From Blastocladiella emersonii ATCC 22665 (Eukaryota > Fungi > Blastocladiomycota): DNA of 64,000 bases. Positions within the stretch are counted from its first letter, which is position 1; the number at the start of each line of letters is the position of its first letter. This document shows positions 1 to 64,000 of the stretch, one piece after another. Made by a program: the position numbers and the translations under genes. The notes below the pieces were generated by a model that did not search any database, was not told the origin of the DNA, and saw only the letters and a list, made by a program, of their open reading frames with translations. The stretch is taken from assembly GCA_025594325.1 (NCBI GenBank), contig JANHCV010000012.1, positions 806,001-870,000 on the forward strand, written 5' to 3'.

Positions 1-1804
1 CGGAACAGCATCTGGTTCTCGGTGAGTGTACCGGTCTTGTCGGTGAAGAGGTACGAGACCTGGCCGAGCTCCTCGTTGAGCGAGGCGGTGCGCGCCTCGG
101 CGGGCTGGTCGGTCGGCTCGTGGTACATTTGCAGGTCGTGGTTCATGAAGGTGGCCTGGACGAGCTTGACGATCTCGAGCGTCACGTACAGCGAGATGGG
201 AATCATGGTGTTGTACAGGATCACGAACGTGAAGAAGGCCGACACGTAACCCGACGCCGTGTTCGCCGTGTTGGCCGAGGCCACGGCGGCGGCGGCCGAC
301 GGCGACAGCTTGGCGAGGGCGAACGCCGGGAACTCGAGGTACCGGCGCACCGTCTTGTCCCAGGCGGCGCCCAGGATCGTGCTGACGATCGACAGCAGCA
401 GCACGCATGCGAAGATGATCACGACGACGCGGTTGGTCTGCTTCTCGAGGTTCGGCACCTTGGTGCGCTTGTTGCGGTTCGCGTTGCGGCGGATCTTGGT
501 CTCCTCGCCCGTGAAGATGGCCATGCCGATGGCCTCGGGCGTGTTGCGCAGCGTGGTCCCGCGCAGCAGAAGGTTGCCGATCGTCAGCGGCACCTTGGTG
601 TGGTCGGGCAGCGCCACGGACCCGTCGAAGTTGTACAGGTCCTCGTTCGGGTCCTCGGCCTCGATGATGGCTACATTCGGCGAGCGAGTGTCAGTGGTGA
701 TGCTCGTGCGAGCGAAACGCGAAGAAGGGAGTAAGTACCCTTGAAGCTGGCCACGTCGTCGAGCGAGTTGAGCAGGGCCTGGATCTGCGGCACGGCCTGG
801 CGCTGCTTGAGGTTGGACTCGCCGTCGAGCTGCGACGTCTGGATGTAGCACAGCCCCTGGTCGAGCGGGGTGCGGAGGAGGACGAGGTCGGCGGGCACGG
901 CCTTGTCCTTCTTCACGCGCACGATATCGCCGACCTGGACCGTCTCCCAGGCCTTGTACTCCCAGTGCGCGGGCACGCCGTTCGGGTCGTCGGGCCCGCC
1001 GACCAGCACCTCGACGAGATCCTTGTTCTCGGCGTCGTCGCGCTTGTGGCGCAGCCAGTCGTCGTACGCCTCGCGCATCATGGCGAGCCCGACAAACAGG
1101 ACCAGCGGCAGCAGCGTCGTGTACTGGCCCGTCGGCGACCACCCGGGCACCTGCTGCAGCCCGGCAATGAACAGAAAGTACAGGTTGGCCAGCTTGCTGA
1201 ACTGCGTGAACAGCTGCTTGGGCAGGAACGTCGCCGCGTTGTACCGCGCCGTCGTGATCCGGTTGTCGACGAACCCCGCGGTCTGGAACCGCGCGCCCGA
1301 CGTGGCACCCGCACCGCGGCCGCTCCGCCGGCTCGTCCCCGTCGCGGATTTCGGAAGCGTGCTGTGCGTCGCCGACGGGTCGCTGTGGTGCGACACGGCC
1401 ACGACCGACGTCAGCGCGAGCGCTCCTGCACCCGCAGTCCCGGGAGGATCGTGCGGGATCGACTCGGCGGGCGTCTCGTGGAGCTGCGGCGCGTGGTGAT
1501 GGTGGTGCGTCGGCGGGGCGACCGATGGCGTCGAGGTAGCAGCCGCGGCAGATGCATCAGCGACGGCGGGCCCCGACGAGGTCGCGGCGACAACGGACGC
1601 GCGGCCTAAGGTGCCCGTGCACGCGGGCGCGGCAGGCGCGCTGGCGGACGGCGCCTTGTGGTGCAGCAGCACGACGCGGCCGGCGTGGTCGAATGCCGAC
1701 GACCCGTAGACGAGCGCCACGAGCGGCGCGGGAAGCCACTGCACGAGCCGCGGCGGGGGCGCGCGCCGTCGCCGCGTGCGCCGCGGGATCGTGGTGGGCG
1801 GCAT
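1..1804 (-). CDS. P4-type ATPase (phospholipid flippase), 5' part; runs off the window edge
   Basis: N-terminal DNRITTARYNAATFLPKQLFTQFSKLANLYFLFI, A-domain TSQLDGESNLKQR, intron 738..671 (GTACTT..TAG), then EAEDPNEDLYNFDG, PISLYVTLEIVK and the phosphorylation motif TDKTGTLTEN at the window edge. Confidence 0.95.
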
Positions 1805-3058
1805 GGTGGCGAGGTGCGTTTTGATGCGTTGCGATGAGTTCCGTGGTAGGAGGGCTATAGAGGGGAGAGAGAAGGGAGGGTTAGCGAGCGGTCATCGCCT
1901 CCCCCGCACCACCGCCACGCTGTGCGCCACACTCGAGCGCCGAATTTTCTGCGCGCGGGGCAACGGGCGCCAGGGAAGCCTTGATCGGCTGCCCTGATCG
2001 AGAAGAGATGGCGGTCGGCCGTACCAGAGTTTCCTCGCGGAGGGCTAGCCTCGTGCGGGCGGGTGAGCGAGATGGGCGAGGCACGCCGGGAAAAGAAACC
2101 CGCGTACCCAGGCTCAGGTGGACGACGACGACCTCCGTTTGGGCGAGTTGTCGCGCATGTGGCCGGCCAGCGGGCGCACACGCAGAGGGCCTCGACCGAC
2201 GCCAAGGACGACGAGGTGAGGAGGAGGAAGAGCCTTGGCGCGGCCCGACAAGGGGGGCGGGCGACTGACGAGGCGGGTCAAGGGTTCTCCCGTCGAGCGG
2301 GCGAGCGAGCAAACGAGGGTATCGCAGAGGGGGGTATGCGGCAGGAGAGCGAGCGAGCGGCCGGCGTAGCGAGGACCCGGCTGACGGATCGGATCCGGTG
2401 CAGCAAGTTGCGGCAGGTCGCCTGCGATCCCGGACCAGCCAGGCGATGATGGCGAAGGCCGCGATGTGTCACACCCGCGAGCGCGCGGCGGTTGTCGATG
2501 CGTGGGTGCGGATCTCCGAGCAGCAGCGGCAGCGCGGGGATCGGTAGTGCTACGGGTCGTCGATTCGGTGCAGCCAGTGGTTGGTTCGACGCGGCCGGAG
2601 CGAGTTGCAGGCGGTGCAGATGCGCATATGCTCGGGCCGGACAAGGGGACGCGCGGGATACGGGATACGATACAGCGGCGCGCGGAGGGCCCGTGTCTCC
2701 CCTCCCGCTGCGTGCATGTGTGTGTCGCCGCGCGGGCGCGAGCGGTGATGCTCCACACGCGTGCGCGCGAGCAAGCCGGGCGGGAGACGCCGCGTGAACT
2801 GAACGCGGGAGGACTACCGCGGACACGTACTGGCTCGCTATTTTCTTGACGAGTAAGCGAAGCGCTTGAATGCTCGCCGTACCGACGGCGTGGCCGAGAA
2901 ACGACGGACGAGAGACGAAACGCGTCGCGTCGCGATATCATGTGACCCGCCGCACGTGGCTGCGGGACGCGTCCTGCGTTGCGCGCGCTCGGGTGGCCCG
3001 CACCCCGCGAAGCCGACTCGCCTTCAAGTTCTCGCCAGGGCCCATCGATGAAGCAAAC

Positions 3059-4348
3059 ATGACACGGCGGCCAACAACTTCATGCATTCCACTGCGGGAC
3101 CCGAGTTACGACACTGCGCATTGCTCGCCGCTTCTCTCGGCCTGTCTCTCGCCACCGGTCGGCATATCTGTTGGAGTCCCGTTTGATTTGCCCAATGCTG
3201 CATGTGCCTCGCGTCTCGAGCAAGACCCTTCGGTAGCCCGGCCGACGCTTCGCCCTGAACTCACGCCGCGCTCGAGCGCCGTCGTTGCTCGGGTGTCGCC
3301 ACGCTTGAGCGTCGTCGCTCGGCCATCGCCACGCTACACCGTGATCTCGAACTCGAACTCTATCTCGCATGCGCTTTTGACTAATATCAGCACCAAGCCG
3401 AACCGTTGCACTGCGCTTGAACCGCCCCTTGCCGCCCAGTCCTCAAGCTCGAACTGTCGCTCCCGCACTTCCGTGACCGCGCCCAACACGGGTGCCGATG
3501 CGGCACCGAAGCCTTGGCAGCCTTGGCACGACTCTCTCATCGACTTCCCTAGCTCAAGCTCGCACTCGAATCCGGCTTTATCTCGACCAAACGATAACCT
3601 TGCACGGGCGGAACCATCACTCACCACGCCGACCTCTCGTTCGAACGCGAACTCGCGTACTCCTTTGATTGCTCTCGTGTCCAACCTTGCCTTTGCACCC
3701 GCGGAGGCACCCGCGGAACCATCACTCGCCGCCGCTCCGACTCCACCCTCGAACACGCTTGATTTCCTGGCCGAAGTCTCCTATTTTTTGACTCAAAGCG
3801 TGCTCAGTTTACAGGCAGACGTCGTGTCCGAGGTCGATCCTCCCGTCTCGCCCTCGCCCACGCTTGCCGACGGCGAGGGGCAGGCCGACATTCCACGTCC
3901 TCTGCACACCTATTACGAGCTCGTCTCCATGGCCATTGCATCGACGCCTGACCGCATGGCGACCATCGAGCACATCTACGATTATCTCCAGACGAACTTC
4001 GCGTACTTCCGATGCGGTGACGTGCCCACAAAGCGGGTACGTTTTGTCACTTCGTTTGCTTCGTCGTGCGTGTACTAGTAGTAACCCGCCGTACCATTTC
4101 ACGTGTAGAAAGCGATCCGCAGTGCGCTCAGCCGCGGGCGCTTCACCCTCGTCCCCGCCGACGAGCGCGCTCCGTACCGCCCGCCCAGACCCAACGGCCG
4201 CCGCATCTTGTATTGGAAGTCTTGCGAGGACCATCCCGCCGAAGTTCTTGGGACCGAGGTTCGCGAACTCGGCGCTGCGACGAGCCCGATTTCCGCTGGC
4301 GCCGCGGCCCGTGAGCGCCCGTCCAAGCGGCGGCGAACCGCGCGGTAG
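3059..4348 (+). CDS. Divergent forkhead-domain protein, array copy 1 (single FKH, intact)
   Basis: RPLHTYYELVSMAIASTPDRMATIEHIYDYLQTNFAYFR; intron 4037..4108; exon 2 KAIRSALSRGRFTLVP..RILYW; C-terminal basic RPSKRRRTAR. Confidence 0.85.
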
Positions 4349-4571
4349 ATGAGCTCAACCAAGTGACCGCCTCGATATACTTAGCTTGATGACTTGTGTG
4401 AGTGGAGACACGCGATGGGAGACGCGAGGCGATATCATGTGACGTCCGCTTGATCACGCGTAGCTGCGAGACGCGTCGCGTCGCGTCGCGCGCGACGGTC
4501 AGCACCCCGAGTATCGACCGCGAAATCCGCTCGCGATCAAGTTCCCACCCACGGCCTTGTATGAAGAAATC

Positions 4572-5639
4572 ATGGAGCATCGACCAGCAACTGCATGGAC
4601 TCCCCAGCGGGACCCGATCGACGACGCCGCACCTTGCTCGCCGGATCTCCCGGCCTATAACTCGCCACCAGTCGGTATATCGTTTGATCTGCCCACCACC
4701 ACTCATGGTTTCGGGTGCAAGCACGAGTCTCTCATTCTCCCGCGGACGGAGTTGTCCGAAATTCGCCTTGTCCTTAAACCGCCTGTACACAACTGTCCGG
4801 AATCGCCTCGCGACACTCGTACCGCGTACTCGAGCGCTAAATCGTCTGCAATCTCGGACGCAACCAATCCGGAACAGCGTCTTCTCCCCGAGCCATCACT
4901 CCCTACACCGCTCGCTCGCTCGGGCGCGAGCCTGAGTGATCCTGCGGCCATTCCCTCGCCGCAAGACCTTCCCGTCGCACCAGCCGAGCCATCTCTGCCA
5001 GCCCCGACCTCTGGCGCGACCTTGAGCTCCGTCTCGCTTACCTCTTCGGCCGACACGGCCTCTCTCTCCAAATCAAGCCAGCTTGATCCAGCGGCCGGCG
5101 ACGACGCGTCCGAGGCCACCCGTTTGGCCACGCCTCCCCCCGCGAAAGCCGAGGGACAGGCGGACCTCCCTCGTCCTCCGTACAGCAACCTCGAGCTCAT
5201 CTGTATGGCCTTGGCATCGAAAACCGACCGCATGGCGACCATCGAGCACATCTACGACTTTCTTCAATCGCGCTTCGAGTATTTTCGATGTGGCGACGTG
5301 CGCAGGAAGCGGGTACGTCTCACTCTCCCTTTCCCGAAAAACAACTGCTACGCGTGCATCCAATAACCCGACCTTTCGTTCGACGACGTCGTGTAGAAAG
5401 CAATTCGTTCCGCGCTGAACTATGTCCCCTACTTTGCCCGCGTCCCTGCAAGCGTGCGCGCGCCCTCCTACCAGCCTGGATTGAACCGCCAACCGCTCCT
5501 GTACTGGACGGTTCACGAGTCGGTGATTACGCAAGTGCTCAAGCCAAAGGCCCGCGGGGGCGGGGCGGCGGTGTGCCTGGATTCGGCGCACGACGACGCG
5601 GGCGGTGAGCCTCCGGCTAAGCGGCACCGGGCCGAGTAG
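4572..5639 (+). CDS. Divergent forkhead-domain protein, copy 2 (single FKH, intact)
   Basis: RPPYSNLELICMALASKTDRMATIEHIYDFLQSRFEYFR; intron 5313..5396; exon 2 KAIRSALNYVPYFARVP..LLYW; ends PPAKRHRAE. Confidence 0.88.
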
Positions 5640-5858
5640 TCGTTGGTTTTAGGGTTACGGCTGCCTCGATATAGATATACATGGGTTTGGCGACTTGTGA
5701 GTCGGGACACGGTGGTGTGAGACACGATGTGAGACGCGAAGCGAAATCATGTGATGGCTGCGCCACAACCCAGCTTGTCGATCATCGCTGTGTCTCAGGG
5801 GCTTCAGGGCGCACATCACCTCACCGTGAAGCCGAAGAACCAACCAAGCTCATGAAAC

Positions 5859-7575
5859 ATGGACACGTCACTTGCAGCATTTGGATTTACACTCAACTTG
5901 ACGCTGTGCTCAGCCGGTCGCAGCGCCGAAGGAACCTCGCCGCCACGGTCGCCGTCCCCGTCCCTGTCGCTCCCGGCATGCGACTCGCCGCCCGCTGGGC
6001 TGTCAGTGACTTCCTCGCTTCCCACCGAAACCCCGATTGCATGGGCCGTTTCTGCGCTTCCATGTGGTCCCTCGCCGCCTCGCCCAGTCTGGTTCCCTGC
6101 GGACGCCGACTCAGTCTCTGCGAAAAGCTCCGTCTGGGACTATGCGCTTGATGTGAGCGCTTCGCTATCCGAAGAGGATATCTATCTACTTGCTCCGGCT
6201 ACCGACGTCTCGGTGGACCAGCGGACAACGCTTCAGTCGGCATACGATGTCACGGTTGGGGCCGAAATCGACTCGTTTCCCCCCGCCGCACGGCACGCTT
6301 GCCCCGCACGACGTCAACGGTAATTCCGATATTCCGGTCGATCGGCCAGAGCTTGTCTCATCTTCGCTTCACGTGTCACCACCTCGATGCCAGTTTGTGA
6401 CGGAGGCTTCCACAGATGATCCTTCAGCTGCTTCGTCCTGCTCCCCGCAACCGACTCGTTCTCTACCAACTGCACCGACGACCCGATTTCCGATCCCGCT
6501 CGATTTACTCCCCTCCCCAGCGCCCGAATTTTGGCACCGCGGTATGCTCGAGCTGGCGGTCGCGGACCCATCGGACGGAACCATGCACCAGCGGCCGCAG
6601 CAGTCCATTACTCAGCTCATCCTTGAAGCTCTTGCGGCGTCCTCCGACCGCGCAGCGTCGACGGCTGAACTGTACGAGTGGTTCCCTATGCATCACCCGT
6701 ATTTCCGGTTCGCCAACACCAAGCGGTGGCAGGTTCGCACGCTGATTCCGTGTCTGGTGATAAATCACGCAAACTGACGCAAGCTTCCGCGCGTAGAAGG
6801 CCGTCCGCAGCACCTTGATCAACAACCCGATCTTTGAAAGCTTTCGCACTTCACGCCCCCCTCAATGCTACAAGTGGCACGCTAATGCCGCCCATACGGC
6901 TCGGATGGATACCCACGAGAGCACGCGTGCTGGACTTTCGCCCGCTACAGTGTTAGCCGCTCCAACTTTGGTCAAACACGACTCGTCGGGAACCAATCCA
7001 GCGGCGCAAGTGCACCAGCGCACTCCGTATGATCCTGATTTTGGCACCGCGCCCGCTGCCTCACACGCCAGTTCGTCAGAGGGTGTTGGCGGTGATCCCA
7101 ATGCCAAGCTCTCGGCCACCGATCCCGCAACCGGCCAAGTTCATTGGCGCCCGCGCCTGTCGTGCGTCCAACTTGCCAGCTTGGCCTTTGCCTTTTCCGC
7201 GGCGGTTGATCGCCGGCTGACCCTGCCGCAGATCGTGGACTACATCCAGCTGCGGTTCCCCTACTTTCTGTTCAGCAGTTCCAAGAGATTGCGCGTATGT
7301 CATTGATCCCCGTTACGGCGCGGCAGCAGTAATTGACATGGTTGCACCCAGCACACTTGTAGAGCTCGCTTTCAGACGCTACGCGCGCGCATCCTGCGTT
7401 CTCATCAATCGCGGGAGCGCGGACTGGACCGAAGAAGAAGGGCACCGCGTTGCCTACCTGGACGATCTCGGAGGAAGACCTCGCGGCGTTGCTCCCTTAT
7501 GCCACTGACCTTTTCGCTTCTGCAGACTCAGGGAGCAGCGAACGCGAATTGAAGCGGCGCCGGACTGCGGCGTGA
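5859..7575 (+). pseudogene. Double-forkhead gene, copy 3; +1 frameshift in the N-terminal region (pseudogene or assembly error)
   Basis: ORF 5859..6323 switches frame to ORF 6190..6777; a C6 run at 6279-6284 is a candidate site. Two FKH domains with introns 6733..6798 and about 7296..7361. Last exon WTISEEDLAALLP..LKRRRTAA*. Confidence 0.75.
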
Positions 7576-7802
7576 CGGTGCGATAGATGAGCTCAACTCT
7601 GAACATGTCCAAATATATGTTTTGCTCGCTCTGAAATGGAGCCGCGACGTACTACCTACGGCGTATGACGTGAGACACGACGTGAGACGCGAGGGGAAAT
7701 CATGTGATGGCTGCGCCACAAGCCAGCCGATCGGTCATCCGCGCATCAGGGGCACACAACTTCTCTCGCCGTGGAGGTCAAAACCAATGAAGCTGATGAA
7801 AC

Positions 7803-9050
7803 ATGGACACACCACTTGCAGCATTTGAATCTACACCCAACCCGAGGCAGTTCTCGGCCAGTCGCAGCGCCGAGCAGACCCCGCCGTCGCCGCTGCGGTC
7901 GCCGTCTCCGTCTCTGTCGCTCCCGGAGTGCGATTCCCCGCCCGTTGGCTTACCTCCAGCTTTCCTGTTTCCGACAGAGCACTCAGCTGCTTGGAGCCCT
8001 CCTCCCGTGCCTCAGTTTGGTACCTCGTCGCCTCCTCCGAGTCATTTCGCTGCAAGTATCGAGGTTGCGACCTCGCTGACTTGTCCCCGAGCCGATGAAG
8101 GGCCGTGTGTGAACGAATCTTCGACCGAATCTGAGTCTGCCTCGCTCGCGCTAGCCGCAAGTCCTCCTTGTTTCACTTCCCCGTCTTGTTCCACACAGCC
8201 AGCGCTCTCTACCTCGCCAACTCGTTCTCCTATCCCGCTTGCGTCACAGGGCGCCCGGGCGCCGAATATTTGGCATCGTGGCATGCTTGAGCTGGCCGTC
8301 GCGGACCCATCGGACGGAACCGTGCACCCGCGGCCGCAGGAGTCCATTACTCAGCTCATCCTTGAAGCTCTTGCGGCGTCTCCCAACAACTTTGCGACAA
8401 CGGCCGAAATCTGTACCTGGTTCACCGCGCACCACTCTTATTTCCGTTTCGCCAATGCCAAGCGGTGGCAGGAACGTGCTCTCTTGTTGCGTTGCAGCAG
8501 ACGCGTAGACTGACGTTCTCGCTAAACTGTAGAATGCCGTTCGCACCACCTTGACCAGCAACCCGGCCTTTGAAAGCTTCTACACTTCGCGTAATAAGTC
8601 GCTCAAGTGGCGAACTTCTGCCGGCCGACCAGCTCGGGCGGATAACAGCAGTGGCGAACCCGCTGGACTTTCCGCGGCTCCAGTGGCAACCGCTCCGCCT
8701 TTGGTCAACCACGACTCGTCAGGGAGTGATGGATCGGATCAAATGCATCAGCACGCTACGCTTGGCCGTGATTCCGACACCACATCGGCTGCATCGCATG
8801 CCTTTCCGCCGCAGAAACTGCGTGGCGTTCCCAGTGCCAAACTCTCGGTCACGGATCCTGTCACCGGCGAAGTTCATTGGCGCCCGCCCCTGACGTGGGC
8901 GCAGCTCGCCGGCTTAGCTATTACTGCGTCAGTCGACCGCCGGCAGACTCTGCGTCAAATATTCGACTACGTCCAGATGCGGTTCCCCTACTTCCGTTTT
9001 GGCAACGCCACTACAATGCACGTAAGTTGGCCCCACGGTGCGGTGCAGCA
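7803..9050 (+). pseudogene. Double-forkhead gene, copy 4; first splice donor lost and 3' end truncated
   Basis: Close paralog of copy 3. The donor reads TGGCAG|GAACGT at 8472 instead of GT. The second intron starts GTAAGT at 9022 but runs into an unrelated minus-strand fragment; no last exon. Confidence 0.78.
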
Positions 9051-9266
9051 GCAGCGGTTGCTCGTCGCCTCGCGTGCGTTCTCGGCGTCAATCTCGGCCT
9101 AGAGGGCGCGCGAGAAGGTCTTGAAGTCGGCGTCGCGCTTGAGCGTCACAATGTAGCGGTCCTTGAGCGACACGGGCGCGCGCACGCCGTTGTTGGGAGC
9201 CGCGTTGGTCAAGGAAGCCGTCGCGAGCACGAACGCGAGAGCGGTGATGAGGGCCTTGATCTGCAT
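9050..9266 (-). pseudogene. 5' fragment of a secreted subtilisin-like (S8) protease: signal peptide plus start of an I9 propeptide
   Basis: MQIKALITALAFVLATASLTNAAPNNGVRAPVSLKDRYIVTLKRDADFKTFSRAL* then AEIDAENAREATSNR. Hydrophobic signal plus a YIVTLK motif typical of I9 propeptides; TAG at 9099-9101; no catalytic domain. Confidence 0.6.
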
Positions 9267-10256
9267 GGTGGTGGTGTCGGTTGCCGTCGGTGCGTATAGT
9301 GTTCCAACTTCGATGATTGATCTACTGCTTGTCTGTCGGGTCCACGCTGGGAGAGAGGGGGAGCGGCTGGTATTTATTGGTTCCGCACTGCAGCCGTGCG
9401 CAGCGGAGCGATGCGCTGGCCACCGCTCACCCGAGCCCTCGCATTCGCTGCTGCGCCTCACGGGCCATCATGGGGCCGGGTCGCTGAGCGTGCGCATGCG
9501 CGCGAGCTCGACTCGTCGGCCATGTGGGCCACAAACTTGCGAGCTCGTGCACGCTCAACGCCACATCTTCCTCACGCGCACACTGCCTCGCCGTGATCTG
9601 TCCCCATAACCCGCGGACGGAGCCAGCTCGCGCGGATGAGTGTTCACGGGGCCGGTCACGGGAAAAAGGCTCCCCGTAGAGGACGTGCGCACGCGCGCGG
9701 AAACGAAACCGCTTGGCCCACGGACGCACGCGCGCGAGTTGCTCGAGATGTCTCGCGTGATCGAGACACTGTTCTAGAAATGTGTGACATCGACGCGTCT
9801 GGTGCCCGAGGTATCGCATCGTGACAAAACCCGGCATTGGCAAGGGCCTCATAAACAGTGCTCGTCGAAACGCCCTCTTGCTGTCAAGTTGAACATGAAC
9901 AAATTCTACGCGTCGCGTTTCATTCCAGGCAGCGATGAAGCGACAGCCACCGACTACGTGGAGCTGCACGCGTGAGGAAGCATGATCGGCGCGTGGACTC
10001 TGCTTGAAAACATTTGTCCAAAGTGCTGATGAAAAATCGTGTCAAGTATCGTGCGTGTGAATTGTGATGTGCATGAAGCCACTGAACTTGCACGGAAATT
10101 TATGGCGAGCGCCGCCAACGGGAAGTAGCGCGCCCAGCGACGCGACGGGATATCATGTGATGGGCGGCGCCACACTCGGAGACAGGTTCTCCAGCCTTCG
10201 CGCGAGCCGGCTTGCCGTCGATAAGCGTCACTCCACTTAATAAAGCGAATGGAATT

Positions 10257-11970
10257 ATGGATCCCTCACTTTATGCATTTGCATCTTTGCCCAATGAACA
10301 GCCGATTGCGCCCGCGCAGCTGTCAAAGTCGAGTTCACGGTCGCGGTCGCCCTCCCCGGCTCTCTCACTTCCTTGCTGCGACTCTCCGCCCGCCGGGTTG
10401 TCAGTTGATTCCATTTTTATGAATGAGCACCCAATCGCTTGGGACTCGTCTGCGCCTCAGTTCACCCTCTTCCAGTCCTGCAGACCCAATTCCCACGCGA
10501 GCGCCGCGGCCATGGTCGCGGCCCCTTGTGAGCGAAGTGCGGGCACCTTTGTACCTGCAGCTCTAGTAACTGAACTCGAAGAACCATGCAATGCTGAGCC
10601 CCAAACGTTGGATGCGAATTACGGTTCATCAAACCTGGCGTCCGAGCTGCACGACATTGCTGCACCTCGCTCGCCGAGTACCGACGCAACTGTTTCCGAC
10701 GGCAATCCAGCATCGTCCGCGAGTCCATTTTCGACTTGCGTGACCAATGAACTCGAAGAGTACGTTGGCGCCAACTCGGGATGCCCACGCACGTTGGGCG
10801 TAATCGCATCCACCCGCTCGCCCGCGCCAATCTTGCAGCCAGTATCGCTCGCGTCGACGGCTACTTTACCTGAGGCGAATTCGGCAACCTTGACGCGTCT
10901 GCCGCCCGAAATCTGGCACAGGGGTCTGCTTGAACTAGCAACAACCGATCCCTCAGATGGGACGGTGCACCACCGGCCGCCGAAAATCAATTACCGAGCT
11001 TATCCATCTCGCATTGGACGCAACACCCAGTCACGCCAAGACTTTGCCGAACATTTTTGAATGGATTCGGGCCTACCACCCGTTCTATCGGTTCGCTGAC
11101 ATCAAACGGTGGCAGGTAAGTGAAGCATTCGCCCGCGCGCAGGTGCTAAGAGTTGAGACTAATCCACGCGCACAAATGTAGGCGGCGCTTCGCGCGACTT
11201 TGGTCAACAACCCGGAATTTGAAGAGTTTCGCGCTTCGCCAACTGGCCCAAAGAAATGGCGGGCAATTACCGCGCAAGCGACGCATGCACCGCTGCTTGA
11301 CCAGAGTTGCCAAGTCGACGATCTCCCTACGCCCGAGACGCCTGAATCCGTGGTCCGGGCTTCACGCAACATGGTCACCAAGCGTAGCAGGAGCGCAATA
11401 CTCGAACCTCTTGGCGTTCCGCTCACTACGCCAGACATCGCGGCTGGTATTTTGGATTGCTCTGCATCTCAACCTGCCGCTTCCCGCCGTGGCGTAATTA
11501 AAAACCCGCGCCGACTGAACAAGCATGAGCGTTCGACCACTGACCCCGCGACTGGCGAGGTCCACCAGCGCCCAAACCTATCGTACTTGCAAATCGTATG
11601 CATGGTCTTCGCAGCATCGGCTAATCGCCGGCTGACCGGGCAAGAAGTTTATGACTGGGTCCAAACGCGATACCCGTTCTTCCGCTTTGGCAACGTCGCA
11701 GGGAAACGCGTACGATTTGGTCATGGTGTCACACCGCAGAACGTTTTCTGATGCGCCGCGCGCTTGTAGGCTGCAATTCTTCAAACCCTGAGCAAGCACG
11801 ACATGTTCACTCGCGCGTCAGGTAGTCCAGGGCCGCAGCGTTCAGGGCCAGTTATCTGGACCATCACCGAGGAAAACCTTGCAGAGCTTCTCCCTTCGAG
11901 CTTTTTTGAGCTTTCAGCCGAAGAACTTGCGGAAGCAAATGCTCTGAAGAGGCAGCGAACGGTGGGCTAA
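10257..11970 (+). pseudogene. Double-forkhead gene, copy 5; +1 frameshift at the start of FKH1 (pseudogene or assembly error)
   Basis: An A4 run at 10983-10986 breaks RPPK|SITELIHLAL. Introns about 11116..11179 and 11710..11769. Last exon AAILQTLSKHDMF..WTITEENLAELLP..LKRQRTVG*. Confidence 0.78.
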
Positions 11971-12202
11971 ACGAATCAGGCTGCTCGCGATTGAGGACTG
12001 TGCGTGTCCTCAGAGCGGAATATATCGCTGTTAATGAACGACGTAATACTTTGTAATAGGAGGTCTCGTCGAGGCTCCACTCGAGGACGCGTCGAGATAT
12101 CATGTGACCCACGCGTCGCGGCTGCGAGACGCGTCTCACGTTTTGCTCGCGTCGCGGTTTTCGGCGGTTTTACGCGCTTCGATCAATCGATATGAGACGC
12201 TC

Positions 12203-13373
12203 ATGAGACCTAGACTTGTTGCAACCATGCCATACTCGCAATTCGGCTTGGGTTCTGCAGCACAGGATGTTGGAGGCCAGTCTCGATCGCGGTCGACGAC
12301 GCTTCCCGACTGTGACTCGCCGCCTGCTGGGCTCTGGCCACGCAATGCCGTGTCTCGTCCCACTTGCGACCAAGTTTATGATTGCAGCGCTGATTTTTCA
12401 ACCTATAACGGGTTGCGCGACCACCCCGCTGGGCTCTTCTTGACTCCGCCGTTCCCCCAATCTCATTCGCTTCCACCAGCGCCGCGAGTCACGTCGAACT
12501 CTCCATCCTTTGCCGCCATGGAATTCCCGGGTCCGCATGCCGCTCCCGGACCCGTTTCGATGCAAGTCGCGATTCCAGCTGCCACGACCTACCATCACGC
12601 ACTTCCACATTCATCGCCAGCTTCAGTGAGTCTCGTTGATTCAGTTGCTCCGCTTCATCGCGAAATTAGACGGCCGGACACGGCCGCACCCGCTCCGACC
12701 TGCGCTCGCGTTGCGTTTCATGCTGCAAATCCAAACGTGTCTCATTTTGTGTCCGCAATTTCGCCCGCGCCGGTTCTCTATCACGATGACGAACCAAGTT
12801 CCGAGGGAACGGTGACCGACGACGGCGATGAACAGAGTTCTGATGGAACAGTGACGGACTGTGACCACGGCTGTGACTGCGACACGGACGACACGATTTC
12901 CTGTCACAGCGATGGACTGGAGATGGAAGCCGACCTCACGTCCACAACGGCGCCCATATCCCACGCGAGCCCTCCACGCCCATCGTTGACAAACGTGGCT
13001 CTCATCTCCTTGGCTCTCTCCTCTCGCGCCAATCGAGCCATGCTATTTCTCGAGGTTTTCGACTGGCTCCAGCTACACTACCCGTACTTTCGAACTGGCA
13101 ACATCCAGGCGAAGCGTGTACGTGAAGGCACGGTCGTGTGGAACCTGACTCGACTGACATTCTTGACTGCGCTAGAATTCTCTCCGGGCGACCTTGCGCA
13201 GCAGCGGCAGATTTTCGCACACTCCACCCGACTACCTCTTGTCCAACCAGTTGACTGAAGCTCAGCGCAACAAGCTAACACCGTGGACTATCAGCGAGCA
13301 GGATCTGACGATTGTGCTTGGGCGAGCGTTTGCAGCAAAGCGCCGTGTCAATCACAAGAACAGCATCAGCTAA
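12203..13373 (+). CDS. Divergent forkhead-domain protein, copy 6 (single FKH, intact)
   Basis: PPRPSLTNVALISLALSSRANRAMLFLEVFDWLQLHYPYFR; intron about 13117..13174; exon 2 NSLRATLRSSGRF..WTISEQDLTIVL. Confidence 0.85.
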
Positions 13374-13514
13374 CCAGTACTGACGTGACGAATTCGCTGG
13401 ACGCGACTTGCTCGCCGTGTCACAGTCCCAATACGCCAATGTACATTCCCGCTCAACTTGAAAGGCGCTAGCGGTATACAAAACTGTCTCTGGAATGCGC
13501 GTCTGTCGGCGGTC

Positions 13515-13790
13515 CCCAGTTGCGGTGCGGCGTTGCAGCAGTAACTGACATGGTCGCGCCGCTTGTAGGCTTTGCTCACGACTGATCTGCGCACGCATTA
13601 TCCGTTCCCGTCTTCTACGAGAGCGCGGCCCGGTTCAACGAAGAGCGGGTCCGTGGTATCAATTAATGTCTGAACCATCTCGGAGGACCTTGCGGCGCTG
13701 CTTACCTTGGCCTCTGACCTTCACACTGCTGCTGTGCGTCAGTGGTTCAATAGTCGCAGGGTCCGAAGCGGCATATATGCTACTCGAGAT
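13515..13790 (+). pseudogene. Orphan 3' intron half and last exon of a forkhead copy
   Basis: gcagcagtaactgacatggt..cttgtag resembles the last intron of copy 3. It is followed by GTC TGA ACC ATC TCG GAG GAC CTT GCG GCG CTG CTT, i.e. W->stop in the WTISEEDLAALL motif. Confidence 0.65.
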
Positions 13791-13841
13791 TTTGAGTATA
13801 ATTTGTCCGAGCGTCGCGGGCGCAGGACTTAGAGGGGCAAA

Positions 13842-13987
13842 ACGCGAGACGCGAGACGCGAGACGCGAGACGCGAGACGCGAGACGCGAGACGCGAGACG
13901 CGAGACGCGAGACGCGAGACGCGAGACGCGAGACGCGAGACGCGAGACGCGAGACGCGAGACATGAGATGTGAGACGTGAGACGCGT
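13842..13987 (+). repeat. Heptamer tandem repeat (ACGCGAG)17 plus 3-4 degenerate units
   Basis: Perfect ACGCGAG units 13842..13960, then acatgag atgtgag acgtgag acgcgtc, ending in the shared upstream element at 13981. Confidence 0.97.
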
Positions 13988-14013
13988 CCTGGAATCATGT
14001 GACGAGCTCATTT

Positions 14014-14473
14014 ACAGCGAGCGTGCGAGACCAAGGGAGACGTGGCTCGACCTCGCCTGCCTTGCTTTCGCGTCAGCGACCGACCGCCGCAAGACCATGC
14101 GCGCCATCCTCGCTTGGATCCAACAAGCGTACCCATTTTTCAGATTCAGGGATCCAACAAAGACTAAGGTACGCATCATTGTTATGTGCTAACCTCCGTG
14201 GCCATTGTGCAAGCTAACCCGCTGCCACAGAAATGCATTTCCAACGCGCTGTGTTTCGAGCCCGCGTTTACCTTGACCTCTGATCGGGCTGGGCTCGACG
14301 AAGGGTCCGCGCCGATATGGATCATTTCCGAGGAACAGCTTACTGCGCTGCTTGCTCGGTTTGGACGCTATCCCGCCATCTTCCACAGCCATCTCACCTA
14401 CCAAATTCGGGGCAGGCTTTTTCGCACGCCACTGAATGAGGATAGCGAATACTACATCCAGATTAGAAATTGA
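14014..14473 (+). pseudogene. 5'-truncated forkhead copy 7 (FKH domain only)
   Basis: RPRETWLDLACLAFASATDRRKTMRAILAWIQQAYPFFRF; intron 14169..14230; KCISNALCFEPAF..WIISEEQLTALL. It abuts the upstream element with no N-terminal region and no usable ATG. Confidence 0.75.
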
Positions 14474-14681
14474 TGTCTTGATTGGAGATCAATTTTGAGA
14501 CGCGTCGGGATATCATGTGCCCACGTGCTGTGGCCTGGAGACGCGACTTGCTCTCGTCGCGGTTCTCGCCGCACTTTTGAGAATTGTAGGTTAGTCCTAC
14601 CAGCTCAGCGGTGTTCGTGACCGTGACCTGTGGAATTTATTAGCTGTCCAGAAACATTCACCTCAACGACTTGGCGGCCGA

Positions 14682-15743
14682 TTAAACAAGTTTCTCGAGC
14701 ATGGCCAGGTGGATTGCGGCGCCCTTCATCTGCTGTTCGACGCTCGACAAATTCTTCTTGAGGTACTTGATTGATTCATCGATATCTTTCACCTTCGAAT
14801 CGGGTCCGGCAAATTTGCTGCCAGGAATGACCAGGATCGTGCATAATTGGCCCACCGCGAGAGCCCATGACCACAGGGGGTACCACTTTCGCTCCGTCTC
14901 GAGCGAGGAAATCATTTTCATGGCAACCTTTTGATCCCTCTGAAGCGAGACCAACTCGCCACGGGTAGTAGTAAGAAGCTCGTCGTACGTCTGGCGCACA
15001 ACCAGCGGGCGCAGATCGCACATGGCGGCGCGTACGCGCTCAACCGTGTCGTAGCGCAGATCGTCGAGCGGATCCAAGTCGACACACGCGACGTTGCGCC
15101 CGACCTCGAAGAAGTTGACGCCATGGCGCTCGAGCTCGGCCAAATATTCACGGGGATCGTACTCAAATGCCTGCCGAGCTGGCTCCCGCAGACGCTGGTT
15201 GCCCTTGCGACCAGCTTTAGTCAGCAGCAGGAAGCAGTTGCGCCCGTTGATGTCGGAAGCAATCTTAAGGAGCTGCAGCTGATTGATGAGCGCGACCGGA
15301 CCGCGAAGCGCGCTGGCGACGACCAGAAGTACAGCGGGTTTGTCCTTGATGTCGCGCAGGTTCTGCTCGGTCACGTCCTTAATCGACTTGCCGAGTCCAC
15401 CAAAGCCGTCGCCGTCCTGGATGTACATGGTCACGTTGGGCGGAAGCAGGTCGGGATTGACCCGAGCCGTCTTGCCGCCAGAATCGACACTCTGGACGCC
15501 GTCGCCCGCCTTGAAAATCTCGATAAACCTGCCCTTCTTGCTGTAGCGCTCGACGAAGTCGGTACAGAACGTGGATTTGCCTAGCTCAACGTAACGTGAG
15601 ACGAAGAGGCAAGTTTCTCTCTGTCAGTCTCGAGCCGTACCAACGCCAACCTCGCCAATGGCTTTGACGCGAACAGCGACTTGATCACCCCTCCCTGCAA
15701 TGTCGGCCCAGATTTCGGGTGTCGGGCCCTTCTTCATGGTCAT
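14682..15743 (-). CDS. Atypical P-loop GTPase (TRAFAC; septin/AIG1-like) with C-terminal coiled coil and hydrophobic segment, paralog 1
   Basis: Splicing intron 15640..15581 gives Walker A GEVGVGKST; G3 DGDGFGG; G4 LTKAG; C-terminal WYPLWSWALAVGQLCTILVIPG followed by heptads. Confidence 0.75.
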
Positions 15744-16438
15744 GTTGTGCGAATCGGGTGACCGAGCAGTACACGCGAGTGATACATGGAATGTCGTGGT
15801 GAGCGATGCGCGGGACGGCTCCCTGTTGCGAATTTGACGGCAGGGGCAACAGCTGCGTGGACACGCCATGGACACACGGTACAACGGGGTCACATGTCAT
15901 GAGCGCCATTCCTGTGTGCTTAAAGCTCAGATCCGTGCGTAGTTACACAGGCTTCAAATCGTCTTGATTGCCCGCATTATTGGCCGGTAACTTAAGTCTC
16001 ACATCACCTCGTAGGGTTGAACCACGGCGCCAGATGAGTTATCATCCTCGACGCCAGGCACGTGAACGGCTGAACTACGCGTCGCGCCACACTGATCCAG
16101 CTGTCTCGCGCTCAGAACTTTTGATGCGCGTTACGCTAGCCCTCTGTCCACGACACTTTTCAGTTCAGGAGGCCTAGGAAGCAGGCGGTAGTGAGAGAAA
16201 GGTGAAACACGACATTGTATCTTAGGGCCCGTTTGGTTCAGATCAGGTGGATCAGCTGAAACAGTTGCCACGTTTCACCTCACCCCCGTTCATCTCAGCG
16301 GCCGTGCGAACCAAACGCCCCGCTGGATGAACGCCCCCCCCCCCCGCAATAAAATCTTTCCCACCTCTTTGCAGCCGCGCTTATTGCAACGAATCAACAC
16401 CTAACCTCACGCATCGTGTTCTCGAGCCCTCAAACAAC

Positions 16439-17756
16439 ATGGACAAGGGATACAACCGCAAGCTGCGCGGCCTAATGCTCACAGCCGCCCTCGCTCTCCT
16501 GCGACGTCTCGCTGCGCGCAACGAGCGCCGCCCGTGGGAGCCTATCCGCACGTCCACGCTTTCTGGCGAGTCGTGGGTTCAAGAGCTGCTGACGTGCAAC
16601 AGCGAAACGCGTTTTTCGGAAATCGCCCGTATGCCCCGCGAGACCTTCAAGGCCATCTGCCGCCTGTTCCGCGACCGTGGCCTTCTCGCCGACGGCCGCG
16701 AGCTGTCCGTCGAGGCGCGCTTCATGGTTTTTCTTGTCATGGCCGGCGAGGGCAGCACCAACCGCAACCTCAGGGAGCGGTTCCAAATCTCTGGCGAGAC
16801 CGCGTCCAGGGTTCTGAAGCAAGTGCTCGACGCTCTGTACCGCCTGATGCCCGAGTTCATTGTCCAGCCGTCCGATTCTACGCCCGTGCATGAGCGCATC
16901 GCCCACGACCCGAAATACGCTCCGTTCCAGAACGCGGTCGGCGCGCTTGACGGAACGCACATCCCGTTTGTTGTGCCCACTAAGCTTCACGACTCGTTCC
17001 GAAACCGCAAGGGGACCATATACTCAAATGTCCTCGCTGCCTGCGACTTTGACTTGAACTTCACCTACGTTCTCGCAGGGTGGGAGGGCAAGGCGCATGA
17101 CTCGCGCGTGCTCTCGGACGCCTTCGCCCGTGGGTTCAAGATCCCCGCCGGCCGCTTCTACCTCGCCGACGGCGGCTACGCAAACCGCACGTCCATCATC
17201 GTGCCCTTCCGCAGTACCCGCTATCATCTTCGCGAGTTTGCCCGCGGCAAGGATGGGTACGTTCTCACTGCCATGACCATCACGTTGGCGCCATCTCATC
17301 TGCTTCACCAACGTACGTAGAGTTAAGAACCGCGAAGAGCTTTTCAATCTGCGTCACGCGTCGCTCCGCAACTCCATTGAGCATATCTTTGGCGTGCTCA
17401 AGAAGCGGTTCCGCGTCCTCTCGATTGGCGCGGCCTACCCAATCAAGACTCAAGTCAAGCTTGTGTACGCGCTCTGCACGCTGCACAACATGATCAACAA
17501 GTGGAACCAAGGCGGCGACGCCTTCTTTTGCGACGCCGAGACGGAGCTCCGGCGCGCGCGGGACGCGGCGCGTGAGGCGCGTGTGCGTGGGCGCGAGCCC
17601 CTGAACGACGAGAACGAGGAGGACGACGAGGCCGCTGTCCTCGAGGCCTCGCTGGACGGAGCTCGTCAGCGCGGTATCTCGCTTCGGAACCGCGTCGCAA
17701 ATGTTCTTTGGACCGAGTACAGGCGCGTCATGGCCGCTCGTGGGACCCGTCTTTGA
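16439..17756 (+). CDS. Harbinger (DDE_Tnp_4/HARBI1-like) transposase
   Basis: RERFQISGETASR helix-turn-helix region, ALDGTHI, GWEGKAHDSRVL, YLADGGY; intron about 17257..17320; then ELFNLRHASLRNSIEHIFGVLKKRF. The D-D-E triad looks intact. Confidence 0.95.
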
Positions 17757-18069
17757 AGGCGCGAAATAATTGTTGTACCCGCATGCATGCTGTAATATAC
17801 TGATTTGTCAAGTACTATAATGTTATATAAGCGATTCTAGATGATTTGACGCGTCGCTGAGGTCAGAATGCATCGGTGGAGACGCGTCGATCAATCACGT
17901 GACGTGCGAGACACTTTGCGAACCACGCGTTTCTCAACGAGTCGCGTCATTTTCGAGCCAAGGGTAACGATTGAAGATACGATGGACACAAAGCCAGATG
18001 TATTGGACACAAATGGGCGAGAACAAGGCCAGGAAGCAACGCGAGGGGAGGGGGACATGTGCGAGTGAG

Positions 18070-18534
18070 CTACTGAATGAAAATCTCGAGGATGCGCTTG
18101 CGCTTCGATTCGGACACGGCCATGACGCGAAGCGCTTGATCCTCGGTCAGGCGGGTGGCGACGTCGATCTGGTACTCTTCATTGTCGTTGTACGCGTCCT
18201 GGACCCATTCAAGTGCGGCGGTCAGGACGGGCTTGGAGTCGGCGGTCGCGACGCTCTGGAACACCTCCTTGATGCCCATGAGGAATTCCGAGTCCGAGAG
18301 GCGACGCGAGCTGCTGTCCGAAGTGCGGCTGCGCTTGCTGGCGGGGGCCGCGTCGTCTTGACCATCGACACCTTCCACGTCACCAGACTCCTTGCCGTCC
18401 TGCTCGAGGTGCGAGTACTCGCCGGTGGTGGTCGAGCTGCCCCACGAAGGAAAACAGCGTTTATATAGGCCGGGAAGCACAGCCTGAAGGTTTCGGGGGC
18501 GAGCAGACGGGCAATTCAGCGACAAGGGTTCCAT
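18070..18534 (-). CDS. Harbinger second ORF (ORF1-like), probably only its C-terminal part
   Basis: 154-aa ORF convergent to the transposase inside the TIRs; ends ..DVATRLTEDQALRVMAVSESKRKRILEIFIQ. No recognisable Myb/SANT tryptophan repeat. Confidence 0.5.
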   Translation of the reverse strand: MEPLSLNCPSARPRNLQAVLPGLYKRCFPSWGSSTTTGEYSHLEQDGKESGDVEGVDGQDDAAPASKRSRTSDSSSRRLSDSEFLMGIKEVFQSVATADSKPVLTAALEWVQDAYNDNEEYQIDVATRLTEDQALRVMAVSESKRKRILEIFIQ

Positions 18535-18671
18535 TCAGCTCATCCGGGGATCGACCCAAACGCCGCGATGAACGCGACGGGGTGAAAATGCCACGTTTCA
18601 GCTGGGTGAACACCGGACCGTGTAAAATCGATTGATCCACCTGATTCACCCCGGAACCAAACGGGCCCTTA

Positions 18672-19797
18672 TTACAGGTCCTCCTTCTTCACAGCCTCGT
18701 GAATGAGACTCTTGTACTTGGCAAGTCGGCCAGCTGCCTCCTTGGCCTGGCTCTCGAAATTGGACAGCGATTTCTTGAGCTTTTTAATTTCCTGCTCAAT
18801 TTCCTTGATTCGGTGGGTGCTAAAGCTAACAGCGACTGCCACCCAGATTCCAGCAGTCCTGGCAGCAGGGGGGAGAGTGATAATCGCTCCCGCCCCAGCG
18901 ACGCTATAAAGCGGGATGCGTCGCTGGTGCCACTTCTTATCGTTTTCAAGCGACTTGATCATGTCCAGCTTCACCAAGCGGTCGCCCTCGAGGTAGGCGA
19001 GGTCGCCCTCGGCGGTGAAGAGCAGCTCCTTGAACGTCTGACGCACAATCAGCGGGCGTAAGTCGCACACAGCGGCGCGGACGCGCTCGATCGTGTCGTA
19101 GCGCAAGTCGTCGAGCGGGTCCAGATCGACGCACGCAACGTTGCGCCCGATCTCGAAGAAGTTGACGCCGTGCGCGTCGAGCCGAGCCAAAAATTGCTGC
19201 GGGTCGTACTCGGCTGCCTGCCGAGCTGGCTCCCGCAGACGCCGATTGCCGTTGCGACCGGCGTGGGTCAGCAGGAGGAAGCAGTTGCGCTCGTTGATGT
19301 CCGAGACGATCTGGAGAATCTGCAGCTGGCTGATGAGAGCAGTCGGACAGCGAGTAGCACTGGCAACAATGACGAGAACCGCAGGGTTCTGCTTGATGTC
19401 GCGCAGGTTTTCCTCGGTCACGTCCTCGACCTTCTTGCCGAGCCCGCCGAAGCCGTCGCCGTCCTGGATGTACATGGTCACGTTCGGCGGTAGCACGCTC
19501 GGGTTAACCTGAGCGGTCTTGCCGCCCGAGTTGACGCTCTGGACGCCGCCACTCGTTTTGAAGACCTCAACGAGTTTGCCGAACTTGTCGTAAATTTCGG
19601 CAAAGTCGTTGCAGAACGTTGACTTGCCTATACATCCGGGTCTCCCAGGTGAGATCAACGTATGCGCTGCGCGAAAAGGCTTGGGGGCTCGTACCGTTGC
19701 CAACTTGGCCGATCGTCTTGACACGCACGAGGATGGGCTCATCCTGCTCGGCGAGCTTGGCCCAGATTTCGGGTGTAGGGCCCACGGAGACTTTCAT
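18672..19797 (-). CDS. Atypical P-loop GTPase, paralog 2
   Basis: Intron 19694..19628 gives GQVGNGKST. Shares PPNVTMYIQDGDGFGGLGK, RLREPARQA and EIGRNVACVDLDPLDDLRYDT with paralog 1; G4 LTHAG. Confidence 0.78.
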
Positions 19798-20209
19798 GAC
19801 GATGCGTGGGCAGGCTGGTCAGCCGGTTAACGATACATCGGCGGAGCGCACGAGGGCTGCCGCTGCCTTGGCCGTACTTTTATCGCGACAGTTTCGTGGA
19901 CACACCCTGGACGGGTTCCGCCACGCGCCTGGAACCACGTGAGTGGTGCAACGCGTATCCGATCCGCACCACTGCTGCCGCGAAAACGCATGCCATCGCT
20001 ATAAACTTGCTGAAGCTTTCTTTGAGGACGCCAACGAGACAAACGGACCCAGCCTCGCGCGCGGAGACATGTCTCGCAGAGCGACGCGTAGCGATATCGC
20101 GTGAAGGCCACGCGACGTGGCTGAGGGGTCTGACCAGCCGATCAGGGCCAAAGTGCGGGACAGCTTCGCAACGCCTCGCTGACGCGACAAGGGCATTAAA
20201 ACGTAGCGA

Positions 20210-21978
20210 ATGAACGCAAAGTGCACTTCACTTGATGCAATGATATCGGCACCTAATGAGCAGCTGAATTCCCGGAGCTCGAGCGATGCGCGCACCGCGA
20301 CACCCCCGCGGTCGCCGCCCTCCCCGGGCCTATCACTTCCGCGATGCGACTCGCCGCCCGCAGGCTTTTCGGTGGATGACGACATGGCCGCCGTTGAGCT
20401 TTTGGCTTCGCGCGGCCCGCTTCAAGCTCAGCTCAGTCCAACTCCGCCTGCTTCGCTCAATCACCACACGCCTGACTTGGCCTCCGCGGCAGCGCCGGCG
20501 TCTCCATCGAACACGGCGCTCGGCAACGGCGACTTTATGCCCGCTTGGCAAACTCGAGTTCAAAGTTCACTCAGCAACAGTCTGCAGCCGTCGCCGCCGC
20601 GACAAGTCTTGGACGGCTACCATTCTCGCCCTGGATCACCCTCATTTTCGCGCGATTCATCTTGCACGATCAGCGACACCGACGACATATCAGGCGTTCC
20701 TTGTCCCGACTCATCCCTTCTCGTTTATCCATCCACCTCGATAGATGGTTCGAACGGGTCTGCATCAGCCGTTCCGCACGCTCCCATGTCGCGGACCACC
20801 GCTACCAGTCCTTCCCTTCATCAACCCGTTTCAACCGCGCCGGCGACGATTTCATCGGCAGCCGCCGCGAGTACAGCTCCTCTGCCGTTTTCTTCCGTTG
20901 CCTGGCACCGACGACCACTCCAGTTGGCGGCCGCTGATCCGTCGACCGGAGCGGTCTATCCCAGGCCGTCAGAAACCATTTCGCAACTCATTCTTGCAGC
21001 ACTCGCTTCGATGCCTGACCGTGTGGCAACCGTGCCTCAGCTTTTTACATGGTTTGTCGACAACCACCCTTACTTTCGATTTGCGAGCGAGAAACAGTGG
21101 AAGGTACGCAATCACCGCGCACAAAAATTAGGTTCGCGGCATAGTTGACACGAGTCAAGGAATGTAGCCAGCCGTTCGCACTACCTTGCAAAATAATCCG
21201 CTGTTCGAGTCCTTTGGCGCGACGCGACTCGAGGGCATGAAATGGAGGGTTCTCGATGCTGAATTGCCTCGGAATTCGCTTAACGCTGCTCCTGTTTTGG
21301 CCATTGCCGCCACGGCTGCATCTGCAGCGGCTGGGACCAGCAGCGCTTACCGTGCACAACTTCCGCCGACTTCTCGCTCACTCGCGTCGCACCACCGTCC
21401 CGCGCTGCCGCCAGAGCTCGCCCCGGCCAGAAAGCGGGCGCGAGGTGCCGACCCGGTTGAGCTCTTTGTCACCGGTCCTGACGGAACAGTGTACCCTAGG
21501 CCCGCCATTTCGAAGGCGGAGCTGATCTGCGCGGCGCTCGCAGCCGCTCCTGATCGCAGTTTGACAACACGCGCAATTTGCGACTGGATTCAAGACCGCT
21601 ACCCGTACTATCGGTTTGGGAAGGTAGATGGGAAACGTGTACGTTTCAGCCGTGTGCTAGTGTCTCCACCTCGCTCGCTGACATGTCGCGCGCGCCGTTC
21701 AGAAAGCCATCGCAGTCACATTGCAGTCTCACTCTGCCTTCCACAACCTTCGAGCCCAGTCGTATGGGAGGGGCGGGCCGGGTCTTTGGACCATCTCGGA
21801 GGCGGACCTTTCTGCCATCTTGCCTTCTCGACCGCCCGCGCAGCGCGAGCAACTACCCACAACGCCCGCAAACGTTATGCCCGCGGCGTCCATGAACATT
21901 GTGCCCGCGGCACCCGTGACCGTTGTGCCTGCGGCGCCCACGAGCGTTGAGGTCGTGTATGTGAGCGACTCTGAATAA
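20210..21978 (+). CDS. Double-forkhead protein, copy 8 (intact)
   Basis: Two FKH domains with introns about 21104..21167 and 21639..21702; helices PAVRTTLQ and KAIAVTLQ; WTISEADLSAILP; ends EVVYVSDSE*. Confidence 0.85.
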
Positions 21979-22336
21979 ACTCTTGCTGACTTCAATCCGA
22001 TGAAGACTACCGCCCTCAAACATCAGCCTGTGCCACGCGTGAGCGATCGTGCCGCCTCGACCGCTCCGCTTCTGCGTGGGCGATCACCTTGGAGTTCGGT
22101 CCAACCGCAGATCCGGAAATGCCTGTTTCCAAACCATCATTGGAGTTCGAGAACATGCAAGGTGCGCGTGCAACAATGCCCTACGAAAGGACGCGTCGCG
22201 ATATAATGTGACAGTCACGAGATGTGGCTGGAGCGGCTGGAACCAGTCCCCCAGCCCGCGTCGGCGAAACCTCGAGGCGATCGTTTCTCCCGGAGCCATG
22301 TACGTGCAGCAAATATCACAACGTAACTTATGAACA

Positions 22337-23317
22337 ATGCACCCTCCACTTGGCGCAACTAGCTCAGCAGCTTATCAATGGCCAGGCGCGCGCAAGCAAA
22401 GCGCGAGTCAGCTCTCGCCACCGCGGTCGCCATCGCCTTGCCCGTCGCTTCCGGACTGCGCATCGCCGCCGGTTGGGATATCTGCGGACTGCGTGTCGCT
22501 TGCACCGTGGCCTCCATCGCTCTTTCTTCCCTCGCGCGATTGGGCCGATACTGTGTCAAGCTCCTCTTTCGATCCACCGCTCGATGACAGCGACCGGCTC
22601 CAACCGAGTCCGCTCAGCGTCGCTTACAGCGGTCGTGCGTCACTTGCGGCGCCACATTCGCCGCTCAGTACCCCCGATGTTCGTCAACCCGACGCCGCAG
22701 CGACAGGTCCTTATGCTACCCCTAGCTTGAACGGATCCAGCCGCGAGTCTTCTTCCCCGGCCGCCTTGCTTACTTCAGAAACCGCGTCTCCCACTTCGCA
22801 CCGCGCTTCCGCTTCCCCGCGCCCGCGCACCACCACGCTTAGCTCCGTCCGCAAGCGCCCTTACGCGACCCGTCCACCAGGCCGCCCGACCAAACGCTCG
22901 GCCGAAACCACGGTCACCGACCCCGTCGACGGAACCGTCCACGTGCGCCCTGCCGCGAGCTACCCGCAGCTGATCGCCATGGCGCTCACGGCGGCACCCA
23001 GTCGGCAGCTGACGGTGCGCGAGATCTACCACTGGATCCTGGACCAGTATCCGTTCTATCGGTTCAGCAACGTGGCCAAGGTCCTTGTACGTTCTATCGT
23101 CAATGCACGATCCTCGACTCTGCTGACCCGCGCGCGCGCTGCTTAGAAACAGCTCCAAAAAGGTGCGGTCCGGCACCCGGCCTTCGTTCAGGCTGGGGTT
23201 AAGAAACTCGGTGCGGCAGTGGTGCCAAACAGTCCGGGGATCTGGACCTTCTTGGACGCGGCAAACTTGGCGGAACTCTTGCCCTCGCGCTGCGCGCCTG
23301 TGCCAGACGGCAAGTAG
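22337..23317 (+). CDS. Forkhead protein, copy 9 (single FKH, intact)
   Basis: RPAASYPQLIAMALTAAPSRQLTVREIYHWILDQYPFYRF; intron about 23087..23146; KQLQKGAVRHPAF..PGIWTF. Confidence 0.88.
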
Positions 23318-23700
23318 GTGTGAGCAACGGCGGCGACTATGCGGGCGCGCAACAAAGAATAGACGCTCCCTCCCTTGCTACGATGATTATTGCGCGGCAG
23401 GATTCGTTTGGCAGCTCGCGAGAGACGATGTGCGACGGGGACGTTGCAGAATTCTTGAGTTCGCGCGTCCTTGTGCTTGAGCCGCTTAGCGAGCGGGTAT
23501 GAATGGAGGGCGAATTTCAACGTTATGTAGGCTCGCGTAGAGACATGTCTCGCACAACGAAGCGTCGCGATATCGCGTGAAAGTCGCGCGAGGTGAGGGA
23601 CCGGACGCCAGACGCGCGAGACGGCTCCACCGCAGGTCGCCTCCTCGGCAATGATACTGTAACGTAGCGAATGAACACAACGCGCGCTTGACTTGGTGCA

Positions 23701-25402
23701 ATGATATCAGCGCCCAACGAGCAGCCGAGTGCATTGAACTCAGGCGCTGGGCGGACCGCGACGGTCTCAAGGTCCCCCTCACCGACCCCGTCACTTCCGC
23801 GATGCAACTCGCCGCCCGCCGGTTTGGCGGTTGGTGATGGCATGGCCGCAGTCGAGCTTTCGAATTCGCGTGGCCTGCCTCAAGCTCAGCTTGCTTCATC
23901 CCCACCTTTTCTGCTCGACGTTCACGCGCCCGACGTGACCTCCGCGGCCGCCCCCGCTTCTCCGTCTCCGTCGGCGCTCAACGATGGTGGTTTCCTGCGT
24001 TCTTGGCAAACTCGAGGTCAAAGTTCGTCCGGCAACGATCCGCAGCCCTTACCATTGCATCGATTCTCGAACGACCACCACTCTCAGCTCGGAGTACCCT
24101 CGTTTTTGCCCCAGTCAACTCGCACGACAAGCGGCAGCGACGACATTCCAGCCGTTCCTGATCCTGCCCCACCTTTTCTTTGCGTGACCGACGATTCGAG
24201 CGTTTCCGCCATGGCCGTTCCTGACATACCCTTGTCGCGGACTCCTGCTGCCAGTCTCTCCAATCGTCCGCCCGTCGTTCCTACACCGGTGCTCAGCCGC
24301 GTGAGCTCAACGGCAGCCGCCGCGAGTACATCTCCCCCGCCGTTCGCTTCCATTGCTTGGCACAAAAGACCACTCGAGCTGGCGGTCGTTGATCCGTCGA
24401 CCGGAACCGTTCACCCTCGGCCGTCGGAGACCATCTCGGGGCTCATTATCGCGGCACTTGCTTCAATGGCCGGCCGCGCGGCGACTCTTCATCAACTCTT
24501 CGCGTGGTTCGTCGAAAACCACCCGTATTTTCGATTTGCTAACGCCAAGCGCTGGCGGGTACGCAATCATCACTGGAAACTGTTCGGTTCCATGGTAAGT
24601 AGGCTGACACGATCGGGGGAGTGTAGGATGCAGTTCGCGCGACATTGCACGGCAACCCGATGTTTGAGTCGTTTGGCGCTACTCGACTCGAACCCATGAA
24701 ATGGAGGGAACTAGCTGCCGACTTGCCTCGCAACTCAGTTGACGCGGCTCCGGTGACTGCAGCTCCGCCGGCCTCAGGAGCAGCTGCCACGGGCGAATCT
24801 CTCCATGCGCACCAAGCGCAACATACTAGGGGCGCTCCTTCGCGCGCGCCGCGCAGCCGTCCCGCTCCGCCATCGGGACTTGTATCATCTGACCCGCCTC
24901 GGAAGCGGGCGCGAGCTTCCGATCCGGTCGAGGCCTTCGTCACTGGCCCTGACGGAACAGTGTACCCTCGGCCCGCCAAGTCGAACGCGCAGCTGATTGG
25001 CGCGGCGCTTGCAGCCGCTACTGATCGCAGTCTGTCGACACGCGCGTTTTACGACTGGATTCAAGACCGCTACCCGTACTATCGGTTCGGGAACGTGGCT
25101 AGGAAACGTGTACGTCCCGCTCTGGTGCATGGTTGTTGCCGCACTCCACTAGACTGACATGTCGCGCCGTACAGAAAGCCATCGCGAAAAGGCTGTATAC
25201 CCATCCTGCCTTCATCAACGTGCGACCCCACACAAGCGGGAAACGCGGACTGGGTGTATGGACCATCTCGGAAGCGGAACTTGCAACAATTCTGCGCTCC
25301 CGACCGCACGTGCAGCACGAGCAACTTCCCGCGGCGTCCGTGAACGCTGTGCCCGTGCCGCCCACGAACTTTGAGGTCGTGTACGCGAGCGACTCTGAAT
25401 AA
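23701..25402 (+). CDS. Double-forkhead protein, copy 10 (intact; closest to copy 8)
   Basis: Introns about 24559..24626 and 25110..25173; helices DAVRATLH and KAIAKRLY; ends EVVYASDSE*. Confidence 0.85.
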
Positions 25403-25765
25403 ATCGCCGCTGTTTCCAATCCGGAGCAATTCCACCGTACACCGCCGTCCGCGGATGGTAGCCTGCGCCGCGCGTGAGCAGCGCGTCGCATTGACCGCTC
25501 CGAGTCTGTGCGGGGTCTCGATCTAGAGGTCTGCCCGAACGTAAAGTCGGGCCGCCTGTTTTAGAACACTGTATTGCCGCTCGGGAGGATCCCCAGGGTA
25601 CGGGTGCGATCACACCTCCGCTCGGACGCGTCGCGATATAATGTGACAATCACGCGATATGGCCCGGGTGGCTGAAACCAGTTGGTCACCGCGTTGGCGA
25701 AAGCATGCAGCAGCACCTTTCTCGGCATCGCTTCCGTAAAGAGCAACTTTGAACGTAGCTTATTA

Positions 25766-26784
25766 ATGATGCAGTACCCACTTGGCGCAACTGAATCAGC
25801 ATCTCTTCAATCGCCGGGCACGCGCGATCACGGCGCTGGTCCGTTTTCGTGGCTGTGGTCGCCCTCGCCCTCGCCTTGCCCGCCGCTTCCAGACTGCACA
25901 TCGCCACCTGCTGGGATACCATTGGACTTTCTGTACCCCGAACCGCAGCCGCCGCCTACTTTCTTCCTCGCTTCACACGACTGGCCCGGTCTGGTCCCGG
26001 CGCCAAGCGTTTCTTTCGTCCCATCGCTCGAATGCAGTGACCCACTTCAATCGAATCCGCTTGGTGCCACGTACCTCGCCCCGTCGCCGCTGCCGCCACC
26101 ACCTTTGCCGTCCAATACCTTCGACGGTTACCAGCCCGGCGCTGCATCAACTGACCCGTCGACGAACCCAATCCCGGCCGGATCAATCCGCGCGCCTTCC
26201 CAACTTGTCTCACAAACCGCGTCCCCCATGTCCCAGCGCACTTCTGCTTCTGCTTCTGCTCCTGCTTCTGCTTCTGCTTCTACACGGCCGCGCACCCCCG
26301 CGCACGGCTCCGTCCGCAAGCGTACGCGAGCGAGCCGCACGAACCGCATGGTTGAGACCTCGGTAACCGATCCCGCCAACGAAACCGTCCACTTGGGCCC
26401 TGCCGCGAGCTACCCGCAGCTGATCGCCCAGGCGTTTGCGGCCACGCCCAGCCGGCAGCTGACGGTGCGCGAGATGTGCGACTGGGTCCAGTCGCGCTAC
26501 CCGTTCTATCGATATCATAACGTGTCCGGCGGGGTTCGGGTACGTCCGATTGACTGACTGGTACCGATCGGCACCTCCCTCATTGACGCACACTCGCGGG
26601 TTGGTTGGGTTGGCAAATGCTCAAGAAAGCCGTGGCCCGGCACCCCGCCTTCGTTCAGGTCGGGACCCAAGTGAGTGGGGCGGTAGAGCAGCCGAACAAC
26701 CCGTGGATCTGGACTATCGTGGCAGAGGACGACCTCACCGAAATCCTGCACTCGCACGCGCTCGCGCGGGGCGAGCAGGGGTGA
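25766..26784 (+). pseudogene. Forkhead copy 11 (single FKH); canonical splice acceptor lost
   Basis: GPAASYPQLIAQAFAATPSRQLTVREMCDWVQSRYPFYRY; donor GTACGT about 26540. The acceptor position reads GG at 26612-26613. An in-frame cryptic AAG 12 nt downstream could rescue splicing. Confidence 0.65.
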
Positions 26785-27029
26785 GCGGCGGCCGTCGTCG
26801 GCGTGAGCGTCCGGAAGAATATACGCGTGTGATTGCTCTGATATTGGGGTAGTACTCTCAATACGATGATGCGGGACTCGATCGGATATCATGCGATTGA
26901 GTGGGACCACGATTCGCGGTGAACGAGCGAGGGGGAGACAAGCCATACACCCCGCGAAGCGTAAACGAGCAAACACGATGAGCGAAGACGCGAGCGAGCG
27001 AACGACGCGAATCCACGCAACGCAAAGGA

Positions 27030-27156
27030 GCGGAGCTTGCACTCTCGACCACCCGCGCAGCACGAGCGACCTCCCGCGGTGCCTGTGATCGTTGTTCCCG
27101 CGCTGTCTGCGCCGCCCACGAACGTTTAAGTCGTGTACGTGAGAGATTCTGAATAA
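27030..27156 (+). pseudogene. Relic of the last exon of a third copy-8/10-type gene
   Basis: ..CCGCCCACGAACGTTTAAGTCGTGTACGTGAGAGATTCTGAATAA matches the 3' ends of copies 8 and 10 (PTNFEVVYASDSE*), with an in-frame stop. Confidence 0.65.
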
Positions 27157-27536
27157 ACCCTCGCTGATTCCAACCCGACTCGAACATACCAGAGGCTGCC
27201 GTCCGCGAAGCTCGGCCTGCACCGCGAACGAGCAGCTGCACCGCCTCGAACATCCGTGTAGGCTCACGTCACGCTCTGGAGGTCGGTCCGAACGTAAATC
27301 CAGGGGACTGCTCGATTTCGAAACAACAACAACTCTCGAGAAGGTGAAAGGAGCGGGGCAAACATACCCTGCTCACGGACGCGTCGCGATATAATGTGAC
27401 CGTCACGAGATGTGCCCAGGGTGGCTGAAACCGGCCGCTCAGCGCGCGTCAGCGAAACCTTGAGGCACCGCCCTGGGCACCGCCCCTCTCGGAGCCGTAA
27501 CCCGAACGAGAAACACGTCAACGTAGCTTATGAAAG

Positions 27537-28526
27537 ATGCACTCTCTACTTGGTGCAATCGCATCGTCCGCTGCTCATCCATGGCCGAGCACGCGCGGTC
27601 AAGGTGCTGGTCCGCTCTCACCGCCACGGTCGCCCTCGCCCTGCCCGTCGCTTCCGGACTGCGCGTCGCCGCCGGTCGGGATATCGGTCGATTGCATGCC
27701 TCCTGCATCGCCTCCGCCAGCCTTCTTTCTCGATTCGTGCGACTGGCCCGACCCGGCGCCACGCTCATCGTTCGGCTCAGCGCTCGGTTACATCGGCCCG
27801 CATCGACCGTGCCCGCTCGGCGCAGTTTACAGCGCCCCTTCGCCACTTCCAACGCCGCTGTCGCCGCTACATACCCTTGACGCTCATCACTTCGACGCCG
27901 CAGCGGCAGCTGACGCGTCGCCGGTCCCGCAAAGCTTGGACAGATCCAGCCGCGAGCCTTCTTCATCCCCAGCGGCCGCGCCCGTTTCCGAGACCATTTC
28001 CTCGCCCTCACGGCCCGCTCCTACTTCTTCCCCACGGCCGCGCACCACTGGCACCGTCCGCAAGCGTCCCACCACGACCCGCCCCGCCACCCGCGCAGCC
28101 AAACCCTCCACCGCGACCGACCCCGCCGACGGAACCGTGCACTTGCGCCCTGCCGCGAGCTACCCGCAGCTGATCGCCCAGGCGCTCGCGGCCGCACCCA
28201 ACCGGCAGCTGACGGTGCGCGAGATGCTCGACTGGGTCCTGGCTCGGTATCCGTACTATCGGCTCGGCGACGTGGCCAAGGTCCTGGTACGTTCACCACT
28301 CCGGTCTTTGTGGTTGATCCAGCTGACCCGCGCGCGCGCGCTGGCTGCGTAGAAACGGGTCAAAAACGCCGTGGTCCGCCACCCGGCCTTCATCCAGGTC
28401 GGGTTCAGAACCCGCGGCGCGATACGGCTGCCGAACAGCCCGGGGATCTGGACGATCGCGGACGCGGACCTCGCGGAGCTCTTGCCTTCGCGCGGGGCGA
28501 TTGTGCAGGGTGACGAGCAGGTGTGA
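27537..28526 (+). CDS. Forkhead protein, copy 12 (single FKH, intact; closest to copy 9)
   Basis: RPAASYPQLIAQALAAAPNRQLTVREMLDWVLARYPYYRL; intron ends at 28352; KRVKNAVVRHPAF..PGIWTIADADLAELLP. Confidence 0.88.
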
Positions 28527-28979
28527 CCCGCCACAGTGACTGCGGGTGCAAAGAATCGACGCTTCTCTCTTGCTACGATGATGATTGCGCGGCACGGTTC
28601 GTTTGGGAGCTCGCGGGAGACGATGCGCGACGCGTACCCGGCGGAGACGTTGCCCTCGCGCGTGCGATCGTGCTGAACGGCGAGCAGCGGCGACGCGGGC
28701 GAGAGGAACAGACGCTCCCTTTCTTGCCATGATCAAAAGTGTGCGGCAGAGACCGCAAGGTCGGTCGTCGCTCGCGCGCGCGCGTTGACGCGTCGCGATA
28801 TCATGTGATGGATCGAGCGGGCCCGCGATTCGCGCACGAGCGAGTGAGAGGGGAAACAAACTATACCATGCGAGACGGGGGACGAGTAGACACAATGTGG
28901 GCGGGGCCGCGACCGCGATCGAGCGGGCGGCCGCGAATCCACGCAACAACAACAAAAAGGGAGCGGGAAGGCACGAAAT

Positions 28980-31656
28980 CTAGCGGGGTGTCGGGGACAC
29001 GGCCGACTGGCGGCGGGGCGGGGGCGCGATTTCCGCCTGTTCGCCGCCAGCAACCGGTGCGGGAAGCGGCGGTGGGTAATGCTGCGACTGCTGGTGCTGC
29101 GCCTGCTGCTGCTGCGGGTACTGGTGCTGCTGCTGCTGGCGATGGTGGAGCTGCTGCATGAGGACGGGGGTGGCGCCGAGGATGAAGACCTGGAACAGGC
29201 GGCGCTTCTTGGCGGTGGCGATGACGAGGCGGCCGTTCTTGTCGCACAGGAACCGGAGCTGCGCCGAGTGCTGGATGACCTGCAGCTTCTCGCCCGTGTT
29301 GAGGTCACAGATCTCGACACTGTGCTCGCAGATCCCGATCACGTACAGGCCGGGCACCACGAGCAGCTTGCTCGGGTACGTCGTCCACCGGAACGCGGGC
29401 GTGTTGGGCTGCGCGGCGGCCTTGCCGTCGACAATGTGCGTGACGTGCCCGAAGGTCGCGAGGTACCGGCGCTTGGCCGCGGGGACCGCCGACATGCCGT
29501 CCTGGTACGGCGACACGGCGGCGGCGATCTTGCGGTTGACGGAAGTCTGGCGCAGCACGGTCATACGCATGGTCTGGAACGTGTTGGCCTCGATGGGCAG
29601 CTGGTCAAAGGTGCGCCACCGCTCCGACGAGGCCGCAGGCGCGCCGTCGGGCCCGCCGTGCGACCGGAACTCGGTCGCGACGCCGAGCTCGGTCACCTTG
29701 GCGTCCTCGACGTTGACGAGGTTGGCCTCGGCCGTGTAGTTGACGAGCAGGTCGCGCACGAAATACCCGTCGTGGAAGATGGACACGAACCGCGGGGCCT
29801 CGGGGAGCCAGAACGCCTTGACCTTCATGAATCGGAGGTACGGGTCCTTGGCCCACTCGAACAGCGTCACGTCGTTCTTGACCACGACGAGCATGAAGAT
29901 GGACCCGGCGGTGCGCTCGACGACGAAATTGGTCGAGTCCTTGGTCGACGGGATCTTGATAAAGTCCTCGAGCGGGTTGTTGGACCCGTCGATGCCCTGG
30001 TGCCGCGACCGGTCGAAGATGCCCGCGGGCTCGGGCATCTCGACGCGCTTACCCGCGAGCACCGCCGTGATCAGCTTGCGCATGCTGCCGAGCCGGTACT
30101 GGCGCACGTGGTCGTTCTTGCCGCACCGCGCCACCATGACCCCGTAGTCCTCGAGCACTGCGAGCTGCTTGAACCGCACCCCGCGGATCGCGAACACGAA
30201 GTTGCTGTTGCCCGCGCCGCCCGCACCGGCCGCGCCACCGGCCGCCGCGTTGCCGTTGGCGTCGGGCGTCAGGTCCGCGACGAGCAGACCCTTCTCGGTG
30301 CCGAGCAGCAGGTACGGCCCGATGAAGTCGGAGCACAGCACCTCCTCGTCGAGGATGTACGACTGCTTGGCCTCGATGATGGGCTTGCCCTTGACGTTCT
30401 GGTCCTCGTCGGCGACGTTGACGGCGGCGACCTGGACGTCCGAGACCTGGGCCTGGACGGCGTCGGCGTAGGCGCCCGATCCGGCGGACGAGGCCGTGGG
30501 GGCGGGGGAGACGGCGGCGGCGACGGCGGGCGAGGCGCCGTACTGCTGGCCACCGGCAGCGCCAGCGGCGGGCTGCTGCTGCAGGGCGTACTTGGCAGCG
30601 TCGTCGTCGTTATCGTTATCCTCGATGCGCTGGCCCGCGCGTTTCTTCTGGCGGAGGATCTTGGATTTCTCGACGAGGTCGGCGATCAGCTCGCGGCCGC
30701 GCAGGGTCTCGGCCTTCTGCATGAAGGGGTGGTTGAGCAGCTCGTTGCACGAGGGGCGGCGCTTCGGGTCGCGGGTGAGGCACAGGGCAATGAACTCGTT
30801 CATGGGTTTGGACCGCTTCTTGGGGTTCTTGAGGCCGAGCGGCTGCGCGTCCTGCAGGATGAGCTTGAGGGCGGTGAACGGGTGGATCTCGGCGAGCGGC
30901 GGGCACTTGTCGGCGAGCTCGATGACGGTGATGCCGATGGACCAGACGTCGGCCTTGGCGTCGTACCAGTTGTTGCGGTCGTTTTCGGACCGGATCACCT
31001 CGGGCGCCATCCAGAAGGGGGTCCCGATGAAGGAGTTGGCGCGCGTGTTGTTGCCCGAGAGGCGGGCCGAGACGCCAAAGTCGGCTACGCGAGTGGGTGC
31101 GAGTGTTAGCGGCGGTGGTGTGAGTTCTGCGAGGTGGACACGTACCGAGCTTGACCTCGCCGCCCTCGGTCAGCAGCAGGTTGCCGGCCTTGATGTCGCG
31201 GTGGATGTGTTTCGACTCGTGGAAGTAGGCGAGCCCCTTGACGGCCTCGTGGATGATGACGGAGATGGCCTCCTCGGACATGGGCTTGGGCAGCATCGAG
31301 TACAGCGTGTCGACGGACCCGCCGCCGCAGTACTCCATGGCGATCCACAGGTACAGGCCCTGCATGTAGGTGGTGAAGAGCTTGACGACGTTGACGTGGT
31401 CGCACTCCTTGAGGATCTCGACCTCCTGCCACGTCTCCTTGAGCTCCGACTCCTTGAGGTAGACGACCTTGATGGCCGACATGGTGTTGCCGCGCGACTT
31501 GATGCGGCCGCGGTACACGTAGCCGTAGTTGCCCTTGCCGAGCGTCTCGAGCACCTCCACGTCCTGGTCGGGCGGACCCAGCTTGCGCAGGTCGGGGCAC
31601 TTGTTGAGCACCGCCTGCAGCTTGGCCGGGTTGACCTGCTGCTGCTGGCTGCTCAT
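28980..31656 (-). CDS. STE20-family (GCK/MAP4K-like) kinase with C-terminal CNH domain
   Basis: LGKGNYGYV, HRDIKAGNLLL, intron 31145..31085 restoring KLADFG, GTPFWMAPEV. C-terminal beta-rich region (LLLGTEKGL, FKQLAVLEDYGVMVARCGK, FMKVKAFWLPE) is CNH-like. Confidence 0.9.
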
Positions 31657-32131
31657 GTTGGCGGCGGGTGGGGTGGTGGTGGTCGGCGGTGGTGGTGCGT
31701 CGTCGCGCAGCGGTGGTCGCAGTAGTGGGGGACAGGCCGAGTGTGCGTGCGCGTGCGCGCCGAGTGCGGGCGGTTGTTGATCACGTAGTAGTTGCGTGGA
31801 GTGCGTGCGTGCGTGTGCTCCGTGGCCGCGATCGCTCGTTCCGTCCTCGACGAGAGGAGAGTTGGAGAGACTCTGCGGCCGAGGCGGCGGCGGCGACGCG
31901 TGGCGGCTCGGCCGAGTGGGTGGCGTTTTCCGGGCCACTGGATTTAGACGACGCGCTATTCGCTATTCCGCGCCACATCCCCACGTGCGCGAATCCGGAT
32001 GGGCTATTCCGGTTGCGACCTGCCACTCCTCTCCGCACGTCGCGGATCGCCCGCGTCGCACGCTCTCGTCCGCTTCCCGTCAGTGCGTCCCTCCTCTCTT
32101 CCCCCCAAAAACTTGCAACGAGATCAACACC

Positions 32132-32814
32132 ATGTCCTTTGTCAACATCGTCGGCGTCAACATCCCAAACAACGATGTGTCCTTCTTCTCCAACTTTGAG
32201 TTTGAGATCACGCTCGAGTGCCTGTCCGAGCTCAAGGACGGTCCGTCGTCGTCGCTGCTCTTGGGATCATGCACTAGATGGACGACCGCTCACCCACCCC
32301 CCAAATAGACCTCGAGTTCAAGGTCGTCTACGTGTGCTCGGCGACGGGCAAGCGCGCCGACCAGGTGCTCGAGAGCGTGTCGGTGGGCCCGATCCCCGCC
32401 GGCGTGAACCGGTTCACGCTCGAGACGCCGCCGCCGAACCCAGCCACCATCGACGCGCACGACCTGCTCGACGTGACCGTCGTGTTCCTGCAGGTCTCGT
32501 ACATGGGCTGCGAGTTCACCCGCATCGGCTACCTCGTCAACAACGAGTACAAGGACCCCGCCCTCGTCGCCGACCCGCCCGCCGTCCCGCTGCTCGACAA
32601 GATCTTCCGCAACATCCTCGCCGAGAAGCCCCGCGTCACCCGCTTCCACATCAACTGGGAGAACCCCAAGGCCACCTTCTACCCGGCCCACCTCGACGAG
32701 GCCGATACCGTCAACGCCGAGGCCCACGCCATGGTCACCGATGCTGCTGCGGCGGCCGCGGCGGCGGCAGCGTCCGCGGCGATGTCGGGGTTCCCACAGC
32801 CCGCCTCGTCCTAA
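32132..32814 (+). CDS. ASF1: Histone chaperone Asf1 (divergent)
   Basis: FEFEITLECLSELKD, intron about 32240..32308, DLEFKVVYVCSA, VGPIPAGVNRF, DVTVVFL, EFTRIGYLVNNEY, KPRVTRFHINWE. Confidence 0.9.
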
Positions 32815-33188
32815 TCTCCTTGTAACTACATCCACCAAACTATACGTCACACCCTTGCACAGCCTGCCTTCTCTGCTATCTTTGGTTGCGTCGTTCGAGA
32901 CGCAGTCGTCGTGACGTGAAACCCCCGCAAGTCGAGTCGGGCCGTCCCTCCACCGTCCACCGCGATCCGCGCGAGACACCCACCCCCACTTGCTGCAATG
33001 AACTCTCCACATGTATACCGGTCACTCTCGCCGACCGAGCTGCTCCAGCGCCTCGGCCCCATCGTCGGGTCCATGCGCGTCGCTGGCGCTCCGCCCGGTG
33101 TCGACGGTACACCCCGTCGCACGTCGCGTCCCGGAGGGCCCGCACTCATTATAGTCTCCTAGTCTTTGCGCCGTTGACGCAGGCCGCC

Positions 33189-34821
33189 ATGTCCGCCGCG
33201 CGCCCGCCGTCCGAGTCCGCGACGACCGCGTCGCCTGCGCCGTCGCCGGCTCCCGCGCAACGCGCTCCACCTGCCGCCGCCGCCCCGCCGCAGCAAACGC
33301 AGTCGTGGTACTGCCAGCCGTGCAAGAAGCCCTTCAGCTCCGAAAAGACCCTGCTCACCCACGAGATGTCGACCAAGCACAAGGTCGCTGTCGCCAAGTT
33401 CGGCGGGAGTGCGCCGGCTCGGGCGCCTGCGCCGGCACTAGCTCCGGCGGCAACCGCGCGGCCTGCAACGCCGAGCGGACCGGGCGGATCGGGTACGCTT
33501 TGGGGTGCGAGCGCTTGACGGTGTCGGTTCTCACGCGACGCGTGGGCATGTAGACGTTGTCACCGAACTCCGCAGGATCCAGTCCCTCGGCACCCTCGCC
33601 GACGCGATCGCCGCGTACTGGAAGCTCGCACAGCGTACGCCCTCCCACTTCCCACCCCACCCCTACCCTTCCCACCCGCTACTCACCCGACCCTTCGTGT
33701 AGACGCGTGGACCGCCCTCGCCCGCCCGCGCGACACCGCGACCGTGCTGTGCATCTTGCTCAAGCTCCTCCTCGCCGAACCGCGCCCGTCCGTCCCGCCC
33801 ACGGCGTCGCTCCCGCTCCCACTCGACGCATTGCTCGCCGAGACCCGACGTACGCTCGCGCGGGTCCTCGTCCTCGAGGGTGTCGGCGCCGCCGAGGCGC
33901 GGGACTTGATCCGCACTACGATGTTTGGCGAGGGCTGGGCGGAGGTGGTGCGCGGGGCCATGGCGGAGGGCGAGGCCGCGGCGTGGGCGCCCAAGGCGAT
34001 CGGACGCGTGCTGGGCGAGAAGATGGTGGATGTGGTGGTGGCGGGGCACGTCGAGGAGGCGTGGCTCGTTGAGGCGAGGGATCCTGTCGTCGCGCCGTGT
34101 GTCATGTATCTCGGCGTCGAGGTCGCGCAAAGGTACGTTTGGGCGACACGGTGTAACCTGGCATGGGACTGAACCCTCGTACGCGCGCGCGTGTAGCGAA
34201 TCCGATTTTGGGAAGTGGACCGACCGCGTCGTCGATTACTGGCTGTCGCAGGGCGAGACCGCGCACCCATCTCTCCTCGCGTGGACGCGGTGGCTGCTCG
34301 CTCGACCTGGAATCGAGGCGGCGCAGCAGTTGCGGCGGCGGATTGCGCTCATTGGGCTGTGCTGTGCGAGCCTGCTCGGTACGTACTCTCGCGCTGGTGG
34401 TCCGCGTCGTCCCGTTGGTCTCACCGAACCGCGCGGCGTGTAGGTGACCGCATGAGCGCGAAATGGATCGTGCAGCGGTGCAAGGACGACGCCGAGTTCG
34501 TAGCCTCGCGCGAGGTCAAGGTACGCTGCGCTGAACCACGTATCCTTCGCTCTCAGGCTGACCATGCCTTACGCGAACGCGTAGCACCTCCTGCTCGCCC
34601 TCGACAACCCGAGCGACCACGCGACGTACCACTACGGCATCGGCGCGTCGGCCGCCGTGATGCAGCAAGTCCACGTCAAGTCGGCGCAACCACACCAGCC
34701 GCTCCTAGCCATCGCCAAGACGATGCGGACCGACGCGGAGATCAAACTGTTGCAGCTCGCGGTGCGCGAGGTCTCGTCGCTGTCCCCGCTCGGTGTCACC
34801 TTGCCTGTGAGTTACTGGTGA
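33189..34821 (+). CDS. Multi-exon protein with an N-terminal matrin/U1-type C2H2 zinc finger and a helical C-terminus
   Basis: WYCQPCKKPFSSEKTLLTHEMSTKH; about five GTACG[CT]..TAG introns give a continuous frame to TGA at 34819-34821. Confidence 0.7.
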
Positions 34822-35227
34822 TACAGCGAAGGTCTAGAGCTGCTGCCAGTTTCACACTTTAGCGAACATGACGTACAACTCTGTAGGCTCACGATGTCGG
34901 CCGAATGCGGCGGTTGTCGCACTTCTGGCTCAGACGACGAGAGCAATCTTCCGCTCTCAGACACGGGCTTCCGCCTGACGAGTCAATACTACGATTTGCA
35001 TGCTGGAAGGTGGTCTCGCTCCTGAGCGGGCCTTAAACTCGTCGCAGAGGCGTGATCTCGCATCACGTGTGTGGCGCGGCGCGTCCCGAAGGTTGAGCGG
35101 AGCGGCGACGAGATGCTGAAAAAAAGCGTGACGAGCCACGATTCAGTATTATGTGCAACAGGAAACCAGACGCGCTCGCCTAAGGGCGTGCTCAGACCAA
35201 CAAATGTCTCGGAACTTCCTATCTTTG

Positions 35228-36898
35228 TCAGTCCGTCCCCTCGCGGTCGGCCTCGTCCGCTCGTTTAGCGACGAGACGCATGATTTCTTCCTTTACAGAG
35301 GTTCCAACGCGAGTCGAATCGAGTTTCACTGCCCTAAGGTTCGGCGGGAACCGATCAATGAGCAGCTGCGCGCCCGCGTCCGTGATCCCGTCGTTCCAGC
35401 TGAGGTCCAGCGCGGTCAGCGTGCGAGGGAAAGCAGGAACAAGCGCCTCAAGACTCGCGTCGGTGACCCTCGCAGAAGCAAGCTGAAGTTTCTCGAGCTG
35501 CGGCGGGAGGTGCGCCGCGAGGTCGAGCAGGTCCGAGTGATCGAGCTGGCAGTAGCCGAGTTTTAGTACACGCAAGGACAAGGGGAACCGCGAGGTGTAA
35601 GCTCGAAGCTCGTTGTGTTCGAGTTGAATAGAGCCGAGATCCAGTTGCTTAAGCGTCGGGGGCAAGGCGGCAGCGAGCTCGAAATGGGCTTCTCTGTTGA
35701 AGAAATTGCCGCTCGTGTTGAGCGTTGTCAGCGAACGCGGGATCGCGCGGGCAAGCGCAGTCGCAGAAGTGTTGTTGAGCCAGCAGTACACCACGTCGAG
35801 CCGGCGAAGGCCGTCGGGGAAGGTCCAGTCGAACGGAGCGCCATTGCCGTTTCCGTTAAGCGGGTTGTTTGTGAGTGAGAGATGGTCGAGTCCTGGCGGG
35901 AATAGCGGACCCGCTTGCATTAGCCCGGTGCCCGTGAGATAGTTGCGAGCGAGGTCGAGCCTGCGCAAGATTTGAGGAACAATTGCAAGTAGCTCGAGTA
36001 CCGCTGTATCCTTCATCCCACAGTCTGAGAGGTCAAGATCCGTGAGCGATGGTGGAAGAGCGCGGAAGGGGAACGTGAAGCCGCTTCGACAGTGGAAACC
36101 GAGGGAAGTGAGGTTCGAGGGCCAGGTCCAGCGCTCGAGCTTGGCGGCCTTCGGCGGCTGGACAAGCCACGGCGAGGTAATATCGATGCTTGCGAGCGTG
36201 GGCGGCAAATCGAGTGCAAGGAAGCGGGACCAGTCGAGCGAGCAAGCGTCGAGGCGAATGATGCGCAAGGATTGCTTCGGGCTGGCAAACGCGTCGTTGA
36301 GCATGCGAATCCCCGACGCCCGAATCCACAGTTCGCGCAGCTCGAGATCGGTGACGAGTCCCGAAGCGACCTCGTCGGCAATCGCGTGAATCTTGGCGTC
36401 CATGGTCTCCGTGCTGATCGGCGGTTCGGGGCTATTGGTGCGGATTCCAAGAGTAATCAAGTACACGAACACGGCGCTGCCGAGGTAGTGCTGCTCGCGC
36501 ATAAGCCCCGAGTTGCGCCACCACTCGACCGTGGAGAGGTGACCAGCGTTTATCACACCGAGCAGCGCTTGACTGGTGCACTCGACGGGGAAACCGGCAG
36601 CTATGCGCTTGTCCAGCACAGCTGCGGCACCGCGCACGCTCGCGGCTTCGGTCGAAAGTGCAGGCGAATGCTGAAGCATTGCTCGTTGGACGCGAGGGGC
36701 CGCGTCCTCGCTCAAGACATGCGAATACTGCAAGAGTCCATGAACGTCGTTCGGATCGTCGTGCGCCCAGACGGCACAAGCAAGAATCCGCTCGAGGATT
36801 TGAGGTATCGCGAGCTTCACGGGCGTGAATGCGAGTTGAGCGAGCCGTTCGGGCAAGTCGGCATGATCCATGGTTTCTCCTCTGTCGACACGTTTCAT
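35228..36898 (-). CDS. F-box-like + ankyrin-like + RNI-type LRR protein, paralog 1 (start uncertain, 36871-37000)
   Basis: LAIPQILERIL (F-box-like), EAASVRG..VEWWRNSGL (ankyrin-like), and repeated LPPSLTDLDLSDC, LRRLDLARNYL, LTTLNTSGNFF, LTALDLSWN units; intronless. Confidence 0.8.
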   Translation of the reverse strand: MKRVDRGETMDHADLPERLAQLAFTPVKLAIPQILERILACAVWAHDDPNDVHGLLQYSHVLSEDAAPRVQRAMLQHSPALSTEAASVRGAAAVLDKRIAAGFPVECTSQALLGVINAGHLSTVEWWRNSGLMREQHYLGSAVFVYLITLGIRTNSPEPPISTETMDAKIHAIADEVASGLVTDLELRELWIRASGIRMLNDAFASPKQSLRIIRLDACSLDWSRFLALDLPPTLASIDITSPWLVQPPKAAKLERWTWPSNLTSLGFHCRSGFTFPFRALPPSLTDLDLSDCGMKDTAVLELLAIVPQILRRLDLARNYLTGTGLMQAGPLFPPGLDHLSLTNNPLNGNGNGAPFDWTFPDGLRRLDVVYCWLNNTSATALARAIPRSLTTLNTSGNFFNREAHFELAAALPPTLKQLDLGSIQLEHNELRAYTSRFPLSLRVLKLGYCQLDHSDLLDLAAHLPPQLEKLQLASARVTDASLEALVPAFPRTLTALDLSWNDGITDAGAQLLIDRFPPNLRAVKLDSTRVGTSVKEEIMRLVAKRADEADREGTD

Positions 36899-37315
36899 TA
36901 GGTTACATAGAGCTGCCACGAGGGTCAGGGAGGTTAGTCGCAGAGAGCGGGGGACGGCGGCGAGCTCGCCCGTCAACTCGAGCACGCTTGGTCGGGTCAT
37001 GTGAGGCGGGATGAGTCGGATCAGAGTCCAGATCAGGGTTGCTGCGCTACCGCCTCCCGTCCTCGGCGCTCTCGGCTCCCGCCGCAGAGGCACGAGCGGG
37101 GGCTCGGGGTGTCGCGCAGCGAGAAAATTTGTCTCCAAATTCGCGCGTGACGGACGCGAGACAAGTGACGCGTTTCGCGACGCCTGCCGCATGGAGCGCT
37201 CACATGGCCATGGCCAGTTGCTGCGCGGTTGAAACTGTCAGTGAGCTCGTGCGAAAAGAGATACTTTGCATTGAAGCGGAACGGTCAGCGCACGATGAAA
37301 TGAATGGTCATACAT

Positions 37316-38911
37316 TCAAAACTCATCAGCTTCATCGTCGTTGTAAGTAGCCGCTTCCTTGTCCCTGACAGTTTTGGAGACGCGACACCGAATCGCCTTC
37401 ATCCACTTGTTGTCGATGTGCGGTCCGCTCAGAGAAAGGTACTCGAGATTTGGCGGAAGATGACCGATGAGCAGCCTGGCGCCAGTATTTGTAATGCTCG
37501 TTTCACCGATGCCAAAGAGGGTCAGTGTGGCAGGGAACGCTGGGGCAAGCCTTTCCATGGCAGAGTCATCAATGTTGGCGGAATACAGTTGAAGCTCTTT
37601 CAGCTGAGGCGGTAGTAGCTTCACAATTTGGCCAAGCTCGTCAGGGCTCAGGCTGGCGCGAGACAAATCAAGAACGCGCAAAGCTGGGGGGAAACGTTGG
37701 GCGTATTCAATAAGTTCGGCGTACTTGAGTTCACAATTGGATAAGATCAGCCGCTTGAGAGTCGAAGGAAGCGCGGCTGCAAGAGCTTTGTGGGCGTCCT
37801 TGCTCATTATGGTGGAAGAAATATTCAATGATTTGAGTGAGCCAGGAATCGCTTGAGTAAGCGCAAGCCCTGCAGCGGATCTAAGCTCGCAATGATAGAG
37901 ATCGAGTGTGACGAGGTCGCTTGGAAACGTCCAGTTAAAACCTCCTGGAGCAGTTGGCATCCAAAGCGGGTTGCGCCGAAGCACTAAATGTCTGAGCTGG
38001 CATGGGAATAACGGCCCTGCTTGGTTGAGCCCGGTGCCAGTTAATCCAATAGACGTGAGGTTGAGCTTGTGCAAGTTCGAAGGCAAAGCAGGAAGCAGCT
38101 TGATTAGTTCTGCGTCGCCAATGGGACAGTTTGAGAGGTCAAGAACAGTCAATGTAGCAGGGAGGGTGCGAAACGGGAAAGTGATCCCGTTGTAAGCACA
38201 CTGGAAGGTGAGAGAAGTGAGGTGCGGCGGCCACGGCCAGCCCTCGAGATGAGCTGGCTCAGGCAGTTGAATGAGCCAGACGGAAGCCACTTCCAACTGG
38301 GTGAGTGTGGGCGGAAACCTGAGAGCGAAAAAGCGAGACCAATCAAGATTGGAGTTGTGGATGCGGAGCGAAAGAATCTCGTGCGGTGGGTTTGCAAACG
38401 CCTTGTTGAGCAATGGAACGGTCGACCACTGAATCCATTTGTCTTCGATCTTGAGCTCGGTTGTGCGACCGGCCTTCAAGTCGCGAGAAATTGGACGAAA
38501 TCTAGCATCCAGAACGTGTGCGGGGGTCGGTGGGGCGAAGTCACCGTTAAAGCCGAAGGTAAACCCCCAGACCAAGCGGTTGGGCTCGAAATGCTTGGAG
38601 CGGACAAGGCCTGATGTGATCCACCACTCGACGGTTGGAAGGCGGCCACGCTCGATGGCACCACCGAGGGCACGCTGAGAGCATGAGACGGTGAAGCCTC
38701 AGGACTTCCACTTTTCGAGAAAGTGCACGGCGCCGCGCTCGCTAGCTCGATCCGTTGCGGGTACAAGCGACCGCTGGAGAACGGCGCGGATGACACGCGG
38801 CGCGGAGCTCTCGGTAAAGACGCGAGAGTACTGAGAGAGACCGGTCACATCTTCGGGGTCTGCGTGAGCCCAAACAGCATAAACAAGAATCCGCTCGAGA
38901 ACCTCGGCCAT
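37316..38911 (-). pseudogene. F-box-like + ankyrin-like + LRR paralog 2 with an in-frame TGA
   Basis: ORFs 38911..38699 and 38575..37316 share one frame and align to paralog 1 across a single stop (KWKS*GFTVSC at 38699-38701). Confidence 0.75.
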
Positions 38912-39249
38912 GGCGAGCTTGACGGGTGGCCCCGCGGGGGCAGTTACGTTTCATCAAGTTACATGGAGTGAAAAGGTCGGCGGGGAGCGAGGAACCGGAG
39001 GCGGAGCGGCGGGCGACTCGAAAGGCGAGGCGAAGCGGGTTTTCGGTCATGTGATGCTGACCGATCGGGTTTCAGCCCGTTTTTGGAGGCTAGCGATCGC
39101 GGCGCGCAACATTCCGGCGCCGCGCCGCGCCGCGGGCATTCAACAAATCGCGGCCGCTCCTTCCTCTCTCCCACCCGCCCACACGCACCATCACTGCAAC
39201 GCAACGCTACTTGCTGCAAAGCACCCGCCGAATTTATTTATCATCCACG

Positions 39250-39823
39250 ATGCAGGCCGCTATTGTCCGCGCAGCAACCACCGTGGCCCCGCGCACGCGC
39301 AAGGCCGTGCTCACGCTGGTGCGCCGCGATCCCTGCCCATTCGGCGCCTGCGCCACCCAGGTCCCGCTGACCGTTTTTTGGTCGGTAGACACCACGCGCC
39401 GTGGAGCGCGTCAAGGACCTCGCCAAGGAGGACTCGATTCTCCGCGTCGGCGTCAAGAAGAAGGGTGCGTGTTGCGCGCTCGCGTCGCCTGCCGGTCCGA
39501 CTCGAGGGCTGACCCTTTCCATCCATGTAGGCTGCTCCGGCCTCCAGTACTCGCTCGACTACGTCAAGGCGAAGCAGCGGTTTGACGAGGAGGTGGTGCA
39601 GGACGGTACGCTCCTTCCGCCCAACCCGGCCTCTTCCCATCACCCGGTGCTGACCCACACTCGTCCGTGTGTAGGCGCGCGCGTACTCATCGAGTCCAAG
39701 GCGCTGCTGTCGATTCTCGGTTCCGAGATGGACTACGTGCAGGACAAGCTGTCGTCGCAGTTTGTGTTCAGCAACCCGAACGTCAAGGAGAGCTGCGGGT
39801 GCGGCCAGAGCTTCATGGTGTAG
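39250..39823 (+). CDS. ISA1: Iron-sulfur cluster assembly A-type protein
   Basis: Three introns; VLTLTPRAVERVK, LRVGVKKKGCSGLQY, FDEEVVQDG, LGSEMDYVQDKLSSQFVFSNPNVKESCGCGQSF. Confidence 0.95.
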
Positions 39824-40093
39824 CGAAGCCCTCTCGACTTCCTCCTTGCGTGCTCCTCCTCAACCGTTCCCTCTCCCTCCCGTCCCTCGTTTTGCTTTGT
39901 ACTATTCTCCTCCTCCTAGCCCCCCCTTGCGCGCACCGCCGGTCGCTACCGCCGGTCGCTACCGCCTCCCTCGCCTGATATCCCATGCCCTGTAACTAAA
40001 CGACCTCGTCTTACTCGACCTTCTGTCTCGCATGACGCGCCGTGAATGTGGAAGATGCGTGTATCAAAACCTGCCAGGGAGCGACCCGCCCGC

Positions 40094-40455
40094 TCACAGG
40101 TCGTAGTCGATGGCCATGATATCGTCGATGAGCGGCTTGATGACCTCCTGCACGACGCGCTGGTGCGTCGGGTGCGGCGAGTAGGTCGCGAGGGCCTCGC
40201 GCGACGCCATCTCGGTCACGAACGCTACGGAACACGCGCGTCCGTCAGTCGGCGGCCGATCCCCGTCAACAACCGCCCGCACGTACCGTACTCGAACCCC
40301 TTGTGGCGGTCCGTGAACGACTTGCCAAACGACGCGCGCGTGATGAGGTCCGGGAACGCGGCCTGGAGCGCGAGCAGCTCCTTGCCCATGTTGGCGATGG
40401 CCGCCTCGCTCGCGTCGGCCTTGATCTTGAACAGCACAATGTGGACGATGGGCAT
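40094..40455 (-). CDS. Stress-responsive A/B barrel (Dabb) protein
   Basis: IVHIVLFKIK, HKGFEYG, one intron, FVTEMASREALATYSPHPTHQ, AIDYDL. Confidence 0.9.
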
Positions 40456-40885
40456 GTTTGCGTCGGGTTACAGCGGCATGTAAATAAGTGCTTGAAGGGA
40501 GAGGAGAGCGGAAGAGCGAGGGCTGAGAACTCTGAGCACTCGGCCCCAGCGACGGCGGCCGGCCGCGACGCGTTGCCCCACGTGGCGGCCGAGAGTCCCG
40601 CGACGCGTCTCGCGCCTCCAATTACGCTTACTGCTGACTATCGCTCCATCTTGTCGGGCGTTGCCGGCAGGGCCGCGGCCGTGTCCCTGTGCCCGGCGAG
40701 TCATCGCCCTGCCACTGCAGCGGCGGGGCTGAGCGACCTCGGATCAGCGGCCCTGCCCTCGCTCTCCCTCTTCCCTCTCTCCCATCATGCAACTCGCTGC
40801 AACCTGAATGTAAACCACATGCACTCCATCCGCGAGACCCCGAACTGCTGAATCTATCGTGAGACCCATCACCGCCTCCGAAACC

Positions 40886-42476
40886 ATGGGAGGTGCCCTC
40901 GCCGCCGCATGGGCAGGCGCCCGCGCCATCCTCAAGGTCGCCATCGTGTGTGGTACGGCCCCCGCACCGCCTCCCCCACCCGCCGACCCGCATGCTGACC
41001 CCACGCGGCATGCGTAGGCGCCGGCGGCGTCGCCTTCAAGCTGGGCGTCTTCGACCTGAAGACGTCCAAGGTCATGTCGAACATGTTCATCAAGCTGTTC
41101 CTGCCGGCGCTCATCTTCTCCAAGACGGCCGTGGCCATCACCGAGGACAACGCGCCGTTCCTCGGCATCCTGTCGACCTTTTCGCTCGGCTACTTCTTCC
41201 TCGGCCACCTCGTCGGCCTCGCGCTGTACTTCGCGTTGCGCCGCCTGATGCCCGTGCACCTGCGCCGGTCGCTAATCCCTGCCACGGCGTTCGGAAACCA
41301 CGGCGACCTCGTGCTCAGTATCATCCTGTCGCTCGCGGGAACCCCGCCGTTTCGGGATGGGGATGTCGACCGCGGCGTCGCGTATGTCAGCGTGTGGTAC
41401 TCCCTGTACGTTGTCGCTCGAATCGGTTTGCGGGAGTTCGCGGCTGACTCGCGCGAGCGAGGTGTAGGTTCAACCTCCTGTTCTACGGCATCGGCATCAA
41501 GTGCTTTGAGCGCGATTTCGCCGATTTCGCGCGCGAGGAGGACGCGGCCCGCGGCGCCGACAAGGTCGACCTCGACTGCGTCGCCGTGGGCGAGGACGGC
41601 GCGGGGGTCGGGAACGTGGCGCTCGCCGGGCGCGCGAGCACCCGCGACGACTACGACGAGGACGAGGACAGCGACGACGCCGCGAGCAGCAAGAACAGCA
41701 TCGTGCGGTACCGCGCGGCCAGCAGCGCCGCGTCCCCGCCGCTCCTCGCCCCGCCGAGCGTGAACTCCACCGCGCCACCACGGTGGCCGCGCGTGCACCG
41801 CGCGTGGTCCGCGGTCGCGCGCGGTTGGGCGCGGGCGAACGAGAACCCGGTAGTCCGGAGCCTGCTGCTCCCGCCGAACATCGGCCTCGCGCTCGGGCTC
41901 CTGGTCGCGCTGACGCCGCTCAAGTCGCTGCTGATGCCGGCGTCGGCGCCGCTGTCGTTCGTGTACGACGCGGCGAATTTCATTGGCGCGGCGGCGATCC
42001 CCGTGTCCATGACGATCTTCGGGGCGGCGCTGACGACGGTCGAGACGGACCGGCGCGCGCTCGTGTCGAACCCGGGCCTGCTGTGGAGCACGGGGCTGAT
42101 CTGTGTCTACCGCATGGTGCTGATGCCCGTGATCGGGATCGCCGCGGTGACGTGGGCGACCGACGCCGGGTGGGTGCCGCTTGACCAGCCGATGCTTAGG
42201 TTTGTGCTGATGGTCGAGGCGTGTGGTACGTTTTCGACGCGGCGCAGTGTGCGTGCGACTGCTAACCCCTCGCGCATCGCTCGTGTGCGTGTAGTTCCGA
42301 CGGCGCAGATCTGCATCCTGATCACGCAGTACTTCCACCCGCGCGGCGAGTCCAAGGAGATTGCGACCATCATGATCGCGCAGTACGCGCTGAGCTTCAT
42401 CACGCTCACGGCGAGCCTCGGGTACATCTTCAACGTGCTCGAGACCACCACGCCGCCCGTGTTCGCGGGACTGTGA
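40886..42476 (+). CDS. Auxin-efflux-carrier/PILS-like (Mem_trans) membrane transporter
   Basis: LFLPALIFSK, TAFGNHGDL, LLLPPNIGLALG, AANFIGAAAIPVSMTIFGA, LMPVIGIA, FVLMVEAC, PTAQ; four introns; about 10 hydrophobic segments. Confidence 0.88.
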
Positions 42477-42551
42477 GCGCGCGGGCGCGCGGGGCGTGCA
42501 GAGATCCAACCGTAGTGTACCACTATATCTAGTCAAACTATCTATCGCTCA

Positions 42552-43270
42552 TCACTGCGGCAGACACTTGTACTTGACGCCGTCAAACTCGAACTCGCCG
42601 TGCTCGTACAGCTCGTCCAGCTTGGCCGCCAGCTGCGCGTTCGCGTGCTTGCACCCTACACACGGCGGCGGACGCGTCAGTCTCGCGCGTTTCGACCCGG
42701 GCGCACGCGCAGCGTACCGTCAGTAACGCGCTTAGACCACGCAAAGTACGCCTGGATGCGCTGCGCGGTCCACCCGGTCGGCGCCTTGCGCGTCAGGTCG
42801 CGCAGGTTGTACAGCTTGTCGGCGAGCTTGACGAGCTGCGCGCCGTGCGACTTGTGCGGCGCCGTCTCAACCTGCTTCTGCTTGCGCTCCGCTACACCAC
42901 GCCTGCGCGTCAGTCTCACACCCGCCATCTTCCCGAGACCACCCGTACCGCTCGGCAAATGCTTGTCGTCCGTCACCTCGGCCACAATGAGCGCGACCCG
43001 CTCGCCGAAATGCTCGCGGATCTCATCGGGCGTCGTGTCCGTGTCCTCGACCGTGTCGTGCAGGACGGCGGCCTGCAGGACGGCCACGTCGGTGACGCCG
43101 CCCTCGGCCGCGAGCAGCGTCGCGACGCCCAGCGGGTGGTTGATGTAGGGTGTGCCGCCGTCCTTGCGCTGCTGGAACCGGTGCTTGACCGCGGCAAAGT
43201 GCGCCGCCTTGAGCAGCGCCGCCACGGGCGCGTCGTCGGGCAGGACGGGGTATAGCGCGAGGGTTGCCAT
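42552..43270 (-). CDS. MESH1: HD-domain MESH1/HDDC3-like ppGpp hydrolase / NADPH phosphatase
   Basis: [67 protein letters not shown]; two introns. Confidence 0.9.
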
Positions 43271-44298
43271 GAGTCGGATGCGGGTCAGAGTCTGTGTGGG
43301 TGCTGGGTGGAGGGGGTGGGTGAGCGGCGAGGTGAGACGCGTCGCGAAACGCGCCGTCGCTGCGAGACGCGCGACTGCGGGGACGTTCATGGTCACTCAC
43401 GATTCACTCAGGGAGAGCGTGGACGATGGCGGCAACGTATCGTGTCTATAATCTTCAACTCGCACACAGCAAACTCCTCGCATCACCTCCCACTTTCGCT
43501 TGCCGCGTCTCCCACGCGCCAATCTCGACCTCGCCACGCCAACGACGCGCCCTTGATGCGTAACCTGATCGACGCGGGCAGCGTGATCGTCCCGCGGCCC
43601 CGCGAGCGCCTGGGCGGGGCTCCACTAAGCTGAGCCCAGCTACACGCGAAGATGAGGAGAGTCAGCCGAGCGGATGAGAGGAAGGTGAACGGTTCGCGGG
43701 CCGTACGTCGCTCGCGGAGCCGCGACTCACGCTGCCCGCCTCGACCAGGGTTCGAGTCGGGGGCACGGCGTCGGCGTGCGAGCGGATCGAGAGTTGGTGT
43801 GCGCGCGTGGTAGCTGCAGTCTCGCGGCGTCCTTCGCGCACCAGAACGGCGACGCAGGCCTTGAGAGCAACAAGGGAGCGCCTGAAAAAGTGGGTGATCA
43901 GGGCTGCGTTGATCACGACTCGCCGGCGGTCAGTAACGAGGATACGGCGACGCGCAATGCGAGGTCCACATGGACGAGACGTACATTGTAGGCCACTAGG
44001 CGAAAGACGATCACAACGCGTGGCTCGCGTTTAGTGGGAGCAGCTGCAGCTCGTGTCGAGCAGCAGCGCGTGCCGGACGCGAAGTTGCGACGACTGAAAG
44101 CTGCGGCTGCCCCGACAAAGAGCCCCTCCGAGGGAGAGCGCGCGAAAGATTTTATGCTCGCGCGCGGGCGAGGCAGTCGGCGGCGGACGAGTGAGAGCAG
44201 CCGAGTGGCGGTGGCGGCGCCAACTGGGCAGCGACGCGTGCGTCAGCCCGCATGTCCTGCATTTCTCCTCTCCGCAGCTCTTCACTACACGCGAAACC

Positions 44299-45145
44299 AT
44301 GACTGAATCCAATGAACACTTGATGCAAAAGCTCGAGAAGCGGCTGTCCAAGCTTGAGGAGGAGAGCCGGCGCTACTACGACTTGTGCCTAGCGCAGGGC
44401 AAGGAGTCAGCCAGCCTCGCCAGTTTGTGCGGAAGCAGAGCGCGCTGCTCCGGTCGCTCGAGCCCCTCGTAAACATTGACTCGAGCTCGGCTGTCCTGTG
44501 CCATCTCGTGAAGACGGTGAAGCAGGACCCGATGTGGGCCGAGGTGGAAGCGGAGAACGAGCGCGAGCAGCGTCGCAACGGCGTCATTAGAGACCTTCGG
44601 AACTTTGACGATTTTTGATCCGGTTCGTGCCGTGCATTACGCCACACCGCGCGCGCGCGGCCCACGTTGGTCCGGTCCTCGCGGCTCTGAACTCTGCCGC
44701 GCGACGACGGAGACTGAGAGGATTGCCGCGAAGCAATGCAGCGGCCTTGCTGCTGTTGTGTTTCGGGGGGAGGACGATCAATTTGGTGCGCCCATCATGT
44801 TCGAGAACAGTCCCGCCGCCTGTCTCACGCTAACGCATCCTCACCTCCTGTCAAACGTAGTTGTTGAGGCCAAGTCAACGACTCCATTTGGAAAGTTAGC
44901 CGCGGCCGCTTACGCGTACTTCTGCAAGGGACCCGGGCTGATTGGTTTCATCGACTCCGCCAAGGGGTGCCGTCTCAACCCGTCTTCCGAGCAGTCGCTG
45001 AGCGAAGTCCGGCCTGCCGTCCACTCGATTCACCTGACGCAGAGTACTCACGTTGACCGCTTACATTTAGCCTGTCATTGGAGACATGGACGTCATTCAC
45101 GTGCAACCCCACCAGTATGGTGGCGCCCTCTCGTCCTGGCTCTAA
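44299..45145 (+). pseudogene. Coiled-coil + SUMO-like gene A (two frameshifts in the N-terminal part; SUMO-like exons intact with di-Gly)
   Basis: Introns 44786..44860 and 45007..45070 give VVFRGEDDQFVVEAKSTTPFGKL..SEQSLSEPVIGDMDVIHVQPHQYGG-ALSSWL*. Frameshifts at about 44403 and 44612-44616. Confidence 0.65.
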
Positions 45146-45455
45146 AAGATGTGTGCAGCGGAATTTGCCAGTCAAAGCGAGATTTTGGCCCTGGAGAGCA
45201 GCGCGTGAAGTCGTGTGTCGGACGGAAATGCATCAAATTCTGCAACGATAAGCGAGGCCGTTTGTACCTCTTACCCTTGAGCGGAAGAAGTCAGCTTCAT
45301 GGTTCGGGTGTAGTCTTTTGTGTGGTGATGTGTTCACTGATGGGAGGAGGCGCCGCGCCACAGCGTGATCCACTAATGGGTCACCGCTCGCCGTTCGAAA
45401 GGGCACATAATCCATCCCATCTCTCTTGTACCCTACCCGTCTGCCTCAAATCACA

Positions 45456-46078
45456 ATGTCAAACTCCATGCAACCAGATGCACGCCACCGCATCCTTGAA
45501 TATCGATGCTCGAAACTCGAAATTATGATGGAAAAGCATCAGAGCGAGGTGAGCGGCCTCCGCCACGCTGTGCGAATGCAGGGGGCTTTGCTGCTCAAGC
45601 AAGGGGCGCTATCGGAATCGCTTGAGCCGCTCTTGGAGCTCGATCCGGCCGTTCAAGTTTTGCGCCATCTCGTGAAGGAGGTCAAGGCGGATTGGGTGGG
45701 AGCGAGCTGGAGACGGAGCGACAGGCGGGTGAGAAGCGGCCATCGCGCAGTGGCGCCACAGCAATGCTTACCGCCGACTTCATAGGTCCAGGTGAGATGG
45801 ATCGCCAGGGTCCGTATACGCACAGTTCAAGTACACGTGACCGCGTTGCGCCACAGTCACCGGACGCGCGCGACCCCGCCCGCGTCACGCGCGTCACGCG
45901 CACCGCGCCGATCTCCTTTGTCATCGCCGCGGACCGCCTCACCTCACCGAGCGACGCGTCGGCCCGCTCGCATCGGACGACGCGCCTCCGCATCCCCTCT
46001 CTCCTTTGTTCCTTTGACCAGTTGCTAGTATTAGCCACCACATACAGCCTGTTGTCCTCTCGTGAACCTCCTTGTTGA
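45456..46078 (+). pseudogene. Coiled-coil ORF B, paralog of 44299 ORF, frameshifted near 45690
   Basis: EVSGLRHAVRMQG..SLEPLLELDPAVQVLRHLVKEVK aligns with VSQPRQFVRKQS..SLEPLVNIDSSSAVLCHLVKTVK. Confidence 0.55.
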
Positions 46079-46271
46079 TGCCGACAGAAGGAGGCGGGAG
46101 ACAAGTAGTCAGGGATGTCTATTCCTGCCTTCGGCCCCGAACCCAAGACGGGGAGAGGGGAGAATGGATAACGAAGCAGGGCGCGCCGCAGCGGGGTGCG
46201 GCGGCGCGGGAGCGAGGGATTGCGGGCGGCTCACGCGAGATCAGATGATTGATCACCGCGGTCGTGGCCAC

Positions 46272-46750
46272 ATGAACGACACGCAACACTCCTCACCGTC
46301 TCCTCTTGTGAACCTCTTCACCGTCCCCTCTTGTGAACCTCTTCACCGCCTCGATCTTCATCTCCGCCAAGATCGCACGTCCATCGTGCCAAGCTTCCTC
46401 CCAGTCGAGTACGCTTCAACTCGCACAACTATGCAAAGTGGCAGGGCGTTCACATGAACCTACCAAATCTAGGGGTGATGGCCAGAGGAAACACACCGTT
46501 TCGAAAGGTTGCGGCCGCTCTGACCAAGAAACGAGGTATCCGCCCGTCGGAATACCGGTTTGTTGACAATGCCAGCAACATGTACTTTGACGCAGCGTCT
46601 GAAATGTCGTTGGAGCAGGTACTCTCACCGAAATCCGCTGAAATCCAGGTTCTGGGCACTCACGTTTGCCTGGTGCGGGGCTTTGCCCAAGCTATAGGCG
46701 CTGCGATTTCGTGGCAACGCTCGTCACGTTCCAGTCACGGTTTCTCAATG
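46272..46750 (+). pseudogene. SUMO-like gene B disrupted by a 25-bp tandem duplication
   Basis: Intron 46409..46472 (phase 1) gives RVMARGNTPFRKVAAALTKKRGIRPSEYRFVD..SEMSLEQ. ATG 46272 is in frame only if the 25-bp duplication (about 46297-46350) is removed. Confidence 0.6.
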
Positions 46751-48601
46751 ACATCACACCCCGTGTCGCGTTGCGCCACTTCGCTTCAGCTCTCGCTTCC
46801 GCACTGCTCCCCTCCCATATGCTCCATATGCTCCCCTTATTTGATGAAGCTGAATTACTCTATGCAATGGATCTCATAAATCATGAACTCGACGGCAGGC
46901 TGGTCCCGTCTCCCCTCGGCGCTTCGTTTGGGTGGAGCCTGCGCAGCGAAGTGTTGTGCTGTGCTTCGTTCGACCGTTGGCCTGAGTGTTCCATTGGCAT
47001 CGCTTTCACACTGTCCTCTTCAAGCTGCACGAGTGCTGCTTAAGCGAGCTCGTGAGCGGAGAAGCATGCCGCAGGATGCTTTCACGTTGCCTGAGCTTGC
47101 AGTGCCTTGTTTCCCGTGGTGACCCAGGCTCAAAGGCGATGCTATTTGTGTTCTAGTTCTTCCCCTTGTGTCGAAAAACTCGTTTTTTCTTGACCGCCGT
47201 TGCCGCCACTATACCGCCGTTGTGCCCGCCCGGCGACCCCTCGCGTCCTGTTCACTTGCCAAGGGACGTCGTGCCAAGCGAGGGTTGTGCAACGAAGTCG
47301 CTTAAACCCTCGCGAAGAGCGGTTACGCGGTATCTCTGTTTCGGTGGCGTGGGATGCGAATTTCATCACGAGCGAAGCGCACATCTGGCTTTGCTCCAGC
47401 GCAATCACGCGCGGCTCATCTGCTGCGCTGCTGGCCGCTTCTTACCTCGACCCCTGCTACCTGCACAGCGGCGAAACGTGTTATCGATTCACTAAAAACT
47501 CCTTGTCGAGGTCTGCCGAGCAACTGGAGGCGAGAGAAAGTCGGCTGAGCAAACCGTCGCGACCGCGGTTGGAACCGTTGATGCTAGCTTTCCACCGACG
47601 GGCGTGCGTCAGTACAATTTTGACAATCCTCACGTTCTCCGGGGTTTTGCACGACGATGAGGATCGCTCCGTCAGCAACTTTCATCAGGCGAACAAGAGC
47701 GAGACAAAGCGCTCCGCTCATGCGCGCATCATGACGTACACGATATCCATCCATCTGCGCTAGAGTGTCTCGTGTCGCTGTCAACGACATCCCGTGGCAC
47801 CGTAACTCCCGTCGACCTTTCGCGATCCTTCCACCATAGATCCGCTTCATCCGAGCTCTGTTGTTCCGTGCCCAAGGAGACGAGCTCGCTCAAGGCCTTA
47901 AGCTGGATCAAAGCGTGCGACGCGAACGGAATCATGGTTGGTCGCGTTCTTCGCGGAAAATGGACGCGTTAGTCGAGATCGAGTCTTCGCGTGCATTTGT
48001 TGTGCATGATACATTCTGTTAGTTCACGATCGCCGACTGCTCTATTTTCGGCTCATTCAGAACACCAGCATGCTCTTACGAGCGAGTGGCTCGCCTTGAC
48101 GCGTCTGTCACAAATCCGATCTCAGTTGCCTTGAGCGCGCTGGAACTACGCGCTACGTGCGCGTATGCTGCATTGAGGCGATGTTGAGAGTAATCGGTGC
48201 CCACAATCAAGTCGCGCTAGCGCTCGATCAAAGCCACCATCACTCGAGCCAGTTCGTGTTTGTGCGCGCTTGATCGCAACTCGCTCCACAAGGAGTCGCT
48301 CCCGCAACTTGAACAACGATCCGCTCAGCGACCTTCAGCTATCTCCGCCACGTCCGTAGTCGACTTGATCAACCTCAAGAGCAGGAAGACGCACAAAAGC
48401 GCGAAGAAGGCGTGTTGCGACGGCCCCAACGCGTGGTTCTGGCGCGTCGCGACTCTTTCTTTCGAGCCCCTTTGAGGAATGCGAGTCAGAAGCATGATCT
48501 CAGTCTGCACTACATCTGAAGCGAGTTCCGTGTCTCTCAGTTCACAAATCATGCAGTTCCTTGCATCGCGCGTCCACGACGCGTCCGGAGTGCCGTGTGA
48601 T

Positions 48602-51070
48602 CCATCGGGAAATTGGGGGTTAAGATCTCAAAGAGATCTAGCTAGATCTCTCATAGATCTTAGGGTTTCGGGGGCCAAAATAGCTGGGGAAGATCTAGGT
48701 AGAAATCCACTGCAAACCTATGTTTTCTATAGATCTCACCATAGATCTATCCCTCCCGTCCAGCCGAGCTCGACTCCGTCAGGGCCGATAGATCTTCGCA
48801 ACGAACGTAGATTCCCCGCCGCTGAGGAGATCTGTGAGATTTTCAAGCGCTCTTCGCCGAGCGAGAGATCTCAGCACACAACGGGAGAGTTCGATGAGTG
48901 AGAAACAGATCTGTATTGTGCATCAAATCTACGCGTCGTCGTCGTCGTCGCTATCCAGCGCTACTCCGTACGGACTCGCGCCTCGGGCACCCGCCGCCGA
49001 GGCTGCGGTCGCAGCGGCAGCGGCAGCGGCAGCGGCAGTGGACTTGGTGAACGACCGGCGCACGACCTCCTCCGTGTCATGCGGACAAACGGGTGAGCGG
49101 CCCGGCGACGCTCGATGCTCGCGACCAGCGAGTGGAAGTAGCTGCGGCGGAACATGTCGACATCCACGATGGGCGCCGCGGACCCCTGCACGTACGACTG
49201 GACCACGGGAGCAAACTACACAGACACGTCGGGGCGTGAGCTACGAAGCGAGTCAGGATCGTGCGCGACGCGTACCAGCTCGATGAAGTACACCATGTCG
49301 ACGAGCGTGCGATCAGGTGCGAGTCGATCCACGATGGCGAACAGGTGCGGCCCGGGCAGCTTTGCTACGTCGGCCAGCGGTGGCGTTAGCGTGGGCGACC
49401 AGACACGCGAAAACACACACGACTCGGGGAGGGGGACAGGTCGCCTAGGGTGCGCGAGCGGGTGCCATGGGCAATCAGCTTGACGATGCCGCGGGCGTAG
49501 GTTCTATAGGCGGGGCGGTCCGGGTCAGATCGCTGGTCGGGAAGCAGCCCAAAGCGGACGATCGCAAACTTACGTCGTTGCCCTGCGGTTCCAGTCGAAC
49601 GTGAGGTTGAGCAGCACCTCGGACTTGCGATTGCTGGGCGCCGTCGCCGCGCGCGCGCCACGTTGTGCGGGATCTCGATGGCGGCGACGATACGCGGCGC
49701 CATGAGCATGCGACCGCAGGCCGTCTCGAGCCCGAGGAAGGATAGGACGGCAGGATCGACGAGAGCGTCCACGTCGCCGACGCCAGCGAGGTTCAGAGCG
49801 TCCAGGGGGCGAAGGGTGGCGTCGGCCGGCTTGGGCGGGCAGTATCAGCCGCGGCGGGACCTGGACAGCGGGAGCACGAGAGAAGCGTCAGTGAGGGCAA
49901 ACCGGTGCGACGGTCAGCGGCGCGGCGCGATGCAGCAGTGGGTGGCGTTCGTGCGAGGTAACGAGGTGGCGAGGTGGCGTGCACACAACGGCGCAAGGAG
50001 GGTCTGGCTCGTACCCGGCGCAGGCCTTGGCGATGTGCCCGATGCAGTCCTGGAGCAAGTGCATGGAGTTGGATGCGTCGTAGGGGAGTTGGGGGGAAGG
50101 ACGGGTGGCGGGGGAGGAGAGAGGAAGTCGGCGGTGGCGACCGAGCGAAGGACTTTGCCCAAAACAAACGCCGCCGATCCTCACGTGCGCTTGACCGCCG
50201 CCTCGCTTGACAGCTTCGCCGCGTCGCGTCGGTCCATGCCTCCTCCCCTCTTGTCAAGCATACACAACGCAGGTCTGAAGATCTCATTACTGACACGCTG
50301 CAACTCCCTCACCGCGTGGTTCCGTGGTCGAACGATCTCGAAACAGCTGCGGATCCTGGCCGTCGCTGCTCTGCCCGACCTGCTACGTGGTGAGATGCGC
50401 GAGCCGGAACTCGCTGATCCGTCCTGCAAGGTTGTTGGCGGCTCCACGACGTCGTGATCACGCCCGCTTACGACCTCGCTCCCGCTTGAAGGCACACTGG
50501 CAGGCACCCGCAACCTTGATCCCTGTCGTGCCCGTACAGCTCTTCAACAGCTCCATTTTCACGTTCCTTGACGCCGATCCTGCACACCGCCTCGAGGGAA
50601 TCGATGCCCCTGGCCCTCTTCCCTTCCCACTTCGTTGGTCACGCTGCATGTGTGGTGCTCCCTGTTTGCTCACTTGAACCACGGTTCTCCCGGCCCGCCT
50701 GTGCGACGCGCTGATGCACGACTGAGAGATAGTCCAGTGAACTGCTTGATTAATTCCAAACGCGACTATGGAGGACAAAGGGAGCGATGATCGGTGTTGT
50801 GATTTGAGAGTCAAGGACGCGCCGCGCGAGCTTTGTCTCAAAGTCGTTCGCTGCGCGAGTGCAAGCGCTCGACTCATTCCTAGATTTGTGGTCGAGCACC
50901 ATAGATTACTCGTAGATCTATGTCGGGTGACAAGATCTTCGCGAGCGGAACCACTCCAGACTGGTCGAGCGGGGCTAGATTTCCGCAGGGCTAAGATCTT
51001 CGTAGATCACAGTGATCTAGGAAGATCTTCGTGATCCACCGCAGCGGGGTGACCCCCCATTTTCCGATGG
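48602..51070. mobile_element. Unclassified TIR DNA element (about 2.47 kb) with AGATCT subterminal arrays
   Basis: Left CCATCGGGAAATTGGGGGTTA versus reverse complement of the right end CCATCGGAAAATGGGGGGTCA (18/21). 11 AGATCT in 48623-48912; 4 perfect plus several variants in 50881-51046. No clear TSD. Confidence 0.7.
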
Positions 51071-51689
51071 CTACAATGAGCAAGCAAACGTTTTAGTTCG
51101 AGGGTCGCGACAGGTGAATTGAAATGAGGCGCACCGCTCTTCAAAGTACCAGGCGCCGACCTCGGCCGCAATCGAGAGTACAAGCCCGAACGAGGCCCGA
51201 ACGACACGAGCGTCAGTGCCTGCGAGCTTGACCTGGCCCTTGATGCAGCGATCGTAAAAGGCCTGAGAGAAACTGCGGCAAACGATGCAGTCGCCGGGTT
51301 CGCGCTAGATTCGCAGCTATGTGTAAGTGGTCCGGCACAGCGTGGCGAGACAGTGGGAAAATGCGTACCAAGTTACCGCAGACACACTGAACTGCGGGCG
51401 GCTCGACGGACTCGGATCGGACCACCGGGCAGCAGCAGCACAAGTCCAACGGGGTCTTGGACTGCAGGCAGAAGGGAACGAACGGCGGATCCGACTCGGG
51501 TTGGAACAGAAAAGCGCGAGCCCCGTTCTCAACAATGACAATATCGTTCTCCTTGAGTTGGCTCTCACCGCCACTAGTCGCCCGGAACGTTTGCGTGACT
51601 GGTGCCTTCGCAGAGAGCGATGGCGCCGTGGTGAATGATTCCCGTGGTGCACCTCGGCCCCCACTTCTCCCCGCGTCGCGACGCACCAA
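51071..51689 (-). CDS. Possible spliced Cys-rich hypothetical protein (start not found)
   Basis: A 64-bp GTACGC..CTAG intron (51368..51305) joins DLCCCCP..VQCVCGNL to REPGDCIVCRSFSQAFYDRC..; TAG at 51073-51071. Confidence 0.35.
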
Positions 51690-52549
51690 CTCTAGAGTGA
51701 CCTACAACAGCTGCGGACATTCTTTTCACGAAAAACAGTGCTGTGTTGCGCCGGGCGACTTGGATGTCTAGTCTATCTTTCTTCTTGGAATTGTTGCTGA
51801 GCAAATCGCAGGTCGGTCGCTTCCCCGTCTGCCCGAGCGCCAAGATGAGGGATCTTTGGCGACTTGGTGAGGAGCTCGAGGCATGCGAGCTTGCTCGCAT
51901 GTCACTAGCCCCGTCGCCTTGGCCGGGGTCGCCTCAGTCCTGCCTGTTGCGCTGCTGGTGTTGTCAATGGACTTGAGCTGCTCAACCGAGTCGCGTACTT
52001 TGGCCATGAACGTGTGCTCGGCCGGATACATGCTTGAGGGCAGCGCCGAACAGCCGGTGGGCGAGCCCCGCAGCAGCTTGGCGTGGTAGATCGAGCTTAC
52101 GGGTGACGTGGCGGTGGAGAGTGAGCAGCGATCAAGAAGTTGTTGGGTGGCCGGGTCGCGTCGGCGTGCACCAGCCCAGCAATGCGTGCACACCAGCTCG
52201 CGTGCGGTAGAACCGGACAGCGCTGACGTGTACGACCAGTACATGAGGTATGGAGCCCGTGCCGCATGAACTTGGGCGTGTCACTAAGGCGGACGACGAG
52301 GCGACCCTTGCCGCAGCAGCGTGGTGTACTTGATGACCCACTCGAGTCGGTCATGTTAGTCTCGGACCGTGAGCACGCTGACCGAGTCGCGTACCCCGAC
52401 CTCGGACTCGCACGTGCAGCCGAGCGCGTGCTTGAGGCCAGCGACGACCCAAGCAACGAGACCTCGCAGAGTGTTCTTGACTTGTCTCGGGGTGCGTCAG
52501 TGAGCGAACAGACAGCCGGCGCAAAAGGCGTGGGAACGCGGCGTGAACA

Positions 52550-53491
52550 GTGAAAGTGGCGGGAGCGAGTCCCGTCAACGCGTGCAGCAGCTCAGCGCTG
52601 GTGACCATTATTTTGGAAAAGGAGGGCTTGGAAGATTACCCACACCAACTGTCCTGCGCGTACGCCTCGACTTGTCCAGACTCAGCAGAGTGTGGGGCGT
52701 TGACTGCGCTGTTCACGAGCTGCAACCAAGAAGCGGACTTGTGGGATTTATTCGTGGTCGCACACGCGGTCATCCAACGTTGCTCCATTGCCTACATTCC
52801 TGCGCTTGCATGGATCCCTGTCGCTGTCATGCATGACTTGACTTTGCGCGATCGCGCGGTTGCGCTCATGAGGCGCGATGATTCTGCGCGTCTTTTCCTT
52901 GGACTCTTGGTCTCCGCCTTTTCTCGTGGACACGTTGGCCGCCACGCGGTGCCAATCCTTCCGCATGGGCGCACAACCTGCGACGAATGCGACCTCACTT
53001 GCCAGCGCACGTACTTGATGACTGTTGAAGAGCTGCTCAAACTTGATCCAACCGCGATTCGGCGCCTCCCGGTCCTTGGCATTAGCGCGCTTAACAGCAT
53101 ATTTAATAGTTACCCGAACCTTATGGTTTCCATCCAAGTTGAGACGGATCCTCCGCTTGGTGCCTGTCGCGCGGCCTGCGACACCATCATGTACCCGCTT
53201 TTGAACCTTGTTCGCGTGCTTATCAGCACCGACCTCCCGTCCCTACTTGACAACCTCCTCGCACTGCGACCGCCTGGTTCCATGCTACCCATCTCCTTTT
53301 GGCGAGCTCTGCCAGACGAAGCTCTAGACGGAGTTAAAGATGCGCGTTGGATTGCGCAAACGGTCGCCGATGTCTACGCCTCCCCTGCCAGGGATCGCCA
53401 GTACATGAAGGAAATTCGGCGAGTCACGCAAAGGACCGTCTCATCGGAAGAGTTCAAGGACGCGCTCGCTACGGTTTTGTTTGAGTGCTGA
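52550..53491 (+). CDS. Hypothetical protein with paired Cys motifs, paralog 1 (5' exon or start unresolved)
   Basis: 313-codon open frame aligning end to end with 55219..56208 (CGAL, LAW.P, RLFLG, CxxC, CxxxC, LPISFWRALPD, EFKDAL). Confidence 0.7.
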   Translation: MKVAGASPVNACSSSALVTIILEKEGLEDYPHQLSCAYASTCPDSAECGALTALFTSCNQEADLWDLFVVAHAVIQRCSIAYIPALAWIPVAVMHDLTLRDRAVALMRRDDSARLFLGLLVSAFSRGHVGRHAVPILPHGRTTCDECDLTCQRTYLMTVEELLKLDPTAIRRLPVLGISALNSIFNSYPNLMVSIQVETDPPLGACRAACDTIMYPLLNLVRVLISTDLPSLLDNLLALRPPGSMLPISFWRALPDEALDGVKDARWIAQTVADVYASPARDRQYMKEIRRVTQRTVSSEEFKDALATVLFEC

Positions 53492-53856
53492 TCTAGGTTT
53501 GCCCCATTTTTATGACCTCCTCTAGTTATATTTCATTCACTGGAATTTTGACCTTAATCGACCTGATTCAGTACTTTTGCTGATCAGTCGCGCGGGAAGC
53601 GAAACTGGCGCGCTTTCGACCTGTCGTGGAGAGTGCCTTGTTGATGAGAGCTCCGGTCGACACCGTTCGATTTAACCTCCTAATAAAGCGCTTTTAAGGT
53701 GCAGCTGGACGTGCAACAAAACCGGTACGCGATGCGCCACTCACATGGTGATCGCGTGACGTGGCGCGCGGGGGCGGAGCGAGCGGGGTCGAGTTTGTCC
53801 TCTGATCGCGGACTGCGGCACCGCTTTCTTGATGCCAATAGACGCTCATATACACG

Positions 53857-55197
53857 ATGGAATCGAATGAAATACTTGATGCAACGGACCGGCCTGCAAC
53901 TCTTGAACCCACGCTTGCGGTCCTGCCGCCGGAATTGGCGACACTTGTGTTGCAGCTGGCGCAGCCCAAGCTTGCGCTCTGCACAATAACCCGCGATCTC
54001 TTTGCAGCGGCAAACACCTTGCCGGTCGCCTGCACGTGGATCGACACTTTGCTTGCGCGGTACCCGCGCCTTGATCAGCACCCGCGGAATTGGAACGCCA
54101 ATCGTCTCACTTCCGACGTTGCCATTCTTCTCATGGATGGACTCAAACTGAACTACTACTGTCGTGACACGCCCGACTCCCCGTCACACAAACGGGTCGC
54201 TACGCTTTTCACAGTCGTCCCTTCACGGCTGATCGGACTTTTTCTCTGCGCTCTGCACAAGAGGCCCCATGGACTATTCGGCATGTCCAACTTCCTTGAG
54301 CAAGCAGTCGAAACTGGAGGCGTCACGCGCGGCCTCCGAGTTAACCCTATTTTCGCCACCCTGCAGACCCTGCTCCTTGCCGTGCTGCGACTTCACCCAC
54401 CGGATATGATCCGTTTGTTGGTCCTCGCAAAGAGCAATATGCCCGATCTTTTCCGCTTGACGCTGAATTTCAACACTTGGGTCTCCATGGTGGATCACCG
54501 CCGCCGCTACTTTTTACTCGAGCGGTTCGCGTGGCTCGAGCCCAACTTGGCCAACGTCAGACTAATTGACTTCCTCGGCTATCTTGCCATCTTTTCGTGG
54601 AGCTTCCCTGCATGGCATTCAATCCAGCGCTCTCTTGACGGGATCGACGTGGCTGCGATTATTAACACTTGCAACGCGGACCGGTTCGCCGATGTTTTGC
54701 TTGAATTCGTCCCAGAAGGCGAGCCAGGTAGTCCCGCTGATCCGACAGCCATGCTCAGCTGGCTCATTCGCGACGTGTGGGTTGACCGACCCCTCGTCTT
54801 TTGCGATCGCCCGATTGCCCTTATTCTTGCACACAAGCCGCGCGTGCTCCGCTTCGTCGCCACTGTCGACCCTGCCCGCGTTTTTAGGGATTTGACGGAT
54901 CAAAATCGCGACTTGATTACGTGGCATGTCGGGCACAGCCCAGCGACCTGGACAGCCGAGTCGATTTCGGCCCTCGACGAACTTGGTCTGTTCAATCACA
55001 CTGCGTGGGGTCATGTTGCGCACTCCTGGGCGCTGTCCGCTCGAGCCGGTGCTACCTGGATCAGTCCGCCTGCAGCGGCTGCCGCGACTCGACTTGCTGG
55101 CGACCGACTCGACGCAGCTTTGAAGGCCGGTGCGTTTTTCTTGATCAGCGATGAGGGTGATTGGTTATCTCACGACTACCACGTTTTTCCCGTTTAG
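53857..55197 (+). CDS. Intronless F-box-like protein (446 aa)
   Basis: N-terminal LAVLPPELATLVLQLAQPKLALCTITRDL resembles an F-box; long helical remainder with no recognised domain. Confidence 0.6.
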   Translation: MESNEILDATDRPATLEPTLAVLPPELATLVLQLAQPKLALCTITRDLFAAANTLPVACTWIDTLLARYPRLDQHPRNWNANRLTSDVAILLMDGLKLNYYCRDTPDSPSHKRVATLFTVVPSRLIGLFLCALHKRPHGLFGMSNFLEQAVETGGVTRGLRVNPIFATLQTLLLAVLRLHPPDMIRLLVLAKSNMPDLFRLTLNFNTWVSMVDHRRRYFLLERFAWLEPNLANVRLIDFLGYLAIFSWSFPAWHSIQRSLDGIDVAAIINTCNADRFADVLLEFVPEGEPGSPADPTAMLSWLIRDVWVDRPLVFCDRPIALILAHKPRVLRFVATVDPARVFRDLTDQNRDLITWHVGHSPATWTAESISALDELGLFNHTAWGHVAHSWALSARAGATWISPPAAAAATRLAGDRLDAALKAGAFFLISDEGDWLSHDYHVFPV

Positions 55198-55218
55198 CGT
55201 TGAGCAACTGCTTCAAAC

Positions 55219-56208
55219 GTGGCGAGCCGGTGCTGTCTCCTCAGAGCATCCTTTGCGCGGGTTCACTACAGCGATGATGGTGTCAAAGCCTTTATTCATA
55301 CTTTCCTCGCCGCCATCCAGACCGTCCCCGCCGATTCACCGTTCGCTCGATGCTCGCACGCTCCAGCATCGCCTTGCACCGATCCGGCAATTTGCGGAGC
55401 TTTAGTCCATACGTTCAGCGGCGATCTGGACGCCGACGTGTTCGACCTGTTCCTTTTGGCCAACACAATCTTGAAGCGGTACTCCGTCTCGAGCTGCCCC
55501 TCGCTCGCATGGCTACCTGCCGCTGCTTTGCACAGCGACAACGTCCGTGATCGCGCCACCGATCTGATGACGAAAGATGGTACCACTCGATTGTTCCTTG
55601 GCGTGATGCTTTCGGCCATGGCCCGCGGCGCCTTCATTCGCCGCCCCAATCGGGTTGCCGTGGGGGGGATACTGGCTTGCGGGTATTGCGATCTTGCGCG
55701 GCAGCGTGTGTACCTGGAAACAGTTCGCCAGCTCGCAGAGCTTGACCCCGAGGCCATTCGCCAGCTCCCGTTCTCTGTTACATTCCTCCTTGGTCTGCTG
55801 AACGTCGGCGACAATCTCGCCTATGTTCGTCCTTTCGACCGGGAAAACGCCCTTGGCGCGTGTTCGGACGCATGCGATCCGATCCCCCGCCCTGCGCTCG
55901 GCATGTTCCGGGTCCTGATGCGGGCGAACCTCGCGAGCTTGATTGAAAACCTCTGCGCGGACATGCAGCCTCATGAGCAGCTCCCCATCTCGTTCTGGCG
56001 GGCTCTCCCAGACGGCGCGCTTGACTCGCTTCACGACGCTTGCTGGGTTGCTCGTACTGTCGCCATCGCGTTCAAGAATGGTAAATCGGGGCCCGCGATC
56101 AACAAGGAGATCCGTCGTGCCGCGCCCGAAACGGTCGCATCGAACGAGTTCAAGGATGCCCTCGTCGCGATCCATTTTGATGCTTGGCCGCTTTTTCGCC
56201 CATGGTGA
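55219..56208 (+). CDS. Hypothetical protein with paired Cys motifs, paralog 2 (start unresolved)
   Basis: Paralog of 52550..53491; same reading frame as the upstream F-box ORF, separated by TAG CGT TGA. Confidence 0.7.
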   Translation: MASRCCLLRASFARVHYSDDGVKAFIHTFLAAIQTVPADSPFARCSHAPASPCTDPAICGALVHTFSGDLDADVFDLFLLANTILKRYSVSSCPSLAWLPAAALHSDNVRDRATDLMTKDGTTRLFLGVMLSAMARGAFIRRPNRVAVGGILACGYCDLARQRVYLETVRQLAELDPEAIRQLPFSVTFLLGLLNVGDNLAYVRPFDRENALGACSDACDPIPRPALGMFRVLMRANLASLIENLCADMQPHEQLPISFWRALPDGALDSLHDACWVARTVAIAFKNGKSGPAINKEIRRAAPETVASNEFKDALVAIHFDAWPLFRPW

Positions 56209-56349
56209 CCCTGATGTTCTCTTACTCTGATATACACAGTTTGCTTGATTGTACTCCTTCATCACTGGGCAAGGTCAACTTGTACTATCTGGCGGGACAT
56301 TCAGGGGTCGGACCAAGTGTTGCGGCGTCATTTCGCGCGACAGCGACAT

Positions 56350-56772
56350 TTTGAGTTTACGAACGCGAAGCAGACACAGACGTCGAGCGGCTTCAGGGCC
56401 ACGATTGGTGTCGCTGCATCGGTCGGGATCACCGTGTCTGGCACGGTCAGCGCCGCGCTCGCGGCCTCCTTGGACGGCAAGTTCACGGCCGCCGAGATGC
56501 TCGACATCGGCCTCAACGCGGAGCACATTCCAGTCCAGCTTGGTCCTGCAGGCGGGCTCGCGACGCAGCTGACGGGCCGCATCGTGCGCGACGAGCGGGC
56601 GGAGGCGGCCGCCTCGGAGGTCTACAAGTCCGTGTGCCCGCGCAAGTGCGCTCCGTCGGGCGGGAGCGCGTACGTCGAAGAAGCGGGCTCAGCCGCGGCG
56701 GCCGAGGACGGTAGGCTTCTCGGGGAGGTGGGCGGGTTCGTTGGCGAGCTGGCGCCAAGTTCCGTTGGTTGA
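56350..56772 (+). CDS. Glycine-zipper-like small protein, paralog 1 (start unresolved)
   Basis: GFRATIGVAASVGITVSG..DIGLN..LGPAGGLATQLTGRIVRDERAEAAA aligns with GLKALGVALGTAVTVAG..DIAAN..LGPFGPAATEITGKMVDDERAAAAA. Confidence 0.5.
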   Translation, partial: FEFTNAKQTQTSSGFRATIGVAASVGITVSGTVSAALAASLDGKFTAAEMLDIGLNAEHIPVQLGPAGGLATQLTGRIVRDERAEAAASEVYKSVCPRKCAPSGGSAYVEEAGSAAAAEDGRLLGEVGGFVGELAPSSVG

Positions 56773-57263
56773 GGCGTGATGTTCTCGTCTTGAATGGTCA
56801 TGCATGACCTTTCCCCCCGCTTGCGTGCAACTTTGATTGAAACTCGCGGGTGATCGTAAGCTGGGTCAGGAACGTGAGACGCGTCGCGCCACACCGCTTA
56901 CACACGAGCGCCTCGCGTTTCGGTAGCCGCAACTCCGTCCAGATCACAGAAAACTCGTGACGGTAGGTCTAATTACAGTACGCCTAGCGGTGAGGTGGCA
57001 GGCACCCGTTACTGTTTCGCGGAGCGACGCCCCACGTCTGTCGCAAACAGTAGGTTTTGCGCGTGGCTCACCGTTTTGAATGCCCTAAATCATTCTAAAG
57101 AGCTACTTTACTGGCACTCAATCGTCTCGTGAAGTGAACAGTGAGCTGGTGAAAGCACTGTCACTGTTCCCCACTACGGTGTTTTGGGCAAGCACCGCGG
57201 CGAGCATGGTCAGTCACGGAGACTCCCACGAGAAGATCGGCGCCATACGAGGGGCCACCGCTG

Positions 57264-57270
57264 TATAAAA
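57264..57270 (+). promoter_or_regulatory. TATA box
   Basis: TATAAAA 107 bp upstream of ATG 57371 in otherwise GC-rich DNA, followed by a pyrimidine-rich leader. Confidence 0.6.
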
Positions 57271-57370
57271 GGGCGAGCGAACCCGCTCGCAGCTCTTGCT
57301 TGTCCACACAAGTCCTCGCGTCCATCACATCTCCTTCACTCACCGTACATCAACCGACCGAGCCTCCAAC

Positions 57371-57993
57371 ATGTCGACCTCGCAGGACATTCACAAGAAG
57401 CTCCTGGAGCTGAAGCAGCAGGAGGCTTTTCTCATCAAGCAGGCGCAGGAGCTCAAGAAGCAAGAGCTCGAGCAGCAAAAGCTCGAGCACACCAAGAAGC
57501 AGGGCGGCGCCGGCCTCAAAGCCTTGGGTGTGGCCTTAGGCACCGCCGTAACCGTCGCCGGAATCGGGTATGGCGTCGCCGGGACGGTTGATTCCGTCAC
57601 ATCGGCCGGCGAGGACGGCCACGTTACTGTCAAGGAGGGGGTCGACATTGCCGCCAACGTGGCCCGGACGACTGGCGTGCTCGGACCCTTTGGCCCAGCG
57701 GCTACCGAGATTACTGGCAAGATGGTCGACGACGAACGGGCAGCCGCCGCAGCTGCCGCGGCGGCCGAGGACAACATGGGCCAGCGAGCATGATGGCGCA
57801 GGATCCGTCGATGGTCGACGCGATGGCGCAGGACACGGCGTGGGTGGGCGGGGAATCGTTCGACCCTGCTCCTCAGTTCGATCCGGCCGCGTTCAGCACC
57901 AACCTCCCTATCGATACCGCCGTAGAGGACGCAGGTTTCTTCGAGGGACTTGTCGAAGTGGTTGGTGAGCTGCTGGGAGCCCTCTTTGCTTGA
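57371..57993 (+). CDS. Coiled-coil + glycine-zipper protein, paralog 2, split into two ORFs overlapping by ATGA
   Basis: ORF 57371..57793 (QE-rich heptads, GxxxG segment) and ORF 57790..57993, whose end AVEDAGFFEGLVEVVGEL matches the continuous C-terminus of paralog 1. Confidence 0.65.
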
Positions 57994-59168
57994 GGAGCGT
58001 GGAAAACTGCTGGGAGGCCTTGTTCTGTTGCGCTATTGGCTGTAAAAAACATATATCGCGTTTGTATACAATCAGTAGAGCGAGACAGAGCTGAAATATT
58101 TCTCGTTGAACACTTATCCGTGCGTCGGCCTGAACGTTCGCGCGGTCCACCTCGCAAAACAAGGACGCGTCAAACAATCACGTGATGTCTCGCAGCGTGT
58201 CTCGCGCGCTCGGCCGCGCCTAAACGCTGGCCGAAACGCGCCATCACGCATATCCATCTGATGACTATGGCGAGCTTCGCGCTGTGCAACTTGAGAACGA
58301 CGCGAGGAGGTGAGAATAGCCGTTGCTGGCCCTCTTGTCGGCCCGCTCGCTGCGCCTCAACATTGTCAAGCGACTCAACGGCTCACTCGAGCGCGTATTG
58401 AGTCTGGTAGCGACCTGCATGATGTGGGATTCATCGTGTTCCATTTTGTGTGTAGCCAGTTTCTTTGCCGATATTGCAGCGAAGGCGACTCGCCTTGAGA
58501 GCGAGCGACCAAGCGTGAGTGAAGTGAGGTGCAAGATCCGATCTCCGTCCTGCCATCCGACCTCTCGACGAGCAACTGCGTAAAACAATCATCAAGCGAC
58601 CCGCAAGAGCATCAACCATCCACAGCGCAAAAACGCGGCTTGAGACAAAAGCTAAGCGCTTCGAAGCAGCGCAGGCGGCGGCATCCCCATTTCAGGGTGC
58701 GGGGTCCTGCGTGTTCTGGCCACTCGCCTACGCGGGGCTTACAGTACTGCCTTCGCCGTCGCTTTTGAGGGACGCGGCGCGCGTCCGCAGCCGACGCGGA
58801 CGCGGGGGACATGCGCACGTGATACCTCGACGCGTCGTTTTCACTACCCCTTGGCCCGTTCCCCGTTCCGACGTGACGTTTGAGGGAACGTGAACCGCTT
58901 GGCGCGACTGGGCGATCAGTTCTCATGGCCGAGTTGAGTCGAATCGAGATGCAAGGTGCCGTCGACCGAGGCACGCGCGGGCACAGTTCAAGTGGCTGCA
59001 GCCGTCATGGTCGGACCCCGTTTCCGCGACAGCCGTCAACTTTAGCGCGGCCATCGGTGGCCTCGACTCGCCCGTCGACCGGCGGAACCTCATCGGGACG
59101 CAATTGAGTTAAGTGTGAACGTGTGATCTTCAGTTTAATATATGCCCTCATCACCCACAACACCTCCG

Positions 59169-62051
59169 CTACGCCGCATCCCCTTCCGCCGCACCACCCT
59201 CCTTGTGCTGCTCGCCCGCCATCTCGTCGGGGCCCCGGATCGCCGGCAACGTGTTACTGCTACTCCCCGGCGCGCCCGCAGGGTACCGGTACGCCGCGTC
59301 GCCCTGCTGCTGCTGCTGCTGCTGCTGGTCGTAGTACCGCGCATACTCGGCCGCCCCACCTTGTTGTGGCTGCGGAGCGGGCGGGCTCGCGGCGGTCAAA
59401 GACGTCGCGGCCGCGGGCGGCGGGTACTGCCGCGCGCCGCCACCACTCGGTGCGCCGCCCGCGGGACTCGCCGCGGACTCGCCGGCACCTGCGCCGGCAG
59501 CGGCCGACGGCGGCGGGTACGGCGCGCCCGCCCCACCCTGCTGCTGCTGTTGGCCGGCGGCGGCCGCGACCGCCGCGGCCGCGGGGTACAGGTACGGCCG
59601 CGACGCGCCGCCGTGGTACCCACCACCCGCCGACCCCGCGGCCGCAGCGGTATCGGGCGGCGTGGTCCGCGCGCCCCCCGAGAGAGGGTAGTACGCGCCG
59701 GTGACGGGGTCGTAGTGCTGCTGGTGCTGCTGGTAGTGCGCCGCGTAGTGCGATTGCTGGTAATGCGATGCGCGCGAATGATGCGCGTGTGCGGCGTGCG
59801 CGTGCGCCGCGTGCGAGTGGTAGTGCGACGCCTGCGGCGGCGGCGCCGCGTAGTGCTGGCTGTACGGGTACGCGGCGGCGTACTGCTGTGCAGCCGCGGC
59901 CGCTGCGGCCGCCGCCTCGTCCTCGCCGACGCCCGCGGCCGACGGAACCGACGGGGGTGGGTAGTGGTGCCCGCTGCCACTGCCACCAGCGCGCGGCGGG
60001 TACCCCGGGTACGCCGCGTACGCGCCGTAGTGCCCGCGGTACGCTGCCGCGGCTGCAGCTGCCGCGCCGGGGTGCGCGGACGGGCGCACGGAGGACCGCG
60101 GCGGGGGCGGGGGTGCATCGTCGCCACCGGCGCCGGCAGTCGCGGTCGAGCCCGTCGCCGAGACCGTGGCCGCCTTGTCAGCGCCGCCGTCAAACTGCTG
60201 CTGCTGCTGCTGCGCGTCGTCGCCCGCATCACCGCCGGCGGCCGACGCTTGCGCGGCCGACTGCGGGGGCGGCGGCGGGTTGGCGTAGTAGTGGTGGTAC
60301 CCTGCCGCCGCCGCGGCCGCCGCTGACGGCGGGTATCCGGCGTACTGCTTCGCCCCGGCGGCGCCCGCGTACGCGCTGCGGCGGTACTCGTCGTACCCCT
60401 GGGCGTCGTACTCTGCACCTGCACCGCGGCGGTAGTCGTAGTGGGAGGCGTAGTAGTGGTGGTACGCGGCAGCCGCCGCGGCATCGTCCGCCGCAGCCGC
60501 AGCGGCGAGGCGCGACGGGGAGAGGTGCGAGCGGCCGGGATCCCCACCGGCGCCGACGCTGACCCCGGGCATCGGGCTGGCCGAATGCGACGCGGCCGAC
60601 TCGGTCCCGGCGGGGCCGTGCACCTTGCGGCGCAGGTGCGACGACGCGGACATGGCGGCCATGGCGTTGACGGAGTCGGTCTTGCCGGACTCGGGGGTCT
60701 TGATGGGCGGGAGCTGGTGCTGGCCGTGGCCGTGGCCGTGGTGCGCGTGGTGGTGCGGGTAGTGGTGGTCGACGGGCGACAGGATCAGGCCGTCCTTGGC
60801 CGAGGATGCGGACCGGGACACGGGCGCCATGGGCGGCGTGGTGAGGGGCTCCATGGGCGCGGGCGGCGGCTGGGACTCGTTCGCCGACGCCGCGGCGGCG
60901 GCAGCAGCTGCCTTACCGCGACCCGCACGGCCGCCCGTGGACGCGAGCTTGGCGCGCTTGGGCGGCGGCTGCTGGCGGCGCACGTCCTCGTCGTCGTCGT
61001 CGTCCTCGCCGTCCTCCTCAGCGTCCTCCTCGTCCTCGATCTCGCGCTCGCGCTCGCACTTGGCCACGTCCTCGACATTCTCGGCGGGCGCCGCAGTCAC
61101 CGGCGGTGCGCGCGTGCTGCTGAGCGCGGCGGCCGCCGACGTCGCCGCAGCAGCAGCAGCAGCCGCGCGCGAGGCGGGGGTCTTGCGAGTGCGCGCCGTC
61201 GTCGTCGCCGTACTGGTCGCGGGGGACGAGGTGGAGCTGGTCTTGCGGCGCGACGTCGTGGTGGCGGCCGGCGCAGCCTCAGCGGCGGGTGCCGGGCGCG
61301 AGGGCGGCGGCGGTGGTGGAGCCGCAGCGGCGGCCGCGACACGCGCAGCCCGGGCAGCCGCCGTCGCCTCCGCGAGCGCGGCCTGCTCGGCCTTGAACGC
61401 GGCGTTCGCGGCCGCGGTCGTCGCGGCGGCGGCGGCGTTGGCGGCGGGGGTCGCGCCGGGGGTCTGCTTGAGCACTACGAGACAGACACGTCGTCAATCA
61501 CCGACCACGAACACACACGCCCCCCGAAATCAACGTACGCGCGGCGAGCTCCCCGTTGGGCGTCGTGATCGGCGCGGCAGGGATCTCGATCCCGTCCTTG
61601 CTGAGCGCGGGCACGGGGTTCTCGCGCTCCTCGTCCTCCTCGGCGGTCTTGTCGAGGAGGCCGACCAGGATGCGCTTCTCGGCGCGCAGCCGCTGCACCT
61701 GCGCGCGGATCGCCTCGCGGCGCAGGACGAGCTCGTCGTTCTCGGCCTCCATGGCGCGGATCCGCGCGCCCAGCTCGACGTACTTTTTGCGGTACTTGCG
61801 CTCTACACCCGCCAAAGTGAGTGAGCAGGGTGGATCGGGGTGCGAGAAGAGGGAACGTGAGTACCGTCGGCAAGGGACAGGTAGCCCGTGGTGCTGGCGC
61901 CGCTGGCCGTGGTCGCGCGCGGGGCCGGCGCAGGCGCGGCGGAGGGCGCCGCAGATGGTGGCGGGAACTACGCCAGATTTTCGGGTCGGTGAGTGGGAGT
62001 GCGTCACGGTCAGAAGCGGAGGAGTAGGGCACCCACCTTGGCCGCCTTCAT
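59169..62051 (-). CDS. INO80E/Iec3/TFPT-like coiled-coil protein with a very long Ala/Pro/Gln/His/Tyr low-complexity tail
   Basis: Phase-consistent three-intron model MKAAK|FPP..ADE|RKYRKKYVELGARIRAMEAENDELVLRREAIRAQVQRLRAEKRILVGLL..|LKQTPG..; family call from motif memory. Confidence 0.6.
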
Positions 62052-62591
62052 CGTGGTCGCGGTCGCGGTCGAGGTCGCTGGTGGTTGGTCGATGCGTCGC
62101 CGATATGCGTGGGGGTGCGGAGGAGAAGGGCGGGCAGTTGCGCGGCGCGAATATTACGCGTGGAGGGGGCGGGAGAAGGGATGGGCATGGCGGAAGCCGG
62201 GTGGGATCGCAAACACGGTGGGCGGTGGGGGCGGCGGGGCTGTGAGATGCGCGCGGGTCCGGCCAAGCGGGCGTGCGGGCGGCACGGTGCGAAGGCAGCA
62301 GGCAGGCGGAGAGAGGCGAGCCGAGAGAAGCGCGGAGGAGGCAAAACCAAACCCGTCACGTGCGCCGAGGGACCCGGACGCGCGCGCCCCGTGGCTTGCC
62401 TCCCGCGATCGCTTCTCCTCTTCTCCGCTCCTCCTCTCGTGGTCGCTTCGATAAACGTGAAGAAAGGTGAACTCGGGGGTGGTGATTAAAAGTACAGGGC
62501 GGAGAGGGAATGGACATGGCACCCGCCCATCAAACAAGCCAAAAACTCGCGTCGCTCGCTGGAGCGCGTGCGCGCGCGCACCGATGCACGC

Positions 62592-64000
62592 TTACAGGCG
62601 CGACTTGGGCGCGGCCGTGATCGCGTCGTAGCACAGCGTGGTGAGGAAGTCGGGGAACTCGCGGCCCTGGACCATGGCGTGGAGGTACGTCTTGGCGAGC
62701 GGGATCTTGGACCGCGCAAACTTGTCGCCGCCGAGCTGCGTGGCCAGCGCGGCCACCTCCTCGTCGAGCAGCCCGTTCACGTACGCGGGGGTCACCGTGA
62801 CGCCCTCGCGCGTCTGCACCGCGTGGCGCACCCACTGCCACAGCTGCGACCGCGAGATCTCGGCCGTCGCCGCGTCCTCCATGAGGTTGTGGATCGGCAC
62901 GCACCCGGACCCGCGCAGCCACGCCTCCGTGTACATGAGCGCAATGTTGATGTTGGTGCGGATCGCCTTCTCGTCAATCGTCCCCTTGCACGCCGGGTCG
63001 ATCAGGTTGGCCGCCGTGACAACGACGTCCTCGCGCCGCACGTGCATCTGGTGCGGGCCGGGCATGTGCTCGTCGAACACGGCGCGCGCGAGGGGCACCA
63101 GGTCCGGGTGCGCGACCCAGGTCCCGTCGTGCCCGGCCTGCACCTCGCGCAGCTTGTCGGCGCGCACCTTGCCCATGGCCGCGTTGTTGGCGGCCGCGTC
63201 GCCCTTGATCGGGATCTGCGCCGCCATGCCGCCCATGGCGTGCACGCCGCGCTTGTGGCACGTCTGGATGAGCAGGCGCACGTACGCGTCCATGAAGGGG
63301 GTGGTCATGGTCACGTCGGCGCGGCCGGGGAGCACAAACTGCGGGTGCTGGCGCAGCTTCTTGATGTACGAGAAAATGTAGTCCCACCGGCCGCAGTTGA
63401 GCCCGGCCGAGTGCTCGCGCAGCTCGTAGATGATCTCGTCCATCTCGAAGGCGGCCAGGATCGTCTCGATGAGCACGGTCCCGCGGATCGTGCCGCGCGG
63501 CATGCCGATCCAGTCCTGCGCCATGTTGAACACGTCGTTCCACAGCCGCGCCTCGAGGTGCGACTCCATCTTGGGCAGGTAAAAGTACGGGCCCTGGCCA
63601 ATCTCCACCGACTTCCACGCCGTGTGGTAGAAGTAGAGCGCAAAGTCGAAAATGGACGCCGAGCACGGCTGCCCGTCGATGAGCAGGTGCTTCTCCTCCA
63701 TGTGCCAGCCGCGGGGGCTACATTCGTTCGAGGTGGGGGGTCGGTCAGCGTGGTTCATGTGAGTGAGACCAGAGGGAGGAGAGTAATAAGCGTACCGGAC
63801 GAGCAGAACCGCGACCTTGCCGTCGTCGCGCAGCTTGTACTCCTTGCCGTTGGGCGCCGTGAACGAGATGGAGCGGTAGATGGCGTCCTTCATGTTCTGC
63901 TGGCCGAGCACCACGTTCTCCCACGTCGGCGCCGTCGAGTCCTCGAAGTCGGCCATGAACGTCTGCGCGCCCGCGTTGAGCGCGTTGATGACCATCTTGC
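62592..64000 (-). CDS. MLS1: Malate synthase (peroxisomal), 3' part
   Basis: ADFEDS, VR|PRGWH (intron about 63795..63719), [59 protein letters not shown]; C-terminal PTS1 SRL. Confidence 0.98.

What the first reader, a model, noticed from the sequence alone, without database searches (positions are those of the whole stretch)
2920..28526. Tandem array of 12 divergent forkhead genes with hypervariable recognition helices: a possible KRAB-ZNF-like TF cluster in a basal fungus
Seen: 12 co-oriented FKH genes plus 2 relics in 26 kb, 17 FKH domains, five genes with two domains. After splicing, helix 3 reads KAIRSALS, KAIRSALN, KAVRSTLI, SSLSDATR, NAVRTTLT, AALRATLV, AAILQTLS, NSLRATLR, KCISNALC, PAVRTTLQ, KAIAVTLQ, KQLQKGAV, DAVRATLH, KAIAKRLY, QMLKKAVA, KRVKNAVV. 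Known: the canonical helix is NSIRHNLS, whose Asn and His read RYAAAYA, and fungi usually have only a few FKH genes. None of these 16 keeps the His and only two keep the Asn, while the hydrophobic core (helix 1 LI..AL, helix 2 I..W, YPYFR, wing W) and basic NLS-like motifs are kept. Inference: a birth-and-death family of nuclear proteins with either diversified DNA specificity (e.g. tracking mobile DNA) or lost base readout (decoys, chromatin binders).
Basis: partly seen in the sequence, partly recalled or inferred. Interest (0 to 1): 0.9.

Follow-up and report, generated by a model that had tools for sequence, protein, structure and literature searches.

The report
Divergent forkhead gene array in Blastocladiella
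A 26-kb stretch of the water mould Blastocladiella emersonii holds 12 tandemly duplicated forkhead genes that keep the protein fold but have lost the DNA-reading residues; seven copies look intact and five damaged, and whether they are expressed or bind DNA is untested.

Summary
The window is Blastocladiella emersonii ATCC 22665, contig JANHCV010000012.1. Positions 2.9-28.6 kb carry 12 co-oriented forkhead genes: 17 N-terminal half-domains, 16 C-terminal halves, and five two-domain genes. Every half-pair is split by a phase-0 intron at the same codon. All 16 helix-3 strings are exact. None keeps the canonical His and two keep the Asn.

The spliced domains align to canonical forkheads over the whole fold (hhalign 99.65%). 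They form one clade, so the array grew from one ancestor. Helix 3 has specifically lost constraint: identity is 0.28 against 0.76 in canonical domains, while other segments are equal. Its exposed positions give dN/dS 0.85 (CI 0.35-2.6), against 0.36 for the core and 0.17 for its buried positions. That shows purifying selection on the fold but does not demonstrate positive selection on helix 3. The exposed face stays basic (36% Lys/Arg).

Eleven genes share one near-invariant promoter element. Five of the 12 genes carry probable disabling lesions. GC3 is 0.58-0.74 against about 0.9 in neighbouring genes. No RNA data could be reached. The public annotation calls only two chimeric models here.

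Verdict: a real, lineage-specific, birth-and-death forkhead family. The KRAB-ZNF analogy is unproven.

The parts
2934..4348 (+). g1. Promoter element at 2934. Start codon at 3059, chosen by homology to g2. Exons 3059-4036 and 4109-4348. One forkhead domain with helix 3 KAIRSALS. C-terminal KRRRTAR. Intact.
4431..5639 (+). g2. Promoter element at 4431. Exons 4572-5312 and 5397-5639. One domain with helix 3 KAIRSALN. Intact.
5743..7575 (+). g3, two domains. Promoter element at 5743. The N-terminal ORF from 5859 carries the SPSP..LPxCDSPPxG motif but lies in a different frame from the forkhead part (open frame from 6157), and no usable intron connects them, so a frameshift is probable. Exons end at 6732, then 6797-7294 and 7363-7575. 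Helix 3 strings are KAVRSTLI and SSLSDATR. The first donor is a weak GTTCGC.
7696..9102 (+). g4, damaged. Promoter element at 7696. Exon 7803-8471. The intron donor at 8472 is GA instead of GT. Helix 3 is NAVRTTLT. The second forkhead N-half at 8872 has no C-half, and the sequence breaks off at about 9.1 kb against a minus-strand secreted-protein stub.
   Evidence: sequence identical in independent DNA contigs
10149..11970 (+). g5, two domains. Promoter element at 10149. Start codon at 10257. A frameshift at about 10985 lies inside helix 1 of domain 1. Later exons are 11182-11709 and 11770-11970. Helix 3 strings are AALRATLV and AAILQTLS.
   Evidence: no difference in DNA contigs X1 and X2
12096..13373 (+). 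g6. Promoter element at 12096. Exons 12203-13117 and 13176-13373. One domain with helix 3 NSLRATLR. Intact.
13554..13733 (+). Relic of a g3b-like terminal exon (wing plus TISEDLAALL) with a stop codon where the wing Trp should be.
13842..14473 (+). A (GAGACGC)x17 microsatellite at 13842-13962, followed by g7 (13974-14168 and 14231-14473). g7 has one domain with helix 3 KCISNALC. It has no start codon, no N-terminal region and no promoter element of its own.
14497..14525 (+). Orphan copy of the shared promoter element (GAGACGCGTCGGGATATCATGTGC) with no forkhead gene behind it.
14682..19797 (.). Interruption of the array. It holds two minus-strand ORFs (14682-15434 and 18672-19742, no Pfam hit) and a Harbinger-type transposase (16439-17320, DDE_Tnp_4).
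20093..21978 (+). g8, two domains. Promoter element at 20093. Exons 20210-21103, 21168-21638 and 21703-21978. Helix 3 strings are PAVRTTLQ and KAIAVTLQ. The linker carries RKRARG. Intact.
22200..23317 (+). g9. Promoter element at 22200. Exons 22337-23086 and 23147-23317. Helix 3 KQLQKGAV. Intact. The NCBI model KAI9159405 (116 aa) is a chimera of the g8 tail and part of g9.
23569..25402 (+). g10, two domains, a whole-gene duplicate of g8. Exons 23701-24558, 24627-25109 and 25175-25402. Helix 3 strings are DAVRATLH and KAIAKRLY. Intact.
25635..26784 (+). g11. Exon 25766-26539. The intron acceptor AG is lost (TGG at 26611-26613). The C-half is at 26614-26784 with helix 3 QMLKKAVA. Probably damaged.
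27388..28526 (+). g12. Exons 27537-28286 and 28353-28526. Helix 3 KRVKNAVV. Intact. The NCBI model of 225 aa (P0001) fuses pieces of g11 and g12.
28797..28815 (+). Second orphan promoter element, at the right edge of the array, with no forkhead sequence after it.

Best explanation
This is a lineage-specific family of forkhead (FOX) genes.

Shown:
- The family grew from one ancestral FoxK/FoxJ-like gene. An internal duplication of the domain gave class I (N-terminal) and class II (C-terminal or solo) domains, and repeated tandem gene duplication followed.
- The copies are old (dS 0.26-1.7 across the forkhead domains of paralog pairs; 0.5-1.0 over whole genes).
- The family shows birth and death: seven copies are intact, five are damaged, and there are loose relics.
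- The proteins have a Ser/Pro-rich N-terminal region with one conserved motif (RSPSPxxSLPxCDSPPxG), basic NLS-like runs, and one or two winged-helix domains.
- The fold, net positive charge and buried helix-3 residues are under purifying selection.
- The canonical base-reading Asn and His are replaced, and the exposed helix-3 positions evolve about as fast as silent sites.

Inferred:
- The intact copies are co-regulated through a shared upstream element (GACGCGTCGCGATATCATGTGA, 107-149 nt before each ATG).
- The proteins enter the nucleus and still bind DNA through a Lys/Arg-rich helix 3.
- Their sequence preferences differ from RYAAAYA and differ among paralogs. Two-domain members would contact two sites.
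For: - Forkhead identity: Pfam hits on all 17 N-halves. hhalign of the 16 spliced domains against 33 canonical domains gives probability 99.65%, E 5e-25, over 82 columns. The C-half alone aligns in register with E 2e-5. Language-model neighbours are Forkhead clusters. The nearest solved structures are FOXK1 and FOXK2.
- Single origin: the 16 domains form one group with support 95/96, class I forms a clade with 100/99, and the paralogs pair as g8/g10, g9/g11/g12, g3/g4 and g1/g2. All 16 introns are phase 0 at the same codon.
- Selection: domain omega is 0.40 (CI 0.30-0.51) and core omega is 0.36. Buried helix-3 sites give 0.17 and exposed helix-3 sites 0.85 (CI 0.35-2.56). Exposed sites change faster than the core (odds ratio 2.8, p 0.002).
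- Helix-3 identity is 0.28 here against 0.76 in canonical domains. The other segments give ratios of 0.88-1.11.
- Still DNA-like: net charge is +6.1 against +6.5 in canonical domains. The exposed helix-3 sites are 36% Lys/Arg against a 14% background.
- The shared promoter element occurs once before 11 of the 12 genes and is absent from the rest of the window apart from two orphan copies.
Against: - There is no expression evidence. No RNA run could be listed, and the three runs found are DNA.
- GC3 is 0.58-0.74, close to the introns (0.55). Neighbouring genes have 0.89-0.94.
- Five of the 12 genes carry probable disabling lesions.
- The domain omega of the g9/g12 pair (0.84, CI 0.46-1.7) cannot be told from neutral.
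- The C-halves alone give no Pfam hit.
- No structure prediction of a spliced domain was run.
- DNA binding and nuclear localisation are inferred, not tested.
Confidence: 0.6

Rival explanations
1. The domains have lost base readout. They would act as sequence-unspecific chromatin binders (like the globular domain of linker histone H1), as protein-interaction modules, or as decoys competing with canonical forkhead factors.
For: None of 16 copies keeps His and only 2 of 16 keep Asn at the two residues that make the direct base hydrogen bonds (contacts as described in PMC8501956). The exposed helix-3 sites evolve near the silent rate. The forkhead fold resembles the histone H1 globular domain (PMC8501956).
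Against: Arg at the canonical helix-3 Arg position is kept in 8 of 16 copies, and Lys/Arg are enriched 2.6-fold on the exposed face. Class I helix 3 is well conserved (identity 0.60). That is unexpected if the helix no longer reads anything.
Confidence: 0.2
2. The array is a decaying gene cluster with little or no present function. The constraint measured would date from the time before decay.
For: Five of the 12 copies are damaged: a donor changed from GT to GA, a lost acceptor, two frameshifts and a decapitated copy. There are also loose relics. The genes have almost no codon bias. Ab initio annotation missed 10 of the 12 genes. No transcripts were found.
Against: Seven genes have complete reading frames of 307-547 codons with canonical splice sites despite whole-gene dS of 0.5-1.0. 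Core omega is 0.31 in the four pairs of intact genes (CI 0.21-0.46), and buried helix-3 sites give 0.18. A roughly 20-nt promoter element stays nearly invariant while the surrounding DNA has diverged.
Confidence: 0.12
3. The array is a KRAB-zinc-finger-like arms-race family. On this reading helix 3 is under diversifying selection to follow changing targets such as transposons.
For: The family is a tandem birth-and-death array whose variable positions are the DNA-facing ones. A Harbinger element sits inside the array. Similar multi-forkhead proteins with variable helix 3 occur in arthropods with large, repeat-rich genomes.
Against: Omega at the exposed sites does not exceed 1 (0.85, and 0.57 in the intact pairs). 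The duplicates are old (dS at least 0.26 in the forkhead domain, about 0.5 over the whole gene), so turnover is not fast. No repressor domain was found (Pfam finds only Forkhead). No link to any repeat was found.
Confidence: 0.08

Closest known systems
Canonical forkhead (FOX) transcription factors, closest to the FoxK / FoxJ2-3 type (Pfam PF00250; structures 2a3s, 8bzm and 2c6y)
   Same: The fold elements appear in the same order: helix 1, helix 2, the YPYFR turn, helix 3, strand S2, wing 1 and the Trp strand. Net charge is the same. The N-half profile finds FOXK1 and FOXK2 first. The whole domain aligns with hhalign probability 99.65%.
   Different: The N(S/A)IRH motif is absent. No copy keeps His and two keep Asn. 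In class II the Trp before helix 3 is also lost. Helix 3 is the least conserved helix instead of the most conserved one. The C-half alone is invisible to Pfam.
Fungal forkhead genes Fkh1, Fkh2, Hcm1 and Fhl1
   Same: Same superfamily, also in a fungus.
   Different: From general knowledge, those are a few dispersed single-domain genes with canonical helix 3, and Fkh1/2 and Fhl1 carry FHA domains. Here there are 12 clustered genes, five with two forkhead domains, and no FHA domain. A tree against these named proteins was not built.
KRAB zinc-finger gene clusters of vertebrates
   Same: Both are tandem arrays of DNA-binding proteins with birth-and-death turnover, and variation is concentrated at DNA-facing residues.
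   Different: The fold is different, there is no repressor domain, positive selection is not demonstrated and no transposon link was found. The similarity is by analogy only.
Uncharacterised multi-forkhead proteins of arthropods, for example Schistocerca piceifrons XP_047101480.1, S. americana XP_046983359.1, Procambarus clarkii XP_069194085.1 and Bemisia tabaci XP_072162163.1
   Same: Several forkhead domains sit in one protein (3 to 11 or more). Helix 3 departs from N..RH and differs from domain to domain.
   Different: They are not close relatives. They rank high only because the scores of many domains add up. They mostly keep the Trp before helix 3, and their wings differ. They evolved independently. 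Some may be gene models fused across tandem genes.
Globular domain of linker histone H1/H5
   Same: It is a winged helix with the same topology that binds DNA without base-specific readout (PMC8501956).
   Different: No sequence similarity was detected. The similarity here is to forkhead.

Membership tests
Forkhead domain (PF00250) | Significant match to the family profile | tested here: met
   All 17 N-halves match profile positions 1-48 with E from 4e-11 to 1e-3. Eleven exceed the 27-bit gathering score on half a domain.
Forkhead domain (PF00250) | The C-terminal half (helix 3, S2, wing 1, S3) is present in register | tested here: met
   No Pfam hit for any of the 16 C-halves on its own. A profile-profile alignment of the spliced domains covers 82 columns through the wing Trp (probability 99.65%). 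The C-half alone gives E 2e-5 at template positions 48-90.
Forkhead domain (PF00250) | Winged-helix three-dimensional fold | not tested
Canonical sequence-specific FOX factors (RYAAAYA readers) | N(S/A)IRH motif in helix 3, with the base-contacting Asn and His | tested here: not met
   Asn is present in 2 of 16 copies and His in none. Arg is present in 8 of 16. The role of these residues is taken from PMC8501956.
Canonical sequence-specific FOX factors (RYAAAYA readers) | Binding to forkhead DNA motifs | not testable with these tools
   This needs PBM, SELEX or EMSA.
KRAB-ZNF-like arms-race clusters | Tandem array with birth-and-death turnover | tested here: met
   The domains form one clade with paired paralogs. 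Five copies are damaged and there are relics.
KRAB-ZNF-like arms-race clusters | Positive selection (omega above 1) at DNA-contact positions | tested here: inconclusive
   Omega is 0.85 (CI 0.35-2.56) from 20 codon pairs, and 0.57 in the pairs of intact genes.
KRAB-ZNF-like arms-race clusters | A repressor domain and targets in mobile DNA | tested here: not met
   Pfam finds only Forkhead in the long exons. No repeat link was seen. Targets cannot be tested here.

The most novel reading that the evidence does not exclude
Poly-forkhead proteins with a free-running recognition helix would be an unrecognised, recurrently evolved class of DNA-binding proteins. It would have arisen independently in a blastoclad fungus (this array) and in arthropods (locusts, crayfish, whitefly). 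The winged-helix scaffold would be reused with diversified helix-3 faces to read new targets, as a forkhead counterpart of zinc-finger arrays.
Probability: 0.12. Interest if true: 0.85.

Novelty: new variant of a known kind. Interest (0 to 1): 0.6.

Why it matters
Helix 3 of forkhead domains is among the most conserved DNA-reading elements of opisthokont transcription factors. Known changes of specificity mostly leave it untouched.

Here a whole family keeps the scaffold under purifying selection while the reading face is free to change. That offers a natural experiment on how a winged helix can be re-targeted or lose base readout.

It is also a practical warning. Ten of the 12 genes are missing from the public annotation and the other two are chimeric. 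Transcription-factor counts for this model fungus are therefore too low.

Tried and rejected
- RNA evidence. Two run searches listed no RNA run. I suspected X3 of being RNA, but laying it on the window showed unspliced low-depth DNA.
- Word-based protein searches found only the genome's own chimeric model, or nothing.
- Relatives with the same C-half in other organisms. An exhaustive HMMER search with the N-half profile gave 8355 hits. Among the best 150, only P0001 and P0010 (both from this locus) belong to the family. The next best single domains are canonical FoxK/J-like. Only the top 150 can be seen, so absence from Allomyces or Catenaria is not proven.
- Assembly error as the cause of the g4 and g5 lesions. 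Rejected, because independent short-read contigs are identical there.
- An intron to rescue the g3 frame change. No acceptor in the right frame exists.
- Retroposition or a transposon-borne origin. Rejected, because all copies keep the same intron and their own promoter.
- Literature. No paper in the library links forkhead expansion to Blastocladiella, and none holds phrases such as 'two forkhead domains'. The Nakagawa 2013 PNAS paper on forkhead specificity is not held.
- Structure prediction. Left out, because a spliced protein has no reference.

Full report
**Source**

A protein search with one long exon returned a single hit, a 225-aa 'Forkhead box protein K2' of Blastocladiella emersonii ATCC 22665. 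That protein is encoded in assembly GCA_025594325.1, contig JANHCV010000012.1, and its locus overlaps the window. The published annotation of this genome was made ab initio with funannotate, and the paper does not mention transcript data (PMC9730499). In the part of the array covered by the fetched locus (about 16.4-28.6 kb), which holds g8-g12, only two forkhead models are called. Among the best 150 hits of the exhaustive search these two are the only proteins from this locus. Both are chimeras: P0001 joins pieces of g11 and g12 and skips helix 3, and P0010 joins the tail of g8 to part of g9.

- HMMs built from the copies find 17 N-terminal halves and 16 C-terminal halves between 3.9 and 28.4 kb. 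All are on the + strand, and there are none elsewhere in the window.
- Each pair of halves is separated by a 58-84 nt intron. All 16 introns are phase 0 and fall at the same codon, corresponding to WQ|NS of the canonical WQNSIRH.
- Donors are GTACGT, GTACGC or close variants. A CTRAY branch-like site is present in 11 of the 16 introns. Acceptors are TAG (12) or CAG (3).
- This gives 12 genes. Five have two domains (g3, g4, g5, g8, g10).

**Forkhead identity**

- All 17 N-halves match Pfam PF00250 positions 1-48. Eleven exceed the gathering score with only half a domain.
- None of the 16 C-halves matches Pfam on its own.
- A profile of the 16 spliced domains aligns to a profile of 33 canonical forkhead domains over 82 columns, from helix 1 to the wing Trp (probability 99.65%, E 5e-25).
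- The C-half alone aligns in the right register with E 2e-5.
- Language-model neighbours of a middle exon are Forkhead clusters. For a C-half exon alone, 67 of the 100 nearest clusters are Forkhead, at low scores.
- The nearest solved structures are FOXK1 and FOXK2.

**Origin**

In a tree with canonical domains, the 16 domains form one supported group (95/96). The N-terminal domains of the five two-domain genes (class I) form a clade (100/99). The pairs are g8a/g10a, g8b/g10b, g3a/g4a, g1/g2 and g9/g12 with g11. The family therefore came from one gene through a domain duplication followed by whole-gene tandem duplications. The shared intron rules out retroposition. Whole-gene dS between the closest pairs is 0.5-1.0, so even the youngest duplicates are old.

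**What is conserved and what is not**

| Segment | Identity, 16 domains here | Identity, 48 non-redundant canonical domains |
|---|---|---|
| Helix 1 | 0.42 | 0.45 |
| Helix 2 segment (S1-H2-YFR) | 0.38 | 0.34 |
| S2 | 0.33 | 0.38 |
| S3 | 0.37 | 0.38 |
| Helix 3 | 0.28 | 0.76 |

The canonical set was chosen for having Asn and His, which by itself guarantees 0.25 of the helix-3 value.

The loss of helix-3 constraint is mainly in class II (identity 0.24). Class I helix 3 (xAVRTTLx) is as conserved as the rest of that class (0.60). Within helix 3 the buried positions stay small or hydrophobic, while the four exposed positions vary.

| Sites (five independent young pairs) | omega | 95% CI |
|---|---|---|
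| Whole domain | 0.40 | 0.30-0.51 |
| Core | 0.36 | 0.25-0.53 |
| Buried helix-3 sites | 0.17 | 0.04-0.57 |
| Exposed helix-3 sites | 0.85 | 0.35-2.56 |

Exposed sites change faster than the core (odds ratio 2.8, p 0.002). This shows purifying selection on the fold and release, or possibly diversification, of the reading face. It does not show positive selection.

The two residues that make direct base hydrogen bonds in canonical FOX domains are Asn and His of N(S/A)IRH (PMC8501956). Here Asn is kept in 2 of 16 copies and His in none.

The domains nevertheless stay as basic as canonical ones (+6.1 against +6.5). The exposed helix-3 sites are 36% Lys/Arg against a 14% domain background (p 8e-6, not corrected for relatedness). 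That favours continued contact with nucleic acid.

**Other shared features**

- All genes except the decapitated g7 carry an N-terminal RSPSPxxSLPxCDSPPxG motif (weaker in g1 and g2). Its Ser-Pro sites fit proline-directed kinases, which is an inference.
- All carry basic runs: KRRRTA-type tails, RKRAR in the linkers, and VRKRP.
- A near-invariant element, GACGCGTCGCGATATCATGTGA, lies 107-149 nt before the start codon of 11 genes. The same pattern occurs once more, after g12, and nowhere else in the 64 kb; a near copy with one mismatch lies after g7. Neither has a gene behind it.
- Its conservation against a diverged background argues for common regulation.

**Signs of decay**

- g4 has GA in place of the GT donor. 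Its second domain stops after the N-half, at a rearrangement.
- g5 has a frameshift inside helix 1 of its first domain.
- g3 has its conserved N-terminus in a different frame from the forkhead part, with no acceptor that could join them.
- g7 has no start codon and no N-terminal region, and follows a 17-copy microsatellite.
- g11 has lost its acceptor AG.
- The g4 and g5 lesions are identical in independent short-read contigs of the strain.
- A relic C-half with a stop in place of the wing Trp lies at 13554-13733.
- GC3 of the forkhead genes is 0.58-0.74, near the introns (0.55) and intergenic DNA (0.58). Neighbouring genes have 0.89-0.94. This explains the missed annotation and points to low expression or weak selection on silent sites.
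- No RNA run could be listed. The three runs found are DNA.

**Relatives elsewhere**

An exhaustive HMMER search with the N-half profile gave 8355 proteins at E up to 1e-3. Among the best 150, only the two models from this locus share the family's features. The next best single domains are canonical FoxK/J-like.

The top ranks are taken by proteins with 3 to 11 or more forkhead domains from locusts, a crayfish, a whitefly and unnamed assemblies. All are 'uncharacterized'. In these too, helix 3 often departs from N..RH and differs from domain to domain: 127 of 193 full-length domains in the listed proteins are non-canonical. They rank high because domain scores add up, not because they are close kin.

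The library holds no paper with phrases such as 'two forkhead domains' and none linking forkhead expansion to Blastocladiella.

**Verdict**

The array is real, and it is an unusual variant of a known family. The descriptive part is well supported: one origin, birth and death, fold kept, reading face released, shared promoter.

The mechanism is inference, and I put it at about 0.6. On that reading the proteins are nuclear DNA binders with non-canonical specificities that differ among paralogs. An H1-like or decoy role (0.2), plain decay (0.12) and a KRAB-ZNF-like arms race (0.08) remain open.

Noticed in passing
window 2934, 4431, 5743, 7696, 10149, 12096, 20093, 22200, 23569, 25635, 27388 (+ strand); orphan copies at about 14497 and 28797: A near-invariant element of about 22 nt, GACGCGTCGCGATATCATGTGA (an MluI-box-like ACGCGT followed by CATGTG), lies 107-149 nt upstream of 11 forkhead start codons. 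It does not occur elsewhere in the 64 kb on either strand.
   Followed up: partly
window 3048-27540, just upstream of the start codons: A short upstream ATG (mostly ATGAA) sits 7-11 nt before the main ATG in most copies.
   Followed up: no
window 16439-17320 (+): An ORF with DDE_Tnp_4 and HTH_Tnp_4 hits, a Harbinger/PIF-type transposase, is inserted in the gap of the array.
   Followed up: partly
window 14682-15434 (-) and 18672-19742 (-): Two minus-strand ORFs inside the array give no Pfam hit at E up to 0.01. Their GC3 (0.73-0.75) lies between that of the forkhead genes and that of the housekeeping neighbours.
   Followed up: partly
window 9099-9461 (-): A small ORF with a signal-peptide-like start and a subtilisin-propeptide-like end (read by eye) abuts the truncated g4. 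It has no Pfam hit. Short-read contigs break and show extra copies at 9093-9197, so this piece is repeated elsewhere in the genome.
   Followed up: partly
window 13842-13962: A perfect heptamer microsatellite, (GAGACGC)x17, lies directly before the decapitated g7. GAGACGCG is also part of the promoter-element flank.
   Followed up: no
window 22944-22976 and 25052-25087: Short-read contigs of all three DNA runs break at these 33-36 nt stretches, which are shared between paralogs with raised depth. This may mark gene-conversion tracts between copies.
   Followed up: no
proteins P0002-P0009 and P0151 (locusts, crayfish, whitefly, unnamed ENA assemblies): Uncharacterised proteins carry 3 to 11 or more forkhead domains whose helix 3 varies from domain to domain. 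This may be an undescribed class, or gene models fused across tandem genes.
   Followed up: partly
window 671-1804 (-): The left neighbour is a P4-type phospholipid flippase fragment (PhoLip_ATPase_N) with GC3 0.89. It marks the edge of normal high-GC3 coding sequence.
   Followed up: no
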